The notes under the pieces: model-generated | The model's input: the letters and a program-made list of their open reading frames with translations, nothing else | What the model was told of the DNA's origin: nothing | Databases searched by the model: none | Position numbers and translations under genes: made by a program | Sequence record: NC_007023.1 | DNA from: Escherichia phage RB43 | Direction: 5' to 3' (one strand) | Length of the DNA stretch: 64,000 nucleotides | In this document: positions 1-64,000 of the stretch, one piece after another | How the letters are laid out: each line of letters starts with the position of its first letter | Position numbering within the stretch: position 1 is the first letter of the stretch

Positions 1-17
1 TTTCGTATCTTCTAATT

Positions 18-422
18 TCATTTCATATCCCATAATTCATATTGTGCGCGAAGGATAGCGTACAGGCTACCTATGTGGATCGTGTCTACCGGACACTGGA
101 ACATATCACTACGCATCATGTTAAACTCAATATCGTTCTGTTCAACGAAGTTGCCGATCATTGATGTCCAGCCCATCACCAGGTTATAGCCGTCCTCCGA
201 TAACCCGTAAGCCAGCTTAACCATGATACAGCGTTTATCAGCCAGTTCTACGCGCATATGGGTACTGCTATGCGTGACCTTGCTGGGGAATCTGCGGAAC
301 ATCTTGGTAAGGAGTTTAGCCGTTTCAATATTGAACGCCAGTTCTTGATCCTTACTAACCTGATTATCATGACGACGATCCAGGTATTTTTTCATCTTAG
401 GGTTAGTGTTCACATGTTGCAT
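18..422 (-). CDS. hypothetical protein (134 aa)
   Basis: ORF in co-oriented minus-strand early-gene block; no recognisable motif. Confidence 0.45.
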   Translation of the reverse strand: MQHVNTNPKMKKYLDRRHDNQVSKDQELAFNIETAKLLTKMFRRFPSKVTHSSTHMRVELADKRCIMVKLAYGLSEDGYNLVMGWTSMIGNFVEQNDIEFNMMRSDMFQCPVDTIHIGSLYAILRAQYELWDMK

Positions 423-595
423 AATGTATCCTTAAAACGTTCTTTTCCAGTGCCATTGCATGAACTGCATTTTGGCGATCCGTGGTTATCATACCGACCC
501 GAACCGTTACATGCAAGACATTTCCGTAATTTCCAACCATACACGAACCGCATATAGTAATCGGTTCGTGCGGCTTTGCGTTCGTGGAAGTTCAT
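410..595 (-). CDS. small Cys-rich zinc-ribbon-like protein (about 61 aa)
   Basis: Two CxxC pairs (CLACNGSG...CSSCNG); ATG at 595 overlaps upstream stop (ATGA); ORF-track N-extension trimmed. Confidence 0.4.
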   Translation of the reverse strand: MNFHERKAARTDYYMRFVYGWKLRKCLACNGSGRYDNHGSPKCSSCNGTGKERFKDTLCNM

Positions 596-798
596 ACTTT
601 GCTGTAAACCTGAACCAACCACATTTCGATGTTCGGCGCGTAAGTAACGTTTACCATCGGCATAGTGCGGTATTTGTAAGCGGCTTTGTATGCTTCCAGT
701 TCGGTCGCAACACAGAAAGAGAAACCGTTGTCATAACGTTCTGCGTTAGCAACTTCACAACCAACAACAGCAGCAATGTTTTTGTTCATGTTCATGAT
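592..798 (-). CDS. hypothetical small protein (about 68 aa)
   Basis: ATG at 798 preceded by AAGGAAAA; translation MNMNKNIAAVVG... Confidence 0.4.
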   Translation of the reverse strand: MMNMNKNIAAVVGCEVANAERYDNGFSFCVATELEAYKAAYKYRTMPMVNVTYAPNIEMWLVQVYSKV

Positions 799-842
799 GA
801 TTTTCCTTTCTCTGTTTCGTTTCGATGTGTGTAATATAACAA

Positions 843-868
843 AGACCCTGCACGGATGCAAGGGCTTT
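843..868 (-). terminator. terminator-like hairpin (CCCTGCA-CGGA-TGCAAGGG)
   Basis: GC hairpin just downstream of a minus-strand stop; near-identical hairpin at 4890-4911. Confidence 0.35.
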
Positions 869-875
869 AATGAAA

Positions 876-1176
876 TTATTTCGATTCTTTTGGCAATTGT
901 TCGATAATCGATTGAGTTTGTTTAAGTTCTTCACTCAAATTATTTCGATATGTAGCAAGTTCGCGGATTCTCGCGTTCGCATATGTGATGACCCTTTCCT
1001 CAGTCACCGCATAATGATAACCACCATTAGAAGTAAGTTCCAAACGGTAATTATCCCCCGTTAGGTACTTTGATATGCTGGTACTGTAAAAATACCTTTA
1101 CTGCTTCCAGAAGATTATAGTCTTCTTTACCGATAATAAACTGGTTCGGTTCCATTTCTTCAATATCAGGATTCAT
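876..1176 (-). pseudogene. hypothetical ~100-aa protein gene needing a 1-nt frame change at a C5/G5 run (1055-1059)
   Basis: ATG at 1176 (ATGA overlap with upstream stop) gives 41 codons then TAA; downstream frame stays open to 876 with no ATG; joining restores one ORF. Confidence 0.4.
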
Positions 1177-1709
1177 TTTGTAGCCTTATACATTTCAATT
1201 ACGCGTTTCATGTGCTCTTGTGATTGAGGCACACCAGCGAAGTTCAGTTTAATAAAGAATTCAAGACGATCTTTTTTATTGCATTCATCCAGCCCCAGGG
1301 CAGGTAATGACAGGTTTTCAAAGGCGCGTTGTTCGTGTCGCTGCATATCGTCCCAGAACAGACGGGAACCATCCGGCATAGGAATCCCTATCTCACCTTC
1401 ATAAACCTTGATGATCGTCGTCAATCGTTGTTTGCCGTCGATTACTTCGACCCAGTGAGATTCGTTAAACTCGCTATCAACAGCGATCGCGATAATACCG
1501 CAAGGGAACCCAGTGATCAAAGTTGTCAAGAATTCATCTTGTTCTTTCTGCGTCCACACATAAGGGCGCTGATAGGATGGATTCAGATCCAGATCCTTAT
1601 TTTTCCACCAGTGAATATAACTTCCAACAATGATCGCATGTTCACGGCTTCTGAAAGTTATCTGTTCGCGAATCCGGTTTCTTGCCGGAATATCATCTTT
1701 ATTAGACAT
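1173..1709 (-). CDS. DUF262 / ParB-like NTPase-domain protein (GmrSD N-terminal domain family), standalone
   Basis: Motifs SYQRPYVW...LITGFPCGIIAI...VIDGKQRLTT match the DUF262 signature; no nuclease domain follows. Confidence 0.6.
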   Translation of the reverse strand: MSNKDDIPARNRIREQITFRSREHAIIVGSYIHWWKNKDLDLNPSYQRPYVWTQKEQDEFLTTLITGFPCGIIAIAVDSEFNESHWVEVIDGKQRLTTIIKVYEGEIGIPMPDGSRLFWDDMQRHEQRAFENLSLPALGLDECNKKDRLEFFIKLNFAGVPQSQEHMKRVIEMYKATK

Positions 1710-2040
1710 GTTTGACTACCCACATCAATAAACCAGCATTGATAATAGCAAAAGTAGTACAAATCGCAGCATAAACACGCGCATTATGAACGTAGGTTTT
1801 CAGTTCTGCGATCTCTTGATCCTTTTCACTTTCGAACTCTTCACGGGTTCCGTAGTAACCAGGATCAGCAGGAGTAGCAACGCGCACAGCATCTTTTTCG
1901 AATAATGTCGATTTACCATGATCAGGCCCAACAACACCCAAAATGTCACCACGGTCGGTGTTAACGATTCCGTGTGTTCCGGCTTTGGCAAATTTACAAT
2001 CTTTGATTGTGACTACACGATCGCCAGCTTTGTAATTCAT
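1702..2040 (-). CDS. hypothetical protein with C-terminal hydrophobic helix (112 aa)
   Basis: ORF; C-terminus AAICTTFAIINAGLLMWVV is hydrophobic. Confidence 0.45.
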   Translation of the reverse strand: MNYKAGDRVVTIKDCKFAKAGTHGIVNTDRGDILGVVGPDHGKSTLFEKDAVRVATPADPGYYGTREEFESEKDQEIAELKTYVHNARVYAAICTTFAIINAGLLMWVVKHV

Positions 2041-2054
2041 AATATATCCTCAAA

Positions 2055-2068
2055 GGGGCCGAAGCCCC
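2055..2068 (-). other. intergenic GC hairpin (GGGGC-CGAA-GCCCC)
   Basis: Perfect 5-bp stem between two minus-strand ORFs; weak U-tract, so attenuator or processing site rather than strong terminator. Confidence 0.3.
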
Positions 2069-2325
2069 TATTTCGCTTTCTGTTGGAGGTACTCTAACAG
2101 TTTACCTTCTTCCTGCAAAGCAGAAACTTTATTCAGCTTTGCAATGTTCTGGAAATCAGATTGATCGGAATACTCCCAAACACCATCATCAGCAATAATT
2201 GCACCTGCTGATTCTCCGGTATGTGGATTGCGAGTCAATGCCAGCCCCAGGGGATGCAGGATCTCTTTATTGATTTTCCAGAGCAACCCCATTTCAGACA
2301 GAGTATTGAAATCGACGGTTTTCAT
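2068..2325 (-). CDS. hypothetical protein (85 aa)
   Basis: ORF in co-oriented block, overlapping stop/start with neighbours. Confidence 0.45.
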   Translation of the reverse strand: MKTVDFNTLSEMGLLWKINKEILHPLGLALTRNPHTGESAGAIIADDGVWEYSDQSDFQNIAKLNKVSALQEEGKLLEYLQQKAK

Positions 2326-2708
2326 TTTGCAATAATGCCGAAAGCAAGCAAACCACCGCGATGATCGTTATCCGCACTCTCCTGGAAGAAAAAGTATTCA
2401 TCACCGGAAATACTGGTAACACGAACACCTTCTTTCAGATACGGTAACAGATACAGAGGGATCAGCATGATTTCTAAATCATCGCTCCATTTACGGAACC
2501 CCAGATTTTTCATTTCTTCCATCGTCAGGTCATTAGGATCGACGGGTTCAAAATCAGGTGATGCCTGGAGTCGTCCAGGAAGTGAACGTATATGGTTGAG
2601 AGCAAATTCTTCTCCCCATGACTGATACGCGATAGGTTCAGCGGCACGGGTTGCAGTAGCCAACAGAATCATTTGGCAGATTTGGAAAGTCGTTGCTTTT
2701 GTTTTCAT
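2322..2708 (-). CDS. hypothetical protein with hydrophobic N-terminus (128 aa)
   Basis: N-terminus MKTKATTFQICQMILLATATRAA resembles a signal peptide. Confidence 0.45.
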   Translation of the reverse strand: MKTKATTFQICQMILLATATRAAEPIAYQSWGEEFALNHIRSLPGRLQASPDFEPVDPNDLTMEEMKNLGFRKWSDDLEIMLIPLYLLPYLKEGVRVTSISGDEYFFFQESADNDHRGGLLAFGIIAK

Positions 2709-3118
2709 GATGTATATCCCACAAGTTTAGTAAGGAGGTGTCCCATAGTCTTACGCGCATGATCGCGGATTTCGCTATAAGGAACATATTTGAAACCGTC
2801 CATTTCTGTAATGGTTCGACCGTTCTTCACGAACGTTGACGCACAGAAACATTTATCGGCTTCGGGGTAATTATCGCCTTTGTAGATGAACAATGCAAGT
2901 TTTTTCTTACTTGTATAATCCAAAACACCCAGGCTGATCAGTTGGTCAGGACGCACTTCGAAACCAGTTTCTTCGAAGCATTCGCGAATAGCAGCATCAT
3001 ATGGGCTTTCACCCTTTTCTACATGCCCCTTTGGAATATCCCAGTGGGGCGTTTCGGTAGCGTGACCCATTAGAATACTGCCGTTATTCAGAAAGAGAAT
3101 ACCAGCAGATAATTCCAT
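2705..3118 (-). CDS. nudE: NUDIX hydrolase
   Basis: Nudix box GHVEKGESPYDAAIRECFEETG (Gx5Ex7REUxEExGU). Confidence 0.8.
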   Translation of the reverse strand: MELSAGILFLNNGSILMGHATETPHWDIPKGHVEKGESPYDAAIRECFEETGFEVRPDQLISLGVLDYTSKKKLALFIYKGDNYPEADKCFCASTFVKNGRTITEMDGFKYVPYSEIRDHARKTMGHLLTKLVGYTS

Positions 3119-3354
3119 TATGCGTTTCCTGAACTAAATTTCTCGTCGTATGCGGAAAGCGCATTATCTGCACGTTTTTTCGCTTCTGTATGTCCACGGC
3201 TATCATTGATACCGCGACGATACATTTCGATCCAGAAAGAACGTCGAGTATCTTCGTTCATTTCGGTCAGTTTAATATCGCGAAATACGTTTTGTTCTTT
3301 GATCAGTCGTGCCAGTTCAGCATCTTGTTCAGTTCTTGATAGTACAGTGTTCAT
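3118..3354 (-). CDS. hypothetical protein (78 aa)
   Basis: ORF in co-oriented block. Confidence 0.4.
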   Translation of the reverse strand: MNTVLSRTEQDAELARLIKEQNVFRDIKLTEMNEDTRRSFWIEMYRRGINDSRGHTEAKKRADNALSAYDEKFSSGNA

Positions 3355-3375
3355 AGTTCACCTATTTCTTTCAGT

Positions 3376-3603
3376 TCAGTTTTCAGTTTTTCGAGGAGTG
3401 GATTGGTATTGGATTTGTGAATCACTCAACCGCGCATAGAACAGAGTACGGGTTTCGTTGATTTCAGACAATACCTCTTGATCGAGTTTTTCGATACCCG
3501 CACCGAATGCCATTTGAAACAGAGTTTCAGCAGTTTGCGCGAATCCGTGTTGAAACATTCGATCGAATTTTGGTTCGTATTGTATTAAACGGACACTAGC
3601 CAT
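3376..3603 (-). CDS. hypothetical protein (about 75 aa)
   Basis: Internal ATG chosen to avoid long overlap with 3596-3889 ORF. Confidence 0.35.
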   Translation of the reverse strand: MASVRLIQYEPKFDRMFQHGFAQTAETLFQMAFGAGIEKLDQEVLSEINETRTLFYARLSDSQIQYQSTPRKTEN

Positions 3604-3889
3604 AATATTCTTCGTAATCCTCACAATCTGGGAGGTATGTTTCGCAGAACATACAGAGTGTGAAAAATGCGGTTTGGCGAATGCCTGGGTTATCCGGTAG
3701 ATACATCCAGAATGTGTTTGCAAACACAATGAACGTTTTCAGATTTTCAACGGTTACTTCGCTGATACCATCATAACCAGATTGCGCGATCGCTCGCTCC
3801 AGAGGAACAGGATATTGCTGGCAGTAGTCAGCGTAATGTTCACTCGTTACAAGGTCATTAGCGACCTTCACTAAATTGGTGATTTTCAT
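3596..3889 (-). CDS. hypothetical protein (97 aa)
   Basis: ORF in co-oriented block. Confidence 0.4.
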   Translation of the reverse strand: MKITNLVKVANDLVTSEHYADYCQQYPVPLERAIAQSGYDGISEVTVENLKTFIVFANTFWMYLPDNPGIRQTAFFTLCMFCETYLPDCEDYEEYYG

Positions 3890-4152
3890 TCAATATACCC
3901 CCAGCGAATCATAATATTATTGTCATCGGCAGGACCGTATACCGAAGGGTACGGATAAACTTCTGCTTTATAAAGATACACGATAGAATGCTTACGCATT
4001 TCATTGATAATATCGCTAAACGTACCTACTGATGTTTTTAGAGGCAGTGCCATTGGATTATCGCTGGTTTCTACTGTTGCTATCGGTCCATCAACCAGGA
4101 TAACACGAACTATCGTATGTTCGGTCAAATAAGCATATATTTTGTTTTTCAT
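3886..4152 (-). CDS. hypothetical protein (88 aa)
   Basis: ORF in co-oriented block. Confidence 0.4.
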   Translation of the reverse strand: MKNKIYAYLTEHTIVRVILVDGPIATVETSDNPMALPLKTSVGTFSDIINEMRKHSIVYLYKAEVYPYPSVYGPADDNNIMIRWGYIE

Positions 4153-4469
4153 GCTTTTACGTATTCCACTTTAACAGGTTTTGCGACAAGGCGGTCTTTG
4201 GTGTAACCTTGCCCGTTACAGATATCACACACGTACTTGATATCTTCCATTTGGTCAACCCATCCAGAATCAGGCAAGCCAGAAGGATATGTGTTAACAC
4301 GGCGCACAACATATCCCTTACTTTCGCATTTCGGGCATTTGTGGGGATATTTTGATTTCAGTTCATTGGAGATCTGACGCAGCGTTTTCTCACCGCCGAG
4401 AACGGCGCACATGTGTTCGAGATCTGGAATTCTTAAATCAGCAGCCGTAACCAGGTTGAACTTTGACAT
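4149..4469 (-). CDS. zinc-ribbon protein (about 106 aa)
   Basis: CPKC...CDIC motifs; internal ATG (MSKFNLV...) preferred over ORF-track start. Confidence 0.4.
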   Translation of the reverse strand: MSKFNLVTAADLRIPDLEHMCAVLGGEKTLRQISNELKSKYPHKCPKCESKGYVVRRVNTYPSGLPDSGWVDQMEDIKYVCDICNGQGYTKDRLVAKPVKVEYVKA

Positions 4470-4479
4470 AATATATTTC

Positions 4480-4620
4480 TCACTTAAAGAATTTTTTGAT
4501 GAAAGATAGGAACAAGCCACCACCGAACATGATCCAGTAACCAGCACCATCGCCATGAAACAAGACATAGACGGCAACACCGTAACAAAATAGTTCTGCA
4601 ATGTTCAGTAAGTTTCTCAT
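4480..4620 (-). CDS. small hydrophobic membrane peptide (46 aa)
   Basis: Strong SD AAGGAGGAAGG before ATG; MRNLLNIAELFCYGVAVYVLFHGDGAGYWIMFGGGLFLSF; below ORF-track size cut-off. Confidence 0.4.
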   Translation of the reverse strand: MRNLLNIAELFCYGVAVYVLFHGDGAGYWIMFGGGLFLSFIKKFFK

Positions 4621-4709
4621 ACCTTCCTCCTTTGTCTACACCAGGTATTTTACCAGAATATAGACCATAGTCAACAACAAAGTTTTATCAACAATACGAT
4701 CGCCTGTCA

Positions 4710-4850
4710 TTAGTAGTCTCCCATAGGTTGAGAAGATGCGACACTCAGAACTTTGAAAGTGCATTTGTTCCACTCACAATAAGTTTTTGCACAGTGAACG
4801 CTACCTTTCATAACAAACCCATTTGAGAAAATAAGCCAGTACAGTTTCAT
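4710..4850 (-). CDS. small protein (about 46 aa)
   Basis: AAAGGAG SD before ATG at 4850. Confidence 0.3.
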   Translation of the reverse strand: MKLYWLIFSNGFVMKGSVHCAKTYCEWNKCTFKVLSVASSQPMGDY

Positions 4851-4885
4851 GATTGTCTCCTTTGTTTCAACACCCCCAATATAGC

Positions 4886-4917
4886 AAAAGCCCCTGCACG
4901 AATGCAAGGGCTTTTTT
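4886..4917. terminator. rho-independent terminator (GCCCCTGCACGAATGCAAGGGGC plus T-run)
   Basis: Hairpin 4890-4911 flanked by A-run and T6; follows stop of minus-strand gene 4917-5453. Confidence 0.45.
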
Positions 4918-5453
4918 CAAATACTTTTCAACATGCGTAGTTGAGGTGGACAATCTGGGGAAGCAATCAGGCGATCCAAGCGCGACATAACGCGACGGTA
5001 GCCGTCATACTCGAACTTGATTTTAGGCGGTACATAGTTAACGTTGATTGCGTTTCTCGCGTTAATGTTCGCCTCATACTCAGGGATCACGGTGCGCAAG
5101 CGTAACGCAATCACTGGCTTTTCTTCTTCGAACAATTGGACAGTACAAACACAGGCAAACACTTTACCGTTAACGCGACGGTATGCGATAAGCTCCCGTG
5201 CTCCACCACCTTTAGTTTGTACTGCGTGATACAGAACGTTACACGAATAATGTTTTGCAAGGCTATGCAAAATGTCACGGTACAACTCAAAATCTTTTTT
5301 GATTGATGCAGAGCGATCGATAAAACGGTCTGCAATATGATCTCGCGTTGCCGATACCTTGACGGTATAGAAATCGCCCAACACCATATTAAACAAGTCG
5401 TTTACTTCTTTGCGTACATCGTTGATACGTGACATTAATCGTGTTCTGTTCAT
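4917..5453 (-). CDS. hypothetical protein (178 aa)
   Basis: ORF immediately downstream of 57B homolog. Confidence 0.5.
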   Translation of the reverse strand: MNRTRLMSRINDVRKEVNDLFNMVLGDFYTVKVSATRDHIADRFIDRSASIKKDFELYRDILHSLAKHYSCNVLYHAVQTKGGGARELIAYRRVNGKVFACVCTVQLFEEEKPVIALRLRTVIPEYEANINARNAINVNYVPPKIKFEYDGYRRVMSRLDRLIASPDCPPQLRMLKSI

Positions 5454-5456
5454 AAA

Positions 5457-6080
5457 TCACCCATTATGTTTAAAGTATTCGATCTGACGCAGACGTTTTT
5501 CTGCTGCATCTTTCGAATCATATTCACCAAGTTCTTTCGTGCGGTCCTGATTGAGTATAACCCATTTATCGCCGCGCTGTTCGATGTGCTCCGTGATATC
5601 TTCAACAGTCTTATCGAGATCCAACGATTCAGCATCTTCCTCGATAATAGTCAAATCAACAGGCAGTGTCAACAGCCTTTTCACTCCGCTGATATCTTCT
5701 ATGCGGGAATCATACGCAAGCGTAACATGCGGTTTGTAATCGTCGAAATCATACGTTGCTCCGGCATCCATCGCATCTTTGAAACGGCTATGCAGATAAT
5801 CAGACTCCAGAACACCAACGATTGTATTACCATATTTCGTGTCCCACTTTTCGACATCAACCAAACGGGCAGGTTCAGAGATACCGGACGCAGGGAACAA
5901 ATCAACCGTTTTGCGGCTATACACAATCGTTGTATGCAGTTTTGCAGCAGAAACAGGATTCTCTACACCCAGAAGTTTTTGCACCTGTGCAAGCGCTTCA
6001 CAGGAAGCCTGATCGAACTTCGCACACATATACACACCTGGATCTTTCACAGGTTTTGCAACTTCAAGAAAACTTTTCAT
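5457..6080 (-). CDS. 57B: 2H phosphoesterase, T4 gene 57B / Acb1-like
   Basis: Two H-x-T/S-x motifs (HTTIVYS, HVTLAYD); position next to 57A and gene 1 as in T4; GGAG SD before ATG. Confidence 0.6.
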   Translation of the reverse strand: MKSFLEVAKPVKDPGVYMCAKFDQASCEALAQVQKLLGVENPVSAAKLHTTIVYSRKTVDLFPASGISEPARLVDVEKWDTKYGNTIVGVLESDYLHSRFKDAMDAGATYDFDDYKPHVTLAYDSRIEDISGVKRLLTLPVDLTIIEEDAESLDLDKTVEDITEHIEQRGDKWVILNQDRTKELGEYDSKDAAEKRLRQIEYFKHNG

Positions 6081-6091
6081 GTGTACTCCAA

Positions 6092-6116
6092 ATAAAAAAG
6101 GGGCTTTCGCCCCTGA
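6092..6116 (-). terminator. rho-independent terminator (GGGGC-TTTC-GCCCC)
   Basis: Hairpin 6100-6114 followed on minus strand by U-run; between 57A and 57B. Confidence 0.5.
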
Positions 6117-6138
6117 TGGTTAAACGCCTAAGCGTTAA

Positions 6139-6420
6139 TTATGCCTTTGAGCGGTCGATCGCTTCGTCGTCTGCTTTCGCTTCATCAGCTTCTGGAAGCA
6201 GTGCTTTGATAGCACCGATCAGAGCATCAGCGGATACGCCCTGGGAACCGTCGATTTCCAACAGTTGACAAATCTGGCCTACCAGTTGGCGATGATTGGT
6301 CAGCTCTTGTTCTTTACCCTGAATGATTTCATTCAGATCGAAAACACGCGCTTTCAGGATCAGTACATCGTTTTGCAGTTGCTGGGTTTGATTTTGGGTT
6401 TGTTCAGTCATTTTATACAC
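6139..6420 (-). CDS. 57A: gp57A-like tail fibre assembly chaperone
   Basis: Small coiled-coil protein (MTEQTQNQTQQLQNDVLILKARVFDL...) beside gene 1 as in T4. Confidence 0.5.
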   Translation of the reverse strand: MYKMTEQTQNQTQQLQNDVLILKARVFDLNEIIQGKEQELTNHRQLVGQICQLLEIDGSQGVSADALIGAIKALLPEADEAKADDEAIDRSKA

Positions 6421-6422
6421 TC

Positions 6423-7085
6423 TTAAAAGTTAATTACACTAAGCACGTTAGCTTTCAATTCACTAAGCGTACCATTATTTAGGATGATAATATCAGTTGG
6501 TTGAGGGTTCAAACCTTTCTCAGTTGAATGGCTGTCATCCTCTCCGGTTTTCTCGTTCGATGAATACGAACTTAGGCCCCGAACTTGCTCAGGTATTTTA
6601 TATTCATGTTTTTGTCGAACATCCGTAATGATAAAGTTATCTTTATCGGAACGCAACATTTTCTTCAATACAATATCGACCCATACAATATCGTTATGAT
6701 TACACACGATATCAGTACCGAAAACCTGCATCAGTCGGCGTATTGTCCAGGGCTGTGTATTGGTTCTACAGATTTCATATACTGCTGTATCAACAGCACC
6801 AAGCCAATAGCCCCGCTTCTCTAACCGCTTAACCCCGAAGTCGAAGACTTTTAGTGCATCTTCGTTAGACATCAACAGGGGCGCTTCTCGATCGCCTGTA
6901 TAGAATGGGTTGGTTTTAGTCAGTTCACGCAAGTAACGGTTTCCCGATTCCTTCATCCCGTCCGACAGAATACTTTTGATCTCGTCAGCGAGCGCGAACG
7001 CTTCGACGTTTTGATAGTCATCTAAAACGAACTGGGTAGCGGTGTCTTTACCCGTTCGTTTTTTACCACAAATGCAATAAATCAT
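6423..7085 (-). CDS. 1: deoxynucleoside monophosphate kinase
   Basis: P-loop GKKRTGKDT; RRLMQVFGTD, ITDVRQKHE, NNGTLSEL match T4 gp1. Confidence 0.85.
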   Translation of the reverse strand: MIYCICGKKRTGKDTATQFVLDDYQNVEAFALADEIKSILSDGMKESGNRYLRELTKTNPFYTGDREAPLLMSNEDALKVFDFGVKRLEKRGYWLGAVDTAVYEICRTNTQPWTIRRLMQVFGTDIVCNHNDIVWVDIVLKKMLRSDKDNFIITDVRQKHEYKIPEQVRGLSSYSSNEKTGEDDSHSTEKGLNPQPTDIIILNNGTLSELKANVLSVINF

Positions 7086-7087
7086 TG

Positions 7088-7621
7088 TTATTTTTTCCGT
7101 GGAGTCGGCACGATTACCTTTCCGTCAATTTCAATCTCCATATATGCGAAGTTGAACATAGCCATACAGGAAACGGCTTCATCCGAATCATTAGTGTACA
7201 TAAGCTCAAGCTCTCCCAGGTTGGAGGGCCAAGCACCATAAAAGCGAAATGTCGCCACAGTTTTTGATTGCGAGTTATCCAGGATATGCAAAGCCATTGC
7301 CTGTTGTGATTCACTCCATCGAATAGATTCGAAGGTGTTAAAATCGACGGTTCCAAGCATCCATAGGTAAACACCAAGATAGGATCGCAATTCTTCATCA
7401 ACAGCAAACCGAATAGTTAACGGATCGAACTCCATTGCTGAACCAGGGATCTTACTACGGATCATTGGGTTCAAGGGTGCATCCGTAATCGGTATTTTGA
7501 TAGATGGTAGTGTAACACCCTGAACCTGTAGTTTCAACCCTTTCATGTAATCATTATCAGGAATGTCTAAAAGAAAGTTGGTTGGTGAAATTTGGTTCAG
7601 GATCATAGCAGTTGTATTCAT
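7088..7621 (-). CDS. 3: tail completion / sheath stabiliser protein gp3
   Basis: 177 aa; tube-like fold pattern paralogous to gp19; T4 synteny (1-3-2-4-53-5). Confidence 0.65.
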   Translation of the reverse strand: MNTTAMILNQISPTNFLLDIPDNDYMKGLKLQVQGVTLPSIKIPITDAPLNPMIRSKIPGSAMEFDPLTIRFAVDEELRSYLGVYLWMLGTVDFNTFESIRWSESQQAMALHILDNSQSKTVATFRFYGAWPSNLGELELMYTNDSDEAVSCMAMFNFAYMEIEIDGKVIVPTPRKK

Positions 7622-7661
7622 AACATGATCTCCGTTTATAGATATTTATAACCAAGACCGT

Positions 7662-7829
7662 GAGCGAAGCGAACACACGAACGAAGTGAGTGTTTGGTAA
7701 CTCAACTACAGAACTACATAATTATATTTTAATATTTTATATATAGAGAAAAATGTAGTTTTTGGTATACTTTTTGTACAGATGTTAACTATCCGTCTTC
7801 GCTTCGCTTGACGGAACTCGCTTCGCTCG
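7662..7829. repeat. dyad-symmetric intergenic element, copy A
   Basis: Arms GAGCGAAGCGAA...CGAACGAAGTGAGTG / CTCGCTTCGCTCG around a 57-bp core (7712-7768) identical to 42423-42479; core is itself palindromic (AACTACAT...ATGTAGTT). Confidence 0.75.
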
Positions 7830-7903
7830 TAACCTTGAAAAAGTTATTGATCAATTCAATAAATAGGTATATCATACCCATACTTTCAAAAGAGATTGAA
7901 AAC

Positions 7904-8512
7904 ATGAAATCATTCAAAGAACTTATTTCTGAATCTGTTCAGAACAAAAAATTTGCAAAGACAGTTGATCTGGTTGACCGTGGTAATGCTTCAAAAGGTC
8001 AGATCGGTTTCTTACACTTCGCACATGGTGCTGACTACGATGTGTATGCTCCTGATTCTCACGATCTGGCTTACTTCGGTAAAGGCGTTGTTCGTTTGAA
8101 AGGTAAAACCACTGGCAAAACTCAGGCTGCTTATGTTGACTGGGCGAAAGGCACGGTTTCATTCTACAGCGGTGATCCTGCTGATGACCTGAAATTTGAC
8201 AAGCCAGCAAAATTCAAAGGTGCTTCCCTGTACAAAGAAGCGGAAGAGAACATTGATCTGTATAACCAGTTAGCGGAAGATTTCGAAATCGATCTTCCTC
8301 TGGATGAAGCGCTGGTGAAAGGCGGGATCTATAAACTGCCGAGTAACGATATGCACTTGCTGTATACCGGACGCACCAAAACCAAACCAACTGGGGAATA
8401 TGCGGTATTCACTGTTGTTGATGCTTCTGGTAAACCTCGTCTGGTATCCGGCGCACGATTCACCCAGGAATACAAAGGCGACGTAGTAGCCAAACTGGAA
8501 AAAGTCAAATAA
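7904..8512 (+). CDS. internal-protein-like protein with capsid targeting sequence (about 203 aa)
   Basis: N-terminus MKSFKELISE matches T4 CTS consensus MKTYQEFIAE; + gene inside minus-strand block; ATG at 7904 preferred over ORF-track start 7808. Confidence 0.6.
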   Translation: MKSFKELISESVQNKKFAKTVDLVDRGNASKGQIGFLHFAHGADYDVYAPDSHDLAYFGKGVVRLKGKTTGKTQAAYVDWAKGTVSFYSGDPADDLKFDKPAKFKGASLYKEAEENIDLYNQLAEDFEIDLPLDEALVKGGIYKLPSNDMHLLYTGRTKTKPTGEYAVFTVVDASGKPRLVSGARFTQEYKGDVVAKLEKVK

Positions 8513-8516
8513 AAAT

Positions 8517-8547
8517 AAAGCCCCTTCCTTTCGGTTGGGGCTTTTTG
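8517..8547. terminator. bidirectional rho-independent terminator
   Basis: AAAGCCCCTTCCTTTCGGTTGGGGCTTTTT; identical hairpin at 43536-43557. Confidence 0.6.
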
Positions 8548-9402
8548 TTAATATCTGTTCCAGACTTTTTTTGCCGAGAACGGTTTTCCTTTCGACACAA
8601 ACGCCTGTGTAGGCAACCAGACAGCTTTAGCCCAATCTTTCGGGGCTATTTCTGCAAGTGGTGAACGCAAATGGGCTGGTAGGTAGACTTTGATCATTTG
8701 ATCAGCCCCGCGCATTCCTTTTACGTTGTTCCAGTTGATTTTCAATCTGGTTTTGTTTGAAAGGCGATCCGTAGATCCGTAACCGCGTTTCAAGAGTTCT
8801 TCTAAGAATTCCTGTCGTGCTTTCGGTGGCGCATAGTGCAAGTTCAATCCATATAGAACCACGTTACCCGCTTTAGAACGTCCTGAACCCAGGAAGATGA
8901 TTAGCGGGAACCGATCCCAGTACGGTAGGGTGTCTTTATACTTCGCGTCATACACGAACGTATACAGGCGACCTGTTGCTGGTTTCGCTACCCTGTGCGT
9001 CTTGATACTGGTTTTGATGAAGTCACCAAACCATTCAGTCGATTCTTTCTGACGTTTCGCAGCGGGAACACCAACTGTAATTTTCCTTAAACTGTTTCGG
9101 AAATCGTTGATGATGTCAACCGTATGTTTTTTGCGATAGTCGTTACGTTTTCGTCGGGCTTCGGTTTCTGCCGTGCGTCGTGCGATTTCGTCATCAATTT
9201 GCTGTTTGTAACGGTGCATCGACTTCGTGAACGTCGCATATGCAATTCCGTTATCGTCTGCGAATTTTTTGGCTGTCATGCCTTTTAATTTTGCGCGTCG
9301 GAATTTAATACCAATCTCAACCCATTCCCCCAGCTTTCGCTTCGGTGGCGGTTTTGGCTTATCTTCTTCTGCGATGATCTCGAATTCAAATATAAAGCTC
9401 AT
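8548..9402 (-). CDS. 2: DNA end protector protein gp2
   Basis: 284 aa, basic; position between gp3 and gp4 as in T4. Confidence 0.6.
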   Translation of the reverse strand: MSFIFEFEIIAEEDKPKPPPKRKLGEWVEIGIKFRRAKLKGMTAKKFADDNGIAYATFTKSMHRYKQQIDDEIARRTAETEARRKRNDYRKKHTVDIINDFRNSLRKITVGVPAAKRQKESTEWFGDFIKTSIKTHRVAKPATGRLYTFVYDAKYKDTLPYWDRFPLIIFLGSGRSKAGNVVLYGLNLHYAPPKARQEFLEELLKRGYGSTDRLSNKTRLKINWNNVKGMRGADQMIKVYLPAHLRSPLAEIAPKDWAKAVWLPTQAFVSKGKPFSAKKVWNRY

Positions 9403-9423
9403 AATTCCCTCCGTTTAGGGTAT

Positions 9424-9891
9424 TTATTGCCCTTTCCATCCGAACACACGTTTTAACGTATCTTCTGTGATGATTTTAAATTCCCAGCCCTTTTGCTTCG
9501 CTGCTGTGTTCGCTGCTTTCCATTTGTCAATGTTCACTGCATAAGTATACAGGGCATCGACAAATTTCTTTTTGTTGTGAACATTATTGTTCGCTGGTTT
9601 AGGCGGGGGCAATGTTTCTTTCATTGGCTTGACTTCCCATAGGTAAGTAACGCCATTATCCATTTCAACATAAAAATCCATGAAGTAACGCCGTCTTTTA
9701 CCGTCTGCGTTGCTGAAATATGGGATCACTACCTCTTCACTGTTCCAGCGTTTTACATGCGGGTTTCTATCAAGCCAGTTCATGATGTATTTTTCCCAGC
9801 TTGAACGATACGTTATCTTTCGCGGATCGCCTTTATATTTTGATATGTTCTGGGGCATAAAAGACCCCTTGTACGTCTGTCTTCCAGCCAT
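9424..9891 (-). CDS. 4: head completion protein gp4
   Basis: 155 aa; MAGRQTYKGSFMPQNISKYKGDP...SEEVVIPY resembles T4 gp4; synteny. Confidence 0.65.
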   Translation of the reverse strand: MAGRQTYKGSFMPQNISKYKGDPRKITYRSSWEKYIMNWLDRNPHVKRWNSEEVVIPYFSNADGKRRRYFMDFYVEMDNGVTYLWEVKPMKETLPPPKPANNNVHNKKKFVDALYTYAVNIDKWKAANTAAKQKGWEFKIITEDTLKRVFGWKGQ

Positions 9892-9935
9892 TATAGATCC
9901 TAAATATAGTAAACATTAGATAGGGGAAATTACAA

Positions 9936-10490
9936 ATGTTATTTTCGTTCTTTCCACCAGTTGATTACAACGGTACACCAACTACTGATATCTTTCGTGA
10001 TTATCGTTTTTACTTTAATCGTGTGATCAGGAATTATAAGCCGCGTACATATCAACTGACAGGTTCATTAAGACCTGAACAATTAGCTGAAACGCTATAC
10101 GGAAACCAACAATATTATTGGGTTATCCTGATGCTCAATGACAACTATGACCCGTTTTATGGTTGGATCACAGATCAGGAAACAGCTTATCAATGCGCTG
10201 TTCAACGTTATTCAAAAGTAGGTGGTGAGCAGGTTCTTTATCACATGGATGGGAAAAACAACCGATATTACAATCTGGTTGAAGATCCTAACAACCCTGG
10301 TCATTGGTATGACAAAGGTGATAAAGACATGCGTTATTTGCAGTATCAGGGAACATTAGTCCCTATTGATATTTATGAAGACGCAGTGTTGAAAAATGAA
10401 TCAATGCGAACCATTAAGATTATTAACCCTTCGGATATTCAATCGTTTGTAAGCGATTATATCAAGGAAATGGAAAAGGCAAACACATGA
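9936..10490 (+). CDS. 53: baseplate wedge protein gp53
   Basis: MLFSFFPP...TDIFRDY...NDNYDPFYGWIT...WYDKGDK...IKII matches T4 gp53. Confidence 0.85.
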   Translation: MLFSFFPPVDYNGTPTTDIFRDYRFYFNRVIRNYKPRTYQLTGSLRPEQLAETLYGNQQYYWVILMLNDNYDPFYGWITDQETAYQCAVQRYSKVGGEQVLYHMDGKNNRYYNLVEDPNNPGHWYDKGDKDMRYLQYQGTLVPIDIYEDAVLKNESMRTIKIINPSDIQSFVSDYIKEMEKANT

Positions 10491-12256
10491 AATACGGTGG
10501 AAACCCATATTCCCCTTTCTTCGAAGGGGTGGTCGAAAATGTCGATGATCCTCGTTATCTGGGGCGCGTACAAGTTCGTGTGTTCGGTGAACATCCGGCA
10601 CAGAAACAAAAATCTGAAACTATCGGTATTCCGGTAGAAGAATTGCCGTGGATGATCCCTATCCAGGACATCACAAGCGCTGCTGTATCGGGTGTGGGTT
10701 TCTCTCCTACTGGTATCGTAAGGGGTAGCTTCGTTGTAGGTTACTGGCGTGATAAATGGCATCAGGACGGGGTTATATTAGGAACCTATGCAGGACAGTA
10801 CACAGAAAAGCCGGATACGCAGAAAGGCTTCTGTGACCCTCTGGGTGAATATCCACGTTATGTGGGTAACGATGTCAACGTTCTGGCTCGTGGTGGTTTA
10901 GACGGTAAAACATCGTCAAGTGTTGTTATCCGTGATGCAAACAGCACACTCGCTGTTAATCCAGACGATAGGCCGTTAGATGAAATTCCAGAAGATAACC
11001 GACCGGATACTGGGGGCTTTACAATTGAAAAAATGATCCGTGGTGATGAAGGTATTCGATTGACATGGTATTATGATGTCAAAGGGTATACCATCGGGAT
11101 TGGACACTTTTTCTTAACCGCTCCACAAGGTACAGATCCAGCAGTTGTTAACGCAGCGTTATCTAAACAAATTGGTAGAACTGTTACGGGTGTTCCTGGA
11201 TCAATCACAGCAGAAGAAGCGGGTGTTTTATTCCAGCAAGATTTGGCTAAAGTTCGTAACGATATTCAGAATAACAGCAAAGTTCGTGAAGTTTATGTTG
11301 GGTTAAATCGCCCACGTCAAATGGCGATCGAAAACATGTGCTTCCAGATGGGTGTTGGTGGTGTCGCCAAATTTACGAATGCTCTTGCAGCAATGAAAGC
11401 ACAGGATTGGAAGACAGCCTATAATGAGTTGCGAAATTCAACATGGGCTAATCAAACTCCTGGGCGTTCTTCGCGCGTATCTAAAATCGTGTTGACAGGA
11501 AACCTTGAATCATATGGTGTTATGGTTCCAGATCCAGAAGGACGCAGTTTAAGTGCTGCTTTTTCTGGTGTTGTTTTGCAAACTGATTCAAACCCAGAAG
11601 ATCCGTTTGTTCCTGGCGATACTCGCGTAATGTTCGAAGAACCGAAATCATCGTATAACGCATCATATCCATATAACATGGTATTTGAATCACGTTCAGG
11701 GCATATTCAGGAATTCGATGATACACCAGGTTATGAACGATATAACCGAGTACACCCAGCAGGAACATATGAAGAAATTCGACCTGATGGAACCCGCGTT
11801 GTTAAAATAGTTGGTGATGATTATCTTATTGTTCAACAGGGCAGAAAGGTAAACATCAAAGGCAATTTACAAGTGGTAATTGAAGGTGACGCGTTCATTT
11901 ACAATATGGGTAACGTTCAACAGACTGTTGACGGAAACGTGACTGAGTTTGTACGCGGAAATGTTAACCAGACTGTCGAAGGTGAATACGTTGGACGCAT
12001 TAAGGGCAACGCTGAATTGACTGTTGAAAAAGATGCTACCGTAAACGTTGACCAGAATTTAATGGCTAACGTTAAACAAAACGCAACTGTTCACGTCACA
12101 GAGGATGCACTTGTTACCGCGAAAAACGCAATGATGGATATTGAGCAAGATTTCGATCTTAACGCAGAAAATATCACAATGGTTGCGCGAACAAATACAT
12201 TCATCGATTCCGGTTCTCTGACTAAGATAACTGGTGGAACGGTTCAGGTGGGTTAA
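10487..12256 (+). CDS. 5: baseplate hub subunit and tail lysozyme gp5
   Basis: N-terminal OB region, lysozyme motif GYTIGIGHF, C-terminal beta-helix VxGxxxxx repeats. Confidence 0.9.
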   Translation: MKYGGNPYSPFFEGVVENVDDPRYLGRVQVRVFGEHPAQKQKSETIGIPVEELPWMIPIQDITSAAVSGVGFSPTGIVRGSFVVGYWRDKWHQDGVILGTYAGQYTEKPDTQKGFCDPLGEYPRYVGNDVNVLARGGLDGKTSSSVVIRDANSTLAVNPDDRPLDEIPEDNRPDTGGFTIEKMIRGDEGIRLTWYYDVKGYTIGIGHFFLTAPQGTDPAVVNAALSKQIGRTVTGVPGSITAEEAGVLFQQDLAKVRNDIQNNSKVREVYVGLNRPRQMAIENMCFQMGVGGVAKFTNALAAMKAQDWKTAYNELRNSTWANQTPGRSSRVSKIVLTGNLESYGVMVPDPEGRSLSAAFSGVVLQTDSNPEDPFVPGDTRVMFEEPKSSYNASYPYNMVFESRSGHIQEFDDTPGYERYNRVHPAGTYEEIRPDGTRVVKIVGDDYLIVQQGRKVNIKGNLQVVIEGDAFIYNMGNVQQTVDGNVTEFVRGNVNQTVEGEYVGRIKGNAELTVEKDATVNVDQNLMANVKQNATVHVTEDALVTAKNAMMDIEQDFDLNAENITMVARTNTFIDSGSLTKITGGTVQVG

Positions 12257-12258
12257 TC

Positions 12259-14331
12259 ATGATCATGGATTATGAATCAATAATTGATGGTATTATGCAA
12301 GATTTTCAGCATCCGTGTGATGCTGAAATACCTGCTGGATCGTACAGGCGTATTATCTGGCAGGGACACACAGAAGATTACCCCGCTGTTGGGGTAGAAT
12401 GGGATACAGAAATCATTCCGATCGGGACGCATCTTTACACGCAATCCCCGTTTGGACAGAAAAGCGATCCGCTTCCGGTTGTCAACTCCCCAGGTACAGA
12501 TCCGGGTACTGGGGAAGCAACAGGGATTCTCGTTGCTAAAATTGGTTATTATTTCGCTACTCAACAAGAAATTGATGACTATATCACCTCTATCGGGGCT
12601 ACTAAGCTCGCAGGTAATGATTGGTATGGTGCGGATCTGACAAAAGCGAACCTGTTCAAAAACCCAGGCGAACTTGCAATGTACAAGGTCGAGAACTCAG
12701 GCGGTTATCTACTGACTTCTGGCCCACAATGCGATCAGCGTATCAGACAGGCGTATAATAGCGACACAGGCGCGTTTACAAGCGTTGATTACTATTGGAA
12801 TGGTAATCGTATTGCCTACATGAAACATGACGACACAGGGGCGCACAATTGCAAATACGTGGGTATGGTGGTTAACACCAACGCAGACACAAGCATTCCC
12901 CCTGTACCTCCGGCTATGCCGTCAATTTACGGGGCATTGCCTAGCGAAATTTCAATGATGCGCTCCGGTTTGGGTTGTCTTCCTGCAACGGTAGGTTTTG
13001 CGTACACGAATATCAGTGATGCAATGCTATCCGCATGGAACGAAACGCGCAAGTCGTTTAAGCTCGTGTTTGATATGCTTACGGGTATCACTAAAACGGG
13101 TTCCGGTGGTATCTCCACGATGTACGATGGTTTGTCTATCGCAATGGAGGAAATCACAGCGGGTGCTCTTGCGTTGTCACAGCAAGCATGGCAAGCCGCA
13201 ATTAAGGTGTTCAAAGATATTATGTCTTCTGCGTTAAACATCGTAGGTGGTGCGTGGAACATGATAATGAGTTTTTTACCAACTGTTACGATTCTGGGTG
13301 TTTCAATAAACATCTATGATCTGATTTTCGGTGATAACTCAGTGCAGACACTGAAAGATTCATTCCAGGCGATCATTGATGCTGGTACAGAAACCTATGA
13401 GAACGTCATAAACGCAATATACAGCGCTATAGGCAGTGCATACAATTATACCGTTGAATATGTCAAGGCTGGCGCTCGCGACCTCGTGGATGCTTGCAGT
13501 ACGCTTTTTGACTGGTGTATTACCATGTTTCAAAATGGTTGTGTTGCTCTGGTGGATCTGTATGGGCGAATAATGCAAATCTGGGCTATGCCTCCAACGG
13601 TTCCAAACCCTTTATGGGCTGCTGTTCTGGCTATCCGTAACATTATGATGCAGATCAAGCCGCTTGATGTGATCCTGGGTGGAAACTTCCCTGGGTTTAC
13701 GGCAATGGATTTGTACCAAATGGCACAGGAGAAGGTGAAAGAGTTTATCGATCAGTCGTATGCGCAAATACGCGTGTATTATGAACAGGTGAAGGATCTG
13801 ACTAGCACGTTGACTACACAGACACAAGAAAGGGATGCGATTAAACGCAAGTTCGATCAATACCTTAACTGGATGTGGGGCGCTGTTACAGATGCTGCTA
13901 CCGCTGCATATCAGGCTGCATTAGATGCTGCAAACGAGGCAATCGAGCAAACCAAAGCGCTTATCGCTGGCGTTAAAGCACAGATAGCCGCTCTACAGGA
14001 CGCGATGAAAGATACGTACAGCCTTGCGATGGAAGAACTTAAAAAACTTCCTTTGATGCAGCAGATTAATGAATTCTTAGGCTTCTGTGGGATTGCTTTT
14101 GATGATCTGCTGAAAACCTATGATAACGCGGTTACTGGGGCGAAATCATTATATAAAAACTTTGTTGACAGTTCCCGATCGTTTAAGGATACATGCAAAG
14201 TCATATATAACCAGATATGCACACTTGCTCTAAGTAAGGTGACTCAATACGTGAATAAACTGTTGTCTTTAATCGGACTCGCGATCACTTTTGCGTCAAT
14301 TAATATCTGCGTCCCTATGATTCAACTATAA
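12259..14331 (+). CDS. hypothetical 690-aa protein at the gp5-gp6 junction (helical, coiled-coil, hydrophobic segments)
   Basis: Long ORF tightly coupled to gp5 stop; no PAAR-like or other recognised motif. Confidence 0.6.
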   Translation: MIMDYESIIDGIMQDFQHPCDAEIPAGSYRRIIWQGHTEDYPAVGVEWDTEIIPIGTHLYTQSPFGQKSDPLPVVNSPGTDPGTGEATGILVAKIGYYFATQQEIDDYITSIGATKLAGNDWYGADLTKANLFKNPGELAMYKVENSGGYLLTSGPQCDQRIRQAYNSDTGAFTSVDYYWNGNRIAYMKHDDTGAHNCKYVGMVVNTNADTSIPPVPPAMPSIYGALPSEISMMRSGLGCLPATVGFAYTNISDAMLSAWNETRKSFKLVFDMLTGITKTGSGGISTMYDGLSIAMEEITAGALALSQQAWQAAIKVFKDIMSSALNIVGGAWNMIMSFLPTVTILGVSINIYDLIFGDNSVQTLKDSFQAIIDAGTETYENVINAIYSAIGSAYNYTVEYVKAGARDLVDACSTLFDWCITMFQNGCVALVDLYGRIMQIWAMPPTVPNPLWAAVLAIRNIMMQIKPLDVILGGNFPGFTAMDLYQMAQEKVKEFIDQSYAQIRVYYEQVKDLTSTLTTQTQERDAIKRKFDQYLNWMWGAVTDAATAAYQAALDAANEAIEQTKALIAGVKAQIAALQDAMKDTYSLAMEELKKLPLMQQINEFLGFCGIAFDDLLKTYDNAVTGAKSLYKNFVDSSRSFKDTCKVIYNQICTLALSKVTQYVNKLLSLIGLAITFASINICVPMIQL

Positions 14332-14334
14332 ATA
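14327..14334 (+). promoter_or_regulatory. T4-type late promoter box TATAAATA
   Basis: Exact TATAAATA about 20 nt upstream of gp6 ATG. Confidence 0.4.
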
Positions 14335-14354
14335 CCCGATAAAGAGGGGTAATA

Positions 14355-16269
14355 ATGGCTACCGTAAAGAAACAAATTAATCAGATCCCCGATATTTTTG
14401 TCGGGGCTACTTTTGATGAAATCAAATCGGAGTTTGATTAACTGGCTCCGAGGTCAGGACGAATTCAAAGATTATGATTTCTCTGGCTCGCGTATGAACG
14501 TGCTTGTTGACCTGCTGTCTTACGCGACATTGTATATTCAACAGATGGGTAACAGTGCTCTATTCGAATCATTTATTCGAACTGCGGCGCTTCGTAGTTC
14601 TGTTGTGCAACATGCTCAGGATTTTGGTTATATGCCGGATTCCCGTACTGCTGCAAACACTTCGATTCTGATTACAGCAAATAACCCACTGAACCCAACT
14701 TCAATTCGTATTCCTCGTGGTACGAAATTCATTGGTACAGTAAAAGATACGAACAGCTTCCCGTTTGTTGTGTCTGATGACGTTGTAATCGTTCGTGATA
14801 AAGATAACAACTATGTGTCGATGCTGAATATCGTACAGGGGCGTTTGGTTCGTACCGAAGTAATCTATGATGGTTCTACTATCCTGATCCGAGATCCGAA
14901 CATTGACCGTAGTCAGGTTCGAGTGACGATCAACGGCGCACAGTGGGACGATTGGACAAACGAAAGTATCGTTAACGCAACGGGCGCAAGTACCGTTTTC
15001 TATATGCGTGAAACGGTAGACGGACATACAGAGGTTTATTTCGGTGAAGGTGAGACAAGTCAACAGGTCGCGGGTGGTGCTCTTACCGCTGACTATATCG
15101 GGGGCTTGAAACCTGCAAACGGTTCTGTCGTTGTTATTGAATACATTTCAACCAACGGCGAAGAAGCAAACGGTGCTGAAAACTTTGTTTACGTGGATAC
15201 GTTGACAAACATCAGCATTACAAGTATTGTTGAGAACCCGACCAACTCTGCTGATTATGTCGGTGCTGATGGTGGTGGTGAACCGGAAGACATTGAACGA
15301 ATTCGAGAATTAGCCCCGATCATGCGTGAAACGCAGCGTCGTTGTGTTACTGCATCGGATTACGAATCATTCCTGTCGCATCGTTTCGGCTCTGTGATTC
15401 AGGCGGTTCAGTGCTTTACCGATAGTGAAAAACCTGGATATGCGTTCATCGCGGTTAAACCGAAATCAGGGTTGCGCCTAACCTCAGTACAGAAAGAGGA
15501 TATGCAAAACTATCTGGCTAAGTATAACCTTGCGACAATTACGCCGTCGATTCTCGACCCTAACTATCTGTATATCGTACAAAGCATTAAAGTCACGTAT
15601 GATATCAGTAAGTTAATCGAGTCAGAAGAATGGCTACGTGGTCAGGTTATCAATGAAATTGACAAGTATTACACTGATAACGTTGAAATTTTCAACAGAT
15701 CATTCAGTAAATCGAAGATGTTGACTTATGTCGATAACGCTGATGTGTCAATCATTGGTTCCTCTGCGACGATTAGCCTGTTGCGTGAACTGGATAACTA
15801 TTACAGTGCGCCGATGTCTGGTATTCACTTCTTAAACCAGGTTGCGTCAAGATCTGTTATTTCTAACGGGTTCAAATATACCAACGCAGATGATGATTCA
15901 TATGATGTGCGCTATGCGTCAACTGATATGGATACATCGACCGGACGTGCTAAGATTGTAATTGGCCCGTTTAAAGATGGTGATATTGCGATAACTCCGT
16001 ATGCTGGTAACGATTTTGATAAATACCCAGGGGTGACAGACAGAACGAAATACTATGAGGTTGGCTATATCGAACATTATAGCGATTTCATCAGCTTCGA
16101 TCTGGGTGTGCTTAACGTCCCAGCAGAACGCTTTAGCGCTGCATATATCGAACTGACTGCAAAACCATTGGAAGAAACCATTTTTACTCGTGATGGTTCT
16201 CTGATTGTATTTGAAAATGACCTTCGTCCTCAGTATACCACGCTGACGATGAATCCAATCAGTCAATAA
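14355..16269 (+). CDS. 6: baseplate wedge protein gp6 (needs +1 frame change near codon 26)
   Basis: ATG 14355 with AGAGGGG SD encodes MATVKKQINQIPDIFVGATFDEIK (matches T4 gp6 N-terminus) then TAA at 14439; rest of gp6 is in +1 frame from about 14434. Confidence 0.85.
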
Positions 16270-16274
16270 TTTTA

Positions 16275-16302
16275 ACCCCTGTCTTATGGCAGGGGTTTTT
16301 TG
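16275..16302 (+). terminator. terminator-like hairpin (CCCCTG...CAGGGG plus T-run) between gp6 and gp7
   Basis: 6-bp GC stem followed by TTTTTTGTTT. Confidence 0.45.
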
Positions 16303-16347
16303 TTTGCTAAATATGGGATATAAGTAACGCAAATTTGGAGAAACATA

Positions 16348-19300
16348 ATGATTAAAGCGCCATCAATTACCAGTTTGCGCGTTGATAAACTGGCTGCTAA
16401 CTTCGTTTATTTGAAGTGGGATAGCGTCGGCATGGATTTTTACTATGTCGTAGAAATGGCTGAAACTCGCGGCGCGGGTGGTGCAGTGATTCCAGATGCG
16501 GATTTAACATGGTTTCAGTTAGGCTATGCTTATGCGAACGAATGGTTCTCTACTGCTGTGCAGCCTAATAGCTTCTATAAATTCCGTATTAAGGTTACGC
16601 ATCAGGGCTTTGAACCGTCTGATTGGGTTTACAGTGATGAACTCTGGACATTCACTCTCAACGCCTACGCATATTCAACCATGCGAGAATTTACACCGAG
16701 TGACGCATTTATAAACGAAAAATTCGCTAAAAACAATCAGAACTATGTGAACTTTAACAATGATGTGATCATGGCAGCGCTGATGAAAGAAGACTTTGTT
16801 TTCTCTCCGCTGTATACGGACGTATCCCAGATCAGTGATAAAATTCTTACTCAGGAAAACTATCACGAGATACAGGATCATATTGAACACGTTTGTAATG
16901 ACATTAACAGAACGTTTCTGGTTGCGTCAAATGGTTTGTTATACCTGTTCGAACGTTTTCAGAACATGGCTAAGGTATCCAATGACAAGGGCCAAACATG
17001 GCATTACTACAAAGCGTTTAACGACCGCGTAGGAAACCCTGTAGCGCGTTCTATCGCGTACCAAAGCACAAACACAACTTACGTATTGGGTTACGATCGT
17101 ATCTTCTACGGGCGCACCTCAACGGATATTCGCTGGTCTGCTGACGATGTGCGATTCTCTGCTGACGATATCACCTTTACAAAACTGGGGAACCAGACAG
17201 GGTTAGATTTTGATGTTGACTCATACAATACCTTTGCAAAACTTCCTGGTGATGTATCGAAATATGCAGAAGCAATGGCATGTTCCGACGATTGGCTTTA
17301 TGTTGCAGCGAAAAACATAGTTCGTCGTATTGCTCTGAAACAAACACCGATCGACACCGATCCGAGTTCTCCAACTTTTGGGGAAAAGATTTTCGACGAA
17401 ACAAGCTATACCATTGTTCCAGGCAATGATAAAATTGTTGTTAAGAAAATGGATGTGATGGACAGCAAACTTTACGTGCTCGTTACAGGCGAAGTTAAAG
17501 TTGCTCTGCAAGATCCAACAAAACCGGAAAACGTAGTTCCTTCTGTTGATTCTGGTGTGTATCAGTGGCAAGAAGACACTAAAACCTTTGTGCGCCTGTA
17601 TGGGAACACTGAGGAAGAACGTTTCTTCATTGAACATGAATACACCAATATGTCAACAAACGGAAAAGAAATTTATATTTCTGTTGCCAACTACAAATAC
17701 CCAGGAACTTTGCCAGATCCTGAACTGCTGATAACTAATCCTGAATTGGTTGCTGCTGTTAAGTATGATTTGCGTCCTGGCTATACTGCTAGTCTGTCTA
17801 TCAACTTTGCTACTATTCGAGCAAATATTGATGATCCGACCGTGTGGAAATTCGGCGCACAGGAATACTACAACGAGGCAAATTATAGCTGGTTCTTCCG
17901 TGATTCTGTTCGTACATGGATCACGAATGATAACCGTCCGTTGGTTGTGTATCCGAAAATTGTATATGAAATGGTAACTGATACCGCTGGACCTTCTTCT
18001 ACGTTGCGCGTCAACAAAGAGGTGTGGGATCGTGGACATGTTACAATTTACATTAACAACATTAAATTTACCGGATTTACCAAATACACTAACGGTGTGT
18101 TGTTGTATAAAAGTTCTGGTGAAATTATCGGGTTCTTTGAACTGAGTTACCGCGCTCGTGATAGCCTTACGATTTTCTGGAAACCAGATAACACATTACT
18201 GATTGCGGATCTTATTCAGCAGGAAAGGGAACAACCTTATGTACCGGATTTGTCGCCCGGTTTGATTGATCCTGATTTAAGCCATATGATTACTCGCTTT
18301 GCACCACAAAGCTATCTGGATCAGGAATATTTCGAGAAGTTTGGTGAATATTATTTGCAGTTCGTTTCGTTGGGTGAAAACACCTACTATAACAAATTGC
18401 TGAACCTTATCAGGAACAAATATCCACGCGAGAAGAACTGTGTTGAATATTTGTGGTCGGAAGTAAACCGACGCAATATCTATCTGGATAAAACGAAGCG
18501 TGATCAAGTTGTGCGATTCTTTGAATCCCGTGCGAGTGATTTTTACTCCACGAAAGGTATCGAGGCAAGTTATAAATTCCTGTTCAAACTGCTGTACAAC
18601 GAAGACGTATCCGTAGAAATCGAGAGTTCAAACACTCTGGAATATGATATACTGGTTTCTTCGACTAACATCAGTCAGGACATTGTAGGGCGCACGATTT
18701 ATACACCAACAGCAAGAGCAAACGTGACATATATCGAACGTGATTATGAAGACGGGCAATTGCGATGGTCTATGACTCTGCATAACGTGATCGGTAACTT
18801 CCTTGAAGGACAGGTTGTTAAGTCAGAAAAGACTAATTTCACGGGTAGTATTCTGCGTGGTGTTCGTGGTAAGCAAATGGCGAACAACTCGATCGACTAT
18901 TTCAACCGTGGGCGTTCATACTACGTGATGAAAATCCGTTCAAACCTTCCGGCTTCTCGTTATAAAGATGACGTGTTGCGGTTTGTGCATCCGGTAGGTT
19001 TTGGCTTTATCGGGATCACTATGCTGACGGTGTTCATTAACTCCGGTTTGTCGATGACCCATAGTGAAACAATCATTGATATCCTCCGAAACTATCGCTT
19101 TGATAGCGGATATCCTAAGTATTGGCCCGATCGTGTTGCACGTCTTGACGGTAACGGAAACCAGACATTTGACCTTGTAACAGGTGAAGCATTATATGAA
19201 CCACACCCTAAAGCGGGGCAACCGTTCGATGTTCCACCACAATATGACATTGATGAACAACCGTTAAACGGTGTTTTGCCGTCTGCGCGTCGATTCGATC

Positions 19301-19431
19301 AAAGTCCTCTGTTCGATAGTTCAGCGGTTAAATACTCTCAGTTCCGTAACTTAGTGGAAAAACGATTGAAAGACGATGCGGGTAATCCTCGTGATCCGAA
19401 TCCACCGACTCAGAGAAAGGTAGGAAAATAA
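16348..19431 (+). CDS. 7: baseplate wedge protein gp7
   Basis: 1027 aa; size and synteny with T4 gp7. Confidence 0.9.
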   Translation: MIKAPSITSLRVDKLAANFVYLKWDSVGMDFYYVVEMAETRGAGGAVIPDADLTWFQLGYAYANEWFSTAVQPNSFYKFRIKVTHQGFEPSDWVYSDELWTFTLNAYAYSTMREFTPSDAFINEKFAKNNQNYVNFNNDVIMAALMKEDFVFSPLYTDVSQISDKILTQENYHEIQDHIEHVCNDINRTFLVASNGLLYLFERFQNMAKVSNDKGQTWHYYKAFNDRVGNPVARSIAYQSTNTTYVLGYDRIFYGRTSTDIRWSADDVRFSADDITFTKLGNQTGLDFDVDSYNTFAKLPGDVSKYAEAMACSDDWLYVAAKNIVRRIALKQTPIDTDPSSPTFGEKIFDETSYTIVPGNDKIVVKKMDVMDSKLYVLVTGEVKVALQDPTKPENVVPSVDSGVYQWQEDTKTFVRLYGNTEEERFFIEHEYTNMSTNGKEIYISVANYKYPGTLPDPELLITNPELVAAVKYDLRPGYTASLSINFATIRANIDDPTVWKFGAQEYYNEANYSWFFRDSVRTWITNDNRPLVVYPKIVYEMVTDTAGPSSTLRVNKEVWDRGHVTIYINNIKFTGFTKYTNGVLLYKSSGEIIGFFELSYRARDSLTIFWKPDNTLLIADLIQQEREQPYVPDLSPGLIDPDLSHMITRFAPQSYLDQEYFEKFGEYYLQFVSLGENTYYNKLLNLIRNKYPREKNCVEYLWSEVNRRNIYLDKTKRDQVVRFFESRASDFYSTKGIEASYKFLFKLLYNEDVSVEIESSNTLEYDILVSSTNISQDIVGRTIYTPTARANVTYIERDYEDGQLRWSMTLHNVIGNFLEGQVVKSEKTNFTGSILRGVRGKQMANNSIDYFNRGRSYYVMKIRSNLPASRYKDDVLRFVHPVGFGFIGITMLTVFINSGLSMTHSETIIDILRNYRFDSGYPKYWPDRVARLDGNGNQTFDLVTGEALYEPHPKAGQPFDVPPQYDIDEQPLNGVLPSARRFDQSPLFDSSAVKYSQFRNLVEKRLKDDAGNPRDPNPPTQRKVGK

Positions 19432-20423
19432 TGGCTCAACAAAACATCTACCGTGCGGTAGTAACAGGAAAATTCCGCACGGAAAACATGATGAACTTTC
19501 GTGATATGATCGGGGATGACCCCGATCACAACTCGATTTATATGTCAATCGGGAGAACTGAACAATGGGCTGATAACGAATCAGATCCTGAATTCGCTCC
19601 CCCGTATCCAAACGATGATACAGATGGTATTGTTGATATGTGGACGCATATGATCGGGGCGACAAAAGTTCCTGGCGAAATGATTGATGCAATCGTTCCG
19701 CGTAAAGATTGGGGCGATACTCGCTATCCAAACCCTAAAATATTCTATGTGAATGATATCGTGGTTGTCAACTCCGCACCTTACAACCGTACTGACTACG
19801 GGAAAGGATGGATGATTTACCGCGTTGTAGACGTTCCTGATATTGGTTCTTGTTCTATTTCCAGTATCACAGGTAAAGTCGAATGTGTGCGCATTGGTGG
19901 TATCTGGACACCGACCCATGAATCTGTTGAACCTCCACGCGGAGAAGCAAACGGAATTGATATGGGCGACGGGTACAAGTGGGAATATCTTTATACGATC
20001 CCGCCTGATGTCGTTATCAACCGATGCACAAACGAACATATCGTTGTTCCGTTCCCTGATGAACTGGAAGAAGATCCGGTACGCTGGGGTTATGACAACG
20101 TGATCAAATGGTATCCAGATATGTATGATCTGGTGTTCCGTATGAAAGTTCATTCAATGCGATTCCGTGCGTATATGGATTCTCTATTTTTCCCGCAAGC
20201 CTCGCTACCTGGCAACCGTGGATTCCGTCAAATCAGCGTGATTGTTAACCCGCTGTTGAAAAAGGCGCAACCAACAGACCCAGAAGTGAAAGCAACCGGA
20301 CAATTCTATACAAAGGATCAATTCGAACTGGATTCTGGACAGATGATCTATATGGAAAACAGACAACCGATTATTCGATCCCCAGATCAGACCGAAGAAG
20401 TCAGTATTATTTTCGAATTCTAA
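19431..20423 (+). CDS. 8: baseplate wedge protein gp8
   Basis: Extensive match to T4 gp8 (YRAVVTGKFRTE..., IVPRKDWGDTRYP, GYKWEYL, MIYMENRQPII). Confidence 0.9.
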   Translation: MAQQNIYRAVVTGKFRTENMMNFRDMIGDDPDHNSIYMSIGRTEQWADNESDPEFAPPYPNDDTDGIVDMWTHMIGATKVPGEMIDAIVPRKDWGDTRYPNPKIFYVNDIVVVNSAPYNRTDYGKGWMIYRVVDVPDIGSCSISSITGKVECVRIGGIWTPTHESVEPPRGEANGIDMGDGYKWEYLYTIPPDVVINRCTNEHIVVPFPDELEEDPVRWGYDNVIKWYPDMYDLVFRMKVHSMRFRAYMDSLFFPQASLPGNRGFRQISVIVNPLLKKAQPTDPEVKATGQFYTKDQFELDSGQMIYMENRQPIIRSPDQTEEVSIIFEF

Positions 20424-20433
20424 GGAAACCATA

Positions 20434-21297
20434 ATGGCATATCAAACAGGTAAAAAATTAATTGACGTGGGGCAGATCGGCAACCCGTCAACTGGTGACC
20501 CGCTGTATGACGGCGGTGTTAAACTTAACGAAATCATCACCAACGTGTATAATGCGTTCGGTGATGTGCGTTTGCTGACTGCAAATGATGGTGTTGGTAC
20601 AATGCTGCTTCATGCAACTGGATATTTCCAGAAGTTGCCAAGAACGTATTATTCAGCAAACCCGATCGAACTGGGTTCATTGCATGATATGGATACAGCA
20701 ACAGGGCCAATTACGGTTGTTCTTCCGTCTGGTAAGGCTGGCGAAGGGTGCTATTTCATAAATAGTAACGGTAGTATTTCTGTTGATCGTCCTGTTGTAT
20801 TTCGTCCTCAAGTAGGCGATAACATCAAAGGGGTTAAGGATCAGCTTTATATCACTTCTCCTTACACCCAGATTAAATTATGGTGTGTGAAGAAAGAAGG
20901 TTCAGTAACCACATGGGATTATTCAGTCGAATCTATGTTCGGCTCTAAAACAATGCCCGTGGATACTACCAAACTAATTTTGAAAGCATCACCGACCGCA
21001 ATTCCTTTATTCGGTTACAGTGAATTCAGCGGGGCTAAGTTGCTAGTATATGCTGAAAATATGACAGGTACAGTCAACAAAATGGCTGAACTTCTCCTGT
21101 CTGTGGATCGTATCGCAAGGGGCGTATATTCTACGGAATATGCTGTACTGAAAAATAGCGATGATGACATGTATTCACTTACTTTCACTGTCGGTGCTGG
21201 TGACATTGTATATGCAAACGTCCAATCGGTACTCGAAGATCGAATTAAGTTCTCGATTAAAGCGGTTGACACCATTAAATCAGGGATCGCAGCATGA
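20434..21297 (+). CDS. 9: baseplate wedge tail fibre connector gp9
   Basis: 287 aa; synteny and size. Confidence 0.85.
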   Translation: MAYQTGKKLIDVGQIGNPSTGDPLYDGGVKLNEIITNVYNAFGDVRLLTANDGVGTMLLHATGYFQKLPRTYYSANPIELGSLHDMDTATGPITVVLPSGKAGEGCYFINSNGSISVDRPVVFRPQVGDNIKGVKDQLYITSPYTQIKLWCVKKEGSVTTWDYSVESMFGSKTMPVDTTKLILKASPTAIPLFGYSEFSGAKLLVYAENMTGTVNKMAELLLSVDRIARGVYSTEYAVLKNSDDDMYSLTFTVGAGDIVYANVQSVLEDRIKFSIKAVDTIKSGIAA

Positions 21298-23111
21298 AAC
21301 AAGAAATTATTATTGGTAACGTGGTTGATGATGGCGCTGGCGATTACTTACGCCGTGGTGGTCAGAAAACAAACGCGAACTTTACCGAACTATACGAAAA
21401 GCTGGGTGATGGGGAGATCCCACACCCAGCGGGTGCATGGAAAACACATTCAGCACCGACTCTGAACCCGATTTTCGGTGATTCATGGGCGCTGAATACC
21501 AGCAACAACCGTATTACTGTAAACCTCCCTAAAGGCGGCGTAGGCGATTATAACAAGGTTATTCGTCTGCGTGACGTATGGAGTAAATGGGCTGTAAACA
21601 ACGTCCGTATTGTTCCTGCAACTGGTGATACCATCAAAGGATCACCAACTTACAAAGAACTGTACAAAGATTTCATGGATGTTGAGTTAGTTTATTGTGC
21701 GCCTGGTCGTTGGGAATATGTCGAAAACAAACAGGTTGACAAAATCACAACTTCCGATCTGGCTACTGTAGCAAAAGAAACATATATTGCTACACAAGGA
21801 CAGACAGATTTCCCGAATGTGTTTGGCCCTGGTAACTCGTACAACGTCCGTGCTCTGGAAGTTTACTATCGTGGTAACTTGCTGTACATCGACGACAAAA
21901 ACGGATTTGTTGAAGCAAACAGCGATTATGGTTCACCTGGTACAAACCCTGGAGAATTGATTGACCTTGATGGTACTAACATACGCCTTAAACGTCCGTG
22001 TAACGCTGGAGACACGCTTCAATTCGTAACCTATATGGATGGTATAGCGACATGGCGATCGACGTATGAGGCGCATACTATGCGCGTATACAACACGGGT
22101 GATACTGAACTGGTAAGCGTACCTGGTGAAATCTGGGTTGGCAACCTTGCAACCAAAAAAGAATTTACCACTGCTGAATTCGGGATCAGTTCTCGTGTAT
22201 TGATTAATCCGAACTCTTTCGAACTGCTGTTGAACGGTCGCCAACTTGTTAAAGCAGGTGACGCGGATCTTCCTACATTCGTGTGTGAAGGGGCAGAAGG
22301 TTATGATGAAGATAGCTGTTTAGCTAACTCCGGTGCGTGGGTTCCTTCTGGACAGGACTACAGTTTGATCTTTGTTGATTCCATTGTAACAGGTATCAAA
22401 TTCAGTCAACCTCTTGAAAGTCGCGATGTTGTTACGATCCGTTGGTTCAATAACGATATCGGAACTGTAATGGAATGGGAAGGTGTTGGCGGTATTAAAG
22501 AGCATACCGATAAAATCTATCTGAACAACGAAGAAGAGTTAACCCTAGTTGGACGGATTGAATATACCGACTATAACAACCCGTCGCAGAAAACGATGCG
22601 TAAAATTACGGAACCTTTCAGCGGTCGATTGCTGGATCTGCAAGCGTTTTTTGATGTGATTCATCCGATCGGGACGATCTACGAAAACGCGCATAACGAC
22701 GCAAACCCAGGCGAATACATGGGCTTCGGTATCTGGAAACGGTACGCAGAAGGTCAATTTATCGCTGGTTGGACAACTGATGCAGCAGATAGCGATTTTG
22801 GTTTAAACAACAACGATTTGGATGGTTCTGGACAGCCTACACACACAGCAGGTGGTTCTGGTGGTGAACGTGGTTATGAAATTCATCCGATCAACGTTCC
22901 ACAAATTGAATCAACCGATAAAGTTCTGATTAAGGACGACAACGGGATCATTATCATTGGTGGCTGTCAGGTTGACCCAGATGCAACAGGGCCAGGATAC
23001 ACTAAATACCGTGAGGATGTATTGAAAGTAAATCAGGGTAACACTACCCCAGATAAACTTAAAACGCTCCCTCCGTATATTACTGCACATCGCTGGATAA
23101 GGGTAGCATAA
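21294..23111 (+). CDS. 10: baseplate wedge subunit and tail pin gp10
   Basis: 605 aa; synteny and size. Confidence 0.85.
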   Translation: MKQEIIIGNVVDDGAGDYLRRGGQKTNANFTELYEKLGDGEIPHPAGAWKTHSAPTLNPIFGDSWALNTSNNRITVNLPKGGVGDYNKVIRLRDVWSKWAVNNVRIVPATGDTIKGSPTYKELYKDFMDVELVYCAPGRWEYVENKQVDKITTSDLATVAKETYIATQGQTDFPNVFGPGNSYNVRALEVYYRGNLLYIDDKNGFVEANSDYGSPGTNPGELIDLDGTNIRLKRPCNAGDTLQFVTYMDGIATWRSTYEAHTMRVYNTGDTELVSVPGEIWVGNLATKKEFTTAEFGISSRVLINPNSFELLLNGRQLVKAGDADLPTFVCEGAEGYDEDSCLANSGAWVPSGQDYSLIFVDSIVTGIKFSQPLESRDVVTIRWFNNDIGTVMEWEGVGGIKEHTDKIYLNNEEELTLVGRIEYTDYNNPSQKTMRKITEPFSGRLLDLQAFFDVIHPIGTIYENAHNDANPGEYMGFGIWKRYAEGQFIAGWTTDAADSDFGLNNNDLDGSGQPTHTAGGSGGERGYEIHPINVPQIESTDKVLIKDDNGIIIIGGCQVDPDATGPGYTKYREDVLKVNQGNTTPDKLKTLPPYITAHRWIRVA

Positions 23112-23773
23112 TGACACAATTTATTTCAAAGACAAGGGAGGGGGCGAAAGTCCCTTCCCGTGAAGCAGACTTTTTGCAATATGAAATGGGTACTAAAGAC
23201 CCTCTTATCGGTGGTAAACGTACTATCGGTGGTGCAAACGTCGATCAGCTTCGTAAAGGGGTAGATTATCCCAACGTGCAATCAGCAATCGATGACCTGT
23301 ATACTCTGTCTCAACAGATCCCGATCAACGGGGTTATCATGATGACAGAAGACAGTCCTCCGACCGCTGTTCAGCAGGTAGAGACTATAACTTTTGATGG
23401 TACTGTACAAAACACAGATCCAGACCAGACAAAAGCAACAATTCATGTTTATGGATTCCCGTTCGTGTTCGATAACACAACGAACGCATCAACCGTATGC
23501 GAAACAGTCTACAACAAGTTTACTGAATTTGTCAATGACGAAAAATATTTCGATCTGGTAACTCGCAAGGGCTTGAACGGTGAAATTCTGGAAGTTCGGT
23601 TTATTGATTGTGTTCCGCATCCGGTAACAAATACTACTGAAAACGGAATATCTATGGTAGGAACAATCGATGTACAGGCACGATCTGGTTACGGTACGTG
23701 GTCGAAACTGGGTGAGGTGGATCTTGCTGTAACTCCGGCAGTTCCAATTTTCTACTTTAAACGTATTGCGTAA
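23111..23773 (+). CDS. 11: baseplate wedge subunit and tail pin gp11
   Basis: 220 aa; synteny and size. Confidence 0.85.
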   Translation: MTQFISKTREGAKVPSREADFLQYEMGTKDPLIGGKRTIGGANVDQLRKGVDYPNVQSAIDDLYTLSQQIPINGVIMMTEDSPPTAVQQVETITFDGTVQNTDPDQTKATIHVYGFPFVFDNTTNASTVCETVYNKFTEFVNDEKYFDLVTRKGLNGEILEVRFIDCVPHPVTNTTENGISMVGTIDVQARSGYGTWSKLGEVDLAVTPAVPIFYFKRIA

Positions 23774-23782
23774 GGATAACCA

Positions 23783-25174
23783 ATGAGTAACAACACAATT
23801 AACCACGTAAGCGATGCGTCCGTTTACGTGACTTTTGATCCGGCAGGTACGCAATGGCCCTCGACTTTCGTCAACGTACAGCAAGCATTAGCCTCTATAG
23901 GCCCGTGGGCGCGTACTGATGTTGGTTTGCCTAACGCGGCTCCTGGTATGCGTGGTATTGCTGCTATTGCTACCGAGGCGATGATTGACGCAGGGACAGA
24001 CAACGAAACGATCGTTACTCCTGCATTGCTGGCATATCGTTTACAAAATCCTCATGCGTCACAAACCGTTTGGGGATATACCAAATACGCAACTGATGCG
24101 GAAGCGGTTGATGTCGCAAACGATCTGGTTTCATTAACTCCGCGTTCGATCAATGTGGTTTTCAATACCAGACACGCATCAGAAACCGTGTGGGGTTCTT
24201 CTAAACTGTCAACGACAGCACAGGCAACAGCGGGTACTGATGATACAACCTCAATGACACCATTGAAGGTAAAACAAGCAATCTCTGCTCTGGTTCCGGT
24301 ACAATCCAACGCAACAGAAAGCGCGTTCGGTTTGGTTCAGTTGGCTACGGTTTCAGAAGTCCGCGCGGGTACTATTCGCGACGGTTTCGCAATTTCACCG
24401 TATACGTTTATTCGTCTGAATGCAACAGAAAGCGATCTGGGTATTGTTCGCCTAGCAAGTCAGGCAGAAGTAAACGCAGGAACTGATGATACCAAAGCCG
24501 TTACCCCGTTAAAACTGGCTAACCTTAAAGGCTCCGGTGGTTCTTTCGGTTTGGTTAAATTATCAACAGAAGTAAACGCAGGGCTGGCTAACACTGCTCT
24601 TTCTGCGGGTGCTAACGTAGTACCGAGCAACCGTGACAGCGCTATCACTGGTGGTGCATTGTATCAGGGTTCAGTTGCTGCTGCTAATAAATACCAGACA
24701 CATAGCGATATCGAAGCATCGTTACCGATTGGCTGTATGATGATGGCTGCATTTAACTCCGATTACGGAAACCTGTGTATTGCCAACGGTCGCGGGATGT
24801 ATACATACGAATACCCTGAACTGTTTGCACTTATAGGTTATACGTATGGCGGTAGTGGTAACATTTTCAACCTTCCCGATATGCGAGGCGTGGTTGCTCG
24901 TGGATTTGATGCGGGACGTGGTTTAGACCCAGGTCGCGGTTTTGGTACATACCAGCATCACGAAGTACAGTCACATGAACACCCTCTGCAAATGATCTAT
25001 CAGTCTGGTGGTAACTTACCATCATGGCAGTGTGTTTATGAACTGCGTACTGCGGAGAAAAACGACCAGCAATTATACTGGCCTGATCCTTCACTCAGTA
25101 AAGCAATGGCTGTTGGCGGCAACGAAACGCGAATGAAGAACCTTGCGATCAACTATGTAATTCGAGTACGATAA
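23783..25174 (+). CDS. 12: short tail fibre protein gp12
   Basis: Repeats (SQTVWGYTKYATDAEA, SETVWGSSKLSTTAQATAGTDDT, SAFGLVQLAT, GSFGLVKLST) and C-terminal His-rich site HHEVQSHEH. Confidence 0.85.
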   Translation: MSNNTINHVSDASVYVTFDPAGTQWPSTFVNVQQALASIGPWARTDVGLPNAAPGMRGIAAIATEAMIDAGTDNETIVTPALLAYRLQNPHASQTVWGYTKYATDAEAVDVANDLVSLTPRSINVVFNTRHASETVWGSSKLSTTAQATAGTDDTTSMTPLKVKQAISALVPVQSNATESAFGLVQLATVSEVRAGTIRDGFAISPYTFIRLNATESDLGIVRLASQAEVNAGTDDTKAVTPLKLANLKGSGGSFGLVKLSTEVNAGLANTALSAGANVVPSNRDSAITGGALYQGSVAAANKYQTHSDIEASLPIGCMMMAAFNSDYGNLCIANGRGMYTYEYPELFALIGYTYGGSGNIFNLPDMRGVVARGFDAGRGLDPGRGFGTYQHHEVQSHEHPLQMIYQSGGNLPSWQCVYELRTAEKNDQQLYWPDPSLSKAMAVGGNETRMKNLAINYVIRVR

Positions 25175-25186
25175 AGGGGTTAATCC

Positions 25187-27475
25187 ATGATTTCAAAACT
25201 TAACCCGTTACCAAAGATCCCGTTTGTTGATGGTGTCCCTTCGGACACCACACAAACCCCGATCAACTGGATAATTAACGGCGAAACTCTCGATGGTGCT
25301 AAAACCAAAGTCACTAACGAGGGTTCTTTAAACAGGTGCGGTGTTCTGGTACAAAAGAACGCGGTGCAATTAGAAACCAACACCATTACACAGACTGCAA
25401 AAATCAACGAAGTTATCGATCAGGTTAACCTCATTAGTGAAAACCTCGCGGCTATTTCTGATGAAAGCGTGATTGACAAACTGGATCAGGTTGTTGCTGA
25501 TGTAGAAGTGTTGAAAGTTGATATGACTGCGGTTCAAGGTTCTACTGCAAGCAATACCCTGAAAATCCAGGATCTCGATAAAGAGATCGGGACGTGGGAC
25601 GCTTCAACAGATCCTAAACACCGTACCATTCGAAAAGATATTATTTTCCTGAAAGGGGAAATGGGTGCGTACCCTGGGTTTAACGAAAACGGCGACGTAG
25701 ATCCGACATCAACGGGTTCCGGCATGAAATACAAAATCATGACGAACGCGCAAGCGATTTCGATTCATGAAGGACGTATTACGCGCCTTGAAGATGATTG
25801 GGCTAACTCAGACGTAGGTCATTTAACTGATGAAGTAACCGATCTGCGTAACGAAATGGGGCCAAAACATTTAGCGACATTTGAATCTGTATATGTTCGC
25901 CTGAACACTATCGGTACTGAGATCACTGGTATCAATTCCGAACTAACCAGCATCAACCAATATATCGGTCGTACTGGCACGGGTGGAACTGGTAGTATTT
26001 CTGCGCGTATGACTACGGCAGAATCGAATATCGCAACCCTGCAAACGCAGATGAATGATTCTGCTACTGGTGTATTACCTCGCGTAATTTCTTTGGAAAA
26101 TGCTGTCGGTAACTCTCAGATCCCTGGTAGTATTCGTTACGACATCAGCGCAATCAAACGTGACATCGGTGATATCAACATGATCGTCGGTGAATCAAGC
26201 GATGATGGTCTTCGTGGGGAAATGGCTCAGGTTATGACCGATATCGGTACTGATTCACAGCCTACGAGCATCAAAGGCCGTTTGCTGAACGTTGAGAACA
26301 CCCAACGTGACGATCATCAGAAACTGATTGACGTTGAATCTGTTGTTGGTAATACTTCAAGTGGACTCGTTGCGGCTAATATCGCGATGGGTAAAGCTGT
26401 TTACGGTGATGCAACGAGTTCTGATCCATTCCTGAAAGACGGTATTCAGAAAACAGCGCGTGACAGTAAAGCGGCTATCGGTGTAAACACAACCGGATCT
26501 GAAACAGGGATCTATAAACTGATTTCGGATTTGACTGCTCGTGTTGCTGCACTTGAAAGCGGTACTGGTGGCGAACTTGAACAACGTGTTTCTGATTTGG
26601 AAACCAATAAAGCATCGCATCAGGACGTTGCAAACGCATTGGTTCCGTATATTACCGAAGCGGAAGCAGATGTTAAGTACGAACCGAAGAAAATTCCGTT
26701 ATCGTTTACGCAAAACCTTGTTGGGCGTGGCGATTATATCGAAGGTGATGACATTTCTTTCATGGTTACGGTAACAGGTGGTAAACTGCCTTATGTCTAC
26801 CAGTGGAAGAAAGGAACCGCTGATGTAGGTACTAACGCATCGAGCATTCTGATCCAAAGCATTACCTCTGCCGACGCTGGCGTGTATAAAGTTGTTGTTA
26901 CCGATGCAGACAACACCGTAATTACTTCTGACGAAGTGACGGTTGCTGTTTATCCGGTTCCTCAGTTTGATACTAACCTGGCTGACAAATCGGTGGTTGA
27001 CGGTGATCCTCTGACTCTGGAAGTTGTATACAGCGGTGGTAAACCTCCGTACACTTACGAATGGTTCAAAGATAACTCTGTTATCTCTGGGGAAACATCA
27101 GCAACATTTACCAAATCTGCTGTTACAAGCGCTGATGCTGGTGAATACTATGTTTCTGTAACTGACGCAATGAACAACCAAAACGATTCAGTGAAAGCAA
27201 CCGTGACTGTAACACCTCGTCCGGCTCTTGCATTCACTACGGATCTGAGTGCTACTAAATCATACAGCACAGGTGCTAACATGGATCTTGCTGTTGTCGT
27301 GACTGGTGGTAAAACACCATATACGTATAAATGGTTTAAAGACACTGCGGAAATTTCCGGTCAGACAGGTGCAAGCCTTACCACTGTAGCAGAAGATGGG
27401 GTGTATAAAGTCGAAGTGACGGATGCACTAACGACTAAAATCACATCAACTGAATGCACGGTAACTGTGGCATAA
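25187..27475 (+). CDS. wac: fibritin (neck whisker) with C-terminal triple Ig-like domain array
   Basis: N-terminus LPKIPFVDGVP...NEGSLNR like T4 wac; coiled-coil middle; C-terminus has three repeats with PYxYxWxKD...SADAGxYxVxVTD; no foldon. Confidence 0.8.
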   Translation: MISKLNPLPKIPFVDGVPSDTTQTPINWIINGETLDGAKTKVTNEGSLNRCGVLVQKNAVQLETNTITQTAKINEVIDQVNLISENLAAISDESVIDKLDQVVADVEVLKVDMTAVQGSTASNTLKIQDLDKEIGTWDASTDPKHRTIRKDIIFLKGEMGAYPGFNENGDVDPTSTGSGMKYKIMTNAQAISIHEGRITRLEDDWANSDVGHLTDEVTDLRNEMGPKHLATFESVYVRLNTIGTEITGINSELTSINQYIGRTGTGGTGSISARMTTAESNIATLQTQMNDSATGVLPRVISLENAVGNSQIPGSIRYDISAIKRDIGDINMIVGESSDDGLRGEMAQVMTDIGTDSQPTSIKGRLLNVENTQRDDHQKLIDVESVVGNTSSGLVAANIAMGKAVYGDATSSDPFLKDGIQKTARDSKAAIGVNTTGSETGIYKLISDLTARVAALESGTGGELEQRVSDLETNKASHQDVANALVPYITEAEADVKYEPKKIPLSFTQNLVGRGDYIEGDDISFMVTVTGGKLPYVYQWKKGTADVGTNASSILIQSITSADAGVYKVVVTDADNTVITSDEVTVAVYPVPQFDTNLADKSVVDGDPLTLEVVYSGGKPPYTYEWFKDNSVISGETSATFTKSAVTSADAGEYYVSVTDAMNNQNDSVKATVTVTPRPALAFTTDLSATKSYSTGANMDLAVVVTGGKTPYTYKWFKDTAEISGQTGASLTTVAEDGVYKVEVTDALTTKITSTECTVTVA

Positions 27476-27481
27476 TTTAAC

Positions 27482-27503
27482 AAGGGGCGCAAGCCCCTTT
27501 TGA
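27482..27503 (+). terminator. rho-independent terminator (GGGGCGCAAGCCCC plus T4)
   Basis: Hairpin after wac stop; same hairpin at 63675-63688. Confidence 0.5.
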
Positions 27504-27510
27504 GGATCAT

Positions 27511-28434
27511 ATGATTACGAACAATCCTGAACAATTGAAGGATGAAATTCTTCGTCGTCTGGGCGCACCAATCATCAAAATCGAAATCACACAAGACCAG
27601 ATTTACGATTGCATTCAACGCGCACTGGATCTGTATGCGGAATATCACTACAACGGAACAAACAAAAGTTACATTATCCTTACGTTAGGCGAAGACAACC
27701 CGCGAAACGTATTTGATTTGAGTAAAGAACATATTTTCGCGGTTACAAAAGTATTGCGTACAAATATCGGTTCATTGGTTTCTATGGACGGTACAGCGGT
27801 TTATCCGTGGTTTACTGATTTCCTGATGGGGCTTACTGGTGGTTCTCTGGGCGGTCGCTGTGCATCAAGCGTGTACGGTATGAATGCATATGGCGCGGAT
27901 CTGGGGTATTTTACACAGATGATGTCATATCAACGTTCAATGCAAGAGTTGCTGGCTCCATTACCTGATTACTGGTACAACGATGACACTGGTCAGTTTT
28001 GTGTATGGGGTAAAGTCAACAACGGTGATATTATTGTCATTGAAGTGATGGTAAGATCCTTTGTCGATGTTCCTAGTGCCGTAGGAAGCGTTGCAGGATA
28101 CGCTACAGCGGGTTCTAACGCAGTAGAAGACCAATCCATAGCCGACATCTACGATAACCCGTATAACGCGGTTGTGGGCGGTGTACGAGCGGGACAGGGT
28201 ACAACTGTTACTGGTGGAACCTCTGCATATAACAACCGTTGGGTAAAAGACTACTCAACCGCGCTGGTAAAAGAAATCAACGGGCAAATTCTGGCTAAGT
28301 TTCAGGGTATGCAATTGCCTGGTGGTGTTGCTCCAGATGGAACACGACTGATTCAGGAAGCGGAAACCAAATTACAAGGATTGCGCGACGAACTGATTTC
28401 TATGTCTGACGCAGTTCCTATTATTATGGTGTAG
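27511..28434 (+). CDS. 13: neck protein gp13
   Basis: 307 aa; synteny after wac. Confidence 0.85.
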   Translation: MITNNPEQLKDEILRRLGAPIIKIEITQDQIYDCIQRALDLYAEYHYNGTNKSYIILTLGEDNPRNVFDLSKEHIFAVTKVLRTNIGSLVSMDGTAVYPWFTDFLMGLTGGSLGGRCASSVYGMNAYGADLGYFTQMMSYQRSMQELLAPLPDYWYNDDTGQFCVWGKVNNGDIIVIEVMVRSFVDVPSAVGSVAGYATAGSNAVEDQSIADIYDNPYNAVVGGVRAGQGTTVTGGTSAYNNRWVKDYSTALVKEINGQILAKFQGMQLPGGVAPDGTRLIQEAETKLQGLRDELISMSDAVPIIMV

Positions 28435-28442
28435 GGGGAATA

Positions 28443-29189
28443 ATGCAAAACTGGGATGAAAGTTTATTCGCTCAGTTGTCAACGGGGGAGGGAGTCGATC
28501 GCAACTTAAAGGATCAAGTCACTAACCCGTATGTAAACTGGTACAAATATAACCCAACACAACAGCTACATGATTCACTTACAGCAGAATCAATCCAGAT
28601 GAAATCACCTGATATGTATTATGTCAGACGTGAATTTGTGAATATAGATAAAATTCTGGGTGAAGACCGAGAGTCTAAATTCACGAAATCGTGGAAGATC
28701 GCTGCATATATTGAATCATATGCTAACTATGAAGGACAGCGGGACTTCTTTAGCAAATTCGGGTTGAGTTCTAACGACGAAATGACGCTGGTACTAAATC
28801 CGCGTTTATTTGCACATCAAACTGATGGTGGTATTCCGGTGCTGGGGGATTTGGTTTATTTCCCAATGGATAACAGCTTGTTTGAAATTACATGGGTGGA
28901 AGCAGATCCGTTCTATCAGTTCGGTGATCGTCCTCAACGTAAAATCAACCTGGCTAAATTCATCTACACGGGCGAAGAATTGGCTCCTGAATTGCAGCGA
29001 AACGAAGGAATCCATATCGAACCTGATGCAGAACTGGATCTTGAACCTATTCGAAATCTTGACGGGCTGGCAGATATTAACATTGAACAGTACGAAGAAG
29101 ACAAAGAATTTGAAAGAGAAGGTGACGAGTTTATCGAATCTTTTGATGTTGTCAACGGTCGCGGTTCTCCGTTTGCTACACTGCCCTAA
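28443..29189 (+). CDS. 14: neck protein gp14
   Basis: 248 aa; synteny. Confidence 0.8.
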   Translation: MQNWDESLFAQLSTGEGVDRNLKDQVTNPYVNWYKYNPTQQLHDSLTAESIQMKSPDMYYVRREFVNIDKILGEDRESKFTKSWKIAAYIESYANYEGQRDFFSKFGLSSNDEMTLVLNPRLFAHQTDGGIPVLGDLVYFPMDNSLFEITWVEADPFYQFGDRPQRKINLAKFIYTGEELAPELQRNEGIHIEPDAELDLEPIRNLDGLADINIEQYEEDKEFEREGDEFIESFDVVNGRGSPFATLP

Positions 29190-29261
29190 ATACAAATAGG
29201 GGAAACCCTATATATGTTGGGGTGTATGGTGAAAACCTGCACCCGATTCAAAGAGGATCTT

Positions 29262-29876
29262 ATGATATACACAAAACTTAAAGAATGGTTGCCTCATGAT
29301 CTATACGTTGAGTATGTTGATATCATAACGGCTTCACCAAAAACAGAATACACAGAAAAACATCATATATTACCACGATCGCTATTTCCTGAATTTGAAA
29401 ACGACCCAGACAACTTAGTAGAACTTGATGTGATGAAGCATTTGATGGCTCATAGGACATTAGCAAAAACCAATGACCATAAAATGATTCTCGCGTTTTT
29501 CATGATGTTCACCTACGAACATAAACGTTATTCTACATTGTCAGAACAGGAACAACAATTTATTCTTGAAGAAAAGACAAAAGCCCGTGAAGCAATGCGT
29601 GTTGTTAAAAAAGAACAGATGAAAGGTAAATATGATGGTGAAAACAACCCATTTTACGGAAAACGACATACTGATGAATTTAAGAAAATGATGGGTTCTG
29701 TGCATAAAGGTAAGAAGTTATCACCAGAACATTTAGCAAATCTCGTTGCCGCACACAAAGGCAAAAAACGAGAAAAAGTAAAATGCCCCCATTGTGGGAT
29801 AATGTGCGCCGCTAATACAGCAAAGCGCTGGCACTTCGATAACTGTAAGTCTGGACTTGTCCAGCAGGGGGATTAG
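29262..29876 (+). CDS. free-standing HNH homing endonuclease (NUMOD3-type repeats)
   Basis: EKHHILPRS HNH core; NPFYGKRHTDEFKKMM and HKGKKLSPEH repeats; C-terminal CPHC; inserted between gp14 and gp15; ATG 29262 with AAGAGGA SD. Confidence 0.7.
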   Translation: MIYTKLKEWLPHDLYVEYVDIITASPKTEYTEKHHILPRSLFPEFENDPDNLVELDVMKHLMAHRTLAKTNDHKMILAFFMMFTYEHKRYSTLSEQEQQFILEEKTKAREAMRVVKKEQMKGKYDGENNPFYGKRHTDEFKKMMGSVHKGKKLSPEHLANLVAAHKGKKREKVKCPHCGIMCAANTAKRWHFDNCKSGLVQQGD

Positions 29877-29927
29877 AAAATTTTCGGATATTGGTATAAT
29901 AGTTCGCTGCGTAACTATATCGTTCTT

Positions 29928-30703
29928 ATGGGACAATTGTTTAACCATGTTCAAGTTAAACGAGTGCGTGGCGAACAAGAAAAATTCATTAAGGTTCCGA
30001 TTACCTATGCTTCAAAAGAGAAGTTTCTCGCTTCCATGAACAAACTCAACTACACGTTGAGTCAGGAAAACGTAGCGAAAACGGAAACCATTTTACCGCG
30101 AATGAATCTATCACTGGTGGACCTGCAATATAACGCAATTCGTAAAACCAGTATCGCGGTTAACCAGAAAATGTCGCAGTTACAAGCACCGCGTAAAACG
30201 ATCACACAGTTTAACCCTGTGCCATATCGTCTAATCTTTGAACTGGGTGTGTACACTCGTTACGAAGACGATATGTTTCAGATCGCAGAACAGATTTTGC
30301 CTTATTTTCAACCGCATTTCAACTGCAAGATTACCGAACTGCATAAGAACGAAATCAAAGTTGACCGAGACATCAAAATTAGTCTCCAATCGGTTGCACC
30401 AGATACAACGTTTGAAGGTGATGTTACCCAGCGCCGACACGTTGAATGGTCTTTCATGTTTGAATTACAGGGTTATCTGTACCCGCCTGTGACTGATGTC
30501 AAAGGTGAAATCAGAACAGTATACACGGATTTCTTTGCAAATATGAACCCACTGGACAAGGATAACTTTGAATCAGTGGACAGTCAAGCAGATCCGGTTG
30601 ATTTACCGCTTCAAGATTATACAGGCGAAGAATACATTCAGACTTATTCGCGCAACACGCCGATCCCGTCTGGTGATGAACCTCCGAAGCCGAGGGGAAC
30701 ATA

Positions 30704-30704
<1 letters not shown>
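29928..30704 (+). CDS. 15: tail sheath stabiliser / tail terminator gp15
   Basis: KFIKVPITYASKE, TILPRMNL, YTRYEDDMFQIAEQILPYFQPHFN match T4 gp15. Confidence 0.85.
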
Positions 30705-33038
<2,334 letters not shown>

Positions 33039-33055
33039 ATTAGAGGAAATCTATA

Positions 33056-35050
33056 ATGGCTTTACAATCTCCAGGTATTGAAACCAAAGAAACATCGGTA
33101 CAATCTACCGTTGTTCGAAATTCAACTGGTCGCGCTGCCATTGTTGGTAAATTTTCATGGGGGCCAGCTTATCAGATCCGTCAGATTTCTAATGAAGTCG
33201 AACTGGTAAACTATTTTGGTGCTCCAGACAACCTAACCGCTGACTATTTCATGAGTGCTGTTAACTTCTTGCAGTACGGTAATGATCTCCGTCTGGTTCG
33301 TGTTGTTGATAAAGATGCCGCAAAAAACGCAAGCGCAATTTTTAACCAGATTAAAACAACTATCGCATCACAGGGTTCTAACTATAACGTTGGCGACGTG
33401 ATCAAGGTAAAATATAGCAACACCGTAGTAGAAGAAAACGGTAAAGTAACTCAGGTTGACAGTAACGGTAAGATCCTTGCGGTAACTATCCCCAAGCGAA
33501 AAAAATCGTTGCTCGTGCTAAACAGATCGGTACTTACCCAGATATTTCTACTGGTTGGAACTACTGAAATTGTTTCTCAGTCTTCCGGTGTATCTGCGTC
33601 AATCACGATCGATGGTATCGAAAGCGATTCTGGGATCACTCTGTTGAACCTGGACATTGCAAAAGAAACCATTCAGGGAACTTCGTTCCAGACGCTGACC
33701 CAGAAATATCAGATCCCGTCTGTTGTGGCTCTGTATCCTGGTGAACTGGGTTCTACTGTACAGGTAGAGATCATTTCCAAAGCTGCTTACGACACTGGCG
33801 CTATGATTTCCGGCTATCCTTCTGGGATCTCCGTTAAAAACAGCGGTCGTTCTGTGATGACCTATGGTCCACAAACCGATAATCAGTACGCTTTTGTTGT
33901 GCGTCGTGGTGGTATTGTACAAGAATCTTTCATCGTGTCAACCGATAAAACCGATAAAGATATCTATGGCGTAAATATCTACATGGATGACTTTTTCGCG
34001 AACGGTGGTTCTCAGTACGTATTCGGTACTTCTATGAACTGGCCTAAAGGTTTCTCCGGTATTCTGGAATTTGGCGGCGGTCTGTCTTCAAACGACACCG
34101 TAGGCGCTGATGAACTGATGACGGGTTGGGATATGTTCGCAGACCGCGAAGCCTTACACGTTCCGCTGCTGATTGCAGGTGGCTGTGCTGGTGAAAGCGT
34201 GGAAATCGCTTCTACTGTTCAGAAACATGTTATTTCAATCGGTGATGAACGTCAAGACTGTACGGTTTTCGTATCGCCTCCGCGCTCTCTTCTGGTTAAT
34301 ATTCCGCTGGCAACTGCGGTTGATAACATCGTTGAATGGCGTACTGGTTATAAAATCAGTGGTGGTACTCCGGTAGACAATAACCTGAACGTAAGTTCAA
34401 GCTATGGCTTCCTGGATGGTAACTATAAATATCAGTATGATAAATACAATGACGTGAACCGTTGGGTTCCGCTGGCAGGTGATATCGCTGGCCTGTGTGT
34501 TTACACTGATAGCGTTGCTAACCCGTGGATGTCTCCGGCTGGTTATAACCGTGGTCAGATCCGTAACTGTATTAAACTGGCTATTGAACCGCGCACAGCA
34601 CACCGTGACGCGATGTATCAGGTTCAGATTAACCCGGTAACTGGTTTTGCAGGTGGCTCTGGTTTCGTTCTGTACGGTGATAAAACACTGACTAGCGTTC
34701 CAAGTCCGTTCGATCGCATAAACGTTCGTCGCTTGTTCAACATGATCAAGAAAGACATTGGCGATAATGCGAAATACAAACTGTTCGAAAACAACGACGA
34801 TTTCACCCGTGCTTCGTTCCGTATGGATACTGGTCAGTACATGACGAATATTCGTGCGCTGGGTGGTTGCTATGATTACCGTGTAATCTGCGACACCACG
34901 AACAACACACCAGACGTAATCGATCGTAACGAGTTTGTAGCGACTGTTTACGTGAAACCGCCTCGTTCTATCAACTACATCACTCTGAACTTCGTAGCAA
35001 CGTCTACAGGTGCGGATTTCGATGAATTGGTAGGCCCACAAGCCGTATAA
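33056..35050 (+). CDS. 18: tail sheath protein gp18 (about 22-codon segment out of frame relative to T4)
   Basis: Strong match to T4 gp18 throughout except codons at 33494-33562, where the alternative frame gives the conserved AKKIVARAKQIGTYPDISTGW. Confidence 0.9.
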   Translation: MALQSPGIETKETSVQSTVVRNSTGRAAIVGKFSWGPAYQIRQISNEVELVNYFGAPDNLTADYFMSAVNFLQYGNDLRLVRVVDKDAAKNASAIFNQIKTTIASQGSNYNVGDVIKVKYSNTVVEENGKVTQVDSNGKILAVTIPKRKKSLLVLNRSVLTQIFLLVGTTEIVSQSSGVSASITIDGIESDSGITLLNLDIAKETIQGTSFQTLTQKYQIPSVVALYPGELGSTVQVEIISKAAYDTGAMISGYPSGISVKNSGRSVMTYGPQTDNQYAFVVRRGGIVQESFIVSTDKTDKDIYGVNIYMDDFFANGGSQYVFGTSMNWPKGFSGILEFGGGLSSNDTVGADELMTGWDMFADREALHVPLLIAGGCAGESVEIASTVQKHVISIGDERQDCTVFVSPPRSLLVNIPLATAVDNIVEWRTGYKISGGTPVDNNLNVSSSYGFLDGNYKYQYDKYNDVNRWVPLAGDIAGLCVYTDSVANPWMSPAGYNRGQIRNCIKLAIEPRTAHRDAMYQVQINPVTGFAGGSGFVLYGDKTLTSVPSPFDRINVRRLFNMIKKDIGDNAKYKLFENNDDFTRASFRMDTGQYMTNIRALGGCYDYRVICDTTNNTPDVIDRNEFVATVYVKPPRSINYITLNFVATSTGADFDELVGPQAV

Positions 35051-35096
35051 CGTCAAGGGGGCTGAAAAGCCCCCATAAATAATCCGAGGTTAAAAA

Positions 35097-35582
35097 ATGC
35101 TTACTGACATTTTACGTGCCTTTGAATCCGGCGATTTCGCACGTCCGAACTTGTTCGAAGTAGAGATCCCGTATCTGGGCAAAAATTTTAGATTCAAATG
35201 TAAAGCGGCAACCATGCCAGCGGCTACAGTTGAAAAAGTTCCCGTAGGCTACCAGAACCGCAAAATAAACGTTGCTGGCGACCGTACCTATGACGATTGG
35301 ACAATCACAATCTATAACGATGACGCGCATAATACGCGTGATGCCCTGGTAGCATGGTCAAACATGATGCACGGAATGGGTGATCAGATTAGTGGTGATA
35401 TTCCAGCGAACTACAAGAAAACCGCTACGGTTAAACAGAAAAACCGTAACGATGAAATTACCGCTGAACATACCATTCATGGCCTTTTCCCGACCAACGT
35501 TGGTGAAGTAACCCTTGATTGGGACAGCAACAACGAAATCTCAACCTTTGAGTGTACGTTTGCGCTGGATTGGTGGGAATAA
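35097..35582 (+). CDS. 19: tail tube protein gp19
   Basis: 161 aa; synteny after gp18. Confidence 0.9.
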   Translation: MLTDILRAFESGDFARPNLFEVEIPYLGKNFRFKCKAATMPAATVEKVPVGYQNRKINVAGDRTYDDWTITIYNDDAHNTRDALVAWSNMMHGMGDQISGDIPANYKKTATVKQKNRNDEITAEHTIHGLFPTNVGEVTLDWDSNNEISTFECTFALDWWE

Positions 35583-35587
35583 AGAGT

Positions 35588-35595
35588 TATAAATA
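35588..35595 (+). promoter_or_regulatory. T4-type late promoter box TATAAATA
   Basis: Exact TATAAATA upstream of gp20, followed by a hairpin. Confidence 0.45.
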
Positions 35596-35636
35596 CAGGG
35601 GTAGCAATACCCCTATCATTATTTTTCGGAGTTACT

Positions 35637-37211
35637 ATGAACTTTTTGGGCTTTGGCAATGTACTTAGCTTTTTCAAGAATTTCGCCCGTGAGGATGAAA
35701 TTGAACTTGAACAGCAATTAAAAAATGATACAGGTTCGGTCGCGCCTCCTAAAAATAATGATGGTGCATATGAAATTGAAACCGACCTGAATAACCAGAA
35801 ATATGCTGGTGTATTTCAGCAGTTTTATTCTGGACAAGATCCGGCGATTCAGAACAAAGAACAATTAATCAATACCTATCGCGGTATCATGTCTTATCCA
35901 GAAGTTGAAAACGCTGTTTCAGAAATTATTGACGATGCGATCGTTAATGAACAGGGTAAAGATATCATTACAATGGATTTGGCTAAGACTAATTTTAGTA
36001 AAGCAATCCAGGATAAGATCGTTGAAGAGTTTGACAACGTTCTAAATATCTATGACTTTGATAACATGGGCGCTCGCTTGTTCCGTGATTGGTATGTGGA
36101 TTCTCGAATCTACTTCCATAAAATCATGCACAAAGACGAGTCCAAAGGTATCCGTGAATTGCGCCAACTTGATCCGCGCTGCATGGAACTGATCCGCGAA
36201 TCTATCACAGAAACCCTTGACGGTGGCGTGAAAGTATTCCGTGGTTATCGCGAATTTTTTGTGTATAGCGCACCGAAAGCGGGCTATACATACAACGGGC
36301 AGATCTACCAGGCTAACCAGAAAATTAAAATCCCGCGTTCCGCTATCGTGTACGCACATTCTGGTCTGGAAGATTGCAGCAACAACATTATCGGATATCT
36401 GCACCGCGCTGTCAAGCCAGCAAACCAATTACGTTTGTTGGAGGATGCGATGGTCATTTACCGCATCACCCGCGCACCTGAACGCCGTGTGTTCTATATC
36501 GACGTAGGTCAGATGGGTGGCAACAAAGCTACACAGTATGTAAATAACATTGCACAGGGGCTTAAAAACCGCGTTGTGTACGATGCTCGCACGGGTACTG
36601 TGAAGAACCAGCAAAACAACCTGTCTATGACAGAAGATTACTGGTTGATGCGTCGTGACGGTAAAGCGATCACAGAAGTTTCTACACTGCCTGGCGGTCA
36701 GAACTTCTCTGATATGGACGATATCAAATGGTTTAACCGTAAGCTCTATGAAGCACTGCGTGTGCCGTTAAGCCGTATGCCTCGCGATGATGGGGGTATG
36801 CAAATTGGTGGGGGTGGTGAAATCACCCGTGATGAACTGAAATTTAGTAAGTTTATCCGCACACTGCAAATTCAGTTCAGCCCTGTGCTTTCCGATCCGT
36901 TAAAAACTAACCTGATCGCGAAGAAAATTATCACAGAGGATGAATGGGAAGAAAACGTAAGTAAAATTTCGTTTGTATTCCAGCAAGATTCATATTATGC
37001 CGAAGTTAAAGACATCGAAATACTTGAGCGTCGTCTGAATCTAATGTCTCAGGTTGAAGGTGTGGTCGGGAAATATGTCTCCCATAAATACATTATGAAA
37101 GAGATTCTTCGAATGTCCGACGAGGATATTGATGAACAGGCGAAACTGATCGAAGAAGAATCTAAAGAAGAACGTTTTAAAAATCCAGAAGCGGAAGAGG
37201 AAAACTTTTGA
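35637..37211 (+). CDS. 20: portal vertex protein gp20
   Basis: 524 aa; SGLEDC..IIGYLHRAVKPANQLRLLEDA, RITRAPERRV, TEDYWLMRRDGKA match T4 gp20. Confidence 0.9.
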   Translation: MNFLGFGNVLSFFKNFAREDEIELEQQLKNDTGSVAPPKNNDGAYEIETDLNNQKYAGVFQQFYSGQDPAIQNKEQLINTYRGIMSYPEVENAVSEIIDDAIVNEQGKDIITMDLAKTNFSKAIQDKIVEEFDNVLNIYDFDNMGARLFRDWYVDSRIYFHKIMHKDESKGIRELRQLDPRCMELIRESITETLDGGVKVFRGYREFFVYSAPKAGYTYNGQIYQANQKIKIPRSAIVYAHSGLEDCSNNIIGYLHRAVKPANQLRLLEDAMVIYRITRAPERRVFYIDVGQMGGNKATQYVNNIAQGLKNRVVYDARTGTVKNQQNNLSMTEDYWLMRRDGKAITEVSTLPGGQNFSDMDDIKWFNRKLYEALRVPLSRMPRDDGGMQIGGGGEITRDELKFSKFIRTLQIQFSPVLSDPLKTNLIAKKIITEDEWEENVSKISFVFQQDSYYAEVKDIEILERRLNLMSQVEGVVGKYVSHKYIMKEILRMSDEDIDEQAKLIEEESKEERFKNPEAEEENF

Positions 37212-37459
37212 TGAAAGAATTTATCGAAGCAATCAAAAGCGGCGATCTGGTGGAGGCTAAAAAGCAATTTTACTCCATCATGGAAGACCGTACCGAAGCC
37301 CTTCGCCAAGAAATGCGCGTTGAAATTGCAGAAGCAGTACGAATCGAAGGTGAAACCGACGAAGACGACAGCGACGACGACAAAGACGACAAAGAAAATG
37401 GCGACGGCGACAAAGAAAAAGACAAAAAGCCGTCTGATAAAGACGACAAAGACGAATAA
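37208..37459 (+). CDS. 67: prohead core protein gp67
   Basis: 83 aa, acidic tail; position after portal. Confidence 0.75.
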   Translation: MMKEFIEAIKSGDLVEAKKQFYSIMEDRTEALRQEMRVEIAEAVRIEGETDEDDSDDDKDDKENGDGDKEKDKKPSDKDDKDE

Positions 37460-37471
37460 GAGGTGTAAATA

Positions 37472-37879
37472 ATGCAACTCGAACTCGAAGAAATTAGTGT
37501 TGAAGAACTCGAACCCCATTTAACCGAAGCGAAAGCCCGTGTTGATATTCTGGGGATCGATGAAGCCACTATTAAGATCATCGAAAATTTGGCGGTCGAT
37601 GAACCTCATTTAGCACTTGCGATGATGTCCATTGTCGAGGGTTTGAGTTTAGATGAAGTCATTGTTAAACACGTTGATTCTCGTGGTAATGTTGAGCGTC
37701 GAAAAGACCGCAAAACCCGTGAACGTAACGCGTATCAAACAACTGGCCTTACTAAGTCTCAACGTCGCCAAATCGCGCGTCGTGCTATGAAAACGAAACG
37801 TGCAAATCCTTCTATTACAACCCGCGCACAACGTAAGCGCAAAAAAGCGCTCCGTAAACGCGCCGCATTGGGGCTATAA
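37472..37879 (+). CDS. 68: prohead core protein gp68
   Basis: 135 aa, basic C-terminus; synteny. Confidence 0.75.
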   Translation: MQLELEEISVEELEPHLTEAKARVDILGIDEATIKIIENLAVDEPHLALAMMSIVEGLSLDEVIVKHVDSRGNVERRKDRKTRERNAYQTTGLTKSQRRQIARRAMKTKRANPSITTRAQRKRKKALRKRAALGL

Positions 37880-37881
37880 AT

Positions 37882-38529
37882 ATGAATGAATCCCAACTCA
37901 ATGAAAACGGCGATATGCTGCTAATCGAGGAATGGGGTTTACCTTGTGCGGATATTTCTGATTCTATTTTGGAATCGGTCGGAACGTCGAAAGACGGTAA
38001 ACTTAGGATTGAAGGTATTTTCCTGCAAGCCGAAAAAGTTAACCGAAATAAACGACTGTATCCGAAAAAAGTATTAGAAGAAGCAGTAAATGACTATATC
38101 AGAACTCAGGTTAATACCCGTCAAGCTCTGGGTGAAATGAATCACCCGCCGCGACCGAACGTCGATCCGCGTAATGCTTGCATCCTCATTGAAAAAATGT
38201 GGTGGAAGGGTAATGACGTTTGGGGCCGTGCTGTTGTTGTCGAAGGTGACAATGGTGATGGTGATAAACTTGCAGCGTTAATTCGTGCTGGTTGGGTTCC
38301 TGGTGTTTCTTCTCGCGGATTAGGTAAACTTGCCGATTCTGGTAAAGGTTACGGTATCGTACAAGAAGGTTTTAAATTGGCAGTAGGTGTTGATGTTGTT
38401 TGGGGGCCAAGCGCTCCAGATGCTTACGTTAAGCCAATTACCGAATCTCAGCAGACAAAACCGCTTGTTGAGAATATTAGTGCTGATGACGCTTTCAGAA
38501 AACTTTCTGAACGTTTGAAAGGTCTATAA
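37882..38529 (+). CDS. 21: prohead core protease gp21
   Basis: NRNKRLYPK, NHPPRPNVDP, MWWKGNDVWGRA, GWVPGVSSRGLG match T4 gp21. Confidence 0.9.
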   Translation: MNESQLNENGDMLLIEEWGLPCADISDSILESVGTSKDGKLRIEGIFLQAEKVNRNKRLYPKKVLEEAVNDYIRTQVNTRQALGEMNHPPRPNVDPRNACILIEKMWWKGNDVWGRAVVVEGDNGDGDKLAALIRAGWVPGVSSRGLGKLADSGKGYGIVQEGFKLAVGVDVVWGPSAPDAYVKPITESQQTKPLVENISADDAFRKLSERLKGL

Positions 38530-38532
38530 ATA
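38525..38532 (+). promoter_or_regulatory. T4-type late promoter box TATAAATA
   Basis: Exact TATAAATA about 28 nt upstream of gp22 ATG. Confidence 0.45.
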
Positions 38533-38559
38533 ATATCATATCAAACAGGAAACTTAGAA

Positions 38560-39348
38560 ATGCTAAAAGAACAACTGTTGGCAGAAGCCCAGAACCTGGA
38601 TACCCCAGTTGAGTTAGACAGCATTTTCGAATCAGTTGAACTTTCTGATGAAGTGAAAGCGAATTTCACCACTGTATTCGAACAAGCTGTAAAAGCAAAC
38701 GCTGTTAAACTCGCTGAATCCCATATCAATCAGATCGCGGAACGTTCCGACGAATTGGTTGAAGCCCAGGTTGCCGAAAAAGCTGGCGAAATCGAAACAC
38801 GACTGTACGAAGATGCAAATAAATACTTCGACCACATCGCGCAAGAATGGCTCTCTGAAAATAAAGAAGCCGTATCCCGCGATATTAAGGCCGACCTATT
38901 CGAATCTCTGGTTACTGGCATGAAAGAATTGTTCGTTGATCACAACGTAATTATTCCAGAAGCCCAGGTTGATGTTGTTGCAGAACTCGAAGATGAACTG
39001 ACCGAAAATCAGCAGGAAGTTAAACGCCTGTTCGAAGCAAATCAGGCTCAGGCTAAAGAGATCGCCAACATGAAACGCGATACCATCGTTTCAGAAAAAA
39101 CCAAAGATTTAACTGAATCTCAGGTTGAGAAAGTTCACAATCTGATCGAAGGTTTGGAATATTCCGACAAGTTCGAATCCAAACTGACCGCAATTGTCGA
39201 AATGGTAGCGACTAAAGCGGAAAAACAGGTTGACGAGAGTACCACTACTCAGACAACCAAAGACGATTTTGTTCCGGTGAATGAAAACACTCCGGCAGAG
39301 AAATCGAAGATCAATAAATATGTTGAAGCGGCTAAACGCCTTTCCTAA
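38560..39348 (+). CDS. 22: prohead core scaffold protein gp22
   Basis: 262 aa acidic coiled-coil; synteny. Confidence 0.8.
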   Translation: MLKEQLLAEAQNLDTPVELDSIFESVELSDEVKANFTTVFEQAVKANAVKLAESHINQIAERSDELVEAQVAEKAGEIETRLYEDANKYFDHIAQEWLSENKEAVSRDIKADLFESLVTGMKELFVDHNVIIPEAQVDVVAELEDELTENQQEVKRLFEANQAQAKEIANMKRDTIVSEKTKDLTESQVEKVHNLIEGLEYSDKFESKLTAIVEMVATKAEKQVDESTTTQTTKDDFVPVNENTPAEKSKINKYVEAAKRLS

Positions 39349-39369
39349 TCTTTTATAAGGTAAGAAACA

Positions 39370-40944
39370 ATGTCTAAGAAAAACGAATTGATGGAAAAAT
39401 GGAACGATCTTCTGGAATCTCAGGAAGGTTTACCGGATATCGCTACCAAATCCAAAAAACAACTGGTTGCTGCCATTCTGGAAGCCCAGGAAAAAGACGC
39501 TGAAACCGATCCGGTTTATCGCGACGAAAAAATCGTGGAATCCTTCGGTGGTTTCCTGGCCGAAGCAGAAATTGCTGGCGACCACAACTATGACCAGACT
39601 AACATCGCGTCTGGTAAATCCAGCGGTGCTATCACCAACATCGGTCCTGCTGTAATCGGTATGGTTCGCCGTGCGATCCCTAACCTGATTGCATTCGACA
39701 TTTGCGGTGTTCAGCCTATGACTGGCCCTACTGGTCAGGTGTTCGCTCTCCGTGCTGTCTACGGTAAAGATCCTCTGGCTGGCGGTACTCCGGCAGATGT
39801 TCGTGAAGCGTTCCATCCGATGTTTGCCCCGGATACCATGTATTCTGGTGAAGGTGCTCACACCGCATTCGCGAAAATCACCACTGGTACAGCGATCGCT
39901 ACTGGCGCTATCGTATACCACATTTTCCAGGAAACTGGTATTGCATACTTCCAGAACGTTACCTCCGGCAACGTGACTGTAACTGGTGCTGATCCGGCTG
40001 CTCTGGATGCTGCTGTAATCGCAGAGAACGAAAAAGGTACTCTGGCTGAAATCTCTGTTGGTATGGCTACCAGTGTAGCAGAACTGCAAGAGAACTTCAA
40101 CGGTTCTAGCGCTAACCCGTGGAACGAAATGGCTTTCCGTATCGACAAACAGGTTATCGAAGCCCGTAGCCGCCAACTGAAAGCACAGTATTCTGTTGAA
40201 CTGGCACAGGATCTTCGCGCTGTTCACGGTATGGATGCTGACGCAGAACTGTCTGCAATTCTGGCAACTGAAATCATGCTGGAAATCAACCGCGAAATCG
40301 TTGATCTGATCAACTATACCGCTCAGGTTGGTAAATCTGGTTTCACCCAGACCGTAGGCTCTAAAGCTGGTTCCTTCGACTTCCAAGATCCGGTAGATAT
40401 TCGCGGCGCTCGTTGGGCTGGTGAAAGCTACAAGGCTCTGCTGATTCAGATCGACAAAGAAGCAAACGAAATCGCACGTCAGACAGGCCGTGGTGCTGGT
40501 AACTTCATCATCGCTTCCCGTAACGTGGTTTCCGCTCTGGCTCGTATCGACAGCGGCATCACTCCGGCAAGTCAAGGTCTCCAGAAGACTCTGAACGTTG
40601 ATACCACGAAAGCAGTATTCGCTGGTGTTCTGGGTGGCACTTACAAAGTGTACATTGACCAGTACGCACGTCAGGATTACTTCACCGTTGGCTTCAAGGG
40701 CGACAACGAAATGGATGCTGGTATCTACTACGCGCCATACGTTGCACTGACCCCGCTGCGTGGTTCTGATCCGAAGAACTTCCAGCCAGTAATGGGCTTC
40801 AAAACTCGTTACGGTATCGGTATCAACCCGTTTGCGAACTCTCGCTCTCAGGCTCCGGCAGATCGTATCACCTCTGGTATGATCAGCAAAGAAATGTGCG
40901 GTAAAAACGCATACTTCCGTAAGGTCTGGGTTAAAGGTCTGTAA
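39370..40944 (+). CDS. 23: major capsid protein gp23
   Basis: Near-colinear with T4 gp23 (GPAVIGMVRRAIPNLIAFDICGVQPM, DAGIYYAPYVALTPLRGSDPKNFQPVMGFKTRYGIGINPFA). Confidence 0.95.
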   Translation: MSKKNELMEKWNDLLESQEGLPDIATKSKKQLVAAILEAQEKDAETDPVYRDEKIVESFGGFLAEAEIAGDHNYDQTNIASGKSSGAITNIGPAVIGMVRRAIPNLIAFDICGVQPMTGPTGQVFALRAVYGKDPLAGGTPADVREAFHPMFAPDTMYSGEGAHTAFAKITTGTAIATGAIVYHIFQETGIAYFQNVTSGNVTVTGADPAALDAAVIAENEKGTLAEISVGMATSVAELQENFNGSSANPWNEMAFRIDKQVIEARSRQLKAQYSVELAQDLRAVHGMDADAELSAILATEIMLEINREIVDLINYTAQVGKSGFTQTVGSKAGSFDFQDPVDIRGARWAGESYKALLIQIDKEANEIARQTGRGAGNFIIASRNVVSALARIDSGITPASQGLQKTLNVDTTKAVFAGVLGGTYKVYIDQYARQDYFTVGFKGDNEMDAGIYYAPYVALTPLRGSDPKNFQPVMGFKTRYGIGINPFANSRSQAPADRITSGMISKEMCGKNAYFRKVWVKGL

Positions 40945-40957
40945 TCGACTTTACACT

Positions 40958-40990
40958 AAAAGGCAACCTACGGGTTGCCTTTTTTGTTTG
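40958..40990 (+). terminator. rho-independent terminator (GGCAACC-TACG-GGTTGCC plus T-run)
   Basis: Perfect 7-bp stem and TTTTTTGTTT after gp23 stop. Confidence 0.7.
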
Positions 40991-41037
40991 TGTAAATAGA
41001 TACAGGTAAAACACCATATAATTCAGGAACCATAGAA

Positions 41038-42360
41038 ATGAGTGATAAACACTACACAATTCACAAGTTGATGCGTCAGTCTACGCTTCCGTCTGGTAAA
41101 CGCGAAAAGGTTATCAACGAAGCAACAGGCACGACAGATATCAACGTACAGAACACGCGCCCAGAACTGGTTTCTTTAACTCGCGCCGTGAACAACCTGA
41201 TCTATCATGAACTGGTTGCAGTACAAGAAACTGATTTACCAGTAGCAACGCTTTTTGGTGTTCGTTATCGTAACCCTAACGGCGATATGACTTTCTCCAG
41301 CGCTGCAACCTATTCAGGCCGAATTTCAGGGCGTACAGGCATCGATGATATCGATCTGGCTAAAGCATACGTTAAGGGTGATTTATTCAAGCACGATGTC
41401 ACTGACGTTGTTTATGAGGTTATCGCACCGATTACGCTAAACACCCTGGATACTGACAAAGACACCGCACTGATGAAAGGTGTTTTCCAAAGTAAAATTC
41501 GTCTGGTGAGTGAAGCCGCTGATACATCGAAATACGAAACAAGCGAAGATATCGCATCAACTTCGTTCCAGATGGATCGCTGGAATATTCCGGTACGCTC
41601 TCGTAAGTTTAAAACCGAAATGACGGTTGAACTTATACAGGATCTGGAAGCAAACCAGTTTGAAGCAGATGGGGTTATCGAGGATATTCTGGGTACTGTT
41701 GCCAGTGAAGAAGTTAACAAAGATATCATCCAGACTCTGATCACCGTATCTAAGCGTTATAACGTTAACGGTGTTGTGACTGACGGTATTTTTGATGCTA
41801 CCACGTCTTACACTGCTGCTGATGCTCCGGCATTAGGCCGTATGCTGTATCAATTAGCGTGTGAAATGGGGCAGGAAATGAATAAAACCACTTCATTTGA
41901 TGCTACCTACGTCCTTTGCTCTGCTCGCGTCACAGGCATTCTGGCTGCGTCTGGTTGGATGACCGAAACTGACGAACAACACCCGCTGGCAACTGGTAAG
42001 CTACAGAACGGTTATTATGTCTATACAGACACGAACACCCCGTTTGATTATCTGCTGACAGGCTGTAAGTACGATCTGGGTGATATGGACCATGTTGGTT
42101 CTCTGTTCTTCACTCCGTACACCGAAGCCGACGAAGCAGGTTCAATCAAGGTATCCGTAGATCCGGCATCACTGCAACCGAAAGTAGCAATTCTGATGCG
42201 TTACGGTTTGTCTGTGAACCCGTATACAACTGAAACCGATTCTGATCGCCTGATCAAAGGTGACGATTGGTCTAACCTCGCAGGTAAATCTAAATTGAGT
42301 CAGATCGTAGGTGTTAAATTACCTACCTGGGTTAATCATGTTTTGAGAAGACCATTATAG
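41038..42360 (+). CDS. 24: head vertex protein gp24
   Basis: 440 aa; gp23-like fold motifs (VELIQDLEANQFEA, SLQPKVAILMRYGLSVNPYT). Confidence 0.9.
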   Translation: MSDKHYTIHKLMRQSTLPSGKREKVINEATGTTDINVQNTRPELVSLTRAVNNLIYHELVAVQETDLPVATLFGVRYRNPNGDMTFSSAATYSGRISGRTGIDDIDLAKAYVKGDLFKHDVTDVVYEVIAPITLNTLDTDKDTALMKGVFQSKIRLVSEAADTSKYETSEDIASTSFQMDRWNIPVRSRKFKTEMTVELIQDLEANQFEADGVIEDILGTVASEEVNKDIIQTLITVSKRYNVNGVVTDGIFDATTSYTAADAPALGRMLYQLACEMGQEMNKTTSFDATYVLCSARVTGILAASGWMTETDEQHPLATGKLQNGYYVYTDTNTPFDYLLTGCKYDLGDMDHVGSLFFTPYTEADEAGSIKVSVDPASLQPKVAILMRYGLSVNPYTTETDSDRLIKGDDWSNLAGKSKLSQIVGVKLPTWVNHVLRRPL

Positions 42361-42384
42361 TAATAAAGATCAACAAGGTCAAAT

Positions 42385-42543
42385 GAGCGAAGCGAATTTT
42401 CACGAACGAAGTGAGTGATAGGAACTACATAATTATATTTTAATATTTTATATATAGAGAAAAATGTAGTTTTTGGTATGGTTTTTAACCAGATGTAAAC
42501 TAACATTCACTCACTACGTTCGTTCATGTACTCGCTTCGCTCG
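42385..42543. repeat. dyad-symmetric intergenic element, copy B
   Basis: Same arms and identical 57-bp core (42423-42479) as copy A; arms form an imperfect ~34-bp inverted repeat. Confidence 0.75.
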
Positions 42544-42548
42544 TAAAT

Positions 42549-42576
42549 TTGACTTCTTGATCATAGTGGTTATAAT
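42549..42576 (+). promoter_or_regulatory. sigma70-like promoter (TTGACT-16-TATAAT) upstream of uvsY
   Basis: -35 TTGACT 42549-42554, -10 TATAAT 42571-42576. Confidence 0.4.
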
Positions 42577-42599
42577 GATTCTTTGTTTTGAGGTGATAC

Positions 42600-43022
42600 A
42601 TGACTGAACTAAAACTTGAAGATTTACAGGCTGAACTCGAACAGGATATGTTGATTGATCCTCTGAAACTACAGAGTGAATCAGCAGACATTCCGAAGAT
42701 TTGGTCAAAATGGCTTCGATATCATTCGAATGCTAAGAAAAAACTGATCCAGCTACAGGCCAGGAAAGAAGCAGATGTTAAAGAACGTCTTCTGTATTAC
42801 ACTGGACGGCATGAGACTGAAATGACTGATGTCATTTACACAGGTTCAGGTGAAATTAAGATTGCGATCAATGGTGATCCGAAAATTGTTGAGGTTAACA
42901 AGCTGATCCAGTATTTCGAATTGATTGCAGAATTCACCAGCAAAGCGCTGGACATTGTTAAGAACAAAGGATATTCTATCAAAAATATGTTGGAAATCCG
43001 AAAACTTGAGAGTGGTGCATAA
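42600..43022 (+). CDS. uvsY: recombination mediator UvsY
   Basis: LEDLQAELEQDMLIDPLKLQ, YSKWLRYHS, RLLYYTGR, AFEAG-like C-terminus match T4 UvsY. Confidence 0.85.
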   Translation: MTELKLEDLQAELEQDMLIDPLKLQSESADIPKIWSKWLRYHSNAKKKLIQLQARKEADVKERLLYYTGRHETEMTDVIYTGSGEIKIAINGDPKIVEVNKLIQYFELIAEFTSKALDIVKNKGYSIKNMLEIRKLESGA

Positions 43023-43023
43023 A

Positions 43024-43215
43024 ATGTCAAATCAATTTGAAAGCCAGCACGACGCTAAATGCGTGGTGTGCAAACGTCCAATGGTAACAGCTACTGGGTT
43101 TGTTACCGAATCCGGTCCCGTTTGTGGTCCTATCTGTGCTCAGTATCTGATTGAGCGTGATAAATCTGGACTGAACGAAGCCGACGATCTGAACGAAGTT
43201 CAAATGTTGCTGTAG
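43024..43215 (+). CDS. uvsY.-2-like small Cys-containing protein (63 aa)
   Basis: ATG 43024 just after uvsY stop; CVVCKRP...CGPIC. Confidence 0.5.
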   Translation: MSNQFESQHDAKCVVCKRPMVTATGFVTESGPVCGPICAQYLIERDKSGLNEADDLNEVQMLL

Positions 43216-43532
43216 GTGGGAATATGAACACGGAAGATGTTGACTTTTTCGACGAAAGGCCGGATCTGATTGATTCCGGTTGTTTCGAAGATGAACACCC
43301 AGATTTTTAATCAGTAAATAGATGTGTACCCCTTGTTGGGCTTGGGCTTGCCGTATGGCGTACCCATTTGCGCCGTCCGATAGAATTTACTTTCGGCGGG
43401 GTGATTGGTAAAATACCTTCGAGTAAAGGCCAGTGAATAGTAATTCGGAATAGTACCGCACCGAAATAAATAAATGTACTTCCTCGCGGTTCTGTTATGC
43501 CGCTGTTTATATGACTGCGGTTATATAAAATT

Positions 43533-43566
43533 AAAGCCCCTTCCTTTCGGTTGGGGCTTCTTTTTT
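43533..43566. terminator. bidirectional rho-independent terminator
   Basis: AAAGCCCCTTCCTTTCGGTTGGGGCTTCTTTTTT; hairpin identical to 8520-8541. Confidence 0.6.
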
Positions 43567-43795
43567 AGAACTTCTCTTCTTCTCCGGTTTCAAGTTCGGC
43601 TTTGAGTTCTTCACGCCGTCCCTTGATCGCGTCACGCATTGAAATGTCATCGGATGCTGCAACTTCAACTTCCTTGACCCGCGTATTGTAATACTTTTCC
43701 AACTCTTTCAAACCGTCCAATGTACGGCACGAAGCAACTTTATTCATGAAATCATCAATTGCGGCTTCGTTAACGAATTCAGTAAAACTTTTCAT
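43565..43795 (-). CDS. small capsid-targeting-sequence protein (76 aa)
   Basis: N-terminus MKSFTEFVNEA matches T4 CTS; GAGG SD; co-transcribed downstream of uvsW. Confidence 0.55.
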   Translation of the reverse strand: MKSFTEFVNEAAIDDFMNKVASCRTLDGLKELEKYYNTRVKEVEVAASDDISMRDAIKGRREELKAELETGEEEKF

Positions 43796-43804
43796 CTTAA
43801 CCTC

Positions 43805-45304
43805 TTAAATTTCTACCTGTTTGATCACGTAGTCGAATCGTTCTTCATTGTAGATCCGCACACGTTCCATAGCATGTTTCATGCCGTAGTTAGTTGCACT
43901 ATATTTATTTTTGGCTGTCTTCGACTTCGCCAGCGTTGCCAGGTTATCGACGATATCCCATACAGTAGCCAGCGCTTTCGAACCATGCTTACGCAACACG
44001 CGCCCGATCGACTGCTTAACAACAACGGCAGATTTGCAAGGGTGTGCAAAAATGATGTGATGCAGGTTCTTGATTGAAATACCTGTACTCAGTACCCCGA
44101 TCGAACCGATTACAATCAAACCCTTTGTTGATTCCGCAATCTTTTTCATTTCGTTGCGGTCGTCAATGTCCGTATCGCCGTTGATCAACACAACGTTGTC
44201 ATAAACCTTGCTCAACTTCTCGTACAGCCATTTTCCGTGTTCTTTATACCGGAACATCACGAATGTGTTTTCGTTCTTCTCACGGGCTAATTTAAGCGCT
44301 AATTTTAGAATCCATGCGTTGCGCCGTGTATGGCTTGTAACGTACTTGATTTCTGTCTGGTAGTCCGCACCTTTTAACTTCTTAACCTCTTCTTCTTTGT
44401 ATCGAAGAAAGATTGTGTTAATTTTCAGGTTGGTGACTTGTCCATCATCCATCAAACGACGCGTATCAACTGGTTTAAAGACTTTACCGAACGCACCGAT
44501 GTATTGCATCATGTTCGTTTTCCCTTCTTTCAGGGAACCGGATAACCCCAGTTTGAAAATGCACTGATCCATTGTGTCGATAATCTTTTTGATGCTCAAC
44601 CCTGTTGAGAGGTGGCATTCATCAACCATCAGGCACATGAACTGCTGGAACCACTCAGCAGGCATTTTAACCGCTGATTGCCAGGTTGAAACATAGATTA
44701 GCGCGTTGCTGTTCTTAGCAGTACCGGAACGAATACCCAGCATTGCCGATTTCGGAAACAGTCGATAGTTTGCGATGTCCTCGATCATTTGGTCAACCAG
44801 CGCCGTAGTTGGAACGATAATCAGCACTTTACCGCTGTAATGTTCCAGACACCAACGGGAGATAAGACCCTGAATCAGTGATTTACCCGCTGACGTTGGC
44901 AGGTTCAGAACACCTCGACGGTTTTTGATACCGTGGAATACGGATTCGCGTTGATACCAGTAAGGATCGATCTTTTTGTCGCCGTCATAAACTGGATGCT
45001 CGTTTACCCACTTGTCAAAATCTTCTTGCGTGATATCCTCTGTCTCGTGGATCTTCGGATCTACCCAGATTGAATACCCGCGCGATTCTGCGAATTTTGC
45101 TACCAGATAGGCTAATCCATACGGGAGTTTTCCGTTGTAGTCCATCAGGTAAATGTACCCGTTCCATCCACCATATTTGTACTTGTTTTGGTACTGATAG
45201 CCTGGAGGCTGGAATGAAAAATAGTCACGCAGTTCATAGACAATGTTTGCTTCTGCCTGAATCTGTACGTGGCTTGTGTTTAAATATTTGACTTCAATAT
45301 CCAC
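43805..45304 (-). CDS. uvsW: DNA/RNA helicase UvsW
   Basis: LNLPTSAGKSLIQ (Walker A), MVDECHL (DECH box), GRVLRKHGSKALATVWD; near-colinear with T4 UvsW. Confidence 0.9.
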   Translation of the reverse strand: MDIEVKYLNTSHVQIQAEANIVYELRDYFSFQPPGYQYQNKYKYGGWNGYIYLMDYNGKLPYGLAYLVAKFAESRGYSIWVDPKIHETEDITQEDFDKWVNEHPVYDGDKKIDPYWYQRESVFHGIKNRRGVLNLPTSAGKSLIQGLISRWCLEHYSGKVLIIVPTTALVDQMIEDIANYRLFPKSAMLGIRSGTAKNSNALIYVSTWQSAVKMPAEWFQQFMCLMVDECHLSTGLSIKKIIDTMDQCIFKLGLSGSLKEGKTNMMQYIGAFGKVFKPVDTRRLMDDGQVTNLKINTIFLRYKEEEVKKLKGADYQTEIKYVTSHTRRNAWILKLALKLAREKNENTFVMFRYKEHGKWLYEKLSKVYDNVVLINGDTDIDDRNEMKKIAESTKGLIVIGSIGVLSTGISIKNLHHIIFAHPCKSAVVVKQSIGRVLRKHGSKALATVWDIVDNLATLAKSKTAKNKYSATNYGMKHAMERVRIYNEERFDYVIKQVEI

Positions 45305-45375
45305 TATGATTACCCTATGTACAAAGTATATAGGTATTTATTGCCTAAATATTGAATAAACACTGGAGATAGACA

Positions 45376-46296
45376 ATGAAAATTGATTACGAATTGGTAG
45401 AAGGGTTCCGTGCTCTGCCTACTAAAGAACAGAAAGGCGCACTGGCTGACTACGCTCAAAGCACCTTTGAAGTAAAATTGAACAAACAAAAATCATTCGA
45501 TAACATGCTGGCTGATCTGGAAGCTGCTGTACCAGCGGAAGAAGAAAAACCGGAACTGCTGATTGATTCCCCAGAATCCGCGATCGTTTCGTACACTGGT
45601 AGCGTTGCAATGGATGAACCTGTTGTTAACGCTCCGAACATTCCTGATGTTGTTGTCGATGTGTCGCAGGACTTTATGGATTACGTCAAAGACGTTGCGC
45701 CGGAAGTGGCTGATCAGATTAAATTAGTCCCTGATGTTGTTGTCGATGTGTCGCAGGACTTTATGGATTACGTCAAAGACGTTGCGCCGGAAGTGGCTGA
45801 TCAGATTAAATTAGTCCCTGATGTTGTTGTCGATGTGTCGCAGGACTTTATGGATTACGTCAAAGACGTTGCGCCGGAAGTGGCTGATCAGATTAAATTA
45901 GTCCCTGATGTTGTTGTCGATGTGTCGCAGGACTTTATGGATTACGTCAAAGACGTTGCGCCGGAAGTGGCTGATCAGATTAAATTAGTCCCTGATGTTG
46001 TAGAAGCGTCTGTAACCGCTTCTGACGAGTCCAAAGCTGATATGGCATGGTTGGACGGGTTTAGCCCTACAATCGTTCTGATGGGGCGTAGCGCTCGTTC
46101 TAACGGCTATTATACGTGTCCCTGGTGGATCTACGATTGGATTAAGAAAAATCCAGATTGGTACAAAGATCCTGACCAGTGTCCACACTACAGCGCACGG
46201 GATACCCTGAAATCGCTGGTGTACTACATCAAACGTGATGGTCAAGTTACTGTGCGTGAAACGCGCAACAGCAGTTTCGATACCTTCAAATTTTAG
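45376..46296 (+). CDS. hypothetical protein with 4 identical 29-aa repeats and C-terminal PWWIYD domain
   Basis: 306-aa ORF; repeat PDVVVDVSQDFMDYVKDVAPEVADQIKLV x4; C-terminal YYTCPWWIYDWIKKNPDWY. Confidence 0.6.
   Translation: MKIDYELVEGFRALPTKEQKGALADYAQSTFEVKLNKQKSFDNMLADLEAAVPAEEEKPELLIDSPESAIVSYTGSVAMDEPVVNAPNIPDVVVDVSQDFMDYVKDVAPEVADQIKLVPDVVVDVSQDFMDYVKDVAPEVADQIKLVPDVVVDVSQDFMDYVKDVAPEVADQIKLVPDVVVDVSQDFMDYVKDVAPEVADQIKLVPDVVEASVTASDESKADMAWLDGFSPTIVLMGRSARSNGYYTCPWWIYDWIKKNPDWYKDPDQCPHYSARDTLKSLVYYIKRDGQVTVRETRNSSFDTFKF
45643..45990 (+). repeat. perfect tandem repeat, 4 x 87 bp (plus 11-bp partial fifth unit)
   Basis: Units at 45643, 45730, 45817, 45904 identical by eye; in-frame inside CDS. 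Confidence 0.9.
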
Positions 46297-46317
46297 CACT
46301 TTTTGCTAAAAATCTGG

Positions 46318-46346
46318 TTGACTCGTACCCCGCTTTAAAGTATATT
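46318..46346 (+). promoter_or_regulatory. sigma70-like promoter (TTGACT-17-TATATT)
   Basis: Upstream of ORF 46397. Confidence 0.35.
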
Positions 46347-46396
46347 TGTACTCGAAGGCGGGGGAAAGGCTCTCGCAGTGAAAGAAGGAAAGCAAA

Positions 46397-46714
46397 ATGA
46401 AAAACGAAATGATGAAAAATGCTTATTATCCGGTTTTGTTTGTTTGGGGCGGGGAAAAAGTTAAAACTATCGTTAATTCACAAGCTCCGTATTACACTGT
46501 AGGTGAAGCACTTCGTCACGCCGCCGAAGCTGATTATCCGGTATCATTTGAACCTGGTTATGCTCGTTGGAACGGTTCTAAGTGGGTTGCTGATAGCTGG
46601 GACAACTACGAAGAATCAAGAATGGAACATGATCCTGATTATGTTTCTCGCCAGATGGAAGCGCACATGATTGCAGACCGTCGCCTCGATAATGAAGCTC
46701 GCGGATTCTGGTAA
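46397..46714 (+). CDS. hypothetical protein (105 aa)
   Basis: ORF with GAAGGAAAG SD. Confidence 0.5.
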   Translation: MKNEMMKNAYYPVLFVWGGEKVKTIVNSQAPYYTVGEALRHAAEADYPVSFEPGYARWNGSKWVADSWDNYEESRMEHDPDYVSRQMEAHMIADRRLDNEARGFW

Positions 46715-46720
46715 AATTTA

Positions 46721-46745
46721 AGGGGGCGAAAGCCTCCTTTTTTAT
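46721..46745 (+). terminator. terminator-like hairpin (GGGGGCGAAAGCCTCC plus T-run)
   Basis: Imperfect GC stem followed by TTTTTTAT. Confidence 0.4.
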
Positions 46746-46787
46746 AGGTGAATAATGAATAAATAAAATCATGAATGTCTGAAAGAT

Positions 46788-47324
46788 TTGTCAGATGGTA
46801 AAGAAATCGAGAACGTTATATTCCTCGATATTGACGGCGTGTTAAATAATATGCGCTCTATGAAATTCGGTGAACATATGGACATCGAATGTGCGCGACA
46901 TCTACGCCGGATCGTCAACCATGCAAATTGTGATATCGTTGTTTCTTCAACGTGGCGCATTGGGAACACGACACACACCCTACGCGAAATCCTGTACCCC
47001 TGGGGCTTGTATCGCGTTATCGGTCGAACCTGTAGCAACATGGTTGGTAATTGTGTGCGTGGTGATGAAATAAAGGCGTGGATCGATACGTTCGGATGTA
47101 AGAACTACATGATCCTTGATGATGATTGTGATATGTTGCCAGAACAAAAAGATCACTTCGTCAGAACAGATCCTGAAATCGGGCTTACCGAAGAACAATC
47201 AACCTTTGCGATCCGCAATATATTTGGAGTAACAACCCCGTTTTGTCCTGAATGCAACGGCTATGGGCGCGTGAACCAATACGATAAATGCGGTAGCTGT
47301 AACGGTAAAAAATTGCGTCTATAA
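46788..47324 (+). CDS. HAD-superfamily phosphatase-like protein with C-terminal zinc ribbon
   Basis: FLDIDGVLNN (motif I), ILDDD, CPECNGYG...CGSCNG; start ambiguous (TTG 46788, or ATG 46775 if A3 run 46782-46784 is read as A2). Confidence 0.5.
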   Translation: MSDGKEIENVIFLDIDGVLNNMRSMKFGEHMDIECARHLRRIVNHANCDIVVSSTWRIGNTTHTLREILYPWGLYRVIGRTCSNMVGNCVRGDEIKAWIDTFGCKNYMILDDDCDMLPEQKDHFVRTDPEIGLTEEQSTFAIRNIFGVTTPFCPECNGYGRVNQYDKCGSCNGKKLRL

Positions 47325-47327
47325 ATA
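47320..47327 (+). promoter_or_regulatory. T4-type late promoter box TATAAATA
   Basis: Exact TATAAATA about 19 nt upstream of ATG 47346. Confidence 0.4.
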
Positions 47328-47345
47328 CAGAAAAACTAAGAGGTT

Positions 47346-47855
47346 TCAATAATGGCTACTGAAAAATGGACTACGGTTCACCCTATCCCGTGGCGTAACA
47401 CCAGCTTTACCTATCTTCCGTGGTGGATCTATGATATCATCGTTGCTGCTAATACGGCAGGTGGAGATTGGCGTGATTACGCAGAAGAAAAATATGCGAA
47501 AGAATTCGTCACGCTGAAACAAGCATACATCGACTAGACCGATGTTGATTTCATCGAATCTCGCAACGGCTACCTGTACAAACTCAGTGATTTTACTCCG
47601 GCTGATCCGGTTGTTACTATCACCCCGAAAACTGCCCCTGCTGATTTTAAAGTAGGCGATCCTGACCTTGCTGCAACCGATCTGTTTACTATCGATCCGA
47701 GCGGTACGGCTATGACTCTGACTGTGGATTCCTCTGGTCATGCGTCGATCGTTGGCGGTAAACTCCATGCTATAAGCGCTGGTGATGTTGTTGTAACGGC
47801 GACCTCCGGTTCTGTTACTGCAAACCTGACTGTAAATGTTAAAGTTGCTCCATAA
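47346..47855 (+). CDS. late gene: PWWIYD N-domain plus Big_2-type Ig-like domain, interrupted by in-frame TAG (47535-47537)
   Basis: 61-codon ORF ends at TAG; same frame continues 106 codons with ...TVDSSGHASIVGGKLHAISAGDVVVTATSGSVTANLTVNV and no start codon of its own. Confidence 0.5.
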
Positions 47856-47870
47856 CTAAGAAGGTAAAAC

Positions 47871-48371
47871 ATGCTTCTATTCGAATTCAATGATGTATTC
47901 GCGAAGTTTAGTGATGCAATTCAGGCAAAATTCGGCAAACGTCCCGAAAACATGACAGAAACAGAATACAATACTGCTGTTTCGTCCCTGGTTCGTACAG
48001 ATTTCTATGAAAAGCTGGCGATCGAGGTGTTGGGCTGGGACATGATGAAATGGGGTATGACTTATCGCGATCGCGAAGTTGGTTTCATTCTCGTCAATGA
48101 GGTTAAAAGCCCTCTGTGGGTAAACAACCAAAAAGTTGCATACATGGATAAGGTGTGTGCGGAAATGGGTATTGTGCGTCTGGATTTCTGGACGTGTAAG
48201 GATCTGAATGAACTGAAAGGTCATGCTTATCGTTGCCCTCTGATTTCTCGCAATGAGAAACATCGTCAAGCATGGGATAGCGCTGGCAAGTATCGCAGTG
48301 TATATCTGAATGATGACATGAACATCACTATTCAGGATGTGAACCGCGCCTTTGCGGATTACACACCATAA
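47871..48371 (+). CDS. hypothetical protein (166 aa)
   Basis: ORF with GAAGG SD. Confidence 0.5.
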   Translation: MLLFEFNDVFAKFSDAIQAKFGKRPENMTETEYNTAVSSLVRTDFYEKLAIEVLGWDMMKWGMTYRDREVGFILVNEVKSPLWVNNQKVAYMDKVCAEMGIVRLDFWTCKDLNELKGHAYRCPLISRNEKHRQAWDSAGKYRSVYLNDDMNITIQDVNRAFADYTP

Positions 48372-48379
48372 ACAAAAAA

Positions 48380-48408
48380 GGGAACCGCAATGGTTCCCTT
48401 TCTTTTTA
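48380..48408. terminator. bidirectional terminator (GGGAACCGCAATGGTTCCC plus T-run)
   Basis: 8-bp stem between convergent genes. Confidence 0.5.
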
Positions 48409-48867
48409 CAGCTTTCTAACTTCTTTCAACGCTTCTTCTTTGCTACCAACGAAGAGGATCGCTTTTCCTCCCGCTTTCCTGAAAGGTAGTACCGCTTTCG
48501 CTCTGTCATCGAACAGTACACCCTGACCTGCATAGGCTGCTTTTTCGCCGCTGCTTTTGGTGTAGTGGAATTCAGGCAGATATCCTAACAGTTTAACAAG
48601 CGCTTTGCGTTTTTGTTCTGCAACTTCTTCGGAATTGTATTTACCGACACTGGTCAAGATCGCAACCTCGCCTAATGTTCTCATATGGCAGAACAGCGCA
48701 ACACCTTCTTCAATCGGTTTTAAATTTTCGTAGAAGTCGGTTTTAGATATTGCCTCTTTTGCCTTTTTGAGTTCATCCTGTGGCATTCTTGCTGGATCAC
48801 CATACATCGGTATGAAAGAACCTTCCCAATCAAACAGTACACCATCCATATCAAAGAAAAATTTCAT
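48406..48867 (-). CDS. HAD-superfamily 5'-nucleotidase-like protein
   Basis: FDMDGVLFDW motif I; internal ATG (MKFFFDMDG...) preferred to avoid overlap with 48917-49750. Confidence 0.55.
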   Translation of the reverse strand: MKFFFDMDGVLFDWEGSFIPMYGDPARMPQDELKKAKEAISKTDFYENLKPIEEGVALFCHMRTLGEVAILTSVGKYNSEEVAEQKRKALVKLLGYLPEFHYTKSSGEKAAYAGQGVLFDDRAKAVLPFRKAGGKAILFVGSKEEALKEVRKL

Positions 48868-48916
48868 ATCAATTCCTCGCTTTGTGTGTGCATCATATTC
48901 ATATATGTTCTCATTG

Positions 48917-49750
48917 TCAACCCCATGTATCGGTTTTGGGTGCGTATGCTGCAACTTTAGCAACCAATTCCTTATCAAGCTGGTCAATAGATTTCTGTGC
49001 TTTACCTTTTGACTTAACTTTGATGTAGTTAGACTTGACAACAAACATACCGCCTTTGTCAGATTTTTTGATCTCGCTATCGATACCAACTTTGTTAAAG
49101 CTGATCCAGATATCACCATCCATATACTGTTTCAGTGAATCGCCCATGTTCAGGATCTTAGCCATAGTAAGAGCGGCCCCTTCGTGGGTATCCATGAGGA
49201 TCTCTTTAGGAACCACACGGTCACGTTTCAGGTTCTGCTGCATAGCAATATGAACATCGTTCATTACCCAAACGATATGGATGTTTTCTTTATGGTATCC
49301 CAGCGTTTCAACGTCACGGGCAATGCTTGCCAGCTTGCTCATGCTTTTTAGGGTAACGTCGAAAATCAGGTTTGGTTTGCGGTCTTCTGGTGCTGCTGCA
49401 ATACCAGCATAAACACGCGCCTGGTTTTTGTTGGATACGTTGAAAACGTCTGCGATCACATGATGCAGGGTTGCCACGTTATCCGGGTTTTTCAGGTTCA
49501 TGGTTTTAACATCATGACCAGTTTTAGCTTTGATTTCTGCCGCCAGTTTGGTGCTACCCATTACCAGCTTTTTCAGTGCGTCAACGTCCAGTGTGATTCC
49601 TTCGATACCTAACAGTTTTTCGAGGGTAAAACCTTTACCGGAACCCGCACCGCCAGCCAGGATCACAACCTGACCAAATTTAGGATATGCCTTGCCGCCA
49701 AACGTAATCAACGCTTCGTCAAGGGATACAAAGTCTTTGAATGATTTCAT
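48917..49750 (-). CDS. capsid-targeting-sequence protein with P-loop kinase-like domain
   Basis: N-terminus MKSFKDFVSLDEA (CTS-like) followed by Walker A VVILAGGAGSGKGFT. Confidence 0.6.
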   Translation of the reverse strand: MKSFKDFVSLDEALITFGGKAYPKFGQVVILAGGAGSGKGFTLEKLLGIEGITLDVDALKKLVMGSTKLAAEIKAKTGHDVKTMNLKNPDNVATLHHVIADVFNVSNKNQARVYAGIAAAPEDRKPNLIFDVTLKSMSKLASIARDVETLGYHKENIHIVWVMNDVHIAMQQNLKRDRVVPKEILMDTHEGAALTMAKILNMGDSLKQYMDGDIWISFNKVGIDSEIKKSDKGGMFVVKSNYIKVKSKGKAQKSIDQLDKELVAKVAAYAPKTDTWG

Positions 49751-49782
49751 CTTAGAACTCCAGGGTTATTTTAATATATTTA

Positions 49783-49812
49783 TTGACACCGTTTATTGGT
49801 TGGGTTTATAGT
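49783..49812 (+). promoter_or_regulatory. sigma70-like promoter (TTGACA-18-TATAGT)
   Basis: In divergent intergenic region upstream of ORF 49863. Confidence 0.4.
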
Positions 49813-49862
49813 GAAGTTGTTCGACGGATAAGCCGGAAGAACTTAACCATAAGGTAAACATC

Positions 49863-50783
49863 ATGAAACTTGAATTAAACCGCTTCATCAAAGCCGCTGC
49901 TGCTGGCGACCAGTCAAAATACAAATCCCGTCGCGATACCCTGATTGACGATTTCTGTAATCTGCTGGGGTTCAAGCGCTGGCATACTCCGTCTATGCGT
50001 CCAGACTGTGATCCAAAATGGGATTACTTCAAATGGACTCCCCGCGATCGTGGTTATGTCGATAACGTCCGCGTAATGACATTCACTCATATGTACGCAA
50101 ATGCAATAATAGAAGTTGCCAAACGTAATAATTCTACGTACCCGAACGGGTGGAAGGTTGCAGAAGTCATTGAAACCCTGATGCAACTGCGCCGTGAATA
50201 TAAAGCTGGAATGATGATGCAACTGCGCCGTGAATATAAAGCTGGAATGATACGTAAATTGGAAGAACAATCCGAAAGACATGAATATAAAGAATGGTCT
50301 ATCGTCGCAAAATATCTGCTGAACATCACCTATTCGGTTTTCTGTCGCTTCGGAACAAAAGAAATCGGGTTCGGTTCTCATGATATCATTGCAGAAGCCC
50401 GTCATCGCCTGACATACGCGATCCTGAAAATTCAAAATTCCGGTGGTCTTGTTCTGGCTGCATTCTGTGATGAAATTGTGTACTACGGCGATCAGGTTGA
50501 AGTTGAAGGTGTTCACCACGAAAAATTCAACAAACTTGTGTTCGGACAATATAACAGCTATTCATACGGAAACGATATCCGCGTGATGATGCACCCGCGT
50601 ATTATGCTGGATATGGAAGGGTGGGAACCTGGACACGGGATCGGTGATATCGAAAGCCAGCGTGAACGCCGTGTTCGTTCTGTCGCAAAAGCTCGCGAAT
50701 TGATGACGGGTAGCCTTACTGATTACCTGTTCAGAACAAAAGAAGACGTTGAAAAAGAATTTGTTGACTTGTCGGGCGAATAG
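49863..50783 (+). CDS. hypothetical protein (306 aa) containing a 36-bp tandem duplication
   Basis: ORF; MQLRREYKAGMM / MQLRREYKAGMI duplicated in frame. Confidence 0.55.
   Translation: MKLELNRFIKAAAAGDQSKYKSRRDTLIDDFCNLLGFKRWHTPSMRPDCDPKWDYFKWTPRDRGYVDNVRVMTFTHMYANAIIEVAKRNNSTYPNGWKVAEVIETLMQLRREYKAGMMMQLRREYKAGMIRKLEEQSERHEYKEWSIVAKYLLNITYSVFCRFGTKEIGFGSHDIIAEARHRLTYAILKIQNSGGLVLAAFCDEIVYYGDQVEVEGVHHEKFNKLVFGQYNSYSYGNDIRVMMHPRIMLDMEGWEPGHGIGDIESQRERRVRSVAKARELMTGSLTDYLFRTKEDVEKEFVDLSGE
50181..50252 (+). repeat. tandem duplication, 2 x 36 bp (35/36 identical)
   Basis: ATGCAACTGCGCCGTGAATATAAAGCTGGAATGAT(G/A) repeated head to tail. Confidence 0.85.
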
Positions 50784-50819
50784 CGATAAGCTGTAATCAC
50801 TGAAAACAAGGAGATAACC

Positions 50820-51138
50820 ATGAATACCATTCACTGCCGCAAAGAGTTCGTTGAGTTCTATCACGGATCATGTACTGCTGCCGGAATCGAAAGGCATGTT
50901 GTTACCTCCTTGTGCGTCTGAAACTCTGTCAGAGAAAGGCAGAAAGAAAAACTTAGACCGTGTTTTCTTCACCGCTGATATAGGTTTAGCCCGTATCTAT
51001 GCTGGAAGGGCTGCACGGTCAATCGGTGGTGATCCGGTACTGTATCGGGTTGTGTGTCCAGTTGACGCGGTATGTATGAACGACGACAAAGGCGCGAGTG
51101 TTTATCATGCTGCATGGGCTTTTTGTGAGGAAATATAA
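50820..51138 (+). pseudogene. small Arr-like (F-Y-H-G motif) ADP-ribosyltransferase-fold candidate; needs +1 frame change
   Basis: ATG 50820 with strong SD AAGGAGATAACC gives MNTIHCRKEFVEFYHGS... then TGA after 33 codons; +1 frame continues ...RVFFTADIGLARIYAG...LYRVVCPVD to 51138; A3 run at 50890-50892. Confidence 0.4.
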
Positions 51139-51275
51139 TGGAAATTTTGGTTCCTTTACTTGTTATTATGTTTATCGTGGTTTGGGTTATTGGTCCACTC
51201 ATTTTCATAGGTTATATCCTTTCAGAACACCAAAAATTTAACGAATGTTTGCGAAAAGGAATAAAATATGAATGA
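51138..51275 (+). CDS. small hydrophobic membrane peptide (45 aa)
   Basis: ATG overlaps upstream stop (TAATG); MEILVPLLVIMFIVVWVIGPLIFIGYIL. Confidence 0.35.
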   Translation: MEILVPLLVIMFIVVWVIGPLIFIGYILSEHQKFNECLRKGIKYE

Positions 51276-51435
51276 TCGTGTTTTAGCAATTCTCGTTTTC
51301 CTTCTGGGGTATCGGGTTGAGGTGTTCGGTGGACACATGATGCTTAATGGTGACTTGACCGCAATTTGGATGGTTGCTGTTGGTGTTATGTTCACTTTCT
51401 TATCATTTGCGATTGTCAACGAGGCTACCCAATGA
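51268..51435 (+). CDS. small hydrophobic membrane peptide (55 aa)
   Basis: MNDRVLAILVFLLGY...IWMVAVGVMFTFLSFAIV; overlaps neighbours. Confidence 0.35.
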   Translation: MNDRVLAILVFLLGYRVEVFGGHMMLNGDLTAIWMVAVGVMFTFLSFAIVNEATQ

Positions 51436-51758
51436 AACTATTTCATGTAGTGTATAGCGGTATGGTTAATGTTGATGTTCCCTTGCTTTCCGTCGAAACG
51501 ATTGATACACTCGAAGGGAAGATCGGAAAACGTTTTAAAACTACCGTATCCGAAATCAGTACGGTGTTTGTTGACCATCCGTCAGATCTGGAAAATTTAA
51601 TCAACACTCTCGATGATTTACAAATCCCGTTTGCGGAAATTTTTCATCATCAATCGGGGCTGTATCTGATTGTGACATTTGTTCTAAAAAATGTTGACAG
51701 CAGAAATCCAGAAGTGCTAGATTTTATCCGTAACATTGATTCAAACAAAGGAAAGTGA
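51432..51758 (+). CDS. hypothetical protein (about 108 aa)
   Basis: ATG 51432 (ATGA overlap) preferred over ORF-track start. Confidence 0.45.
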   Translation: MKLFHVVYSGMVNVDVPLLSVETIDTLEGKIGKRFKTTVSEISTVFVDHPSDLENLINTLDDLQIPFAEIFHHQSGLYLIVTFVLKNVDSRNPEVLDFIRNIDSNKGK

Positions 51759-52099
51759 TTATGAAAATCGTTCAGCGTAATATCAGCGAAGTTAGCCAGG
51801 AAGAAAAAGTTCAGATCCATTTCAAATTCAATGATCTGAAACGTGGTTATGCAGAAATTGCCCGTGTTCATAAGTTGGACAATGGCGACATTTATATGAT
51901 TGTCCAAGAAATTGAACGAATCCGCGCTTTCCGTGCCGAAAACCCGAAAGTAAAACGTGTTCTTCGTCGTGTGTATGTGAATAAACATCGTAAGGCTGCG
52001 AAACCAGTTAAACCAAAACGCGAACCGCGTCCAGACAACAAACGCAAAGCAATTAACGGTGCTATGGCGCTGGCTTTCCAGGAAGCAGGTTTAGTGTAA
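51755..52099 (+). CDS. hypothetical basic protein (114 aa)
   Basis: Lys/Arg-rich C-terminus; possible nucleic-acid binding. Confidence 0.5.
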   Translation: MIMKIVQRNISEVSQEEKVQIHFKFNDLKRGYAEIARVHKLDNGDIYMIVQEIERIRAFRAENPKVKRVLRRVYVNKHRKAAKPVKPKREPRPDNKRKAINGAMALAFQEAGLV

Positions 52100-52108
52100 G
52101 GGGTTAAC

Positions 52109-52636
52109 ATGAGTCGTAGAAATATGGAACGCTGGAATACTATTGTAACCAGCAGTATCAAACCAGTTGCGCCAGCGTTCAAGGAAGTTGTAGAAGAAAC
52201 TCCAGTTAAAACACAGACTGTTGTATCTTTGTGTGAAGAAGATTTAGAGCACCGTCGCCGTGCGAATCAAATTGAATTCGATCTGCGTATTGCCCGTTCA
52301 TACAACAGTAAAAACGATGATGCGCGTAGCCGTAACCTGCAATTTGCTCTTACGTTGAGCGATTGGACTGTGTTAATGAGTCAAACTACTTGTGCGTATT
52401 CCGGTAAGGTGTTTAGCACTCGCGGAGACAGCCCGAACTCTCGAACGATGGAACGTATTAACCCGATGTTGGGTTATACCCCAGAAAACACGATCGCAGT
52501 GACAAAAGCCGCTAACAGTGAAAAATCATCACTTGATGCGTTCATGAAGGGTTCTGTAATCCTTCCTGAAGTAAAACTGAAATTGTTACGCAAAGCCGCG
52601 TACCAAATTGAAAAACAATTGAAAATTAAAGGTTAA
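52109..52636 (+). CDS. hypothetical protein (175 aa)
   Basis: ORF upstream of rnlB. Confidence 0.5.
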   Translation: MSRRNMERWNTIVTSSIKPVAPAFKEVVEETPVKTQTVVSLCEEDLEHRRRANQIEFDLRIARSYNSKNDDARSRNLQFALTLSDWTVLMSQTTCAYSGKVFSTRGDSPNSRTMERINPMLGYTPENTIAVTKAANSEKSSLDAFMKGSVILPEVKLKLLRKAAYQIEKQLKIKG

Positions 52637-52640
52637 TATT

Positions 52641-53684
52641 ATGTTTGTGAAATATTCTTCTCTTACGAACCATTATGAAGGTAAATTCATCAATGGTGTG
52701 ATCATGAATGGTTTGACGGGCGGTGTGTGGGTTGCTCGTGAAAAGATCCACGGTGCTAACTTTAGTCTGATTACTTCTGACGGCGAAAGGGTTATTCCGG
52801 CAAAGCGTAGCGGTGAAATCCTTCCTACTGAACAGTTTTACGGTTGCGAACCTGTTGTTGCCCGATATGCCCCAGCAATCCGCAAACTGTGGGATGTCAT
52901 CAATACCGCACAACAGGTTAGCGGGATTTACGTTGATTCTCTGGTAATTCAGGTGTATGGTGAATTTGCGGGGCGCGGTGTTCAGAAAGATGTTGATTAC
53001 GGTGAAAAAGATTTCTACGTGTTCGATATCCGCGTAAATGGTAAATTCCTGCATGATAACATCGTTGCGGTGTATGCAAAAACTGTTGGCTTGAAAATGG
53101 CCCCGCTGTTAGCATACGGTACTTTTGACGAGATCCGAGCACTTCCGATCACGTTTGATTCAGTGGTTAACCTGGCGAACTCCGGCGCGATTCCTGCACA
53201 TAACGGGGTTGAACCTGAATTCAAAAACTTCATGACGCTGAAAGATGGTGAAGGTGAGAACATCGCAGAAGGTTTTGTTATGAAGCCCGTACACCCTGCT
53301 TTCATGCCGAACGGTGAACGTGTTGCAATTAAATGCAAAACGACGAAGTTTAGCGAGAAGAAAAACAAACAAGCGAACCGCTTCAATGCTCCGGCTGAAC
53401 TGTCGGAAAATGATAAAGTTAAACTGGATGTGTTCACCTGCTACCTGACAGAAAACCGCGTTAAAAACGTCCTGTCTAAAATTGACAGCACGAACCTTAC
53501 CGCGAAAGACTTCGGTCGCGTCATGGGGCTGACTGTACAGGATGCTCTTGAAGAAATCGAACGCAACTACGGACCGTTTATCGAACAGTTTGAAAACCCG
53601 ACGCTGGCGAAGAAAACTTTCACCAACGAAGCCTCAAGCCTGATTCGTACAAACTGGGGCGCAATCCTGAACAATGAATTTTAA
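52641..53684 (+). CDS. rnlB: RNA ligase 2
   Basis: VAREKIHGANFSL (ligase KxHG motif), VAIKCKTTKFSEKK, GRVMGLTVQDALEE match T4 Rnl2. Confidence 0.85.
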   Translation: MFVKYSSLTNHYEGKFINGVIMNGLTGGVWVAREKIHGANFSLITSDGERVIPAKRSGEILPTEQFYGCEPVVARYAPAIRKLWDVINTAQQVSGIYVDSLVIQVYGEFAGRGVQKDVDYGEKDFYVFDIRVNGKFLHDNIVAVYAKTVGLKMAPLLAYGTFDEIRALPITFDSVVNLANSGAIPAHNGVEPEFKNFMTLKDGEGENIAEGFVMKPVHPAFMPNGERVAIKCKTTKFSEKKNKQANRFNAPAELSENDKVKLDVFTCYLTENRVKNVLSKIDSTNLTAKDFGRVMGLTVQDALEEIERNYGPFIEQFENPTLAKKTFTNEASSLIRTNWGAILNNEF

Positions 53685-54257
53685 AACTGTTCTCGAAAAC
53701 GCAAAAACGGCTACCCTGATCGGTAGCCGTGAACCCCCCGAACGTATAGCAAACATCGCTATCAAGATCGGACGGCATTAAGTGATCGAGACATTTTAGC
53801 TTATTCTGGTGGTGCTCCTGGAATGGATAGCCATTTCTTGTTTGACTACGCACCAGAAAGACGGCGCATAATTCTCCCTGAAAACGGTTTTAACGGGCTT
53901 TACTCGAATGGTATGGATATCATCGACTATAACGAGTTAGACACGTACAAAGCCGCTGACGAAGCGAGAAAGGTAGCTGGGAACTTCGATTACCAAAATG
54001 AATGGACACAAAGGCGTTATGCGAGAAATGCAGTTCAGATATTGCGCGAAAATTTAGACAGCCCGACTGACTTCGTGTTATTTTGGGCTATCGAAAAGGA
54101 TTTTTGTGTCAAGGGCGGTACGGCTATCGCAACACGCCTTGCACGATTATACGGTGTTCCCAGTTTCAACCTGTGGAAAGAAAACGTATTGAATGATGTT
54201 TGTGATACTTTGGGGATTAATATCAAACCTCCAACTTTGGATTTTCTCTGGTGCTAA
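53674..54257 (+). pseudogene. DprA/SLOG-like (Rossmann) protein candidate; needs 1-nt frame change near C6 run 53734-53739
   Basis: ATG 53674 gives MNFKTVLENAKTATLIGSREPP... then TAA; adjacent frame continues ...DILAYSGGAPGMDSHFL... to 54257. Confidence 0.4.
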
Positions 54258-54323
54258 CTCCCGAACAATCACGTAATTACGAACGCCTCTCAGTTGAAGA
54301 GGCACTTAAAAAGGTTAAGAACA

Positions 54324-54527
54324 ATGGTAGAGATCAACGGAATCGGGGTGAACCCGAACGCATTAATTTCAAAGAACGATCCTCGTTGCGGTCGTAGTCC
54401 TACGCTGGCAGAACGTGCGCGTAAGCTGGTAGAGGAAACAAACGGCAAGATGTTTGAAACATGCCGTGAAGAAATCACCCGCAACATTCTAAGTTTTCCA
54501 ACAAAACAATCATACACGTTGATATGA
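54324..54527 (+). CDS. hypothetical protein (about 67 aa)
   Basis: Internal ATG with AAGG SD preferred over ORF-track start. Confidence 0.35.
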   Translation: MVEINGIGVNPNALISKNDPRCGRSPTLAERARKLVEETNGKMFETCREEITRNILSFPTKQSYTLI

Positions 54528-54745
54528 AACGTTTTGTTGGTACGACGATGGGGCAAGAATGCACCAAACGTGCGTTTGATATGATCGGGGAATGGCTGAC
54601 CGAAGAAGGTTTAACCTATGAAACCCAAGCGGTAAGAACGTCTGCCGCAATACAATATGCAATGAGTAACCGCCGTATTTCAGGAAACGCCCCTGTAACT
54701 GAAAGAACTGGGTATAGCGAATACACGTATTTCATCACCTGGTAA
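54524..54745 (+). CDS. hypothetical protein (73 aa)
   Basis: ORF with overlapping start/stop. Confidence 0.4.
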   Translation: MKRFVGTTMGQECTKRAFDMIGEWLTEEGLTYETQAVRTSAAIQYAMSNRRISGNAPVTERTGYSEYTYFITW

Positions 54746-54832
54746 AAAAGTTTGAAATAGTTGTTGACGGGAGTTCTGATTATGATAAGATAGCTCCCGT
54801 AGACAAGACAACTAACCCAGAAGGAAAACATC

Positions 54833-55090
54833 ATGGAAATCAAATTAATCCCTACTTGCGCTGGTTACTGCTTGGCACTGAACGGTGTAGCAAACAACGG
54901 CAAAGGCTTACGGGCTAACGTTGAAGCAATGCTGAATGAACTGGCGTTGCGGAGTGAACCTGGGATGCAGTATGAGTATGATGACGTTGCAACCAGCGTT
55001 AAAATCTCTAATCTGGTGATGAATGGTGTTGACTGTGCGGGTGGTGGGATTGCTACATCGACTATGCAGACAATCGGGTTTTCTTACTGA
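54833..55090 (+). CDS. hypothetical protein (85 aa)
   Basis: ORF with GAAGGAAAA SD. Confidence 0.4.
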   Translation: MEIKLIPTCAGYCLALNGVANNGKGLRANVEAMLNELALRSEPGMQYEYDDVATSVKISNLVMNGVDCAGGGIATSTMQTIGFSY

Positions 55091-55109
55091 CCAGCAACTA
55101 AGGAATGTT

Positions 55110-55520
55110 ATGAAAGATTATATTTCAGAAGCAGAAGCGCTTGAAGAAAGCGGTTTTCAAGTCACCATTGACGATGAAGAAGATGGTGGCTATGATGGCG
55201 GTGTTATGTGGGGGCTTAAACGTCCACAACGTAAAACCCCTGTTCAATATTCTGATGGTTCAGTAAGATACGAAACGGTTGTTAAAGAAGTAAACGGGCG
55301 CGTCATTACGTCCGAACGGCAGAAGGACATTAAACAATTGTATGATGTCGCAAAAGCCGCTAAAGTAGGAACCGAGATTGTTTGTCCGGTGTGCAAAGAG
55401 AAACACAAGAAGACGACCTATCATAAGGTGTTCTGCTCTAATGGCAAAAAATCCAGGAAAGACTGCAAGAGTAAATACTGGAACACGATTCATCCTGAAC
55501 GTTTGGATCGTATCTTTTAA
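55110..55520 (+). CDS. hypothetical protein with C-terminal Cys/His cluster (about 136 aa)
   Basis: ATG 55110 with AAGGA SD; CPVCKEKHKK...HKVFCSNGKKSRKDC. Confidence 0.45.
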   Translation: MKDYISEAEALEESGFQVTIDDEEDGGYDGGVMWGLKRPQRKTPVQYSDGSVRYETVVKEVNGRVITSERQKDIKQLYDVAKAAKVGTEIVCPVCKEKHKKTTYHKVFCSNGKKSRKDCKSKYWNTIHPERLDRIF

Positions 55521-55542
55521 TCAAAACGTGGAGTACGTTTAA

Positions 55543-56973
55543 ATGCAAACTTTTAATGAACTGAATAGCATCATCACCTCAACCGATTCCTACAAAGTGT
55601 CTCACTGGATGCAGTATCCGCAAGGCACTGATGCAGCGATGTTCTATATCGAATCTCGCGGTGGTAAATTTGATGAAGTAGTAACCGCTGGCGTTAACTA
55701 CGTTGCGCGGGTTCTCGCTGAACCAATTACCATGAAGCAGGTTGAGTTAGCGCGGGTACTTTACCGTAAACACTTCGGAAAAGAGATCTTTAACTACGAA
55801 GGGTGGAAAAAGATTGCTGAACTGGGTTACACCCCTGTAATTTTCCGTGCGATCCCAGAAGGTACGGTGTTCCGGGAAAAATGCCGTGCGACTGTGTACG
55901 CCGAAAACGAATTCTCGTGGCTGGCTGGGTGGCTGGAGACAATGACGATTCGCGGTATTTGGTATCCGTCATCTGTAGCAACGCTATCGCGTGAGTGTAA
56001 AAAGGTTCTGGCACACTACCTGGATATGACTTCTGACCTTACTGGCGAAGCATATAACATCACACTGGGTACACGTCTGCATGATTTTGGGGCGCGGGGC
56101 GCGACCTCTGCTGAATCTGCTGGCATTGGTGGGCTGGCACACCTTTATAACTTCATCGGCACTGATACCGTAGAAGGGATGATTATGGCAATCAGCCTCT
56201 TTGCGGATTATCAAACACTGTTTGATGAAGTTGAAAACGTAGAAGTAGCTGGGGTTTCCATCCCTGCTCGTGAGCATTCAACTACGATTTCCTACGGTAA
56301 AGAAAACGAAGACGAAGCATATAAAAACAGCATTGAAATGTTCGGTGATGGGTTCTACGCTTGCGTATACGATTCATGGGACTACAAAGCCGCTGTTGAC
56401 CGGATCGATAGTTATAAAGAGAAAATCATTGCATCTGGCGGTGTGTTGGTAGTGCGTCCAGACTCAGGGGATATGATAGACAACATCATGTACACCTTGC
56501 GCAAACTGGGGCAAATCTTCGGATATACTGTCAACTCCAAAGGGTACAAAGTTCTTCATAACTCTGTTCGTATCATCCAGGGTGACGAGATCCACGGGCC
56601 TGAAACAATCAACCGTGTATTAAGCTGGATGGAAGCGAACAAATGGTCGAGCGAAAACATTGCGTTCGGTATGGGTGGCGGTTTGCTGCAAGAAGTTACC
56701 CGCGATACCCAGAAATATGCTGAAAAACTTTGCGCTATCCGTATCAACGGTGTGTGGAAAGGCGTTTACAAATGCCCGAAAGGTTCGGAATGGAAAAAGA
56801 GCAAGAAAGGTTTATTGATGACCATCACTAACGGGATGGAATTCAAGACAATCGATTCTCTCGAAGAATCTATTCCTGCTGGGTGGTTTGATGCGATGGT
56901 AACTTATTATGACAATGGTTATCTGAACAAAACTGACACTTTAGGGGAAATTCGTGAGCGTAGCCGGATTTAA
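55543..56973 (+). CDS. nadV: nicotinamide phosphoribosyltransferase (NAMPT)
   Basis: TDSYKVSHW, GTRLHDFGARGATS, VVRPDSGD, IQGDEI, FGMGGGLLQ are NAMPT signatures. Confidence 0.85.
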   Translation: MQTFNELNSIITSTDSYKVSHWMQYPQGTDAAMFYIESRGGKFDEVVTAGVNYVARVLAEPITMKQVELARVLYRKHFGKEIFNYEGWKKIAELGYTPVIFRAIPEGTVFREKCRATVYAENEFSWLAGWLETMTIRGIWYPSSVATLSRECKKVLAHYLDMTSDLTGEAYNITLGTRLHDFGARGATSAESAGIGGLAHLYNFIGTDTVEGMIMAISLFADYQTLFDEVENVEVAGVSIPAREHSTTISYGKENEDEAYKNSIEMFGDGFYACVYDSWDYKAAVDRIDSYKEKIIASGGVLVVRPDSGDMIDNIMYTLRKLGQIFGYTVNSKGYKVLHNSVRIIQGDEIHGPETINRVLSWMEANKWSSENIAFGMGGGLLQEVTRDTQKYAEKLCAIRINGVWKGVYKCPKGSEWKKSKKGLLMTITNGMEFKTIDSLEESIPAGWFDAMVTYYDNGYLNKTDTLGEIRERSRI

Positions 56974-57262
56974 TATCCGCGCCAACGATAACGGATCTGT
57001 AATCTTCTATAACAATCAGCCCCTTGTTGCTCGCAAGGGGCTTTTTTGTAAGTTAGTTGGGTATGGGTTCAAGTTGGAACAGGTGGATAATGCAACACTA
57101 AAAGAGATCGTGCGCATAGCCTATCTCCTGAAAGATAAGAAAGATGAACATAAGGCGGTTGCAATGCTGGAGAAATTGGGAGAAAATCATTGCTTCATCA
57201 TAAATCGTGGATACAAATACGATACAATCGCTTTATTTGAAAAAGGGCTTAGTGAACTATGA
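56954..57262 (+). CDS. hypothetical protein (102 aa)
   Basis: ORF between nadV and dam; start codon uncertain (GTG). Confidence 0.35.
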   Translation: MSVAGFNIRANDNGSVIFYNNQPLVARKGLFCKLVGYGFKLEQVDNATLKEIVRIAYLLKDKKDEHKAVAMLEKLGENHCFIINRGYKYDTIALFEKGLSEL

Positions 57263-58110
57263 ATTATTTGGGTGTGATACCTTACACGGGCAACAAACAG
57301 GATCTATTGCATAAGTTGTTTGAACTGTTTCCCGACCACCGACACTATCGTAGATTTGTCGATTGCTTCTGTGGTGGATTGAGCGTGTCGTTAAACGTTC
57401 CCAAACCAGTTCTAAGCAACGATTTCGATAAGACACTGATTGATGTATATAAGGTTCTTAAACGCGCTCCTGATCTCTCAGAGGTGCGAGAATTGATTGC
57501 TAAGAAGGGACTGAACAAAGAAAACAAAGATGCGTACCTGGCTTTTCGTGAAGAATACAACCAGCATCGCGATCCGCTGTGGCTGTACGTTCTGATCCTT
57601 CATTCATTCAGCAATGTCAACCGCACCAATGAGAAGGGAGAGTTTAACGCGCATTTTGGATACCGGACGATAAACGCATCAACGGTTAAGCGCTTTGAAC
57701 ACTTCAAGGCAAACGTAGCCGGAATTGAATTCACTTCTGGTTCTTACTCTGATATTGAAATCAGGGACACCGATTTTGTATACTGCGATCCTCCGTACCT
57801 GATTACGGATGCGGTGTATAATAAATTCTGGAATGCTGATCGCGAACGCGAGTTATACGCATTTCTTGACTCGCTTAACGAGCGGGGCATTTGGTTTGGA
57901 TTGTCCAACGTGACACACCATGCCGGAAAACAAAACGATATCCTGATTGAATGGATGAAGAAATACACCGTTCACAACCTGGATAAAAAGTATCTGTTAG
58001 GCCAGCATACAGAATCCTATGAGCAAAACAAAACTCAGGAGGTGTACGTGTGCAACTATCAGAAACGTGATGTAAATACATTCCCCTTAACACTCGATGA
58101 TTTAATGTAG
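57259..58110 (+). CDS. dam: DNA adenine methyltransferase
   Basis: Motif I DCFCGGLSV and motif IV DPPY. Confidence 0.85.
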   Translation: MNYLGVIPYTGNKQDLLHKLFELFPDHRHYRRFVDCFCGGLSVSLNVPKPVLSNDFDKTLIDVYKVLKRAPDLSEVRELIAKKGLNKENKDAYLAFREEYNQHRDPLWLYVLILHSFSNVNRTNEKGEFNAHFGYRTINASTVKRFEHFKANVAGIEFTSGSYSDIEIRDTDFVYCDPPYLITDAVYNKFWNADRERELYAFLDSLNERGIWFGLSNVTHHAGKQNDILIEWMKKYTVHNLDKKYLLGQHTESYEQNKTQEVYVCNYQKRDVNTFPLTLDDLM

Positions 58111-58116
58111 GTTAAC

Positions 58117-58389
58117 ATGTTTAAAATTTATGGTTATATTCCATCCGTTTATAATTGCGCTCCATGCCTGAACTGTAAGCGACTGCTGGACGCGAAAAAA
58201 CATGAATATGAATTCGTATCCGTTGCCGATTCCAAAGGCGAAGACGGGAAGCCGATCCTGAATGAATCGGTGATTGACGAACTCGAAGGACTGTTAGGAA
58301 CACGCCGGATGACCATGCCTCAGATTTTCCATGACGGGAAACACATTGGCGGGTTTGACCAACTTCGGGATTACGTTCGCACCCTGTGA
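58117..58389 (+). CDS. nrdC: thioredoxin/glutaredoxin
   Basis: MFKIYGY, TMPQIF, HIGGFDQLRDY match T4 NrdC. Confidence 0.8.
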   Translation: MFKIYGYIPSVYNCAPCLNCKRLLDAKKHEYEFVSVADSKGEDGKPILNESVIDELEGLLGTRRMTMPQIFHDGKHIGGFDQLRDYVRTL

Positions 58390-58408
58390 TAAATAATGAC
58401 ACCTTACT

Positions 58409-58906
58409 TTGAATGGTGTTATTATGCTGACGAAACGAATTACCAAAAAAGATTACCCCTCAATCAAGCAAGCTCTCTTTGACAAACAAGGGGGCTGCTG
58501 TGCTTTATGCAAGCGTCCTTTAGAGGGAGACATTGAAAAACATCACCTCGATCATGACCATGCTTTAGACGGCGAAAACGCCGGACGTGTGCGCGGCCTA
58601 CTGTGTAACCTATGCAACGGTACAGAAGGTATTGTAAAGCACAAATTTAACCGATCCGGTCTTGTGTCTCGTGATGTTGATTATATTGTCTGGTTGGAAA
58701 ACCTGCTTGCATATCTGAAACAAGATTATTCCGAAAACCGTATTCATGACAAATTCATACCAGATAAGGTAAAATGGTTTTCAAGACTTACCAAACCTGA
58801 TATGATTGCCGAAATGGTTTCTATGGGCTTCGAGTACGCCGAAAAAGACGAACGCAAAGCCTTAACCGCAAAATATAGAAAGCAATTAATGAAGGCAACG
58901 AAATGA
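58409..58906 (+). CDS. 49: endonuclease VII (Holliday junction resolvase)
   Basis: CALCKRPLEGDIEKHHLDHDHALDGENAGRVRGLLCNLCNGTEGIVKHKFNRSG near-identical to T4 gp49 motifs. Confidence 0.85.
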   Translation: MNGVIMLTKRITKKDYPSIKQALFDKQGGCCALCKRPLEGDIEKHHLDHDHALDGENAGRVRGLLCNLCNGTEGIVKHKFNRSGLVSRDVDYIVWLENLLAYLKQDYSENRIHDKFIPDKVKWFSRLTKPDMIAEMVSMGFEYAEKDERKALTAKYRKQLMKATK

Positions 58907-59409
58907 ATGAAAAATATACGGAACTTGATGAACTTCTCAAGTGCGTAAGTGTAGACATTTGTAGCGGTGTTGTTACGTGGACTAAGCCAACAAACCGAAA
59001 AATTTGTATAGGCCAATCTGCTGGTGTTGTTGATAAAAACGGGTATACTGTTATCGGGTTCAAAGGGAAGAAATTCTTCCGACACCACGTTATATGGTAT
59101 GCGATTCATGGTACACTACCAGAAAAACCGTATGTTATTGATCATGTTCACGGAGTTGAACGTGGCGATGGGGTTTCGAACCTACAAAAGATTACACAAC
59201 AACAAAACATCATGAAGAAAAAGGTTCAGAGAAATAATAAATCTGGACATAAAGGCGTACATTGGTGCAACACATACAACAAATGGGTTGCAAAAATAAA
59301 GTTCAATGGAAAATCAATTTATATCGGAGAGTATGACGATTTGAATGATGCTATCAACGCAAGAATTCGCAAATCTCAAGAACTCTTTGGTGAGTTTGGA
59401 GAAATATAA
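58903..59409 (+). CDS. HNH homing endonuclease with AP2-type DNA-binding domain
   Basis: HNH core IDHVHGVERGDGVSNLQKIT; AP2-like SGHKGVHWCNTYNKWVAKIKFNGKSIYIGEYDDLNDAINA; inserted between gene 49 and nrdD. Confidence 0.7.
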   Translation: MNEKYTELDELLKCVSVDICSGVVTWTKPTNRKICIGQSAGVVDKNGYTVIGFKGKKFFRHHVIWYAIHGTLPEKPYVIDHVHGVERGDGVSNLQKITQQQNIMKKKVQRNNKSGHKGVHWCNTYNKWVAKIKFNGKSIYIGEYDDLNDAINARIRKSQELFGEFGEI

Positions 59410-61532
59410 TGCTTGTAGAAAAACGCGACGGCAAAACCGTTGATTTTGATAAAGAAAAAATCCGTATTGCTGTAGAAAAAGCTGGCGGGACTATGACGGA
59501 TGCTGATGCCGCAATCATGCTGGTTCAGTACAATCAGATCCGCGATGGTAGCGCAATGAAGATCGCCCGTATCCAGGAACTCGTTGAAGAATCCCTGATG
59601 AAAACGAACCCAGCGGTCGCCCGTGCATACATCGAATATCGTCACGATCGCGATATTGCCCGTGAACAGAAAAGTAAGCTGTTCAAAGATATCTCCGGTA
59701 TGGTGAATCTGTCCAACAAAGAGATCACCAACGAGAACGCGAACAAACACGCAAGGGTATTCCCGACACAGCGCAATTTGCTGGCGGGTATTGTAGCGAA
59801 GCATTTCGCCCGTAATCATATCCTTCCGAAACATATCGTAGAAGCGCATGACTCCGGCGACATCCACTATCATGATCTGGATTACAGCCCGTTCACGCCA
59901 TACACAAACTGCTGTCTGGTGGATTTGAAAGGTATGCTGGCTAATGGCTTCAAGATGGGTAACGCAGACATCGAACCCCCGAAATCAATCGGTGTTGCGA
60001 CTGCTCTTATGGCACAGATCACCGCACAGATTGCTTCTCACCAGTACGGCGGGACAACCTTTGCAAACGTGGATAAAGTGCTGGCTCCGTATGCAGAAAT
60101 GACATATGAAAAGCATGTTAAGGATGCTAAAAAGTATAAAATTTCGTTAGATCGTACATATGCGATGGAAAAGACTGAAAAAGATGTGTTTGATGCTTTC
60201 CAATCGTATGAATACGAAGTTAACACGCTGCATACTGCCAACGGACAAACACCTTTCGTTACTATTACTTTCGGTACTGGTACGGGAATGTTTGAACGGA
60301 TGATCCAGAAAGCTATTCTGAAAAACCGTATCCGTGGCCTGGGTAAAAAAGGTATTACTCCGGTATTCCCTAAACTGGTTATGTTCATGGAAAAAGGCAT
60401 TAACCTTGATCCAGAGGATCGCAACTATGACATCAAACAACTGGCTCTGGAATGCGCTTCAAAACGTATGTACCCAGATATCATTAGTGCATATAATAAC
60501 CGTCGCATCACTGGTTCTAGCGTTCCTGTATCTCCTATGGGTTGTCGCAGTTTCCTTAGTGTGTGGCATGATGATAACGGTAATGAAGTTCTGGATGGAC
60601 GTAATAACCTGGGTGTGGTGACAATCAACCTCCCGCGTATTGCTCTTGAAGCACAATCGCAGGAAGATGAAGACGCACATGACGCATTCTGGCGTATCCT
60701 TGATGAACGTCTGGAACTGTGCTTTGAAGCCCTGATGACTCGCATCGATAGCCTACGCGGTGTTAAAGCCAGTGTAGCCCCGATCCTGTACACGGAAGGT
60801 GCATTCGGTGTTCGTCTGAATCCTGATGATGAAATCCTGGAACTGTTCAAAAATGGGCGTAGCTCTATCAGTCTGGGTTATATCGGATTGCATGAAACGC
60901 TGTTAATGTTCGGCTCCGGTCAACATCCGTTCGATCGTATTGGCTCTCAAAATGTGGGTAAACTGATTCTGGAATATCTACGCGCCGCGACCGAGGCATG
61001 GAAAAAGAAAACTGGATTTGGTTTCAGTCTGTATTCAACCCCTGCCGAATCTCTCTGCCATCGCTTCTGTAAGCTGGACTTTGAGAAGTTCGGGAGTGTG
61101 AAAGGGATCACGGATAAAGGCTGGTACACAAACAGTTTCCATCTGGACGTAGACCGCACAGTGACACCGTTCGAGAAAATCGACTATGAAGCCGATTATC
61201 ATTACATTGCATCTGCTGGTCATATCAGTTATGTCGAATTCCCTGATATGAAAAACAACCTGCAAGCCCTGGAAAAAGTCTGGGATTATGCAATGGAAAA
61301 ACTGGACTATTTCGGAACTAACCTTCCGGTCGATAAGTGCTTTGAATGTGGTGCTGATGATGAATTCACTCCTACAGAAGACGGTTTCCACTGTAAACAT
61401 TGTGGTAATCACGATCCGGCAAAAATGAGCGTTACACGCCGTACATGCGGTTATCTGGGTGCTCCTGCTGTCCGTGGTTTCAACGAAGGTAAGAACAAAG
61501 AAATGATGCACCGCACTAAGCATCAAAATTAA
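59409..61532 (+). CDS. nrdD: anaerobic ribonucleoside-triphosphate reductase
   Basis: ATP-cone N-terminus, C-terminal CxxC pairs and glycyl-radical motif RRTCGYLG; uninterrupted. Confidence 0.9.
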   Translation: MLVEKRDGKTVDFDKEKIRIAVEKAGGTMTDADAAIMLVQYNQIRDGSAMKIARIQELVEESLMKTNPAVARAYIEYRHDRDIAREQKSKLFKDISGMVNLSNKEITNENANKHARVFPTQRNLLAGIVAKHFARNHILPKHIVEAHDSGDIHYHDLDYSPFTPYTNCCLVDLKGMLANGFKMGNADIEPPKSIGVATALMAQITAQIASHQYGGTTFANVDKVLAPYAEMTYEKHVKDAKKYKISLDRTYAMEKTEKDVFDAFQSYEYEVNTLHTANGQTPFVTITFGTGTGMFERMIQKAILKNRIRGLGKKGITPVFPKLVMFMEKGINLDPEDRNYDIKQLALECASKRMYPDIISAYNNRRITGSSVPVSPMGCRSFLSVWHDDNGNEVLDGRNNLGVVTINLPRIALEAQSQEDEDAHDAFWRILDERLELCFEALMTRIDSLRGVKASVAPILYTEGAFGVRLNPDDEILELFKNGRSSISLGYIGLHETLLMFGSGQHPFDRIGSQNVGKLILEYLRAATEAWKKKTGFGFSLYSTPAESLCHRFCKLDFEKFGSVKGITDKGWYTNSFHLDVDRTVTPFEKIDYEADYHYIASAGHISYVEFPDMKNNLQALEKVWDYAMEKLDYFGTNLPVDKCFECGADDEFTPTEDGFHCKHCGNHDPAKMSVTRRTCGYLGAPAVRGFNEGKNKEMMHRTKHQN

Positions 61533-61539
61533 TCAAAAA

Positions 61540-61568
61540 GCCCCTTGCGAAAGTGAGGGGCTTTTGTT
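61540..61568 (+). terminator. rho-independent terminator
   Basis: GCCCCT...AGGGGC hairpin plus TTTTGTT after nrdD. Confidence 0.6.
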
Positions 61569-61603
61569 ATATTACACATACCGAAACGATGGAGGATGAA
61601 AAG

Positions 61604-61837
61604 ATGAAACTGACAAGAAAAATGACTGATGTTGTTGGGTGTGCATTCGCTTTGGGTTATGAAGTGAAAAATCATCCTACTCGTATTGAGATCATCAACC
61701 CTATCAAGGGTCGCGCGGGGTTGGTTCTGTGTGAAGATGGTACAGCATATCGTAATGATGTTCAGTTGGATCTGGCTATCGCTCTGCGTACCGCAAAACA
61801 AATGAAAGACGTGCTTATAGCAGGTGCTAAAAAATAA
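61604..61837 (+). CDS. hypothetical protein (about 78 aa)
   Basis: ATG 61604 with GGAGGA SD preferred over ORF-track start. Confidence 0.4.
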   Translation: MKLTRKMTDVVGCAFALGYEVKNHPTRIEIINPIKGRAGLVLCEDGTAYRNDVQLDLAIALRTAKQMKDVLIAGAKK

Positions 61838-61847
61838 GGGTTATATT

Positions 61848-62325
61848 ATGTACTGGACAAAAGACAAATTCGTGTTTCGTGATGATGAAAGTTTTGGCAC
61901 GGTATACCGAAATTTAGCTTTGCGTGGTAGTGCTTTATCACCAAATCAACTATCGTCTGTTGTAATGCCGATAAAGGTTACTCACTGTGACCGTTTTGGT
62001 GTCAATGGTCTTGTTGATTCCGCTGGCACTTCCTGGTATTCGAACTGTTCTTATCTGTTAGACAACAACGATCGTGATCTCTTCAAGAAAGCTGTCCCAG
62101 TTGTTAAGAAGTCAAGAATCTGGATGTTCAAAACTTCTGGACTGTGCGCATCTTCTGGGACGAGTTTACGTTAATGGAAAACTGGTCACAAAACAGGGTG
62201 ATCTTGAAAAATATCTTCGTAAACAACGTGAAGTTGCGTTGAAAGAAACAGAAAAAACAGTCAATCGGTTGACCAAATCGTTAGCCGAAGAAACAAAAAA
62301 TCTGAAACTGTTACGGGGTGAATGA
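61848..62325 (+). CDS. hypothetical protein; two overlapping frames joinable at A4 run 62130-62133
   Basis: Frame 1 from ATG 61848 ends 62174; frame 2 (62074-62325, coiled-coil-like) overlaps. Confidence 0.3.
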
Positions 62326-62564
62326 TGTTTCCATTAAAAGCGCGTGTTCGCAACAAAACAGGAACACAGGAATGGATGGAATGTATACGGGAAACAAAAC
62401 ATTTCTACATTTCTCAGGCAGTGGACAACAACGGAAAGAACATCCGTTATAATAAAGTTGGTGGTAAACGTGTGGGTATGGATCAATATCTCCAGGTTGG
62501 TACTGTTCGGCCTGTCAACGTTCCATTTGATTTAAGAATTCCTAACGGTAAACCTGTGATATGA
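62322..62564 (+). CDS. hypothetical protein (80 aa)
   Basis: ORF with overlapping start/stop. Confidence 0.4.
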   Translation: MMFPLKARVRNKTGTQEWMECIRETKHFYISQAVDNNGKNIRYNKVGGKRVGMDQYLQVGTVRPVNVPFDLRIPNGKPVI

Positions 62565-63070
62565 TCGGGAAAATCCTTGATATCCTGTTTCCCTCCCGTG
62601 TACGTGAGCGGGAGAAACAACAACAATTCGACGACATGTTAGAAGAAGTTATGTTCAATTCTTTTATGATGTGGAAGAAAAAACGCGAAGACGAGAAGCA
62701 CCCAAACGCACAAATGGCAAAGGGTGTTTCTAAATGCGCGGTTGGTCGTTACTGGGTTGAAAAAGATTATATTGATCTGATAGGCGCTATAGCTCCTGGG
62801 GTAACGCTGGAAGACTTTTCCCGTGCAACGGGGCGTTCGTATACTGGCTGCATCAATCGTCTGCGTATGCTGTCTATAGTGGTGCGTAGCAAGAATTACG
62901 GATATCGTGATGTTATCCGTCCGGTGATTCCGGTAAGCCGATTAAAAATTCACACGGCTAACGGAAAAAGACTTGACCTGACGGATGAAATGTGTAGAAT
63001 AGGCTATATCAGAGAGGGGAAAGTGTTAAAAGCCCCTGAATGGCTCACTAAACAATTTGAAATAAGGTAA
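62561..63070 (+). CDS. hypothetical protein (169 aa)
   Basis: ORF. Confidence 0.5.
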   Translation: MIGKILDILFPSRVREREKQQQFDDMLEEVMFNSFMMWKKKREDEKHPNAQMAKGVSKCAVGRYWVEKDYIDLIGAIAPGVTLEDFSRATGRSYTGCINRLRMLSIVVRSKNYGYRDVIRPVIPVSRLKIHTANGKRLDLTDEMCRIGYIREGKVLKAPEWLTKQFEIR

Positions 63071-63074
63071 TCAC

Positions 63075-63667
63075 ATGATTAAGAAAATATTTTCGTTCCT
63101 CAACAACAAAGTAGAAACCGTCATCGAGCAAAACACCTCCCCAGAGGACGCATGGCGTAGCGCTGCACGTATCCTGATCAAGAGATTGACCGTCTGCAAC
63201 ATACCCGCATCACGGCTGCTCATGAGATCGCGAAACTAAGCAAAAAAGTTGTTGAGCACAAAGCTCTGCATGAAAGCAAAGAAGCAGAAATCAAAAAACT
63301 GCTGGCTGCTTCTCAGGAAGTTTCAAACAGTCATTACATTCTGGCACTGCAACACCGCAATATCTGGCAGGGGTTGAAAGAAAAGATCAATGAACTGGCA
63401 GAAATGAACAAACAGATCGATCTGTCTGTTGTTGAACTCGATAAAAAACTGGCTGATGTCAAAATGAACCTGGAAATTATCGAACTGAACAAACAGACTG
63501 AAAGCCTGGGTCTGACTGTGCCGGAAGATGTGATTGCAAGCGTGGGTCATACCTCCGTGAACGTCGATACTATCGTAACGAAGATTGATGTTCTGCTGGG
63601 TGGTAAGAACGCCGCCTCCGTGACTTCCGCTGATGTAAGTGCATACATCGAAGCCCTGAAAGCATAA
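63075..63667 (+). pseudogene. hypothetical coiled-coil protein; needs frame change between 63161 and 63237
   Basis: ATG 63075 frame stops at 63237; long downstream coiled-coil frame is open from 63161 with no ATG. Confidence 0.35.
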
Positions 63668-63672
63668 TGAGG

Positions 63673-63694
63673 AAGGGGCGCAAGCCCCTTTTTG
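63673..63694 (+). terminator. rho-independent terminator (GGGGCGCAAGCCCC plus T5)
   Basis: Same hairpin as after wac. Confidence 0.5.
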
Positions 63695-63697
63695 CCT

Positions 63698-63895
63698 ATG
63701 TATTATATTGAGCGTGATGAATTCGATAATTACTTTGTTGTTGATACTGTCCGTATGATTCATGAACCTCTGCCGTTGACTTGGTACTATTTGACCGAAT
63801 CTAAAAGGAAGAGATCGCGAATCAAGTTTACAGAGATGCGCTGTATGCGAAAACCGATATCAAAAGCGCGGCAATACAATCCAAATGTGAATTGA
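63698..63895 (+). CDS. hypothetical protein (about 65 aa)
   Basis: ORF; no clear SD. Confidence 0.3.
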   Translation: MYYIERDEFDNYFVVDTVRMIHEPLPLTWYYLTESKRKRSRIKFTEMRCMRKPISKARQYNPNVN

Positions 63896-64000
63896 TGAAA
63901 GCCCAAACAACAATCAATGTTAGTAGACTTCTTGTTGATGGCAATCAACCGTTTGGTTATAATTGTATAGAAGATGCTTATACAAAAGAGGATGAAAAAA

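Follow-up and report, generated by a model that had tools for sequence, protein, structure and literature searches.

The recurrent single-nucleotide frame disruptions in the reference genome of coliphage RB43 are very probably errors of base calling or assembly that remained unpolished in the record NC_007023, and not lesions of the phage itself; we put the probability of this reading at about 0.93. The stretch analysed, hereafter the window, comprises 64 kb, or 35%, of this original public RB43 genome of 180,500 bp. A first-pass annotation made from the sequence had noticed such disruptions in at least nine genes, had preferred sequence errors to independent pseudogenes and had advised distrust of the gene models. 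The Illumina genomes of RB43-GVA and several relatives support this reading, and the number of genes proves to have been an undercount: 23 single-nucleotide indels lie in 15 genes, and 2 further genes carry nonsense substitutions, giving 17 genes hit within the window. Genes for structural proteins and enzymes are among those hit (gp6, gp18, gp1 and gp24).

Comparison with independently sequenced genomes

The window was compared base by base with the two Illumina RB43-GVA genomes, HE858210 and HE981739, which are mutually identical across 63,740 bp of the compared region, while GuL6, RB16 and Miller served as outgroups for polarity wherever they could be aligned. RB43-GVA is a sister laboratory lineage with a separate history of propagation, so that the stock compared is not the one first sequenced, and at least one real mutation, that in gp38, is known from it. 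The differences from it amount to 23 single-nucleotide indels (12 deletions and 11 insertions in the window), 14 substitutions and one 261-bp tandem-repeat expansion. Two checks had been proposed, an orthogonal platform and close relatives, and both speak against the window: the two Illumina genomes lack the lesions at every disruption, contradicting all 23 indels, and GuL6, RB16 and Miller agree with them at all 23 indel sites wherever alignable, so that the window is the sole outlier with a polarity of 23:0 (sign test 2.4e-7). It is likewise the sole outlier at 12 of the 14 substitution sites, and GVA itself bears 2 derived substitutions within the window. Every IMG/VR contig matching the gp18 and gp6 sites has the consensus length. 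The differences, with their polarity, spectrum and effects on genes, are read directly from these sequences.

That RB43 and RB43-GVA disagree was already published in 2012, and the present case is an ordinary artefact with no new biology. Perrody et al. (2012, PLoS Genet, PMC3486835) give a difference of at least 107 nt genome-wide, 106 of them common to both phages; the differences described here belong to that set, 37 of them, all point differences, falling in the 64-kb window. The passages of that paper that treat the discrepancy count the differences only and give no polarity, classes or attribution to error.

Location and effect of the lesions

The affected features are collected in Table 1. 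All the homopolymers named in the first-pass annotation are present at the coordinates it gave, and three of its six listed sites lie in the right gene, at or near the lesion. The disruptions it saw in gp6 and gp18 and at the C5 run at 1055-1059 are real features of the record, as is that at the A4 run at 62130-62133, where a second deletion lies close by. For the gene that it called Arr-like, a label without Pfam support, the gene was right, whereas the lesion is not in the A3 run at 50890-50892 but is the adjoining extra G. The other three sites were misplaced or mistyped: the C6 run at 53734-53739 in the DprA-like gene is identical in GVA, the true loss being that of a T further on; the lesion assigned to the CCC at 63204-63206 is in fact a shortened A run (AAA>AA) at 63180; and in the HAD gene a frameshift at the A3 run at 46782-46784 is unnecessary, the lesion being a nonsense substitution. 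It had passed over the sites at 3000/3007, 3395, 6548/6575/6596, 42326, 54519, 55042, 55869/55876/55887 and 63803 and that at 47537 in hoc.

Table 1. Features of the window with window-specific differences (lengths in aa; 'public' denotes the public record)
Feature	Coordinates	Strand	Difference in the window	Effect on the protein
Small ORF, 99 aa in GVA	876..1176	-	1055-1059: CCCCC vs CACC in GVA and GuL6 (one extra base and A>C)	Stop at aa 42 when read from true start
NudE nudix hydrolase	2705..3118	-	Two compensating indels separated by 7 nt: -1 (AA>A) 2999/3000, +1 (TT>TTT) 3007	Three residues altered, AHI>SPY
83-aa ORF	3351..3603	-	+1 (G>GG) at 3395	C-terminus changed from aa 70, stop at aa 76
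gp1 dNMP kinase	6423..7085	-	Three +1 within 48 nt: 6548 T3>T4, 6575 G>GG, 6596 T3>T4; net +3	220 aa vs 219; 15 alignment columns scrambled
gp2	8687..8687	-	Substitution; G in all four comparators	A239V
gp6 baseplate wedge	14355..16269	+	Extra G at 14432 (GGA-G-TTT, outside run)	Stop at codon 29; public 617 aa from internal out-of-frame ATG at 14416; relatives 637 aa
gp18 tail sheath	33056..35050	+	Three +1 within 66 nt: 33493 C3>C4, 33499 A6>A7, 33559 A>AA; net +3	664 aa vs 663; ORF stays open
gp24 capsid vertex protein	41038..42360	+	-1 (CCC>CC) at 42325/42326, two codons ahead of true stop	Lengthened to 440 aa; 432 aa in all relatives
HAD-domain protein (Pfam HAD_SAK_2)	46755..47324	+	T>A at 46765, no frameshift	Codon 4 TTA>TAA, nonsense; 189 aa in GVA; public 157-aa RB43ORF236w
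Hoc-like head decoration protein	47352..47855	+	47509 A>T; 47537 T>G	D53V; TAT>TAG at codon 62; public 61 aa; relatives 166-167 aa
153-aa ORF	48780..48780	-	C>G transversion	E30Q
105-aa ORF ('Arr-like')	50820..51138	+	+1 (G>GG) at 50893	Stop at aa 34
DprA-like protein	53674..54257	+	One T lost at 53774/53775, outside run	Stop at aa 36; 194 aa in GVA, GuL6 and open Miller ORF; public 144-aa C-terminal part only, RB43ORF250w
140-aa ORF	54324..54745	+	-1 (TTT>TT) at 54518/54519	Stop at aa 68; public 73-aa RB43ORF252w
89-aa ORF	54833..55101	+	-1 (TT>T) at 55041/55042	C-terminus changed, 85 aa (RB43ORF253w)
Nicotinamide phosphoribosyltransferase (NAPRT)	55543..56973	+	Three T's lost within 19 nt: 55869, 55876, 55887; net -3	476 aa vs 477; VPVKNAV becomes FREK-CR
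Dam	57311 (entry 57311..58175)	+	Substitution	P18H
NrdC	58134, 58175 (entry 57311..58175)	+	Two substitutions	58134 synonymous; 58175 S20C
NrdD	59748..61159	+	Three substitutions: 59748, 59775, 61159	D114H, D123N, K584T (all missense)
159-aa ORF	61848..62325	+	Two A's lost: 62106 AAA>AA, 62130 A5>A4; net -2	Stop at aa 109; public 108-aa RB43ORF263w
197-aa ORF	63075..63667	+	-1 (AAA>AA) at 63179/63180	Stop at aa 55
306-aa ORF, start only; continues past window end	63698..64000	+	-1 (A5>A4) at 63803	Frame shifts after aa 36

In four genes (gp18, gp1, NAPRT and NudE) two or three indels fall within 7-66 nt of one another, and the frame is restored after 3-20 conserved residues, invariant among all relatives, have been scrambled. 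At alignment columns 147-169 of gp18, for instance, the window reads KRKKSLLVLNRSVLTQIFLLVG against the conserved SEKIVARAKQIGTYPDISTGW, with 20 columns scrambled, and the gp1 protein of the public record is a singleton in 90% clustering. The SPY variant of NudE resembles the SPI of RB16 at the protein level; the RB16 codons differ and are free of indels.

Spectrum, run context and clustering

The window-specific changes have a spectrum distinct from that of real divergence. Their ratio of indels to substitutions is 23:12, as against 78:1947 between GVA and GuL6 (p=3e-23), which is about 50-fold above the roughly 1:25 of real divergence, and transitions and transversions stand at 3:9 as against 1224:723 (p=0.013). 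Scored by codon, 11 of the substitutions comprise 2 nonsense, 8 missense and 1 synonymous change; that at 1057, which sits within the 1055 frameshift, was excluded. The 12 substitutions (9 transversions, 2 nonsense) belong with the indels to a single error population.

The indels do favor runs, though only weakly. Of the 12 deletions, 10 fall within a run of 2 nt or more (background 0.465, p=0.01), and of the 11 insertions, 10 copy the adjacent base (background 0.43, p=0.0015). Run length is changed by 20 of the 23 indels, those at 14432, 53775 and 55876 being outside any run. The error rate per run climbs from 0.0002 for single bases to 0.011 for runs of 5 or more. The true run length is at most 3 nt at 20 of the 23 sites and at least 5 nt at only 3, the 685 four-base runs are all free of indels, and 8 indels occupy single-base or non-run positions. 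Indels of one nucleotide in runs also arise from natural polymerase slippage.

Along the window the indels are unevenly distributed (chi-square p=0.0013), with eight successive pairs less than 100 nt apart (P<5e-5), and insertions and deletions segregate by region (runs test p=0.005). Extra bases prevail up to about 34 kb, loss of T after G at 53.7-55.9 kb, and, at 62.1-63.8 kb, loss of A where A-runs begin. Such clustering, together with the regional uniformity of error type, looks like the outcome of locally poor or single-read coverage rather than of a chemistry dependent on run length.

Origin of the disruptions

In a viable phage these changes would knock out essential genes: gp6 is cut near its start, and gp18 and gp1 are scrambled in their conserved cores; the essentiality of these genes is carried over from T4, where it is established. 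Because the earliest indel in such a gene would already kill the phage, the compensating sets cannot have been built up stepwise. According to Nolan et al. (2006), the genome, in a record that dates from 2005, was obtained from plasmid libraries for shotgun sequencing with gap closure by PCR, and the regions of novel ORFs were under-represented in those libraries and recovered only through gap closure. The errors are concentrated in these accessory-gene regions. A plausible course of events is that only one or a few reads, of low quality and presumably of Sanger chemistry, spanned such stretches, which would have left local bursts of error, one kind per region. Gene callers run on the faulty sequence would then have yielded the truncated, split or locally scrambled proteins that now stand in RefSeq and UniProt. 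Poor read quality is the probable cause. The homopolymer-prone platform blamed in the first-pass annotation does not fit a plasmid shotgun record in which most affected runs are 1-3 nt long and 12 substitutions stand alongside the indels.

The alternative that deserves most attention is a mixture, in which most differences are errors and a minority are genuine mutations specific to the originally sequenced RB43 lineage; we regard this as rather unlikely. The candidates would be the hoc amber, the HAD ochre, some frameshifts in small ORFs and missense substitutions in genes that can be spared. T4 can do without Hoc, and hoc, the HAD gene and the small accessory ORFs are probably dispensable here as well, so that single lesions in them could be real. 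The stocks have, moreover, some 20 years of separate propagation behind them and do not have the same host range, and the 2 derived substitutions of GVA imply that real changes occur at about such a rate. Yet no subset of the differences stands apart from the rest: the window-specific substitutions are 9/12 transversions with only 1/11 of those scored by codon synonymous, and they share regions with the bursts of indels or lie close together, as do 47509 and 47537 in hoc, with 28 nt between them. It is more doubtful still that the hoc amber, the HAD ochre and/or the four-copy amplification of a 29-aa repeat in the capsid protein Inh are real; if they were, the reference strain would be a laboratory-evolved variant without full-length Hoc and with an expanded internal head protein Inh.

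That all or most of the disruptions are real, and the sequenced stock was viable with about 15 frameshifted and 2 nonsense genes, as pseudogenes or compensated frameshifts, is very improbable. The bases do stand in the deposited record, and in-frame compensated sets (+++ or ---) have a precedent in T4 rIIB, where, as Crick and co-workers reportedly found in 1961, they restore function. Against this stand the polarity relative to the sister stock and three relatives, the damage to gp6, gp18 and gp1, the lethal intermediates of a stepwise route, the approximately 50-fold excess of indels over real divergence and the failure of independent sequencing of the GVA lineage to reproduce the changes. 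Programmed ribosomal frameshifting or transcriptional slippage is of negligible probability. Some sites do lie in A-runs (A4-A7) of a kind capable of slippage in other systems; several lesions lie outside runs (14432, 53775, 55876), two are nonsense substitutions, and comparison with the orthologues reveals no conserved slippery site at the disruptions. It is refuted by the orthologues of GVA, GuL6, RB16 and Miller, which are single uninterrupted ORFs. The converse proposal, that the errors lie in the Illumina RB43-GVA assemblies and the window is correct, has an equally negligible probability. Repeats can be collapsed when short reads are assembled, a point that may be relevant to the 87-bp inh repeat alone; for the point differences the proposal is refuted, given that four phages, sequenced independently in different laboratories and on different platforms, match GVA at every alignable site and that the GVA versions yield full-length, conserved proteins.

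Consequences for annotation

The artefact has practical consequences for annotation. The species named for RB43 has NC_007023 as its reference record, which was also the first published genome of its group (Pseudotevenvirus). The 64-kb window alone holds 17 faulty gene models, and its faulty proteins match public entries (AAX78xxx/YP_239xxx) exactly and are present in RefSeq and UniProt. The published count of 'novel ORFs' in RB43 is inflated by split ORFs. In at least one case a faulty model seems to have been carried by homology into relatives, because the DprA-like protein is annotated with 144 aa in Miller and IME-CF2, yet the Miller ORF is open over 194 aa. For protein structure prediction, phylogeny and core-gene alignment of RB43, HE858210 is preferable.

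Comparison with known systems

The sets in gp1, gp18 and NAPRT resemble the T4 rIIB +++ and --- combinations in that three indels of one nucleotide and the same sign, within 19-66 nt, restore the frame. Unlike those combinations, they disrupt residues that do not vary among relatives, in proteins that are essential or conserved, and the sister stock lacks the indels. With the homopolymer errors of 454, Ion Torrent and nanopore sequencing the window shares the alteration of run length by 20/23 indels and a rate that grows with length; it differs in deriving from plasmid shotgun sequencing of about 2005, in the shortness of the runs, and in having 12 substitutions and indels outside runs. Error of the flow-based or nanopore kind was rejected, as the record derives from plasmid libraries closed by PCR (Nolan et al. 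2006) and the errors are not concentrated in long runs. The errors of Sanger-era shotgun phage genomes, in regions of low coverage, single reads or PCR gap closure, are the closest parallel: there, as here, single-nucleotide indels and miscalls occur in local bursts in one record only, leave split, truncated or frameshifted gene models and are mended by resequencing. Between these and the window we see no material difference, and poor read quality would account for the errors of the RB43 record.

Differences between the window and resequenced RB43

Megablast assigns the window to RB43, a T4-like coliphage and a Pseudotevenvirus. The window matches the two genomes of the separately propagated stock RB43-GVA (HE981739.1 and HE858210.2) with 99.9% identity over its full length, and GuL6, RB16, Miller, CfP1, IME-CF2, Lw1 and other phages with 83-97% identity. 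Compared base by base, the window and RB43-GVA are set apart by 23 indels of one nucleotide each, by 14 substitutions and by a single stretch of 261 bp, which corresponds to three additional copies of an 87-bp tandem unit in the window. Polarity was determined by aligning each difference with RB43-GVA and three outgroup phages (GuL6, RB16 and Miller). At all 23 indel sites the length in RB43-GVA is that of every alignable outgroup, with the window as the sole outlier (sign test 2.4e-7), and 12 of the 14 substitutions are window-specific. The two RB43-GVA records, for which the wild type and a mutant were each sequenced independently by Illumina, are identical across the 63,740 bp that match the window. 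When the window's gp18 or gp6 variants were sought in IMG/VR with degenerate patterns spanning the sites, only contigs of consensus length were recovered.

The first-pass annotation had noted single-nucleotide frame changes in at least nine genes. These disruptions are present in the record but were under-counted: indels affect 15 genes, and nonsense substitutions two further ones (see the table). The homopolymers it named all lie where it placed them, but they do not always contain the lesion. Comparison with RB43-GVA confirms the placement at 1055-1059, in gp6 (14432), in gp18 (33493, 33499, 33559) and at 62130. In the gene it called "Arr-like", a label lacking Pfam support, the gene was correctly chosen and the true lesion is a G adjoining the A3 run (50893). 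In the DprA-like gene, where the Pfam match is sub-threshold, the C6 run is intact and the missing T lies 36 nt downstream of its end; near 63.2 kb the change is AAA>AA at 63180 rather than in the CCC run. The HAD gene, whose label is supported by a match to Pfam HAD_SAK_2 (E=1e-28), has no frameshift but a T>A substitution that turns codon 4 into a TAA stop. A second nonsense change, TAT>TAG at hoc codon 62, had been overlooked, as had indels at 3000/3007, 3395, 6548/6575/6596, 42326, 54519, 55042, 55869/55876/55887, 62106 and 63803.

Genes affected by window-specific changes, and the predominant indel type by region
Feature	Position in window	Effect or type
99-aa ORF	876-1176	truncated or split
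gp6		truncated or split; stop at codon 29
HAD protein	46765	truncated or split; nonsense
Hoc	47537	truncated or split; nonsense
105-aa ORF	50820	truncated or split
DprA-like protein	53775	truncated or split; lost T
140-aa, 159-aa and 197-aa ORFs		truncated or split
306-aa ORF	window end	truncated or split
83-aa ORF		changed C-terminus
89-aa ORF		changed C-terminus
gp24		changed C-terminus; 8 excess aa
NudE (nudix hydrolase)		frame regained, segment scrambled; -1 and +1, 7 nt apart
gp1		frame regained, segment scrambled; three +1 in 48 nt
gp18		frame regained, segment scrambled; three +1 in 66 nt
NAPRT (nicotinamide phosphoribosyltransferase)		frame regained, segment scrambled; three -1 in 19 nt
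Region	up to 34 kb	extra bases, four being an extra G after A
Region	53.7-55.9 kb	lost T, mostly after G
Region	62.1-63.8 kb	first A of an A-run lost

In every scrambled segment RB43-GVA reads the same, or almost the same, as GuL6, RB16 and Miller, whereas the window reading is unrelated; in gp18, for instance, the window has KRKKSLLVLNRSVLTQIFLLVG where the conserved sequence is SEKIVARAKQIGTYPDISTGW. A real allele was considered for the SPY of NudE, as RB16 has SPI at this point, but the codons differ and RB16 is without the indels, and we treat the resemblance as coincidence. Exact-sequence look-ups identified the odd window proteins with the GenBank/RefSeq entries AAX78xxx/YP_239xxx of Escherichia phage RB43, whose lengths are 664 aa (gp18), 220 aa (gp1), 306 aa (Inh), 476 aa (NAPRT), 440 aa (gp24), 617 aa (gp6) and 61 aa (Hoc). 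An erroneous window would predict virions that contain the gp18 peptide IVARAKQIGTYPDISTGWTTEIVSQSK and Hoc at its full length of 167 aa.

Origin of the frame disruptions

We consider it highly probable (about 0.93) that the frame disruptions are an artefact of the record and not pseudogenes, and on this point the earlier reading is upheld, as both the RB43-GVA resequencing and all relatives contradict the window. Real pseudogenisation and programmed frameshifting are both rejected, as the orthologues are intact in a single frame and the polarity stands at 23:0. The spectrum of changes differs from that of natural divergence: indels and substitutions stand at 23:12 among the window-specific changes against 78:1947 between RB43-GVA and GuL6 (Fisher p=3e-23), and transitions and transversions at 3:9 against 1224:723 (p=0.013). 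Eleven of the window-specific substitutions were scored by codon; two are nonsense, eight missense and one synonymous, a mix that matches random base changes and not the residue of purifying selection. In T4, gp6, gp18 and gp1 are indispensable. RB43 is viable, and triple indels of the same sign cannot build up stepwise in an essential gene, which likewise points to error. Nevertheless, RB43-GVA had been kept as a separate stock for about 20 years and its host-range mutation in gp38 is real (Trojet et al. 2011, PMC3157838), and hence a few of the window-specific changes could be genuine stock differences.

As to the kind of error, the first-pass annotation had blamed a homopolymer-prone sequencing platform, a detail at odds with a record built from plasmid shotgun libraries and with the shortness of the affected runs. 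The association with runs is statistically real: of the 12 deletions, 10 fall inside runs of 2 nt or longer, and of the 11 insertions, 10 duplicate a neighbouring base. However, the true runs are of 3 nt or less at 20 of the 23 sites, all 685 four-base runs are spared and only three runs of at least 5 nt are affected; three indels lie outside runs altogether, and substitutions make up a third of the error population. Platform and run-length distribution together rule out a 454-type homopolymer artefact. The run-length pattern, the substitutions and the non-run indels, along with the plasmid-shotgun origin, suggest instead that locally poor Sanger reads, rather than run-length-dependent chemistry, would be the source; both the Sanger chemistry and the read quality are here inferred. 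The indels are clustered, with eight successive pairs less than 100 nt apart (P<5e-5), uneven in density across the window (p=0.0013) and uniform in type by region (runs test p=0.005). Error density is highest in the accessory-gene regions at 0-8 kb and 40-64 kb; according to Nolan et al., such regions were under-represented in the plasmid libraries of that study and recovered by PCR gap closure alone.

Other features of the window and its relatives

RB43-GVA, and not the window, is the outlier at only two differences: 20377 in gp8 (R316Q) and 29807, where TGC>TGA shortens a homing-endonuclease-like ORF between gp14 and gp15 (29214..29876) from 220 to 193 aa. Both are plausibly genuine mutations of the Geneva lineage. 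The inh gene (45376..46296; Inh of 306 aa) contains 4.1 perfect copies of the 87-bp (29-aa) unit at 45643-46001. The unit is present once in both RB43-GVA genomes and in GuL6 (219 aa), where a direct repeat of 11 nt, CCTGATGTTGT, flanks it and marks the duplication junction; Inh is of 218 aa in RB16 and 217 aa in Miller. The four-copy array could have arisen in the sequenced stock through real microhomology-mediated amplification, or it could be an artefact of assembly.

For the DprA-like gene, the annotations of Miller (L008 22708-23292) and IME-CF2 (AKR16073.1) give 144 aa and the start methionine of the truncated RB43ORF250w. In Miller the ORF is actually open over 194 aa, and its N-terminus is conserved. 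The faulty RB43 model seems to have spread to relatives via homology-based annotation. In GuL6 (L004 5607-6331) the annotation divides the gp21 prohead protease into two CDS of 273 and 393 nt, and in each of RB43, RB16 and Miller it is a single 648-nt gene; the split may reflect a frame error of the same sort in that reference genome, or the gene may really be disrupted there. An ORF of 690 aa between gp5 and gp6 (12259..14331) is conserved in all Pseudotevenvirus relatives. Its 695-aa cluster members, called either 'baseplate hub structural protein' or 'hypothetical protein', share a 90% cluster with gp6 in the protein look-up. A further element of about 125 bp has two intergenic copies (7711-7832 and 42422-42546) with about 84% mutual identity; one copy is found upstream of the ORF at 7808, the second downstream of gp24. 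Its core, an identical 60-nt AT-rich block ending in ...GTAGTTTTTGGTATACT, looks like a common promoter or regulatory cassette.

Relation to earlier records

The RB43 record NC_007023 is 180,500 bp long (Nolan et al. 2006). Perrody et al. 2012 (PMC3486835) describe Illumina sequencing of RB43 wild type (HE858210) and a mutant (HE981739). No paper in the literature searched explicitly calls the differences in RB43 errors. The window, which covers 35% of the genome, has 37 point differences; this agrees with the genome-wide figure of Perrody et al. (at least 107 nt), and the discrepancy is therefore already on record (PMC3486835); what is added here is its polarity, classification and gene-level consequences. 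The frame disruptions are not a biological feature, and their significance lies in a warning on the reference record of RB43 and on annotations that build on it.

What the first reader, a model, noticed from the sequence alone, without database searches (positions are those of the whole stretch)
7662..7829. Dyad-symmetric intergenic element with identical 57-bp core, present twice (second copy 42385-42543)
Both copies have arms GAGCGAAGCGAA...CGAACGAAGTGAGTG and the inverse CTCGCTTCGCTCG around an AT-rich core that is identical over 57 bp (7712-7768 = 42423-42479) and itself palindromic. Each lies just upstream of a + strand gene (CTS cargo gene; uvsY) and is partnered downstream by the same terminator hairpin (8520-8541 = 43536-43557). 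The layout resembles the promoter/stem-loop cassettes proposed to drive modular shuffling in T4-type genomes.
Basis: seen in the sequence. Interest (0 to 1): 0.7.

Follow-up and report, generated by a model that had tools for sequence, protein, structure and literature searches.

The report
Hairpin-flanked DNA-melting element, probable origin
Phage RB43 carries three copies (two in this window) of a 160-bp non-coding module, the easiest DNA in its genome to melt, flanked by four very stable mini-hairpins, which most likely acts as a replication origin and is also found in bacterial genomic islands next to a replication-type gene.

Summary
The window is phage RB43. The element has three copies per genome: A 7660-7830, B 42381-42545, and C outside the window between rnh and gene 55. 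They sit at the same three sites and in the same orientation in the roughly 60 RB43-like genomes found, and in Yersinia phage JC221.

The four "arms" are not one long stem. Each is its own hairpin with a C-GNA-G triloop and tandem G.A pairs, supported by covariation. The AT-rich cores are the three least stable duplex segments of the 180-kb genome. Elements B and C are bracketed by outward-firing near-consensus sigma-70 promoters.

Cores evolve in concert within a genome, whereas arms evolve site by site. The sites lie at or near the gene-order positions of T4 oriF, oriG and oriE.

The same element, with matching core alleles, lies just downstream of an HUH-type "inovirus Gp2" gene in enterobacterial islands and a 10.8-kb circle.

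Best reading, inferred and not proven: a supercoil-activated replication origin or unwinding element. It is not a classical PeSL. Gene order around it is fixed in the phages, but it does mark a conserved/variable junction in the islands.

The parts
7643..7650 (-). T4-type late promoter motif TATAAATA for gene 3, immediately left of element A
   Evidence: Read directly from the sequence. Gene 3 is identified from relatives' annotation. The motif assignment rests on my own knowledge of T4 late promoters.
7660..7674 (+). Element A, arm L1: mini-hairpin GT-GAGC-GAA-GCGA-AC (GNA triloop, two Watson-Crick (W-C) pairs, tandem G.A)
7676..7692 (+). Element A, arm L2: hairpin CAC-GA-AC-GAA-GT-GA-GTG
7704..7760 (+). 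Element A core recognition repeats: heptamer AACTACA twice in direct order (7704-7710, 7712-7718) and once inverted (ATGTAGTT, 7753-7760), around an AT-rich stretch containing the conserved ATATTTTATATATAGAGAAAA
   Evidence: The heptamer is replaced in concert in other lineages.
7711..7768 (.). Element A core, 58 bp identical to copy B; least stable duplex window of the whole RB43 genome (proposed DNA unwinding element)
7744..7771 (+). Weak internal promoter-like site TAGAGA-16-TGgTATACT. The TAnnnT pattern is kept in most phage copies but lost in several island copies.
7793..7814 (-). Element A, arm R2: hairpin read on the minus strand, CCGTC-AAGC-GAA-GCGAA-GACGG
7816..7830 (-). Element A, arm R1: mini-hairpin read on the minus strand, AC-GAGC-GAA-GCGA-GT
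7847..7875 (+). Sigma-70-like promoter TTGATC-17-TATCAT upstream of ORF 7904
   Evidence: 9 of 12 matches. A late-promoter-like AATAAATA at 7859-7866 was read from the sequence.
7904..8512 (+). 202-aa ORF (PHROG 7322, unknown function) with an N-terminus MKSFKELISE resembling a T4 capsid-targeting sequence. It lies between genes 3 and 2, where T4 has no gene.
8517..8543 (.). Bidirectional terminator-type hairpin between the convergent ORF 7904 and gene 2; identical to 43533-43559
42354..42382 (-). Near-consensus sigma-70 promoter TTGACC-17-TATAAT firing leftward, antisense into gene 24. There is no credible ORF behind it. It is conserved in all B copies, including JC221.
42381..42399 (+). Element B, arm L1: hairpin AAAT-GAGC-GAA-GCGA-ATTT
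42400..42418 (+). Element B, arm L2: hairpin TCAC-GA-AC-GAA-GT-GA-GTGA
42422..42479 (.). Element B core (58 bp identical to A; half-sites AACTACAT 42423-42430 and ATGTAGTT 42464-42471); second least stable window of the genome
42503..42529 (-). Element B, arm R2: 12-pair hairpin read on the minus strand, ACAT-GA-AC-GA-AC-GTA-GT-GA-GT-GA-ATGT (two tandem G.A blocks)
42529..42545 (-). Element B, arm R1: hairpin read on the minus strand, TAC-GAGC-GAA-GCGA-GTA
42549..42576 (+). Near-consensus sigma-70 promoter TTGACT-16-TATAAT for uvsY
42600..43022 (+). uvsY (recombination mediator)
43533..43559 (.). Second copy of the terminator-type hairpin, between the uvsY cluster and the convergent uvsW.1/uvsW

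Best explanation
The element is a conserved cis-acting DNA module, not a gene. It has an extremely easy-to-melt AT-rich core that carries lineage-specific heptamer repeats, two direct and one inverted. On each side sit two very stable C-GNA-G mini-hairpins. Their stable sense is on the top strand to the left of the core and on the bottom strand to the right.

I propose that the three copies are the fixed replication origins of RB43-type phages, the functional counterparts of T4 oriE, oriF and oriG. The proposed steps are all inferred:
1. Strong early promoters fire away from the element and load it with negative supercoils.
2. The core melts and the flanking arms extrude as hairpins, which hold the bubble open.
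3. A phage-encoded factor that reads the heptamers gives specificity.
4. The exposed single strands next to the hairpins serve as entry or priming sites for the phage helicase-primase. This resembles ssiA/ssiB of RSF1010, and would set up bidirectional leading-strand synthesis outward from the core.

The same module, with the core allele of one or another phage lineage, is carried as a single copy right behind an HUH-type 'inovirus Gp2' gene in enterobacterial islands. There it is probably the origin part of a rep-ori pair, or a copy of the phage origin used to exploit infecting phage.

Shown here: anatomy, hairpin covariation, extreme meltability, promoter arrangement, copy number, synteny, concerted evolution, and presence in islands. 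Inferred: origin function and every mechanistic step.
For: 1. Copy number and position. There are three copies per genome, at the same three sites and in the same orientation, in 63 phage records and 6 IMG/VR contigs. They are also present in the outlier phage JC221.

2. Meltability. The three cores rank 1, 2 and 3 among the least stable 40-bp and 60-bp duplex windows of the ~180-kb genome: -36.9, -36.9 and -38.6 kcal/mol against a mean of -53.7 (sd 3.4), with the next window at -40.7. The core is also the least stable window in each JC221 locus and in all six island loci tested.

3. Arms are hairpins. All 45 distinct arms tested fit the same hairpin. Pairs 11-17 and 8-20 are paired in 45 of 45, using GC, AU and CG or CG, UA and AU. 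The covariation score is 0.373 against 0.154 for shuffles (0 of 500 as high) and at most 0.141 for slid controls. The G.A/A.G positions are replaced by Watson-Crick pairs in 7 arms. Only 12 of 1126 CGNAG sites genome-wide have this form, and 9 of them are in the three elements.

4. Precedent for the hairpins. d(GCGNAGC) mini-hairpins are exceptionally stable. They recur at replication and priming sites: the G4 origin, RSF1010 ssiA (CCGAAGG), and N4 hairpin promoters (PMC13037366). RSF1010 ssiA and ssiB are inverted hairpin signals on opposite strands, exposed by unwinding, with priming 3' of the hairpin (PMC8567376). The strand orientation here is the same.

5. Promoters. Four of only 15 near-consensus sigma-70 promoters in the genome bracket elements B and C as outward-facing pairs. 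The leftward one at B has no ORF and is antisense to late gene 24. T4 oriE and oriG primer RNAs are likewise antisense to late genes.

6. Synteny with T4 origins. B lies at the uvsY 5' end, as does T4 oriF. C lies next to rnh, and T4 oriG is 2.2 kb from rnh. A lies at the gene 3|2 junction, and T4 oriE is 3.3 kb away. The T4 review notes that oriE, oriF and oriG lie at transcription-divergence points, that oriE has 12-nt iterons and uses an early promoter, and that oriF and oriG are a promoter plus an AT-rich unwinding element.

7. Independent lineage. In a Slopekvirus, the same three syntenic sites hold a different element. The three copies are mutually similar, dyad-symmetric and extremely AT-rich, and each is the least stable DNA of its locus.

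8. Concerted core evolution. Core identity averages 0.89 between sites within a genome and 0.75 for the same site between lineages. For the right arms it is the reverse, 0.72 against 0.80. This argues for a trans-acting reader encoded by the same genome.

9. Islands. The element lies about 200-900 bp downstream of an HUH-motif (HYHCW ... SYLAK) Gp2/YagK-YfjJ-type gene in E. coli CX12 and CX08, a C. freundii plasmid, and the 10.8-kb circle pTR_1_35. The same holds in 10 of 10 metagenome contigs with enough upstream sequence. That is a rep-ori-like arrangement.
Against: - There is no experimental evidence of initiation at these sites. No paper on RB43 origins was found.
- Known T4 origins do not look like this, and they are not local stability minima in my control. 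Meltability is therefore not a calibrated predictor of origins for this phage group.
- Synteny with oriE and oriG holds only to within 2-3 kb, and it is confounded because both kinds of site prefer divergent transcription.
- The flanking promoters fire away from the core, so a T4-type R-loop in the core is not obviously possible.
- RB43 has no homologue of the island HUH protein (tblastn), so any initiator is unidentified.
- The fixed orientation relative to a downstream + strand gene in every context (uvsY, gene 55, ORF 7904, island cargo) would also fit an oriented transcriptional element.
- The tight link to an HUH gene in islands leaves open that the element is primarily that enzyme's substrate and only a passenger in phages.
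Confidence: 0.45

Rival explanations
1. Infection-specific promoter or enhancer. The heptamer repeats would bind a phage-encoded activator, a functional substitute for MotA, which RB43 is not listed as having. This would drive or time the rightward genes (uvsY, late sigma factor gene 55, the capsid-cargo ORF). Islands would carry it as a sensor that switches on their cargo when a matching phage infects.
For: - The core is asymmetric and always faces a + strand gene on its right, in three phage sites and all island contexts.
- The internal site TAGAGA-16-TGgTATnnT keeps the TAnnnT pattern in most phage copies.
- Concerted core alleles shared with islands imply a phage-encoded reader.
- In T4, uvsY is served by a MotA-dependent middle promoter that doubles as oriF.
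- RB43 is absent from the list of phages with motA.
Against: - The -35 is poor. The -10-like hexamer shifts in JC221 and is lost in many island copies (TTGACTATTTC).
- Good sigma-70 promoters already lie between the element and the genes, at variable distances of 4 to 38 bp.
- Four covarying single-strand hairpins and a genome-extreme meltability are not needed for an activator site.
- Only three such sites would exist per genome.
Confidence: 0.2
2. Non-autonomous mobile element. The element would be the hairpin-bearing end or origin recognised by the island HUH enzyme, as with a rolling-circle origin, an IS91/ISCR-type oriIS or REP/RAYT-type substrates. It would have been inserted three times into an ancestral phage and now persist with little or no function for the phage.
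For: - It is the only sequence shared between islands and RB43.
- It is tightly linked to an HUH-motif gene.
- Homology between island types stops exactly at the element's right end.
- It has terminal inverted repeats.
- HUH enzymes act on DNA hairpins (established knowledge).
- The same hairpin unit occurs in multi-copy repeats of very distant prokaryotes.
Against: - There is no presence/absence polymorphism, no extra or missing copies, and no target-site duplication in about 60 genomes.
- The sites are retained as far out as JC221.
- Hairpins are kept by compensatory change, and cores are kept identical within genomes, both signs of selection in the phage.
- The same three sites carry an analogous AT-rich element in a genus that lacks this one.
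- The HUH protein does not covary with the core allele. CX12 and C. freundii have near-identical elements but about 40% identical proteins. CX12 and pTR_1_35 have similar genes but different cores.
Confidence: 0.15
3. PeSL-type recombination cassette boundary. Repeated promoter and stem-loop sequences would serve as homology patches that excise, insert or swap the genes they bracket.
For: - Cassettes A and B share both the upstream element and the downstream terminator.
- ORF 7904 is an insertion relative to T4 gene order.
- T4-type phages recombine avidly.
- The islands show cargo exchange at the element.
Against: - Gene content and order at all three sites are invariant in relatives.
- The copies are direct repeats around essential genes.
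- The anatomy differs from described PeSLs.
- Homology patches would not require hairpin covariation or extreme meltability.
Confidence: 0.07
4. Structured RNA, or a large transcription terminator or insulator made from the dyad.
For: - The strand folds better than shuffles: z = -3.4 (A), -8.9 (B) and -4.9 (C).
- Element B follows the highly expressed late gene 24.
Against: - No Rfam family reaches threshold.
- The flanking promoters point away from the element. Sites A and C lie between divergent genes, so nothing known transcribes them.
- The stable GNA sense switches strand across the core, so no single transcript carries all four good hairpins.
- There is no U-tract.
- Long-range pairing differs between sites and is broken in JC221 site A.
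Confidence: 0.03

Closest known systems
T4 oriF (ori-uvsY) and oriG (ori-34)
   Same: Both have a promoter next to an AT-rich unwinding element. Both have several copies per genome, near points where transcription diverges. One copy sits at the uvsY 5' end and one near rnh. Primer or antisense-type transcription into late genes is present.
   Different: The T4 origins share no sequence with each other, use MotA-dependent promoters that read into the unwinding element, and have no flanking hairpin arrays. Here the three copies are near-identical, the promoters read away from the core, and four GNA hairpins flank it.
T4 oriE
   Same: It depends on an early-type promoter and contains 12-nt repeats ('iterons'). 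It lies in the gene 3-2-4-53-5 neighbourhood and is transcribed against late genes.
   Different: oriE lies inside gene 5, 3.3 kb from the gene 3|2 junction. Its repeats are evenly spaced direct repeats, not hairpins in inverted sets.
RSF1010 (IncQ) oriV with ssiA/ssiB
   Same: An AT-rich region is opened first. Two hairpin signals then lie on opposite strands in inverted orientation, each holding a C-GAA-G mini-hairpin (CCGAAGG, which is also the exact core of two JC221 arms). Priming is 3' of the hairpin and leading-strand synthesis runs outward.
   Different: RSF1010 has RepC iterons and dedicated RepA, RepB' and RepC proteins. RB43 has a T4-type primase-helicase and no RepB' relative was looked for or seen. 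Here there are two hairpins per side, with tandem G.A pairs.
Phage N4 virion-RNA-polymerase promoters
   Same: Small DNA hairpins with GNA triloops form in duplex DNA and are read as single-stranded structures. That supercoiling drives their extrusion is my own knowledge of the N4 literature.
   Different: N4 hairpins are promoters for a T7-like polymerase that T4-type phages lack. They occur singly, not as 2+2 arrays around a melting core.
PeSLs of RB49/phi1, T4/PST and KVP40/nt-1
   Same: Repeated non-coding motifs coupled to early promoters in T4-type genomes, proposed as recombination sites.
   Different: PeSLs are short stem-loop plus promoter units. They are numerous, lie in hyperplastic regions, and border variable ORFans. 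This element is 160 bp, has three copies at fixed sites, and borders core genes.
Rep-ori modules of rolling-circle replicons and phage satellites (SaPI-type ori; HSV oriS as a palindromic analogue)
   Same: The origin lies just beside the initiator gene. Repeats sit on both sides of an AT-rich stretch. The layout is dyad-symmetric and lies between divergent promoters. These comparisons rest on my own knowledge.
   Different: No nick site or initiator binding has been shown. The phage copies have no adjacent initiator gene.

Membership tests
PeSL (promoter-early stem-loop cassette) | Short G-rich/C-rich stem-loop directly fused to a sigma-70-type or T4-early promoter | tested here: not met
   The element is 160 bp, with four GNA hairpins and an AT-rich core. 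The promoters lie outside it at variable distance (definition).
PeSL (promoter-early stem-loop cassette) | Many copies, concentrated in hyperplastic regions beside ORFs that differ between close relatives | tested here: not met
   There are exactly three copies next to genes 3, 24/uvsY and rnh/55, with the same neighbours in all relatives.
PeSL (promoter-early stem-loop cassette) | Recombination between copies giving mini-circles | not testable with these tools
   This needs inverse PCR or long reads from infected cells.
T4-type replication origin (oriF/oriG class) | Promoter adjacent to an AT-rich DNA unwinding element within about 100 bp | tested here: met
   The core is the least stable DNA of the genome. 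Near-consensus promoters lie within 2-40 bp of the element ends. However, the promoters point away from the core.
T4-type replication origin (oriF/oriG class) | Supports autonomous plasmid replication in infected cells, or shows initiation on 2D gels or copy-number maps | not testable with these tools
   No data were found in the literature searches.
T4-type replication origin (oriF/oriG class) | MotA-dependent middle promoter | tested here: not met
   No MotA box (TGCTT at -30) is visible in the sequence. RB43 is not among the phages listed with motA. No direct search of RB43 for motA was run.
ssi-type priming signals / iteron origin (RSF1010-like) | Hairpin signals on opposite strands, inverted, beside an AT-rich region, with a C-GAA-G mini-hairpin | tested here: met
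   definition
ssi-type priming signals / iteron origin (RSF1010-like) | Cognate initiator, helicase or primase that recognises them | not tested
   No candidate was identified. Only the island HUH protein was compared with RB43, with no match.
MITE / HUH-mobilised repeat | Terminal inverted repeats | tested here: met
   GAGCGAAGCGA ... TCGCTTCGCTC
MITE / HUH-mobilised repeat | Variable copy number, insertion polymorphism between relatives, target-site duplication | tested here: not met
   Three fixed sites in all genomes examined, and no duplication at the ends.
Known RNA family (Rfam 15) | Covariance-model score above the gathering threshold | tested here: not met
   Only generic long-hairpin miRNA models matched, far below threshold.
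Intrinsic terminator (applies to the partner hairpins 8517-8543 and 43533-43559, not to the element) | GC-rich stem followed by a T-run, and preceded by an A-run if bidirectional, between convergent genes | tested here: met
   The sequence is AAAAATAAAGCCCC...GGGGCTTTTTG, lying between convergent ORFs. The tool's stricter scan did not list it because the loop is longer than 8.

The most novel reading that the evidence does not exclude
The element may define a new class of replication origin built from supercoil-extrudable GNA mini-hairpins around a melting core, read by a fast-evolving phage-encoded specificity factor. The enterobacterial defence-gene islands that carry an HUH Gp2-type gene plus a single allele-matched copy would then be satellites of RB43-type (T4-like) lytic phages. 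They would copy the helper's origin allele so as to be over-replicated by the infecting phage. Alternatively they would recombine into its genome through the 60-160 bp of perfect homology and ride in its capsids.
Probability: 0.22. Interest if true: 0.88.

Novelty: new variant of a known kind. Interest (0 to 1): 0.72.

Why it matters
Outside T4 itself, replication origins of T4-type phages are essentially unmapped, and even the T4 origins share no motif. A sequence-defined, three-copy origin candidate would make initiation in this large phage group directly testable. It has an obvious unwinding core, structure-forming arms and allele-specific recognition repeats, so plasmid amplification, allele swaps and a pull-down of the reader protein are all feasible.

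It would also add a natural case of extraordinarily stable DNA mini-hairpins working in arrays in double-stranded genomes.

The same module is shared, allele for allele, with islands carrying an HUH replication-type gene and defence cargo, in Citrobacter and Escherichia and in unassigned metagenome contigs. This points to an unrecognised phage-island relationship, either satellite or decoy, for a group of phages used in therapy against these hosts.

Tried and rejected
- **One long cruciform or hairpin formed by the arms: rejected.** Pairing partners differ between sites. In copy C the left outer arm pairs with the right inner arm. JC221 site A has an unrelated left outer arm.
- **Rfam searches of A and B:** nothing relevant.
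- **Coding reading of the 12-mers (GAR CGA AGY GAR = ERSE): rejected.** Positions 3 and 9 vary only as G with C or A with T.
- **Tus/Ter, DnaA-box, IHF and geminivirus nonanucleotide look-alikes:** checked by eye. None is conserved across lineages.
- **Small ORF behind the leftward promoter at B:** none credible.
- **GATC clustering as an origin mark:** present around Slopekvirus sites A and C but not distinctive in RB43.
- **Control on T4:** annotated oriE, oriF and oriG are not local stability minima. I therefore do not treat meltability as proof.
- **Identity of the 475-aa P-loop protein beside the related hairpin cluster in L004:** no answer from Pfam, NCBIfam, PHROGs or plasmid tblastn. 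Blastn of that region against plasmids gave no match.
- **PDB sequence search with the island Gp2-type protein:** only noise.
- **Search of RB43 for a homologue of that protein:** none.
- **tblastx of seven island loci against RB43:** nothing shared except the element.
- **Literature searches for RB43 origins or repeats:** nothing relevant.
Full report
**Source and observation**

The window matches phage RB43 (Pseudotevenvirus) at 100% identity over the 2.5-kb stretch tested.
- A 58-bp stretch is identical at 7711-7768 and 42422-42479. No shuffle gave even one match.
- The outer arm GAGCGAAGCGA and its inverse occur five times in the window, all inside the two copies.
- The inner arms and the downstream hairpin are repeated too.
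- The downstream hairpin AAAGCCCCTTCCTTTCGGTTGGGGCTT has exactly two copies in the genome. One lies after each cassette, in all relatives checked.

**A third copy and fixed positions**

A BLAST of the element against RB43 found a third copy outside the window. In annotated relatives it lies between rnh and gene 55.
- Copy A lies between gene 3 and a + strand ORF that T4 lacks.
- Copy B lies between gene 24 and uvsY.
- All 63 phage records with a match hold about three places each.
- In six IMG/VR genomes the three copies share one orientation. The flanks align site by site.
- Yersinia phage JC221, an unclassified relative, has diverged versions at the same three sites.
- No relative shows a different gene order.

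**Anatomy: the arms are individual hairpins**

Folding the whole element gives a different long-range pairing at each site. JC221 site A has a left outer arm (CCGACCGAAGGTCGG) that cannot pair with its right outer arm.

Each arm instead folds on itself:
- a C-GNA-G triloop (GAA, GTA or GCA);
- one more Watson-Crick pair (G-C or A-T);
- a tandem G.A/A.G step;
- then 2-6 further pairs whose sequence differs from arm to arm (AAAT/ATTT, CAC/GTG, CCGT/ACGG, TAC/GTA, ACAT/ATGT).

In some arms the G.A step is replaced by Watson-Crick pairs (CCGACC-GAA-GGTCGG, TTCGC-GAA-GCGAA, CCTCGC-GAA-GCGAGG).

On 45 distinct arms the two variable inner pairs are paired in 45 of 45, with three pair types each. The covariation score is 0.373, against 0.154 in shuffles and at most 0.141 in slid controls. 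I had filtered overlapping registers by a pairing pattern, which favours the result somewhat. The eight genuine arms dropped by that filter are also hairpins, with a bulge or a small internal loop.

Across the genome, 12 of 1126 CGNAG sites have this form, and nine of them are in the three elements.

The stable (GNA) sense is on the top strand to the left of the core and on the bottom strand to the right, in all 22 phage copies examined.

d(GCGNAGC) mini-hairpins are known to be extraordinarily stable. They recur at priming and initiation sites: the phage G4 origin, RSF1010 ssiA with CCGAAGG, and the N4 hairpin promoters (PMC13037366). RSF1010 ssiA and ssiB are inverted hairpin signals on complementary strands. 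They are exposed by unwinding, and priming starts 3' of the hairpin (PMC8567376).

**Anatomy: the core**

The core holds a conserved centre (ATATTTTATATATAGAGAAAA). It also holds a heptamer present twice in direct order on the left and once inverted on the right.

The heptamer differs between lineages, and it changes in every copy and every repeat of a genome together:

| Lineage | Left repeat / right inverted repeat |
|---|---|
| RB43, RB16 | AACTACA / TGTAGTT |
| GAP161-like, Margaery | ATGTAC.. / ..GTACAT |
| EcRAM-01 | ATGTCTAC / GTAGACAT |
| JC221 | ATGTC(T/C)A / TGGACAT |

Core identity averages 0.89 between sites within a genome, but 0.75 for the same site between lineages. The right arms show the opposite, 0.72 against 0.80. 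Direct repeats that change together with the inverted one point to a sequence-specific reader rather than to a hairpin alone.

The three cores are the first, second and third least stable 40-bp and 60-bp duplex windows of the whole genome, more than four standard deviations from the mean.

**Surroundings**

Only 15 sites in the genome match the sigma-70 consensus at 11 of 12 positions or better. Four of them bracket elements B and C as outward-facing pairs.
- The leftward promoter at B is conserved, including in JC221.
- It points into the 3' end of late gene 24, with no credible ORF behind it.
- At A, the left neighbour is the late promoter of gene 3, and a weaker early-type promoter lies on the right.

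**Comparison with T4**

The T4 record places oriF at the 5' end of uvsY. It places oriG inside gene 34, 2.2 kb from rnh, and oriE inside gene 5, 3.3 kb from the gene 3|2 junction. The oriE and oriG primer RNAs are antisense to late genes.

The T4 review states that:
- these three origins lie where transcription diverges;
- oriF and oriG are a promoter plus an AT-rich unwinding element;
- oriE has 12-nt repeats and uses an early promoter.

The RB43 sites therefore coincide with T4 oriF and neighbour oriG and oriE. The preference of both kinds of site for divergent transcription weakens this argument. Annotated T4 origins were also not stability minima in my control.

**An independent hint from a Slopekvirus**

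This genus has RB43-type gene order but lacks the element. Its three syntenic intergenic regions resemble one another and nothing else in 30 kb sampled. They are internally palindromic, very AT-rich and GATC-rich, and each is the least stable DNA of its locus. The three positions therefore seem to share a function that demands easily opened, dyad-symmetric DNA.

**The element outside phages**

An exact-pattern scan of prokaryotic genomes found the tandem hairpin unit in very distant taxa. It also found a complete element in a 12-kb contig that has no other similarity to RB43.

BLAST then found complete elements in four further settings:
- the chromosomes of E. coli CX12 and CX08, in an island inserted in malX;
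- a C. freundii plasmid;
- the 10.8-kb circular pTR_1_35;
- metagenome contigs.

Wherever enough upstream sequence exists, a gene annotated 'inovirus-type Gp2' lies 200-900 bp upstream. That covers 10 of 10 metagenome contigs plus the three annotated records.
- The gene matches Pfam YagK_YfjJ_C above its cut-off and REP_ORF2-G2P weakly, below its cut-off.
- It carries conserved HYHCW and SYLAK motifs of the HUH type.

The element is the only thing the islands share with RB43.

Island cores match particular phage alleles at 0.90-0.99 identity, and all three main alleles occur in islands. The HUH protein does not track the allele. CX12 and C. freundii have near-identical elements but about 40% identical proteins. 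CX12 and pTR_1_35 have similar genes but different cores.

To the right of the element the cargo is variable. It includes helicase-like genes, a nucleotidyltransferase, ABC-3C components and serine recombinases. Homology between island types ends at the element's right end.

A preprint reports that Pseudomonas islands with an inovirus Gp2-like core gene and defence cargo are satellites transduced by a large lytic phage (bioRxiv 10.1101/2024.08.29.610337).

**Interpretation**

The combination best fits a replication origin or unwinding element. The features are:
- the genome's most meltable DNA;
- single-strand hairpins of a type known from priming sites, on the appropriate strands;
- outward early promoters that would feed negative supercoils into the element;
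- a non-coding antisense promoter;
- three fixed copies at T4-origin-like positions;
- an analogous element at the same sites in another genus;
- a rep-ori-like arrangement in small replicons.

Concerted, allele-specific cores shared with islands imply a phage-encoded reader that the islands exploit.

I put this at 0.45, because nothing here shows initiation. The alternatives are an oriented, infection-specific promoter or enhancer (0.20) and a primarily HUH-linked mobile element (0.15). A PeSL-type recombination role (0.07) and an RNA role (0.03) are poorly supported.

**Novelty**

I found no description of this element, in Rfam or in the searchable literature. Its parts resemble known kinds: unwinding elements, ssi hairpins, iteron-like repeats. 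The architecture, the allele system and the sharing between phages and islands appear to be new. I therefore file it as a new variant of a known kind, and function remains to be shown.

Noticed in passing
window 42354-42382 (minus strand): A near-consensus early promoter (TTGACC-17-TATAAT) fires antisense into the 3' end of late gene 24, with no credible ORF behind it. It is conserved in all relatives, including JC221.
   Followed up: partly
window 45556-46077: About six tandem copies of an 87-bp unit, three of them identical, just beyond uvsW.
   Followed up: no
window 50179-50250: A perfect tandem duplication of a 36-bp unit.
   Followed up: no
window 27482-27501 and 63673-63692 (variants at 2053, 14979, 46721): A family of terminator-like hairpins AAGGGGCGCAAGCCCCTTTT with a GCAA (GNRA-type) loop. 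Two copies are identical.
   Followed up: no
window 7904, 43795 (minus strand), 6080 (minus strand): Three ORFs begin MKSF..E.., resembling the capsid-targeting sequence of T4 internal proteins. RB43 ORF 7904 is 202 aa, against 261 aa in RB16, and matches only positions 1-203 of the 263-position PHROG 7322 profile.
   Followed up: partly
L105 6241-6620, L097 1686-2000, L106 9786-10100 (Klebsiella phage Tauntaun, Slopekvirus): The three intergenic regions syntenic with RB43 sites A, B and C lack the element. They are mutually similar, internally palindromic, GATC-rich, and the least stable DNA of their loci.
   Followed up: partly
L135 8095-9178 (E. coli CX12), L136 5438-7179 (C. freundii p6_C), L137 3844-4930 (pTR_1_35), L119 2138-2292, L138-L152: The complete element sits just downstream of an HUH-motif 'inovirus-type Gp2' gene in islands and in a 10.8-kb circle. 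Core alleles match different phage lineages, and the cargo to the right is variable, including defence-type genes.
   Followed up: yes
L004 5860-6270 and L129 (Agrobacterium tumefaciens MEJ076): Six hairpins of the same GNA and tandem-G.A type lie around AT-rich DNA, with three GTCCACAA (DnaA-box-like) repeats. The cluster sits between a 475-aa P-loop protein of unknown family and a resolvase gene.
   Followed up: partly
L107-L118 (Coriobacteriaceae MAG), L120-L127 and L131 (Verrucomicrobia), L130 and L132-L134 (haloarchaea): The tandem unit GAGCGAAGCGA-N-GAACGAAGTGAG recurs in multi-copy repeats of very distant prokaryotes. In the Coriobacteriaceae MAG it sits at the tips of long palindromes. 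In one Prosthecobacter (Verrucomicrobia) locus, L121, it follows a group II intron match (RF00029).
   Followed up: partly
PP337149.1 (Enterobacter phage HK6), record start: The deposited genome starts inside the core of site B. This probably means the assembly broke at the repeat.
   Followed up: no
L091 9874-9902 (JC221, after the site-A ORF): The shared terminator hairpin has its inner part inverted relative to RB43 (CCAACCGAAAGGAAG against CTTCCTTTCGGTTGG), while the outer stem is unchanged.
   Followed up: no
L137 4930-4990 and L119 2300-2360: A partial second set of left-arm hairpins (GAAGCGAAGGACACGAACGTAGTGAGTG) follows about 25 bp after the island element.
   Followed up: no

Follow-up and report, generated by a model that had tools for sequence, protein, structure and literature searches.

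Injected head proteins are the phage's first responders against host defences. Two of those of phage T4, IPI and IPIII, whose bodies are unrelated, counteract host defences after injection, and to our knowledge roles are known only for these two, IPI being an inhibitor of GmrSD and IPIII being needed on ECOR17. The mature forms of T4 IPI, IPII and IPIII are small, basic and lysine-rich, a property that does not strictly define them. In the ipI-type cassette of T-even phages, unrelated tag-bearing ORFs swap at one locus between close relatives. It has been reported that the first 10 residues of T4 IPIII are sufficient for encapsidation; in this capsid-targeting tag (CTS), positions 4 and 7 serve targeting and positions 8 and 10 serve processing, and the rule is an aromatic residue at 4, a hydrophobic residue at 7, I or L at 8 and E at 10 (PMC9026906). 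T4 Alt is cut at both ends by the prohead protease (PMC9026906), and head proteins of SPN3US and phiKZ are reported to be cleaved at S/A/G-x-E-type sites. Another kind of element is PeSL of RB49 and phi1, in which a unit made of a strong early promoter and an adjacent GGGG/CCCC stem-loop lies on both sides of an ORFan (PMC2839356).

The present analysis concerns a window of 64,000 nucleotides from Escherichia phage RB43 (NC_007023.1), i.e., the whole stretch of DNA that was analysed, and within it one gene that an earlier note had described as a novel internal-protein-like cargo gene in a hypervariable cassette. The clade of RB43 and KP15 contains many phages of Klebsiella, Enterobacter, Cronobacter and Citrobacter that are considered for therapy, and we know of no internal protein named in it so far. 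The 202-aa product of this gene is probably an internal head protein that is directed by a CTS, processed by the prohead protease and injected together with the DNA, and it probably represents a new family of such proteins in the RB43/RB16/KP15 clade. Two other explanations have to be weighed. According to the first, which we regard as unlikely, it is a non-packaged accessory protein of the cytoplasm with early or middle sigma-70-like expression, and the likeness of its tag is a habit of the lineage or a coincidence. According to the second, which we hold to be very improbable, it is a non-essential accessory of the prohead core or scaffold that is cleaved like gp67, gp68 and gp22 and largely degraded and expelled at maturation, with a role in assembly and without delivery to the host.

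The gene between genes 3 and 2 and its family

7088–7621, minus strand: gp3, tail-tube family (T4 gp19)
7904–8512 (stop included), plus strand: CDS of the 202-aa protein, annotated as the same CDS in the RB43 record
8548–9402, minus strand: gp2, DNA end protector, convergent with the 202-aa ORF

The ORF opens with an ATG at 7904, its stop codon ends at 8512 on the plus strand, and its product starts with MKSFKELISE; the public RB43 annotation lists this CDS, with the identical start, as a 'protein of unknown function'. A longer frame from a TTG at 7808 was rejected, and since this frame is unconserved and overlaps both the promoter and the dyad repeat, the ATG at 7904 is taken as the true start. 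Beyond gp3, on the upstream side, lie gp1 (dNMP kinase), gp57A and an Acb1/57B homologue, while gp4, gp53 and gp5 lie beyond gp2 on the downstream side. All annotated genes upstream of the ORF in the part of the record that was covered are on the minus strand, so that it is the sole plus-strand gene in that run. In T4, only 106 bp separate gene 3 from its neighbour, gene 2. The arrangement described in the earlier note, i.e., a lone plus-strand ORF with the MKSFKELISE start between two genes that are neighbours in T4, is thus confirmed from the ORF and the RB43 annotation in position and strand, and the T4 adjacency holds as well; the length of 203 aa given there is wrong, the protein having 202 aa.

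The gene is real and conserved. Homologues of its product were found by tblastn in 177 phage records, the identity being 90–100% in Pseudotevenvirus, about 74% in Slopekvirus (KP15-like), about 70% in Pantoea phage Phynn and 35% in Morganella phage vB_Mm5, and the match in Aeromonas phage avDM6 covers one domain only. At the DNA level, the region 7600–8600 shows 100% identity to RB43 (Pseudotevenvirus) and is 86–96% identical to many RB16- and Miller-like phages. The family is PHROG 7322 (E = 1e-128), where its function is unassigned, and its UniProt entries K0NVX8 (RB43) and D5JFK0 (KP15) are both uncharacterised; that is to say, these records are the family itself, and the databases give no function, motif or virion annotation for it. 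A profile search of 1.84 billion representative proteins gave just 11 matches, all of them this family or its fragments, so the family is narrow; as with the T4 internal proteins, the body has no homologues outside a narrow phage clade. The label 'novel' has to be dropped, since the gene is already annotated as hypothetical in the 177 records and grouped in PHROG 7322.

Between RB43 and KP15, the amino acid identity of the 202-aa ORF is 74% over the shared ~200 aa, as against 68% for gp3, 85% for gp2, 82% for gp4 and 47% for gp1. Judged by these values, the body evolves like its essential neighbours, and its being as conserved within the clade as the structural genes is a point in favour of an accessory of the prohead core. 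With the same ORF in 177 records and a body that ranks between gp3 and gp2, the claim of a hypervariable cassette did not hold either. The position convergent with gp2 is kept in RB16, Miller, KP15, vB_Mm5 and two metagenomic contigs, i.e., synteny with gp2 amid virion genes extends over four lineages and two metagenomic contigs. The gp3/gp2 slot is empty, and not filled with other genes, in T4, Karamvirus AS6, Pectobacterium phage POP12 and Vibrio phage nt-1, which indicates a clade-specific insertion. That T4, Karamvirus, POP12 and nt-1, which build similar heads, do without the gene speaks against a role in head assembly. The possibility that the gp3/gp2 gap is a general hypervariable slot was rejected, since it is empty in Karamvirus, POP12 and nt-1.

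Compared with the T4 internal proteins, the gene is likewise a non-essential-looking accessory among virion genes, but it lies between genes 3 and 2 on the opposite strand and not beside 57B or e. Replacement of ORFs at one locus, as in the ipI-type cassette, is not seen at gp3/gp2, where the C-terminal modules alone vary. Moreover, PHROG 7322 is conserved across genera and not hypervariable, and packaging is in this case a prediction from sequence.

Tag, protease-type sites and modules of the protein

7904–7933, plus strand: CTS-like tag MKSFKELISE, codons 1–10, ending in the protease-type site I-S-E↓S
8300–8311, plus strand: protease-type site L-D-E-A, residues 133–136, in the D1-D2 linker

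The protein is composed of the CTS-like tag, a variable spacer, D1 (residues ~20–125), a linker and D2 (~138–190), of which D1 is a conserved beta-rich domain and D2 a small beta domain. In the T4 record, IPII and IPIII start with MKTYQEFIAE (followed by A) and IPI starts with MKTFKEFTST. The 202-aa protein has F4, L7, I8 and E10, i.e., the residues of the T4 rule at all four key positions, and it shares with T4 IPI, IPII and IPIII an N-terminal tag of about ten residues with the same key positions and [LI]xE followed by a small residue. No exception to F4, K5 or E10 occurs in the alignment of 18 family clusters, where residues 11–30 vary freely and [LI]xE closes the tag in every member. Against the internal-protein reading, KP15 carries three extra residues (MTHLKKFKEFLTE) before the tag, and in vB_Mm5 the tag is shifted (MGFKSFIEKQ).

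The strict pattern ^MK[STN][FY].[ED][FLIVMY][IVLMT].[ED] was scanned over the ATG-started ORFs of at least 40 aa in the assembled genomes. It was found in 3 of 1580 ORFs in T4 (IPIII, IPII and the 54-aa gp61.1) and in 2 of 2110 in RB43 (the 202-aa ORF and the 76-aa UvsW.1 homologue). Such a start is therefore uncommon, and two of its three carriers in T4 are genuine internal proteins. The CTS-like N-terminus proposed from the letters, which resembles those of IPII and IPIII, has thus been borne out with a pattern that is rare and specific in the T4 control, and a rarity that picks true internal proteins in T4 is hard to reconcile with a cytoplasmic protein whose start is a coincidence.

Looser MKSF starts occur in RB43 on the Acb1/57B homologue and on a zeta-toxin-like P-loop protein, and T4 UvsW.1 starts with MLLEFKQFLYE↓A. 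None of UvsW.1, Acb1/57B and the P-loop protein is known to be packaged, and these similar starts may therefore mean either that more proteins are packaged than has been thought or that the motif is a poorer marker than the T4 control implies. For a non-packaged protein, MKSF-type starts on UvsW.1, Acb1 and the P-loop protein are one of the arguments.

The maturation site of T4 gp23 is kept in RB43 (FLAE↓AEIAGDH), so the RB43 protease should share the L/I-x-E specificity. The occurrences of the corresponding motif [LI]xE[ASG] are as follows:

PHROG 7322 family: 2.9 observed (mean of 18 members), 0.46 expected (shuffles), about 6-fold
RB43 gp22: 9 observed, 0.9 expected (shuffles)
RB43 gp68: 3 observed, 0.44 expected (shuffles)
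RB43 gp21: 3 observed, 0.53 expected (shuffles)
RB43 gp23: 4 observed, 1.15 expected, all in the propeptide (first 66 residues)
RB43 gp24: 1 observed (residue 26), 0.6 expected
gp1, gp3, gp2, gp4, gp53 and gp5 together: 0 observed, 2.15 expected

Within the 18 family members, the motif is confined to six alignment columns, which lie at the ends of the tag, of D1 and of D2, in the D1-D2 linker and at two junctions of C-terminal modules; the column of LDEA carries it in 7 of the 18. A 344-aa relative was modelled with AlphaFold2; its segments of low confidence (1–14, ~188–210 and 280–288) coincide with [LI]xE[ASG], and the folds of D1, D2 and modules A and B are predicted with confidence. In the model of the 202-aa protein (pLDDT 76, pTM 0.70), the tag and the D1-D2 linker are floppy, the linker block having a pLDDT of 57–64. 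This distribution of protease-type sites is the strongest new evidence for the internal-protein reading. It mirrors that of the head-core substrates, the motif is absent from the six neighbouring non-head proteins, and in a cytoplasmic protein there would be no reason for a 6-fold excess of the motif solely at the tag end and the domain junctions. An accessory of the prohead core would show the same tag and protease-type sites, gp68 and gp21 have a similar density of the motif, and T4 IPIII also affects head assembly (PMC9026906); however, the sites lie in linkers alone, D1 and D2 are folded and site-free and should therefore survive proteolysis, and RB43 already has homologues of gp22, gp67 and gp68. 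As an internal protein, the 202-aa product would resemble T4 Alt and the head proteins of phiKZ and SPN3US in being a larger core cargo trimmed at more than one site, cleavage between modules being predicted here. Unlike in those proteins, there is no recognisable enzymatic domain, and no relation to them in sequence or fold.

The family is modular at its C-terminus. Most relatives consist of the tag and D1 with or without D2, followed by one or two exchangeable small modules, and the relatives' C-termini begin after a common ...KL(V/T)L(A/V)E(S/A)E linker; D2 is missing from some members, and one member of 133 aa is the tag and D1 alone. Module A (~55 aa) and module B (~65 aa) are helical, some relatives carry B and A in tandem, and module C (~100 aa) was found by tblastn in only three Slopekvirus isolates. 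Compared with RB16, Miller and KP15, the RB43 ORF lacks ~177 nt, an in-frame deletion that takes away module A and accounts for the short tail of the 202-aa protein. The same deletion of module A is found in Margaery, leN and GuL6, which align with RB43 over the full 202 aa. When modules B+A and C were used as queries in word-indexed searches, just a stand-alone paralogue of module A was returned. RB43 has such a stand-alone module A as a small gene in its early region, which is a point for a cytoplasmic function. Between Miller/RB16 and KP15, the DNA identity is 50–58% over the first 120 nt of the gene, 73–85% in the middle and 90–98% over module A and the terminator, with 55–77% in gp3 and 72–85% in gp2 for comparison. 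This rise at the 3′ end suggests that this part of the gene was recently exchanged between the two lineages. Swapping of C-terminal modules looks adaptive rather than structural, which is a further argument against a part in head assembly.

As for the function of the body, searches of Pfam and NCBIfam with the 202-aa ORF and the long relatives gave no family, and PHROGs gave nothing beyond the unnamed family 7322. An HMM comparison with PDB sequences gave no match, nor did Foldseek against the PDB with both AlphaFold2 models at E <= 0.001. In BFVD, the family itself was found together with an uncharacterised protein of 118 aa from Vibrio phage nt-1 (TM 0.64), the one structural relative of D1. 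By hhalign, no relation to T4 IPIII was seen beyond the tag (probability 0.8%), nor does any part other than the tag show homology to IPI, IPII or IPIII, and no similarity to IPI* in fold or sequence emerged from Pfam, NCBIfam, PDB sequences or Foldseek against the PDB. These profile and structure searches, which gave no named family or fold, agree with the earlier statement that the body has no recognisable motif. The protein bears no enzyme signature. A catalytic metal site made of the invariant H38, H41, D51, H53 and D54 was considered and rejected, as these residues are lost in vB_Mm5 and avDM6; the failure of distant members to keep the His and Asp residues argues against a metal-dependent active site.

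The mature protein would be ~21 kDa with a pI of 7.8 and 28 K+R against 27 D+E, i.e., approximately neutral and not small, basic and lysine-rich in the manner of the T4 proteins. This neutrality counts against the internal-protein reading and for a cytoplasmic one. In short, the differences from the T4 internal proteins lie in the absence of body homology, the neutral charge, the two predicted folded beta domains and the swappable C-terminal modules of the family.

Flanking repeats and expression signals

7662–7828, no strand: dyad-repeat copy A, GC-rich inverted arms (GAGCGAAGCGAA-type) around an 81-nt AT-rich core
42385–42545, no strand: dyad-repeat copy B, between gp24 and uvsY, upstream of uvsY
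8518–8547, no strand: bidirectional intrinsic terminator AAAGCCCCTTCCTTTCGGTTGGGGCTTTTT, common to the convergent gene 2
43536–43561, no strand: second terminator copy, between the uvsY operon (plus) and the UvsW.1 homologue (minus)

The gene is flanked by two repeated elements, both of which the earlier note had recognised. First of all, the 81-nt core of the upstream dyad repeat (7711–7791) recurs at 42422–42502 with 93% identity, and GAGCGAAGCGAA-type inverted arms are found on both copies. Copy A is conserved in RB16 and Miller and absent in KP15, and its single-strand DNA fold has z = -2.75. The RB43 genome contains three copies of the element: copy B precedes uvsY, whose product was identified as UvsY (PF11056, E = 4e-36), and the third copy lies in a divergent intergenic region beside a minus-strand block that includes annotated replication genes. 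The dyad is a genome-wide regulatory element, without specificity for the 202-aa gene.

Downstream, the terminator hairpin folds with -17 kcal/mol (z = -3.95), and owing to the A-run before it and the T-run after it, it can terminate both the 202-aa gene and gene 2. The same hairpin is annotated in phage Miller as a terminator on both strands, and it is identical in RB16, Miller and KP15. Its 22-nt core GCCCCTTCCTTTCGGTTGGGGC (at 8520) recurs exactly at 43536, the place given in the earlier note, and the wider repeat (8504–8556 against 43520–43572) is 85% identical. Both bracketed units follow the same order, i.e., dyad element, sigma-70-like promoter, genes and terminator. Although the two flanks are real, they are not the borders of an internal-protein cassette, since the dyad occurs three times in the genome, once before uvsY, and the other terminator copy closes the uvsY operon and UvsW.1. 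That the same arrangement of dyad and promoter drives uvsY, a recombination gene, fits a cytoplasmic protein. Rfam gave nothing over threshold on 7500–8650.

The locus formally resembles PeSL in that repeated regulatory DNA brackets a gene and that its stem-loop terminator (GCCCC...GGGGC) and its sigma-70-like promoter are found again at another place in the genome, arranged and oriented alike. In addition, the 3′ module with the terminator is 90–98% identical between genera against 50–85% for the rest, as expected for recombination there. Unlike in PeSL, the 5′ and 3′ flanks in RB43 are two different elements and do not form one composite unit, the 5′ dyad being ~165 bp long with an AT-rich core and three genomic copies and the 3′ terminator having two copies; moreover, the bracketed 202-aa gene is conserved and not an ORFan, and the other bracketed unit is the core uvsY operon.

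7847–7875, plus strand: sigma-70-like promoter TTGATC-17-TATCAT, a 9/12 match that is no commoner than in shuffles
7858–7865, plus strand: late-promoter-like octamer of the T4 type, AATAAATA, 38 nt before the ATG

The octamer sits within the spacer of the sigma-70-like promoter. In the RB43 window, the same variant also stands ahead of gp23 (by 49 nt) and of gp2 (by 18 nt), and the canonical TATAAATA precedes gp3, gp20 and gp22. Several occurrences of AATAAATA are expected by chance in 64 kb of AT-rich DNA. At the equivalent place before the 202-aa gene, AATAAATA is invariant in RB16 and Miller, and TATAAATA is found in Morganella phage vB_Mm5 and in the metagenomic contig L021. A late-promoter-like element at a conserved position is not what a non-packaged early protein would lead one to expect. 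On the other side, CTAAATA stands at this place in KP15 and L020, and the sigma-70-like promoter overlaps the late-like element, both of which count against the internal-protein reading. RB16, Miller, KP15 (TTTACC-17-TACTAT), L020 and L021 have a sigma-70-like promoter at the corresponding position, and such conservation across lineages favours a protein made early for the cytoplasm. From these predicted promoters, both early and late transcription of the 202-aa gene is possible.

Proposed course from gene to host, and its meaning

In the reading as an injected head protein, which we prefer, the following course is proposed. The 202-aa protein would be made late, and possibly early too, and MKSFKELISE would act like the T4 CTS and carry it into the prohead's scaffolding core. 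A gp21-type prohead protease would then remove the tag after Glu10 (I-S-E↓S), and the same protease may also cut the D1-D2 linker (L-D-E↓A). The mature protein of ~21 kDa would stay in the head and afterwards be ejected into the host together with the DNA, where it would most likely act, by binding a target, as a factor of first-minute takeover or of counter-defence. We infer packaging, cleavage, ejection and the role in the host from the tag, the sites and the likeness to T4. If IPI and IPIII are a guide, the protein would most plausibly bind and neutralise a factor of the host; an anti-restriction role may be suggested by analogy only.

What stands of the earlier note is the internal-protein reading, which gains indirect support from the tag, the protease-type sites and the late-like element; 'novel', hypervariable and the cassette borders have fallen away. 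Literature searches for virion proteomics or mass spectrometry of Pseudotevenvirus or Slopekvirus found none, and the sole proteome of a T4-like Klebsiella phage that was found belongs to Jiaodavirus, a genus absent among the tblastn matches listed.

It is tentatively speculated, as a possibility that we rate below an even chance, that the PHROG 7322 family is a natural carrier-cargo polyprotein, in which a tag-bearing carrier (CTS and D1 with or without D2) ferries the C-terminal modules into the prohead. The interchangeable cargo would be A, B, C or B and A in tandem, and the prohead protease would cut the [LI]xE[AS] linkers to give separate small proteins that are injected with the DNA. The modules would be traded between genera by recombination anchored on the invariant terminator, and RB43 would represent a 'cargo-less' deletion allele. 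If this were true, the tag on the zeta-toxin-like P-loop protein and on UvsW.1 would make the injected set larger and more enzymatic than the T4 paradigm.

If the 202-aa protein is packaged, it would be a candidate injected effector for the RB43/KP15 clade, and its ten-residue tag could be used for loading foreign proteins into the heads of these phages. The family would also offer a case of natural module swapping behind a fixed carrier, which would help to explain differences in host range between near-identical phages.

Candidate packaging tags beyond the main ORF

When the ATG-started ORFs of at least 40 aa were scanned with the strict pattern for the capsid-targeting sequence (CTS, the first ten or so residues of T4 internal proteins), the sole match in RB43 besides the main ORF, which encodes the putative internal head protein, was the UvsW.1 homologue, and the sole match in T4 besides IPII and IPIII was gp61.1. 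These two proteins, together with two further RB43 proteins bearing N-termini of this kind, are as follows (window coordinates unless stated).

43565-43795, - strand: UvsW.1 homologue, 76 aa (PF11637, E = 1e-17)
18966-19130 of T4 NC_000866, - strand: gene 61.1, 54-aa hypothetical protein gp61.1
5457-6080, - strand: homologue of Acb1 (anti-CBASS, T4 gp57B; PF23474, E = 3e-48)
48917-49750, - strand: P-loop protein, 277 aa (GGAGSGKG)

The RB43 UvsW.1 homologue begins MKSFTEFVNE/AA (the slash marks a putative prohead-protease-type cut), T4 UvsW.1 begins MLLEFKQFLYE/AS, and gp61.1 begins MKTFKEFIKE/D; UvsW.1 is not known as a virion protein. The N-terminus of the RB43 Acb1 homologue (MKSFLEVAKP) is similar to those of T4 57B (MMEFKDFSTG) and of IPI (MKTFKEFTST), whose gene ipI adjoins 57B, and no protease-type [LI]xE[ASG] site was found in the RB43 protein.

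As for the P-loop protein, it is a member of PHROG 5268, a family of unknown function, and matches Zeta_toxin (PF06414, E = 3e-7). Its N-terminus, MKSFKDFVSLDE/A, is a CTS-like tag with an L-D-E/A site, and AATAAATA lies 26 nt upstream of the gene. This protein is regarded as a candidate kinase-like enzyme that is putatively packaged.

Repeated sequences and the dyad element

Two ORFs of the window contain tandem repeats.

45376-46296, + strand: 306-aa ORF, with an 87-nt unit in five tandem copies at 45556-46077
49863-50783, + strand: ORF with a perfect 36-nt tandem duplication (TGATGCAACTGCGCCGTGAATATAAAGCTGGAATGA twice) at 50179-50250

Three of the 87-nt copies are identical, and the only match of the 306-aa ORF, a weak one, is to a helix-hairpin-helix.

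The dyad element, of about 165 bp, is present in exactly three copies per RB43 genome.

7662-7828: copy 5′ of the main ORF
42385-42545: copy 5′ of uvsY
~32170-32310 of HE981739 (the RB43 record), beyond the window: third copy, in a divergent intergenic region next to a block of - strand genes, some of them annotated as replication genes

Its inverted, GC-rich arms contain GCGAAGC motifs, and its AT-rich core of 81 nt has an inner dyad of its own (ACTACAT...ATGTAGT). In T4, one origin (oriF) lies at uvsY and another (oriE) near gene 5, so the element may conceivably act as an origin-like site or bind a regulator. A related arm, CACTCACTACGTTCG, is carried by Morganella phage vB_Mm5, whose record, like two metagenomic contigs, starts inside or adjoining the element, as would be expected if repeats cause assemblies to break.

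Module A and domain D1 at other sites

Module A (a C-terminal module in relatives of the main ORF) and the core of the main ORF's domain D1 are also found in the following places.

~10273-10431 of HE981739, outside the window, - strand: stand-alone module A paralogue, 53 aa, close to dexA and to a gene for a DNA helicase
2958-3875 of the locus in Aeromonas phage avDM6 (an Ishigurovirus): D1 core at the C-terminus of a 305-aa protein

The stand-alone paralogue (MKNLEAKVVKALVKNGFNEKDAV...), which also occurs in Cronobacter phage Invicta, shares 58% identity with the copy of the module that forms part of the RB16 main-ORF homologue. In avDM6 the conserved core reads …DRHDTSYFGDGVARV…KGTVSF…FEKPVKFKK, while the rest of the protein is unrelated to the main-ORF family and the site is non-syntenic; D1 itself is thus a mobile domain.

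What the first reader, a model, noticed from the sequence alone, without database searches (positions are those of the whole stretch)
12259..14331. 690-aa unknown ORF where T4 has 5.1-5.4 (including the PAAR spike tip) between gp5 and gp6
The ORF starts 3 nt after the gp5 stop and ends at the gp6 late promoter, so it is expressed with baseplate genes. I see no PAAR-like motif. It is predicted helical with a coiled-coil stretch (QAALDAANEAIEQTKALIAGVKAQIAALQDAMKD) and several hydrophobic segments, including the C-terminus (LLSLIGLAITFASINICVPMIQL). It could be a hub-associated or membrane-active injected protein. No PAAR protein is visible in this window.
Basis: partly seen in the sequence, partly recalled or inferred. 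Interest (0 to 1): 0.65.

Follow-up and report, generated by a model that had tools for sequence, protein, structure and literature searches.

The report
Non-PAAR spike-tip protein of phage RB43
This 690-residue gene, just after the tail-spike gene of the T4-like phage RB43, most likely encodes a large, structurally unprecedented cap for the tip of the membrane-piercing spike, replacing the small PAAR cap of T4; a 2025 preprint had already suspected this.

Summary
The ORF is real: window 12259-14331 (+), 690 aa, dN/dS 0.03-0.10, found in 214 phage genomes. It is RB43 orf205w. A 2025 preprint (PMC12407873) already proposed it as a "unique" spike tip, from synteny and a 17.7 A map, without proof.

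What I add:
- No PAAR protein in the RB43 genome (Pfam scan with a positive control).
- The helical remainder has only tape measure proteins as remote relatives. This holds in both search directions, and reversed and shuffled controls are clean.
- The gene always directly follows gp5, and those gp5s share a near-invariant C-terminus (...TGGxVxVG).
- A natural cassette swap. Phage vB_EcoM_G8 (Tequatrovirus) is 97-98% identical to T4 on both sides, but [gp5 distal tip + 5.1-segC-5.3-5.4] is replaced by [family-type gp5 tip + this gene]. G8 has no gp5.4 anywhere.

Verdict: most likely a non-PAAR spike-tip protein that docks on the gp5 tip (about 0.7). A membrane-active role for the tape-measure-like domain is inferred only. 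The idea is not new, but the protein is an unusual variant with a testable system.

The parts
9936..10490 (+). Gene 53 (baseplate wedge), first gene of the 53-5-ORF run; its stop overlaps the gp5 start
   Evidence: Pfam Phage_gp53 at E=7e-63; ORF coordinates
10487..12256 (+). Gene 5 (RB43 orf204): hub spike with OB domain, lysozyme and beta-helix, 589 aa
   Evidence: Pfam Gp5_OB at 3e-66, Phage_lysozyme, Gp5_C; phrog_430
11993..12253 (+). Distal gp5 beta-helix (about residues 503-589). This is the part that is exchanged together with the downstream gene in the natural T4/G8 cassette swap
   Evidence: The blastn breakpoint between G8 and T4 lies at gp5 codon ~502; regional identities
12203..12253 (+). 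Last 17 residues of gp5 (...DSGSLTKITGGTVQVG): the putative docking platform and the most conserved gp5 segment among phages that carry the family
   Evidence: Column identity is 0.87 here against 0.58-0.73 in the preceding beta-helix; pairwise identity is 0.65-0.76 against 0.33-0.35; identity to T4 is only 0.44. The motif TGGTVxVG is kept even next to the most divergent members
12246..12252 (+). Shine-Dalgarno-like AGGTGGG, 6 nt upstream of the ORF's ATG and inside the end of gene 5 (suggesting translational coupling)
   Evidence: Read directly from the sequence. The gap between the gp5 stop and the family gene start is -1 to +4 nt in 13 loci
12259..14331 (+). The ORF itself (RB43 orf205w), 690 aa plus stop; member of phrog_5296; putative non-PAAR spike-tip protein
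12259..12954 (+). N-terminal alpha/beta domain (aa 1-232), an apparently novel fold with invariant C20 and C198
12955..13698 (+). Linker strands plus first helical subdomain (aa 233-480). It holds the core of the tape-measure-like similarity, the IVGG(A/G)W motif and the hydrophobic beta-hairpin at 342-351
   Evidence: The TMP PHROG matches share roughly aa 250-400; secondary structure; hydrophobicity
13699..14088 (+). Long antiparallel helical hairpin and following helices (aa 481-610). This is the most variable part of the protein
   Evidence: Helices 482-536 (about 82 A) and 545-582. Column identity is 0.43-0.54. The highest dN/dS, 0.16, is found here
14089..14328 (+). Conserved C-terminal region (aa 611-690): helix 638-670 and a terminal hydrophobic beta-strand 681-689 containing C684
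14327..14334 (+). T4-type late promoter motif TATAAATA for gene 6, overlapping the ORF's stop codon
   Evidence: Exact match found; sequence
14355..16269 (+). Gene 6 (baseplate wedge), the downstream boundary of the variable slot
   Evidence: Five Gp6 Pfam domains; annotated start in RB43-GVA

Best explanation
The ORF is RB43 orf205w, a genuine late structural gene that is co-transcribed and probably translationally coupled with gene 5. It most likely encodes the spike-tip protein of RB43-type tails. In this reading the protein docks on the blunt C-terminal platform of the trimeric gp5 beta-helix, in the position that the 97-residue PAAR protein gp5.4 occupies in T4. It is not a PAAR protein. 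It has a 232-residue alpha/beta domain with no known structural relative, followed by about 460 residues of helical bundle that include a hairpin of about 80 A. The only remote sequence relatives of the helical part are phage tape measure proteins. On sheath contraction it would be the first phage protein to meet the outer membrane and would travel with gp5 into the periplasm. I further infer that the tape-measure-like helical module then acts on the envelope, for example by membrane insertion or by priming a channel, in the way the TM and helical-bundle module of tape measures does. SHOWN here: the gene is real and under purifying selection; RB43, RB16 and G8 have no PAAR protein; the fold is not PAAR; the gene is always adjacent to gp5; a family-specific gp5 C-terminus exists; the gp5 tip and this gene are exchanged as one unit against the gp5 tip and 5.1-5.4 in a T4-genus phage; the similarity to tape measures is specific. 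FROM THE LITERATURE: RB43 has a larger density at its spike tip. INFERRED: physical docking on gp5, copy number, and any membrane activity.
For: (1) Identity and prior proposal: the ORF is 100% identical to RB43. Preprint PMC12407873 names orf205w as the possible 'unique tip', reports a larger tip density in a 17.7 A map, and states that RB43, RB16 and Lw1 lack gene 5.4. (2) No PAAR: 204 RB43 proteins of 65-330 aa give no Pfam PAAR_motif hit, while the T4 gp5.4 control scores 9.4e-10. tblastn of gp5.4, gp5.1 and gp5.3 is negative in the window and in RB16, and RB16 has no PAAR annotation. (3) Obligate linkage to gp5: the order gp53-gp5-family-gp6 holds in 14 loci down to 37% identity, with junctions of -1 to +4 nt. 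The most divergent members found among 1.84 billion representative proteins also directly follow a gp5. (4) Co-varying partner surface: the last 17 residues of gp5 are its most conserved segment in this clade and differ from T4; the ending ...TGGTVxVG is kept next to every member. (5) Natural swap: vB_EcoM_G8 (Tequatrovirus) is 98.4% and 97.0% identical to T4 on the two sides. The block from gp5 codon ~502 to the end of 5.4 is replaced by a family-type gp5 tip plus the family gene. The whole G8 genome has no gp5.4, 5.1 or 5.3. The cassette occurs at >=99.3% identity in 7 phages. G8's family protein and its gp5 tip are both closest to the Proteus-phage branch, while gp5 residues 1-470 are T4's. 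(6) The gene is functional: dN/dS is 0.03-0.10 and it is present in 214 phage records. (7) Structure: the full-length AF2 model is compact and confident (pLDDT 87.7, pTM 0.78). (8) Tape-measure-like module: 11 TMP PHROGs match at E down to 5e-13. Reversed and block-shuffled controls give no hits, and distant members hit TMP PHROGs independently. The only non-family hits of the family profile in the exhaustive search are bona fide TMPs. A recent preprint shows that the T4 tape measure's TM and helical-bundle module is membrane-associated and proposes that it forms the DNA channel.
Against: I found no direct evidence that the protein is in the virion: the paper library held no mass-spectrometry data for this family. 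[quoted passage not shown] The N-domain has no detectable internal threefold repeat that would explain how a monomer caps a trimer. It also has no invariant His-based metal site of the kind seen in PAAR or P2 gpV. A bulky tip of about 76 kDa is counter-intuitive for a piercing device. The tape-measure resemblance could instead point to a location in the tube lumen. The similarity to TMPs is weak (E=3e-9 to 9e-5 library-wide), is absent from the Pfam TMP models, and is absent against the phage's own gp29 family (hhalign probability 0.4%).
Confidence: 0.7

Rival explanations
1. The protein is a second, tape-measure-like ejection protein stored inside the tail (in the tube lumen or the gp27-gp5 hub cavity) and released through the tube. 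It would not be mounted on the outside of the spike tip, and the larger RB43 tip density would come from something else or from the altered gp5 tip.
For: The helical region specifically resembles classical tape measures. Several database records annotate homologs as 'tail length tape measure protein'. There is no direct localisation data.
Against: RB43 and RB16 keep a canonical gp29 in the hub cluster. The family shows no profile similarity to gp29. The AF2 model is a compact globule with pTM 0.78, not an extended fibre. The gene is tied to gp5, not to the genes 27-28-29-48-54. In G8 the co-swapped partner is precisely the external distal tip of gp5. Without this protein, RB43, RB16 and G8 would have no identifiable tip protein at all.
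Confidence: 0.12
2. The protein is a non-virion assembly factor or chaperone needed to fold or trim the variant gp5 beta-helix tip. It would be absent from the mature particle.
For: It is genetically inseparable from the gp5 tip. Co-production with gp5-beta did not give a stable complex. The functions of T4 genes 5.1 and 5.3 in the same slot are unknown.
Against: The preprint sees extra mass at the RB43 tip. A 690-aa, strongly conserved, two-domain protein is large for a dedicated chaperone of an approximately 90-residue segment. It replaces a block that contains the structural tip protein gp5.4.
Confidence: 0.08
3. The larger RB43 tip is formed by the separately encoded Sf6-type needle-knob protein (233 aa, presumably trimeric). 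The 690-aa protein would then have another role.
For: RB43 encodes a protein whose C-terminal 146 residues are 46% identical to the Sf6 tail-needle knob (Pfam Phage_tail_NK at 8.9e-35). Knob domains are, as the name says, needle-tip domains, and I assume (not tested here) that this one trimerises like the Sf6 knob, which would match the gp5 trimer.
Against: The knob gene is absent from RB16 and not annotated in G8, and both phages also lack PAAR. It co-occurs with gp5.4 in TH40 and TH54 (the same accessions appear). It also occurs in Klebsiella phages of about 57-60 kb. It lies in an early-gene region on the opposite strand with its own terminator, far from gene 5.
Confidence: 0.05

Closest known systems
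T4 gp5.4 and PAAR-repeat spike-tip proteins (Pfam PF05488; gp5-beta/gp5.4 crystal structure PDB 4KU0, as deposited by the preprint authors)
   Same: It occupies the same genomic slot directly downstream of the spike gene. It is mutually exclusive with gp5.4 in the three complete genomes tested. It is exchanged against gp5.4 together with the gp5 tip in G8. It presumably sits in the same position on the gp5 C-terminal platform.
   Different: It has 690 residues instead of 97. It has no PAAR motif and no PAAR fold. It shows no pseudo-threefold repeat and no invariant His ligands. It carries a large helical module.
Extended ('evolved') PAAR proteins of type VI secretion systems, which carry C-terminal effector domains (from my own knowledge of the T6SS literature)
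   Same: It may share the logic of a tip-docking module fused to a cargo that is delivered first into the target envelope.
   Different: The docking module is not a PAAR domain. The cargo looks like a tape-measure-type helical bundle, not an enzyme. The architecture never varies: the N-domain was not found with any other partner.
Classical phage tape measure proteins (for example phrog_1272, 167, 1535, 4200, 58) and the TM plus helical-bundle module of T4 gp29 (bioRxiv 10.64898/2026.03.06.709160)
   Same: Residues of about 250-660 show directional sequence similarity to these families. TMPs are the only remote hits of the family profile. Both are all-helical with hydrophobic elements hidden in a soluble fold.
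   Different: It is a compact globular model, not an extended ruler. It is not encoded in the tape-measure position. The phage has its own gp29. There is no Pfam TMP match, no profile match to gp29, and Foldseek matches to TMP models are insignificant.
Spikes with a fused apex domain, such as P2 gpV, which has an HxH motif near its C-terminus (as described in PMC12407873)
   Same: The function is the same: terminating and sharpening, or functionalising, the spike.
   Different: Here the tip is a separate polypeptide, and RB43 gp5 ends as a blunt platform like T4 gp5. There is no HxH motif. The conserved residues are four cysteines (C20, C198, C240, C684).
Alpha-helical pore-forming toxins and translocators (YaxB, Hbl-B, IpaB)
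   Different: The matches are of the same strength as those to prefoldin, HlyD and designed bundles, so they are generic. The hairpin is charged in most family members. I do not claim a relationship.

Membership tests
PAAR-repeat spike-tip proteins (PF05488; T4 gp5.4) | Sequence match to the PAAR motif profile | tested here: not met
   The ORF has no PAAR_motif hit at E<=0.1, whereas T4 gp5.4 scores 9.4e-10 in the same library. hhalign of the family against gp5.4 gives a probability of 0.1%.
PAAR-repeat spike-tip proteins (PF05488; T4 gp5.4) | Conical beta-structure (the PAAR fold) with pseudo-threefold symmetry | tested here: not met
PAAR-repeat spike-tip proteins (PF05488; T4 gp5.4) | Metal site near the apex formed by conserved His and Cys residues (from my own knowledge of T6SS PAAR structures) | tested here: inconclusive
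   Four conserved Cys residues are present (C20 and C198 at 100%; C240 and C684 at 96%), but no His is invariant (H18 at 69%, H190 at 82%).
PAAR-repeat spike-tip proteins (functional class: spike-tip cap) | [quoted passage not shown] | not testable with these tools
   The evidence is only indirect: the cassette swap, the conserved gp5 terminus, and the published 17.7 A map. No multimer prediction was available.
Phage tape measure proteins | Significant similarity to curated TMP families | tested here: inconclusive
   The PHROG TMP families match at E=5e-13 to 5e-3 with clean reversed and shuffled controls, and TMPs are the only remote hits in the exhaustive search. However, there is no Pfam or NCBIfam TMP hit, and Foldseek matches to TMP models have E>0.1.
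Phage tape measure proteins | Acts as the tail-length ruler, encoded in the tape-measure position with no other TMP in the genome | tested here: not met
   RB43 and RB16 have a canonical gp29 in the 27-28-29-48-54 cluster. The ORF lies between genes 5 and 6. hhalign against the gp29 family gives a probability of 0.4%.
Phage tape measure proteins | Extended, mostly helical fibre spanning the tube | tested here: not met
   AF2 predicts a compact two-part globule (pTM 0.78) with an alpha/beta N-domain.
phrog_5296 (function unknown) | Full-length profile match | tested here: met
   E=0, 1290 bits, aa 3-689 aligned to profile positions 1-684 of 685. The divergent members P0137 and P0138 also match.
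T4 gp5.1 / gp5.3 (the other occupants of the slot) | Sequence similarity | tested here: not met
   tblastn gives only noise. hhalign against gp5.1 gives a probability of 0.4%. gp5.3 was tested by tblastn only.

The most novel reading that the evidence does not exclude
The tip of the RB43-type spike would not be a passive sharpening cone. It would be a pre-positioned, tape-measure-derived, membrane-active device: a cap domain of novel fold fused to a helical module that refolds into the host envelope once the spike has been driven in. This would be a third solution for tipping a contractile injection system, alongside PAAR caps and fused apex domains, and it would be freely interchangeable with PAAR as a [spike-tip + tip-protein] cassette even within the T4 genus.
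Probability: 0.3. Interest if true: 0.8.

Novelty: new variant of a known kind. Interest (0 to 1): 0.6.

Why it matters
Spike tips decide how contractile injection machines (phage tails, tailocins, type VI secretion systems) breach the cell envelope. So far the known solutions are PAAR cones and fused metal-binding apexes. This family would be a third, unrelated solution. It is seven times larger than T4's tip, has an orphan fold, and carries a module related only to tape measure proteins, which have been proposed to form the DNA channel. It is common: 214 sequenced phages carry it, including many Klebsiella, Enterobacter and Cronobacter phages that are candidates for therapy. In almost all of them it is annotated as hypothetical or misannotated as tape measure, SbcC or baseplate hub. 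The G8/T4 pair found here is a near-isogenic natural experiment, with about 97-98% identity on both sides of the swapped block. It makes two questions directly testable in the best genetic system available: what a tip protein does, and how it recognises its spike.

Tried and rejected
- Pfam, NCBIfam and PADLOC scans of the ORF gave only coiled-coil noise.
- A profile search of PDB sequences gave only coiled-coil noise, with a best E of 0.0098.
- Foldseek against BFVD found only the family itself.
- BLAST and hhalign against RB43/RB16 gp29 were negative, so the idea that the ORF is a gp29 paralog is rejected.
- hhalign against gp5.4 and gp5.1 was negative.
- The idea that the PHROG tape-measure hits are compositional artefacts is rejected, because the reversed and block-shuffled sequences gave no hits.
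- Transmembrane helices are rejected. Segment 335-357 carries 4-5 charges in most members and is a beta-hairpin in the model. The C-terminal segment is a beta-strand with conserved Pro, Asn and Ser.
- Modular reuse of the N-domain with other cargos is rejected. The only extra hits were fragments of the same gene.
- The Sf6-knob protein as the general tip is rejected on its distribution.
- Correlating gp5-tip divergence with family divergence was uninformative, because phylogeny dominates.
- A test for pseudo-threefold repeats in the N-domain found none.
- Literature searches for virion proteomics of family-bearing phages found nothing usable.
Full report
OBSERVATION. The window is phage RB43 (Pseudotevenvirus). 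The region is 100% identical to the RB43 records and to the 180,500-bp RB43 contig. An ATG-initiated ORF of 690 codons runs from 12259 to 14331 on the + strand. It starts 2 nt after the TAA of gene 5 (12254-12256), behind an AGGTGGG Shine-Dalgarno-like motif. It ends at a TAA that lies inside TATAAATA (14327-14334). That is the only exact late-promoter motif between gene 53 and gene 6. Pfam confirms the neighbours as gp53, gp5 and gp6. The ORF is not a chance frame. Full-length homologs occur in 214 phage records and in 53 clusters at 90% identity in the large protein collection. dN/dS against close relatives is 0.03-0.10 in every part of the gene.

PRIOR KNOWLEDGE. The gene is RB43 orf205w. 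In 2006 it was listed as a novel ORF with only a meaningless Pfam hit. A 2025 preprint from the Leiman and Belin laboratories (PMC12407873; revised 2026) makes four relevant statements. First, RB43, RB16 and Lw1 lack gene 5.4. Second, the 5.1-5.4 slot holds orf205w, with residues 1-220 mixed alpha/beta and the rest helical. Third, producing it in complex with gp5-beta failed. Fourth, a 17.7 A, C6-symmetrised map shows a larger tip on the RB43 spike, into which a low-confidence AlphaFold model 'can fit'. [quoted passage not shown] So the central idea is not new, but it is unproven. I found no virion proteomics for any phage that carries the family.

IS THERE A PAAR PROTEIN ANYWHERE? I assembled the RB43 genome from the window plus three fetched pieces and called genes. 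I then scanned all 204 proteins of 65-330 aa against Pfam. The T4 gp5.4 control scored 9.4e-10 on PAAR_motif, and no RB43 protein matched. tblastn with T4 gp5.1, 5.3 and 5.4 was negative in the window and in the whole RB16 genome, and the RB16 annotation has no PAAR entry. RB16 has a canonical hub cluster 27-28-29-48-54-51-26-25. The RB43 ORF at the syntenic gp29 position matches the gp29-type PHROGs 7361 and 1283. The ORF is therefore an extra protein and not the tape measure.

THE TAPE-MEASURE CONNECTION. Besides its own family (phrog_5296, function unknown), the ORF matches eleven tape-measure PHROGs over residues of about 230-660, at E from 5e-13 to 5e-3. I tested whether this is a composition artefact. 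The reversed sequence and a block-shuffled sequence gave no hit at all, while members at 37-43% identity hit tape-measure PHROGs independently. In the other direction, an exhaustive HMMER search with the family profile against 1.84 billion representative proteins returned only 18 proteins at E<=0.001. These were family members, fragments, and five long proteins at E=3e-9 to 9e-5. Four of those five are unmistakable tape measures (TMP PHROGs at E <= 1e-115) and the fifth is tape-measure-like. The resemblance is therefore specific, but it is weak. It is not seen with Pfam TMP models, with Foldseek, or against the phage's own gp29 family (hhalign probability 0.4%). I file it as 'resembles', not 'is a member'. 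For context, a 2026 preprint reports that the TM plus helical-bundle module of T4 gp29 purifies with the membrane fraction, binds the superinfection-exclusion protein Imm, and is proposed to form the DNA channel.

LINKAGE TO THE gp5 TIP. In 14 loci spanning the family's diversity the gene order is gp53-gp5-family-gp6, and the gp5 stop and the family start are -1 to +4 nt apart. RB16 merely has a homing endonuclease inserted after the family gene. The two most divergent members found in the exhaustive search also keep this neighbourhood. One follows a lysozyme-less, 390-aa gp5. The other follows a gp5 C-terminal fragment at a contig edge and precedes gp25-like, gp6, gp7 and gp8 genes. Among these phages the gp5 beta-helix is variable, but its last 17 residues are the most conserved part of gp5. 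Column identity there is 0.87, and pairwise identity is 0.65-0.76 against 0.33-0.35 for the preceding helix. This segment differs from T4's. Every gp5 next to a family member ends in ...TGG(T/N/D)V(Q/S/V)VG, whereas T4 ends in ...IDGSRIDIG.

A NATURAL CASSETTE SWAP. The strongest new evidence comes from Escherichia phage vB_EcoM_G8, which is classified in Tequatrovirus, T4's own genus. Its gp5 is 99-100% identical to T4 gp5 over residues 1-470. Identity falls to 59% in the distal helix and to 33% in the last 17 residues, and the protein ends in ...SKVSGGNVQVG. At the nucleotide level G8 and T4 are 98.4% identical up to gp5 codon ~502, and 97.0% identical again from the last bases of gene 5.4 into genes 6 and 7. 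Between these points, 1,605 nt of T4 (gp5 tip, 5.1, segC, 5.3, 5.4) are replaced by 2,295 nt of G8 (a family-type gp5 tip plus a 678-aa family member). The complete G8 genome has no gp5.4, gp5.1 or gp5.3 by tblastn; gp5.4 gave no hit even at E<=10, while the control gp53 is 99.5% identical. It also has no PAAR annotation. The same cassette occurs at >=99.3% identity in seven phages isolated on E. coli and Salmonella, so the configuration is viable and has spread. G8's family protein and its gp5 tip are both closest to the Proteus-phage branch, while the rest of its gp5 is T4's. The unit of exchange is thus 'distal gp5 tip plus the downstream gene(s)'. That is what one expects if the downstream product must fit the tip, and it shows that this family can stand in for the block containing the PAAR tip in a T4 background. 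The family also occurs in Gaprivervirus (Tevenvirinae), Slopekvirus and Pseudotevenvirus.

MECHANISM. The best-supported reading (about 0.7) is that the protein is the spike-tip protein, docking on the gp5 C-terminal platform in place of gp5.4. Which part forms the cap, and in how many copies, is unknown. The invariant two-part architecture and the compact model suggest that the whole protein forms the enlarged tip. I infer, with much lower confidence (about 0.3), that the tape-measure-like helical module acts on the envelope after penetration. The variable 80-A hairpin is the most exposed-looking element and has the highest dN/dS (0.16).

RIVALS. Three alternatives remain. The first is an internal tape-measure-like ejection protein (0.12). 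The second is a non-virion assembly factor for the variant gp5 tip (0.08). The third is that the RB43 tip density belongs to a separately encoded Sf6-type knob protein (0.05). The knob protein is a 233-aa protein at RB43 genome position 74,891-75,592, matching Pfam Phage_tail_NK at 8.9e-35. It is absent from RB16 and not annotated in G8. It co-occurs with gp5.4 in TH40 and TH54. It is also found in Klebsiella phages of about 57-60 kb. It therefore cannot be the general replacement for PAAR.

NOVELTY AND SCORE. What remains notable is the nature of the protein: a non-PAAR tip of about 76 kDa, with an orphan N-terminal fold and a tape-measure-like module. I rate it a new variant of a known kind (spike-tip proteins of contractile injection systems). 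The G8/T4 natural chimera makes it directly testable. Interest 0.6.

Noticed in passing
Outside the window: RB43 genome 74,891-75,592 (+) = L010:24891-25592: A 233-aa protein whose C-terminal 146 aa are 46% identical to the Sf6 tail-needle knob (Pfam Phage_tail_NK at 8.9e-35). It is a stand-alone + strand gene with its own terminator among - strand early genes. It is sporadic: present in RB43, GuL6, Miller and CfP1, absent from RB16, and also found in T4-like phages that have gp5.4 and in Klebsiella phages of about 57-60 kb. Its place in a myovirus virion is unknown.
   Followed up: partly
L023 (vB_EcoM_G8 73951-83969) compared with L006 (T4 74000-84000): The left breakpoint of the T4/G8 cassette swap (T4 L006 position 5466) lies about 110 nt downstream of T4 oriE (L006 5356). 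The T4 block that is replaced contains the homing endonuclease segC. In RB16 another homing endonuclease sits directly after the family gene. Homing-endonuclease-driven co-conversion may be what mobilises these tip cassettes.
   Followed up: no
window 12955-13698 (aa 233-480 of the ORF) compared with RB16 (L015): Synonymous divergence between RB43 and RB16 drops to dS=0.056 in this segment, against 0.5-1.2 in the rest of the gene. This indicates a recent recombination patch inside the gene.
   Followed up: no
window 12316-12318, 12850-12852, 12976-12978 and 14308-14310 (codons C20, C198, C240 and C684): Four cysteines are conserved across the family (100%, 100%, 96% and 96%). C240 and C684 lie in two predicted beta-strands at opposite ends of the helical region. 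They could form a metal site or disulfides that staple the N-domain, the linker and the C-terminus. This is unexplained.
   Followed up: partly
Public records of homologs: The same protein is variously annotated as hypothetical protein, 'tail length tape measure protein', 'baseplate hub structural protein' or 'SbcC-like subunit of palindrome specific endonuclease'. In a few records (phT4A, CPRSB, kp20) it is split or truncated, probably by sequencing frameshifts.
   Followed up: no
window 63667 onwards compared with HE858210.2: The window carries 261 nt more than the RB43-GVA isolate between genome positions of about 95.6 kb and 159 kb. It matches the original 180,500-bp RB43 sequence instead, so there are indel differences between the two RB43 isolates within the window.
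   Followed up: no
L033:219-1388 (metagenomic contig with the most divergent family member, P0138): The gp5 upstream of this family member is only 390 aa: an OB domain plus beta-helix with no lysozyme domain by Pfam. It still ends in ...FTGGTVVVG. This looks like a lysozyme-less T4-type spike paired with this tip family.
   Followed up: no
window 14355-14406: The mechanical ORF list starts gene 6 at TTG 14398, but the annotated ATG at 14355 (behind AAGAGGGG and the late promoter at 14327) is the likely start. A terminator-like hairpin (14387-14406) lies just inside the 5' end of gene 6.
   Followed up: no
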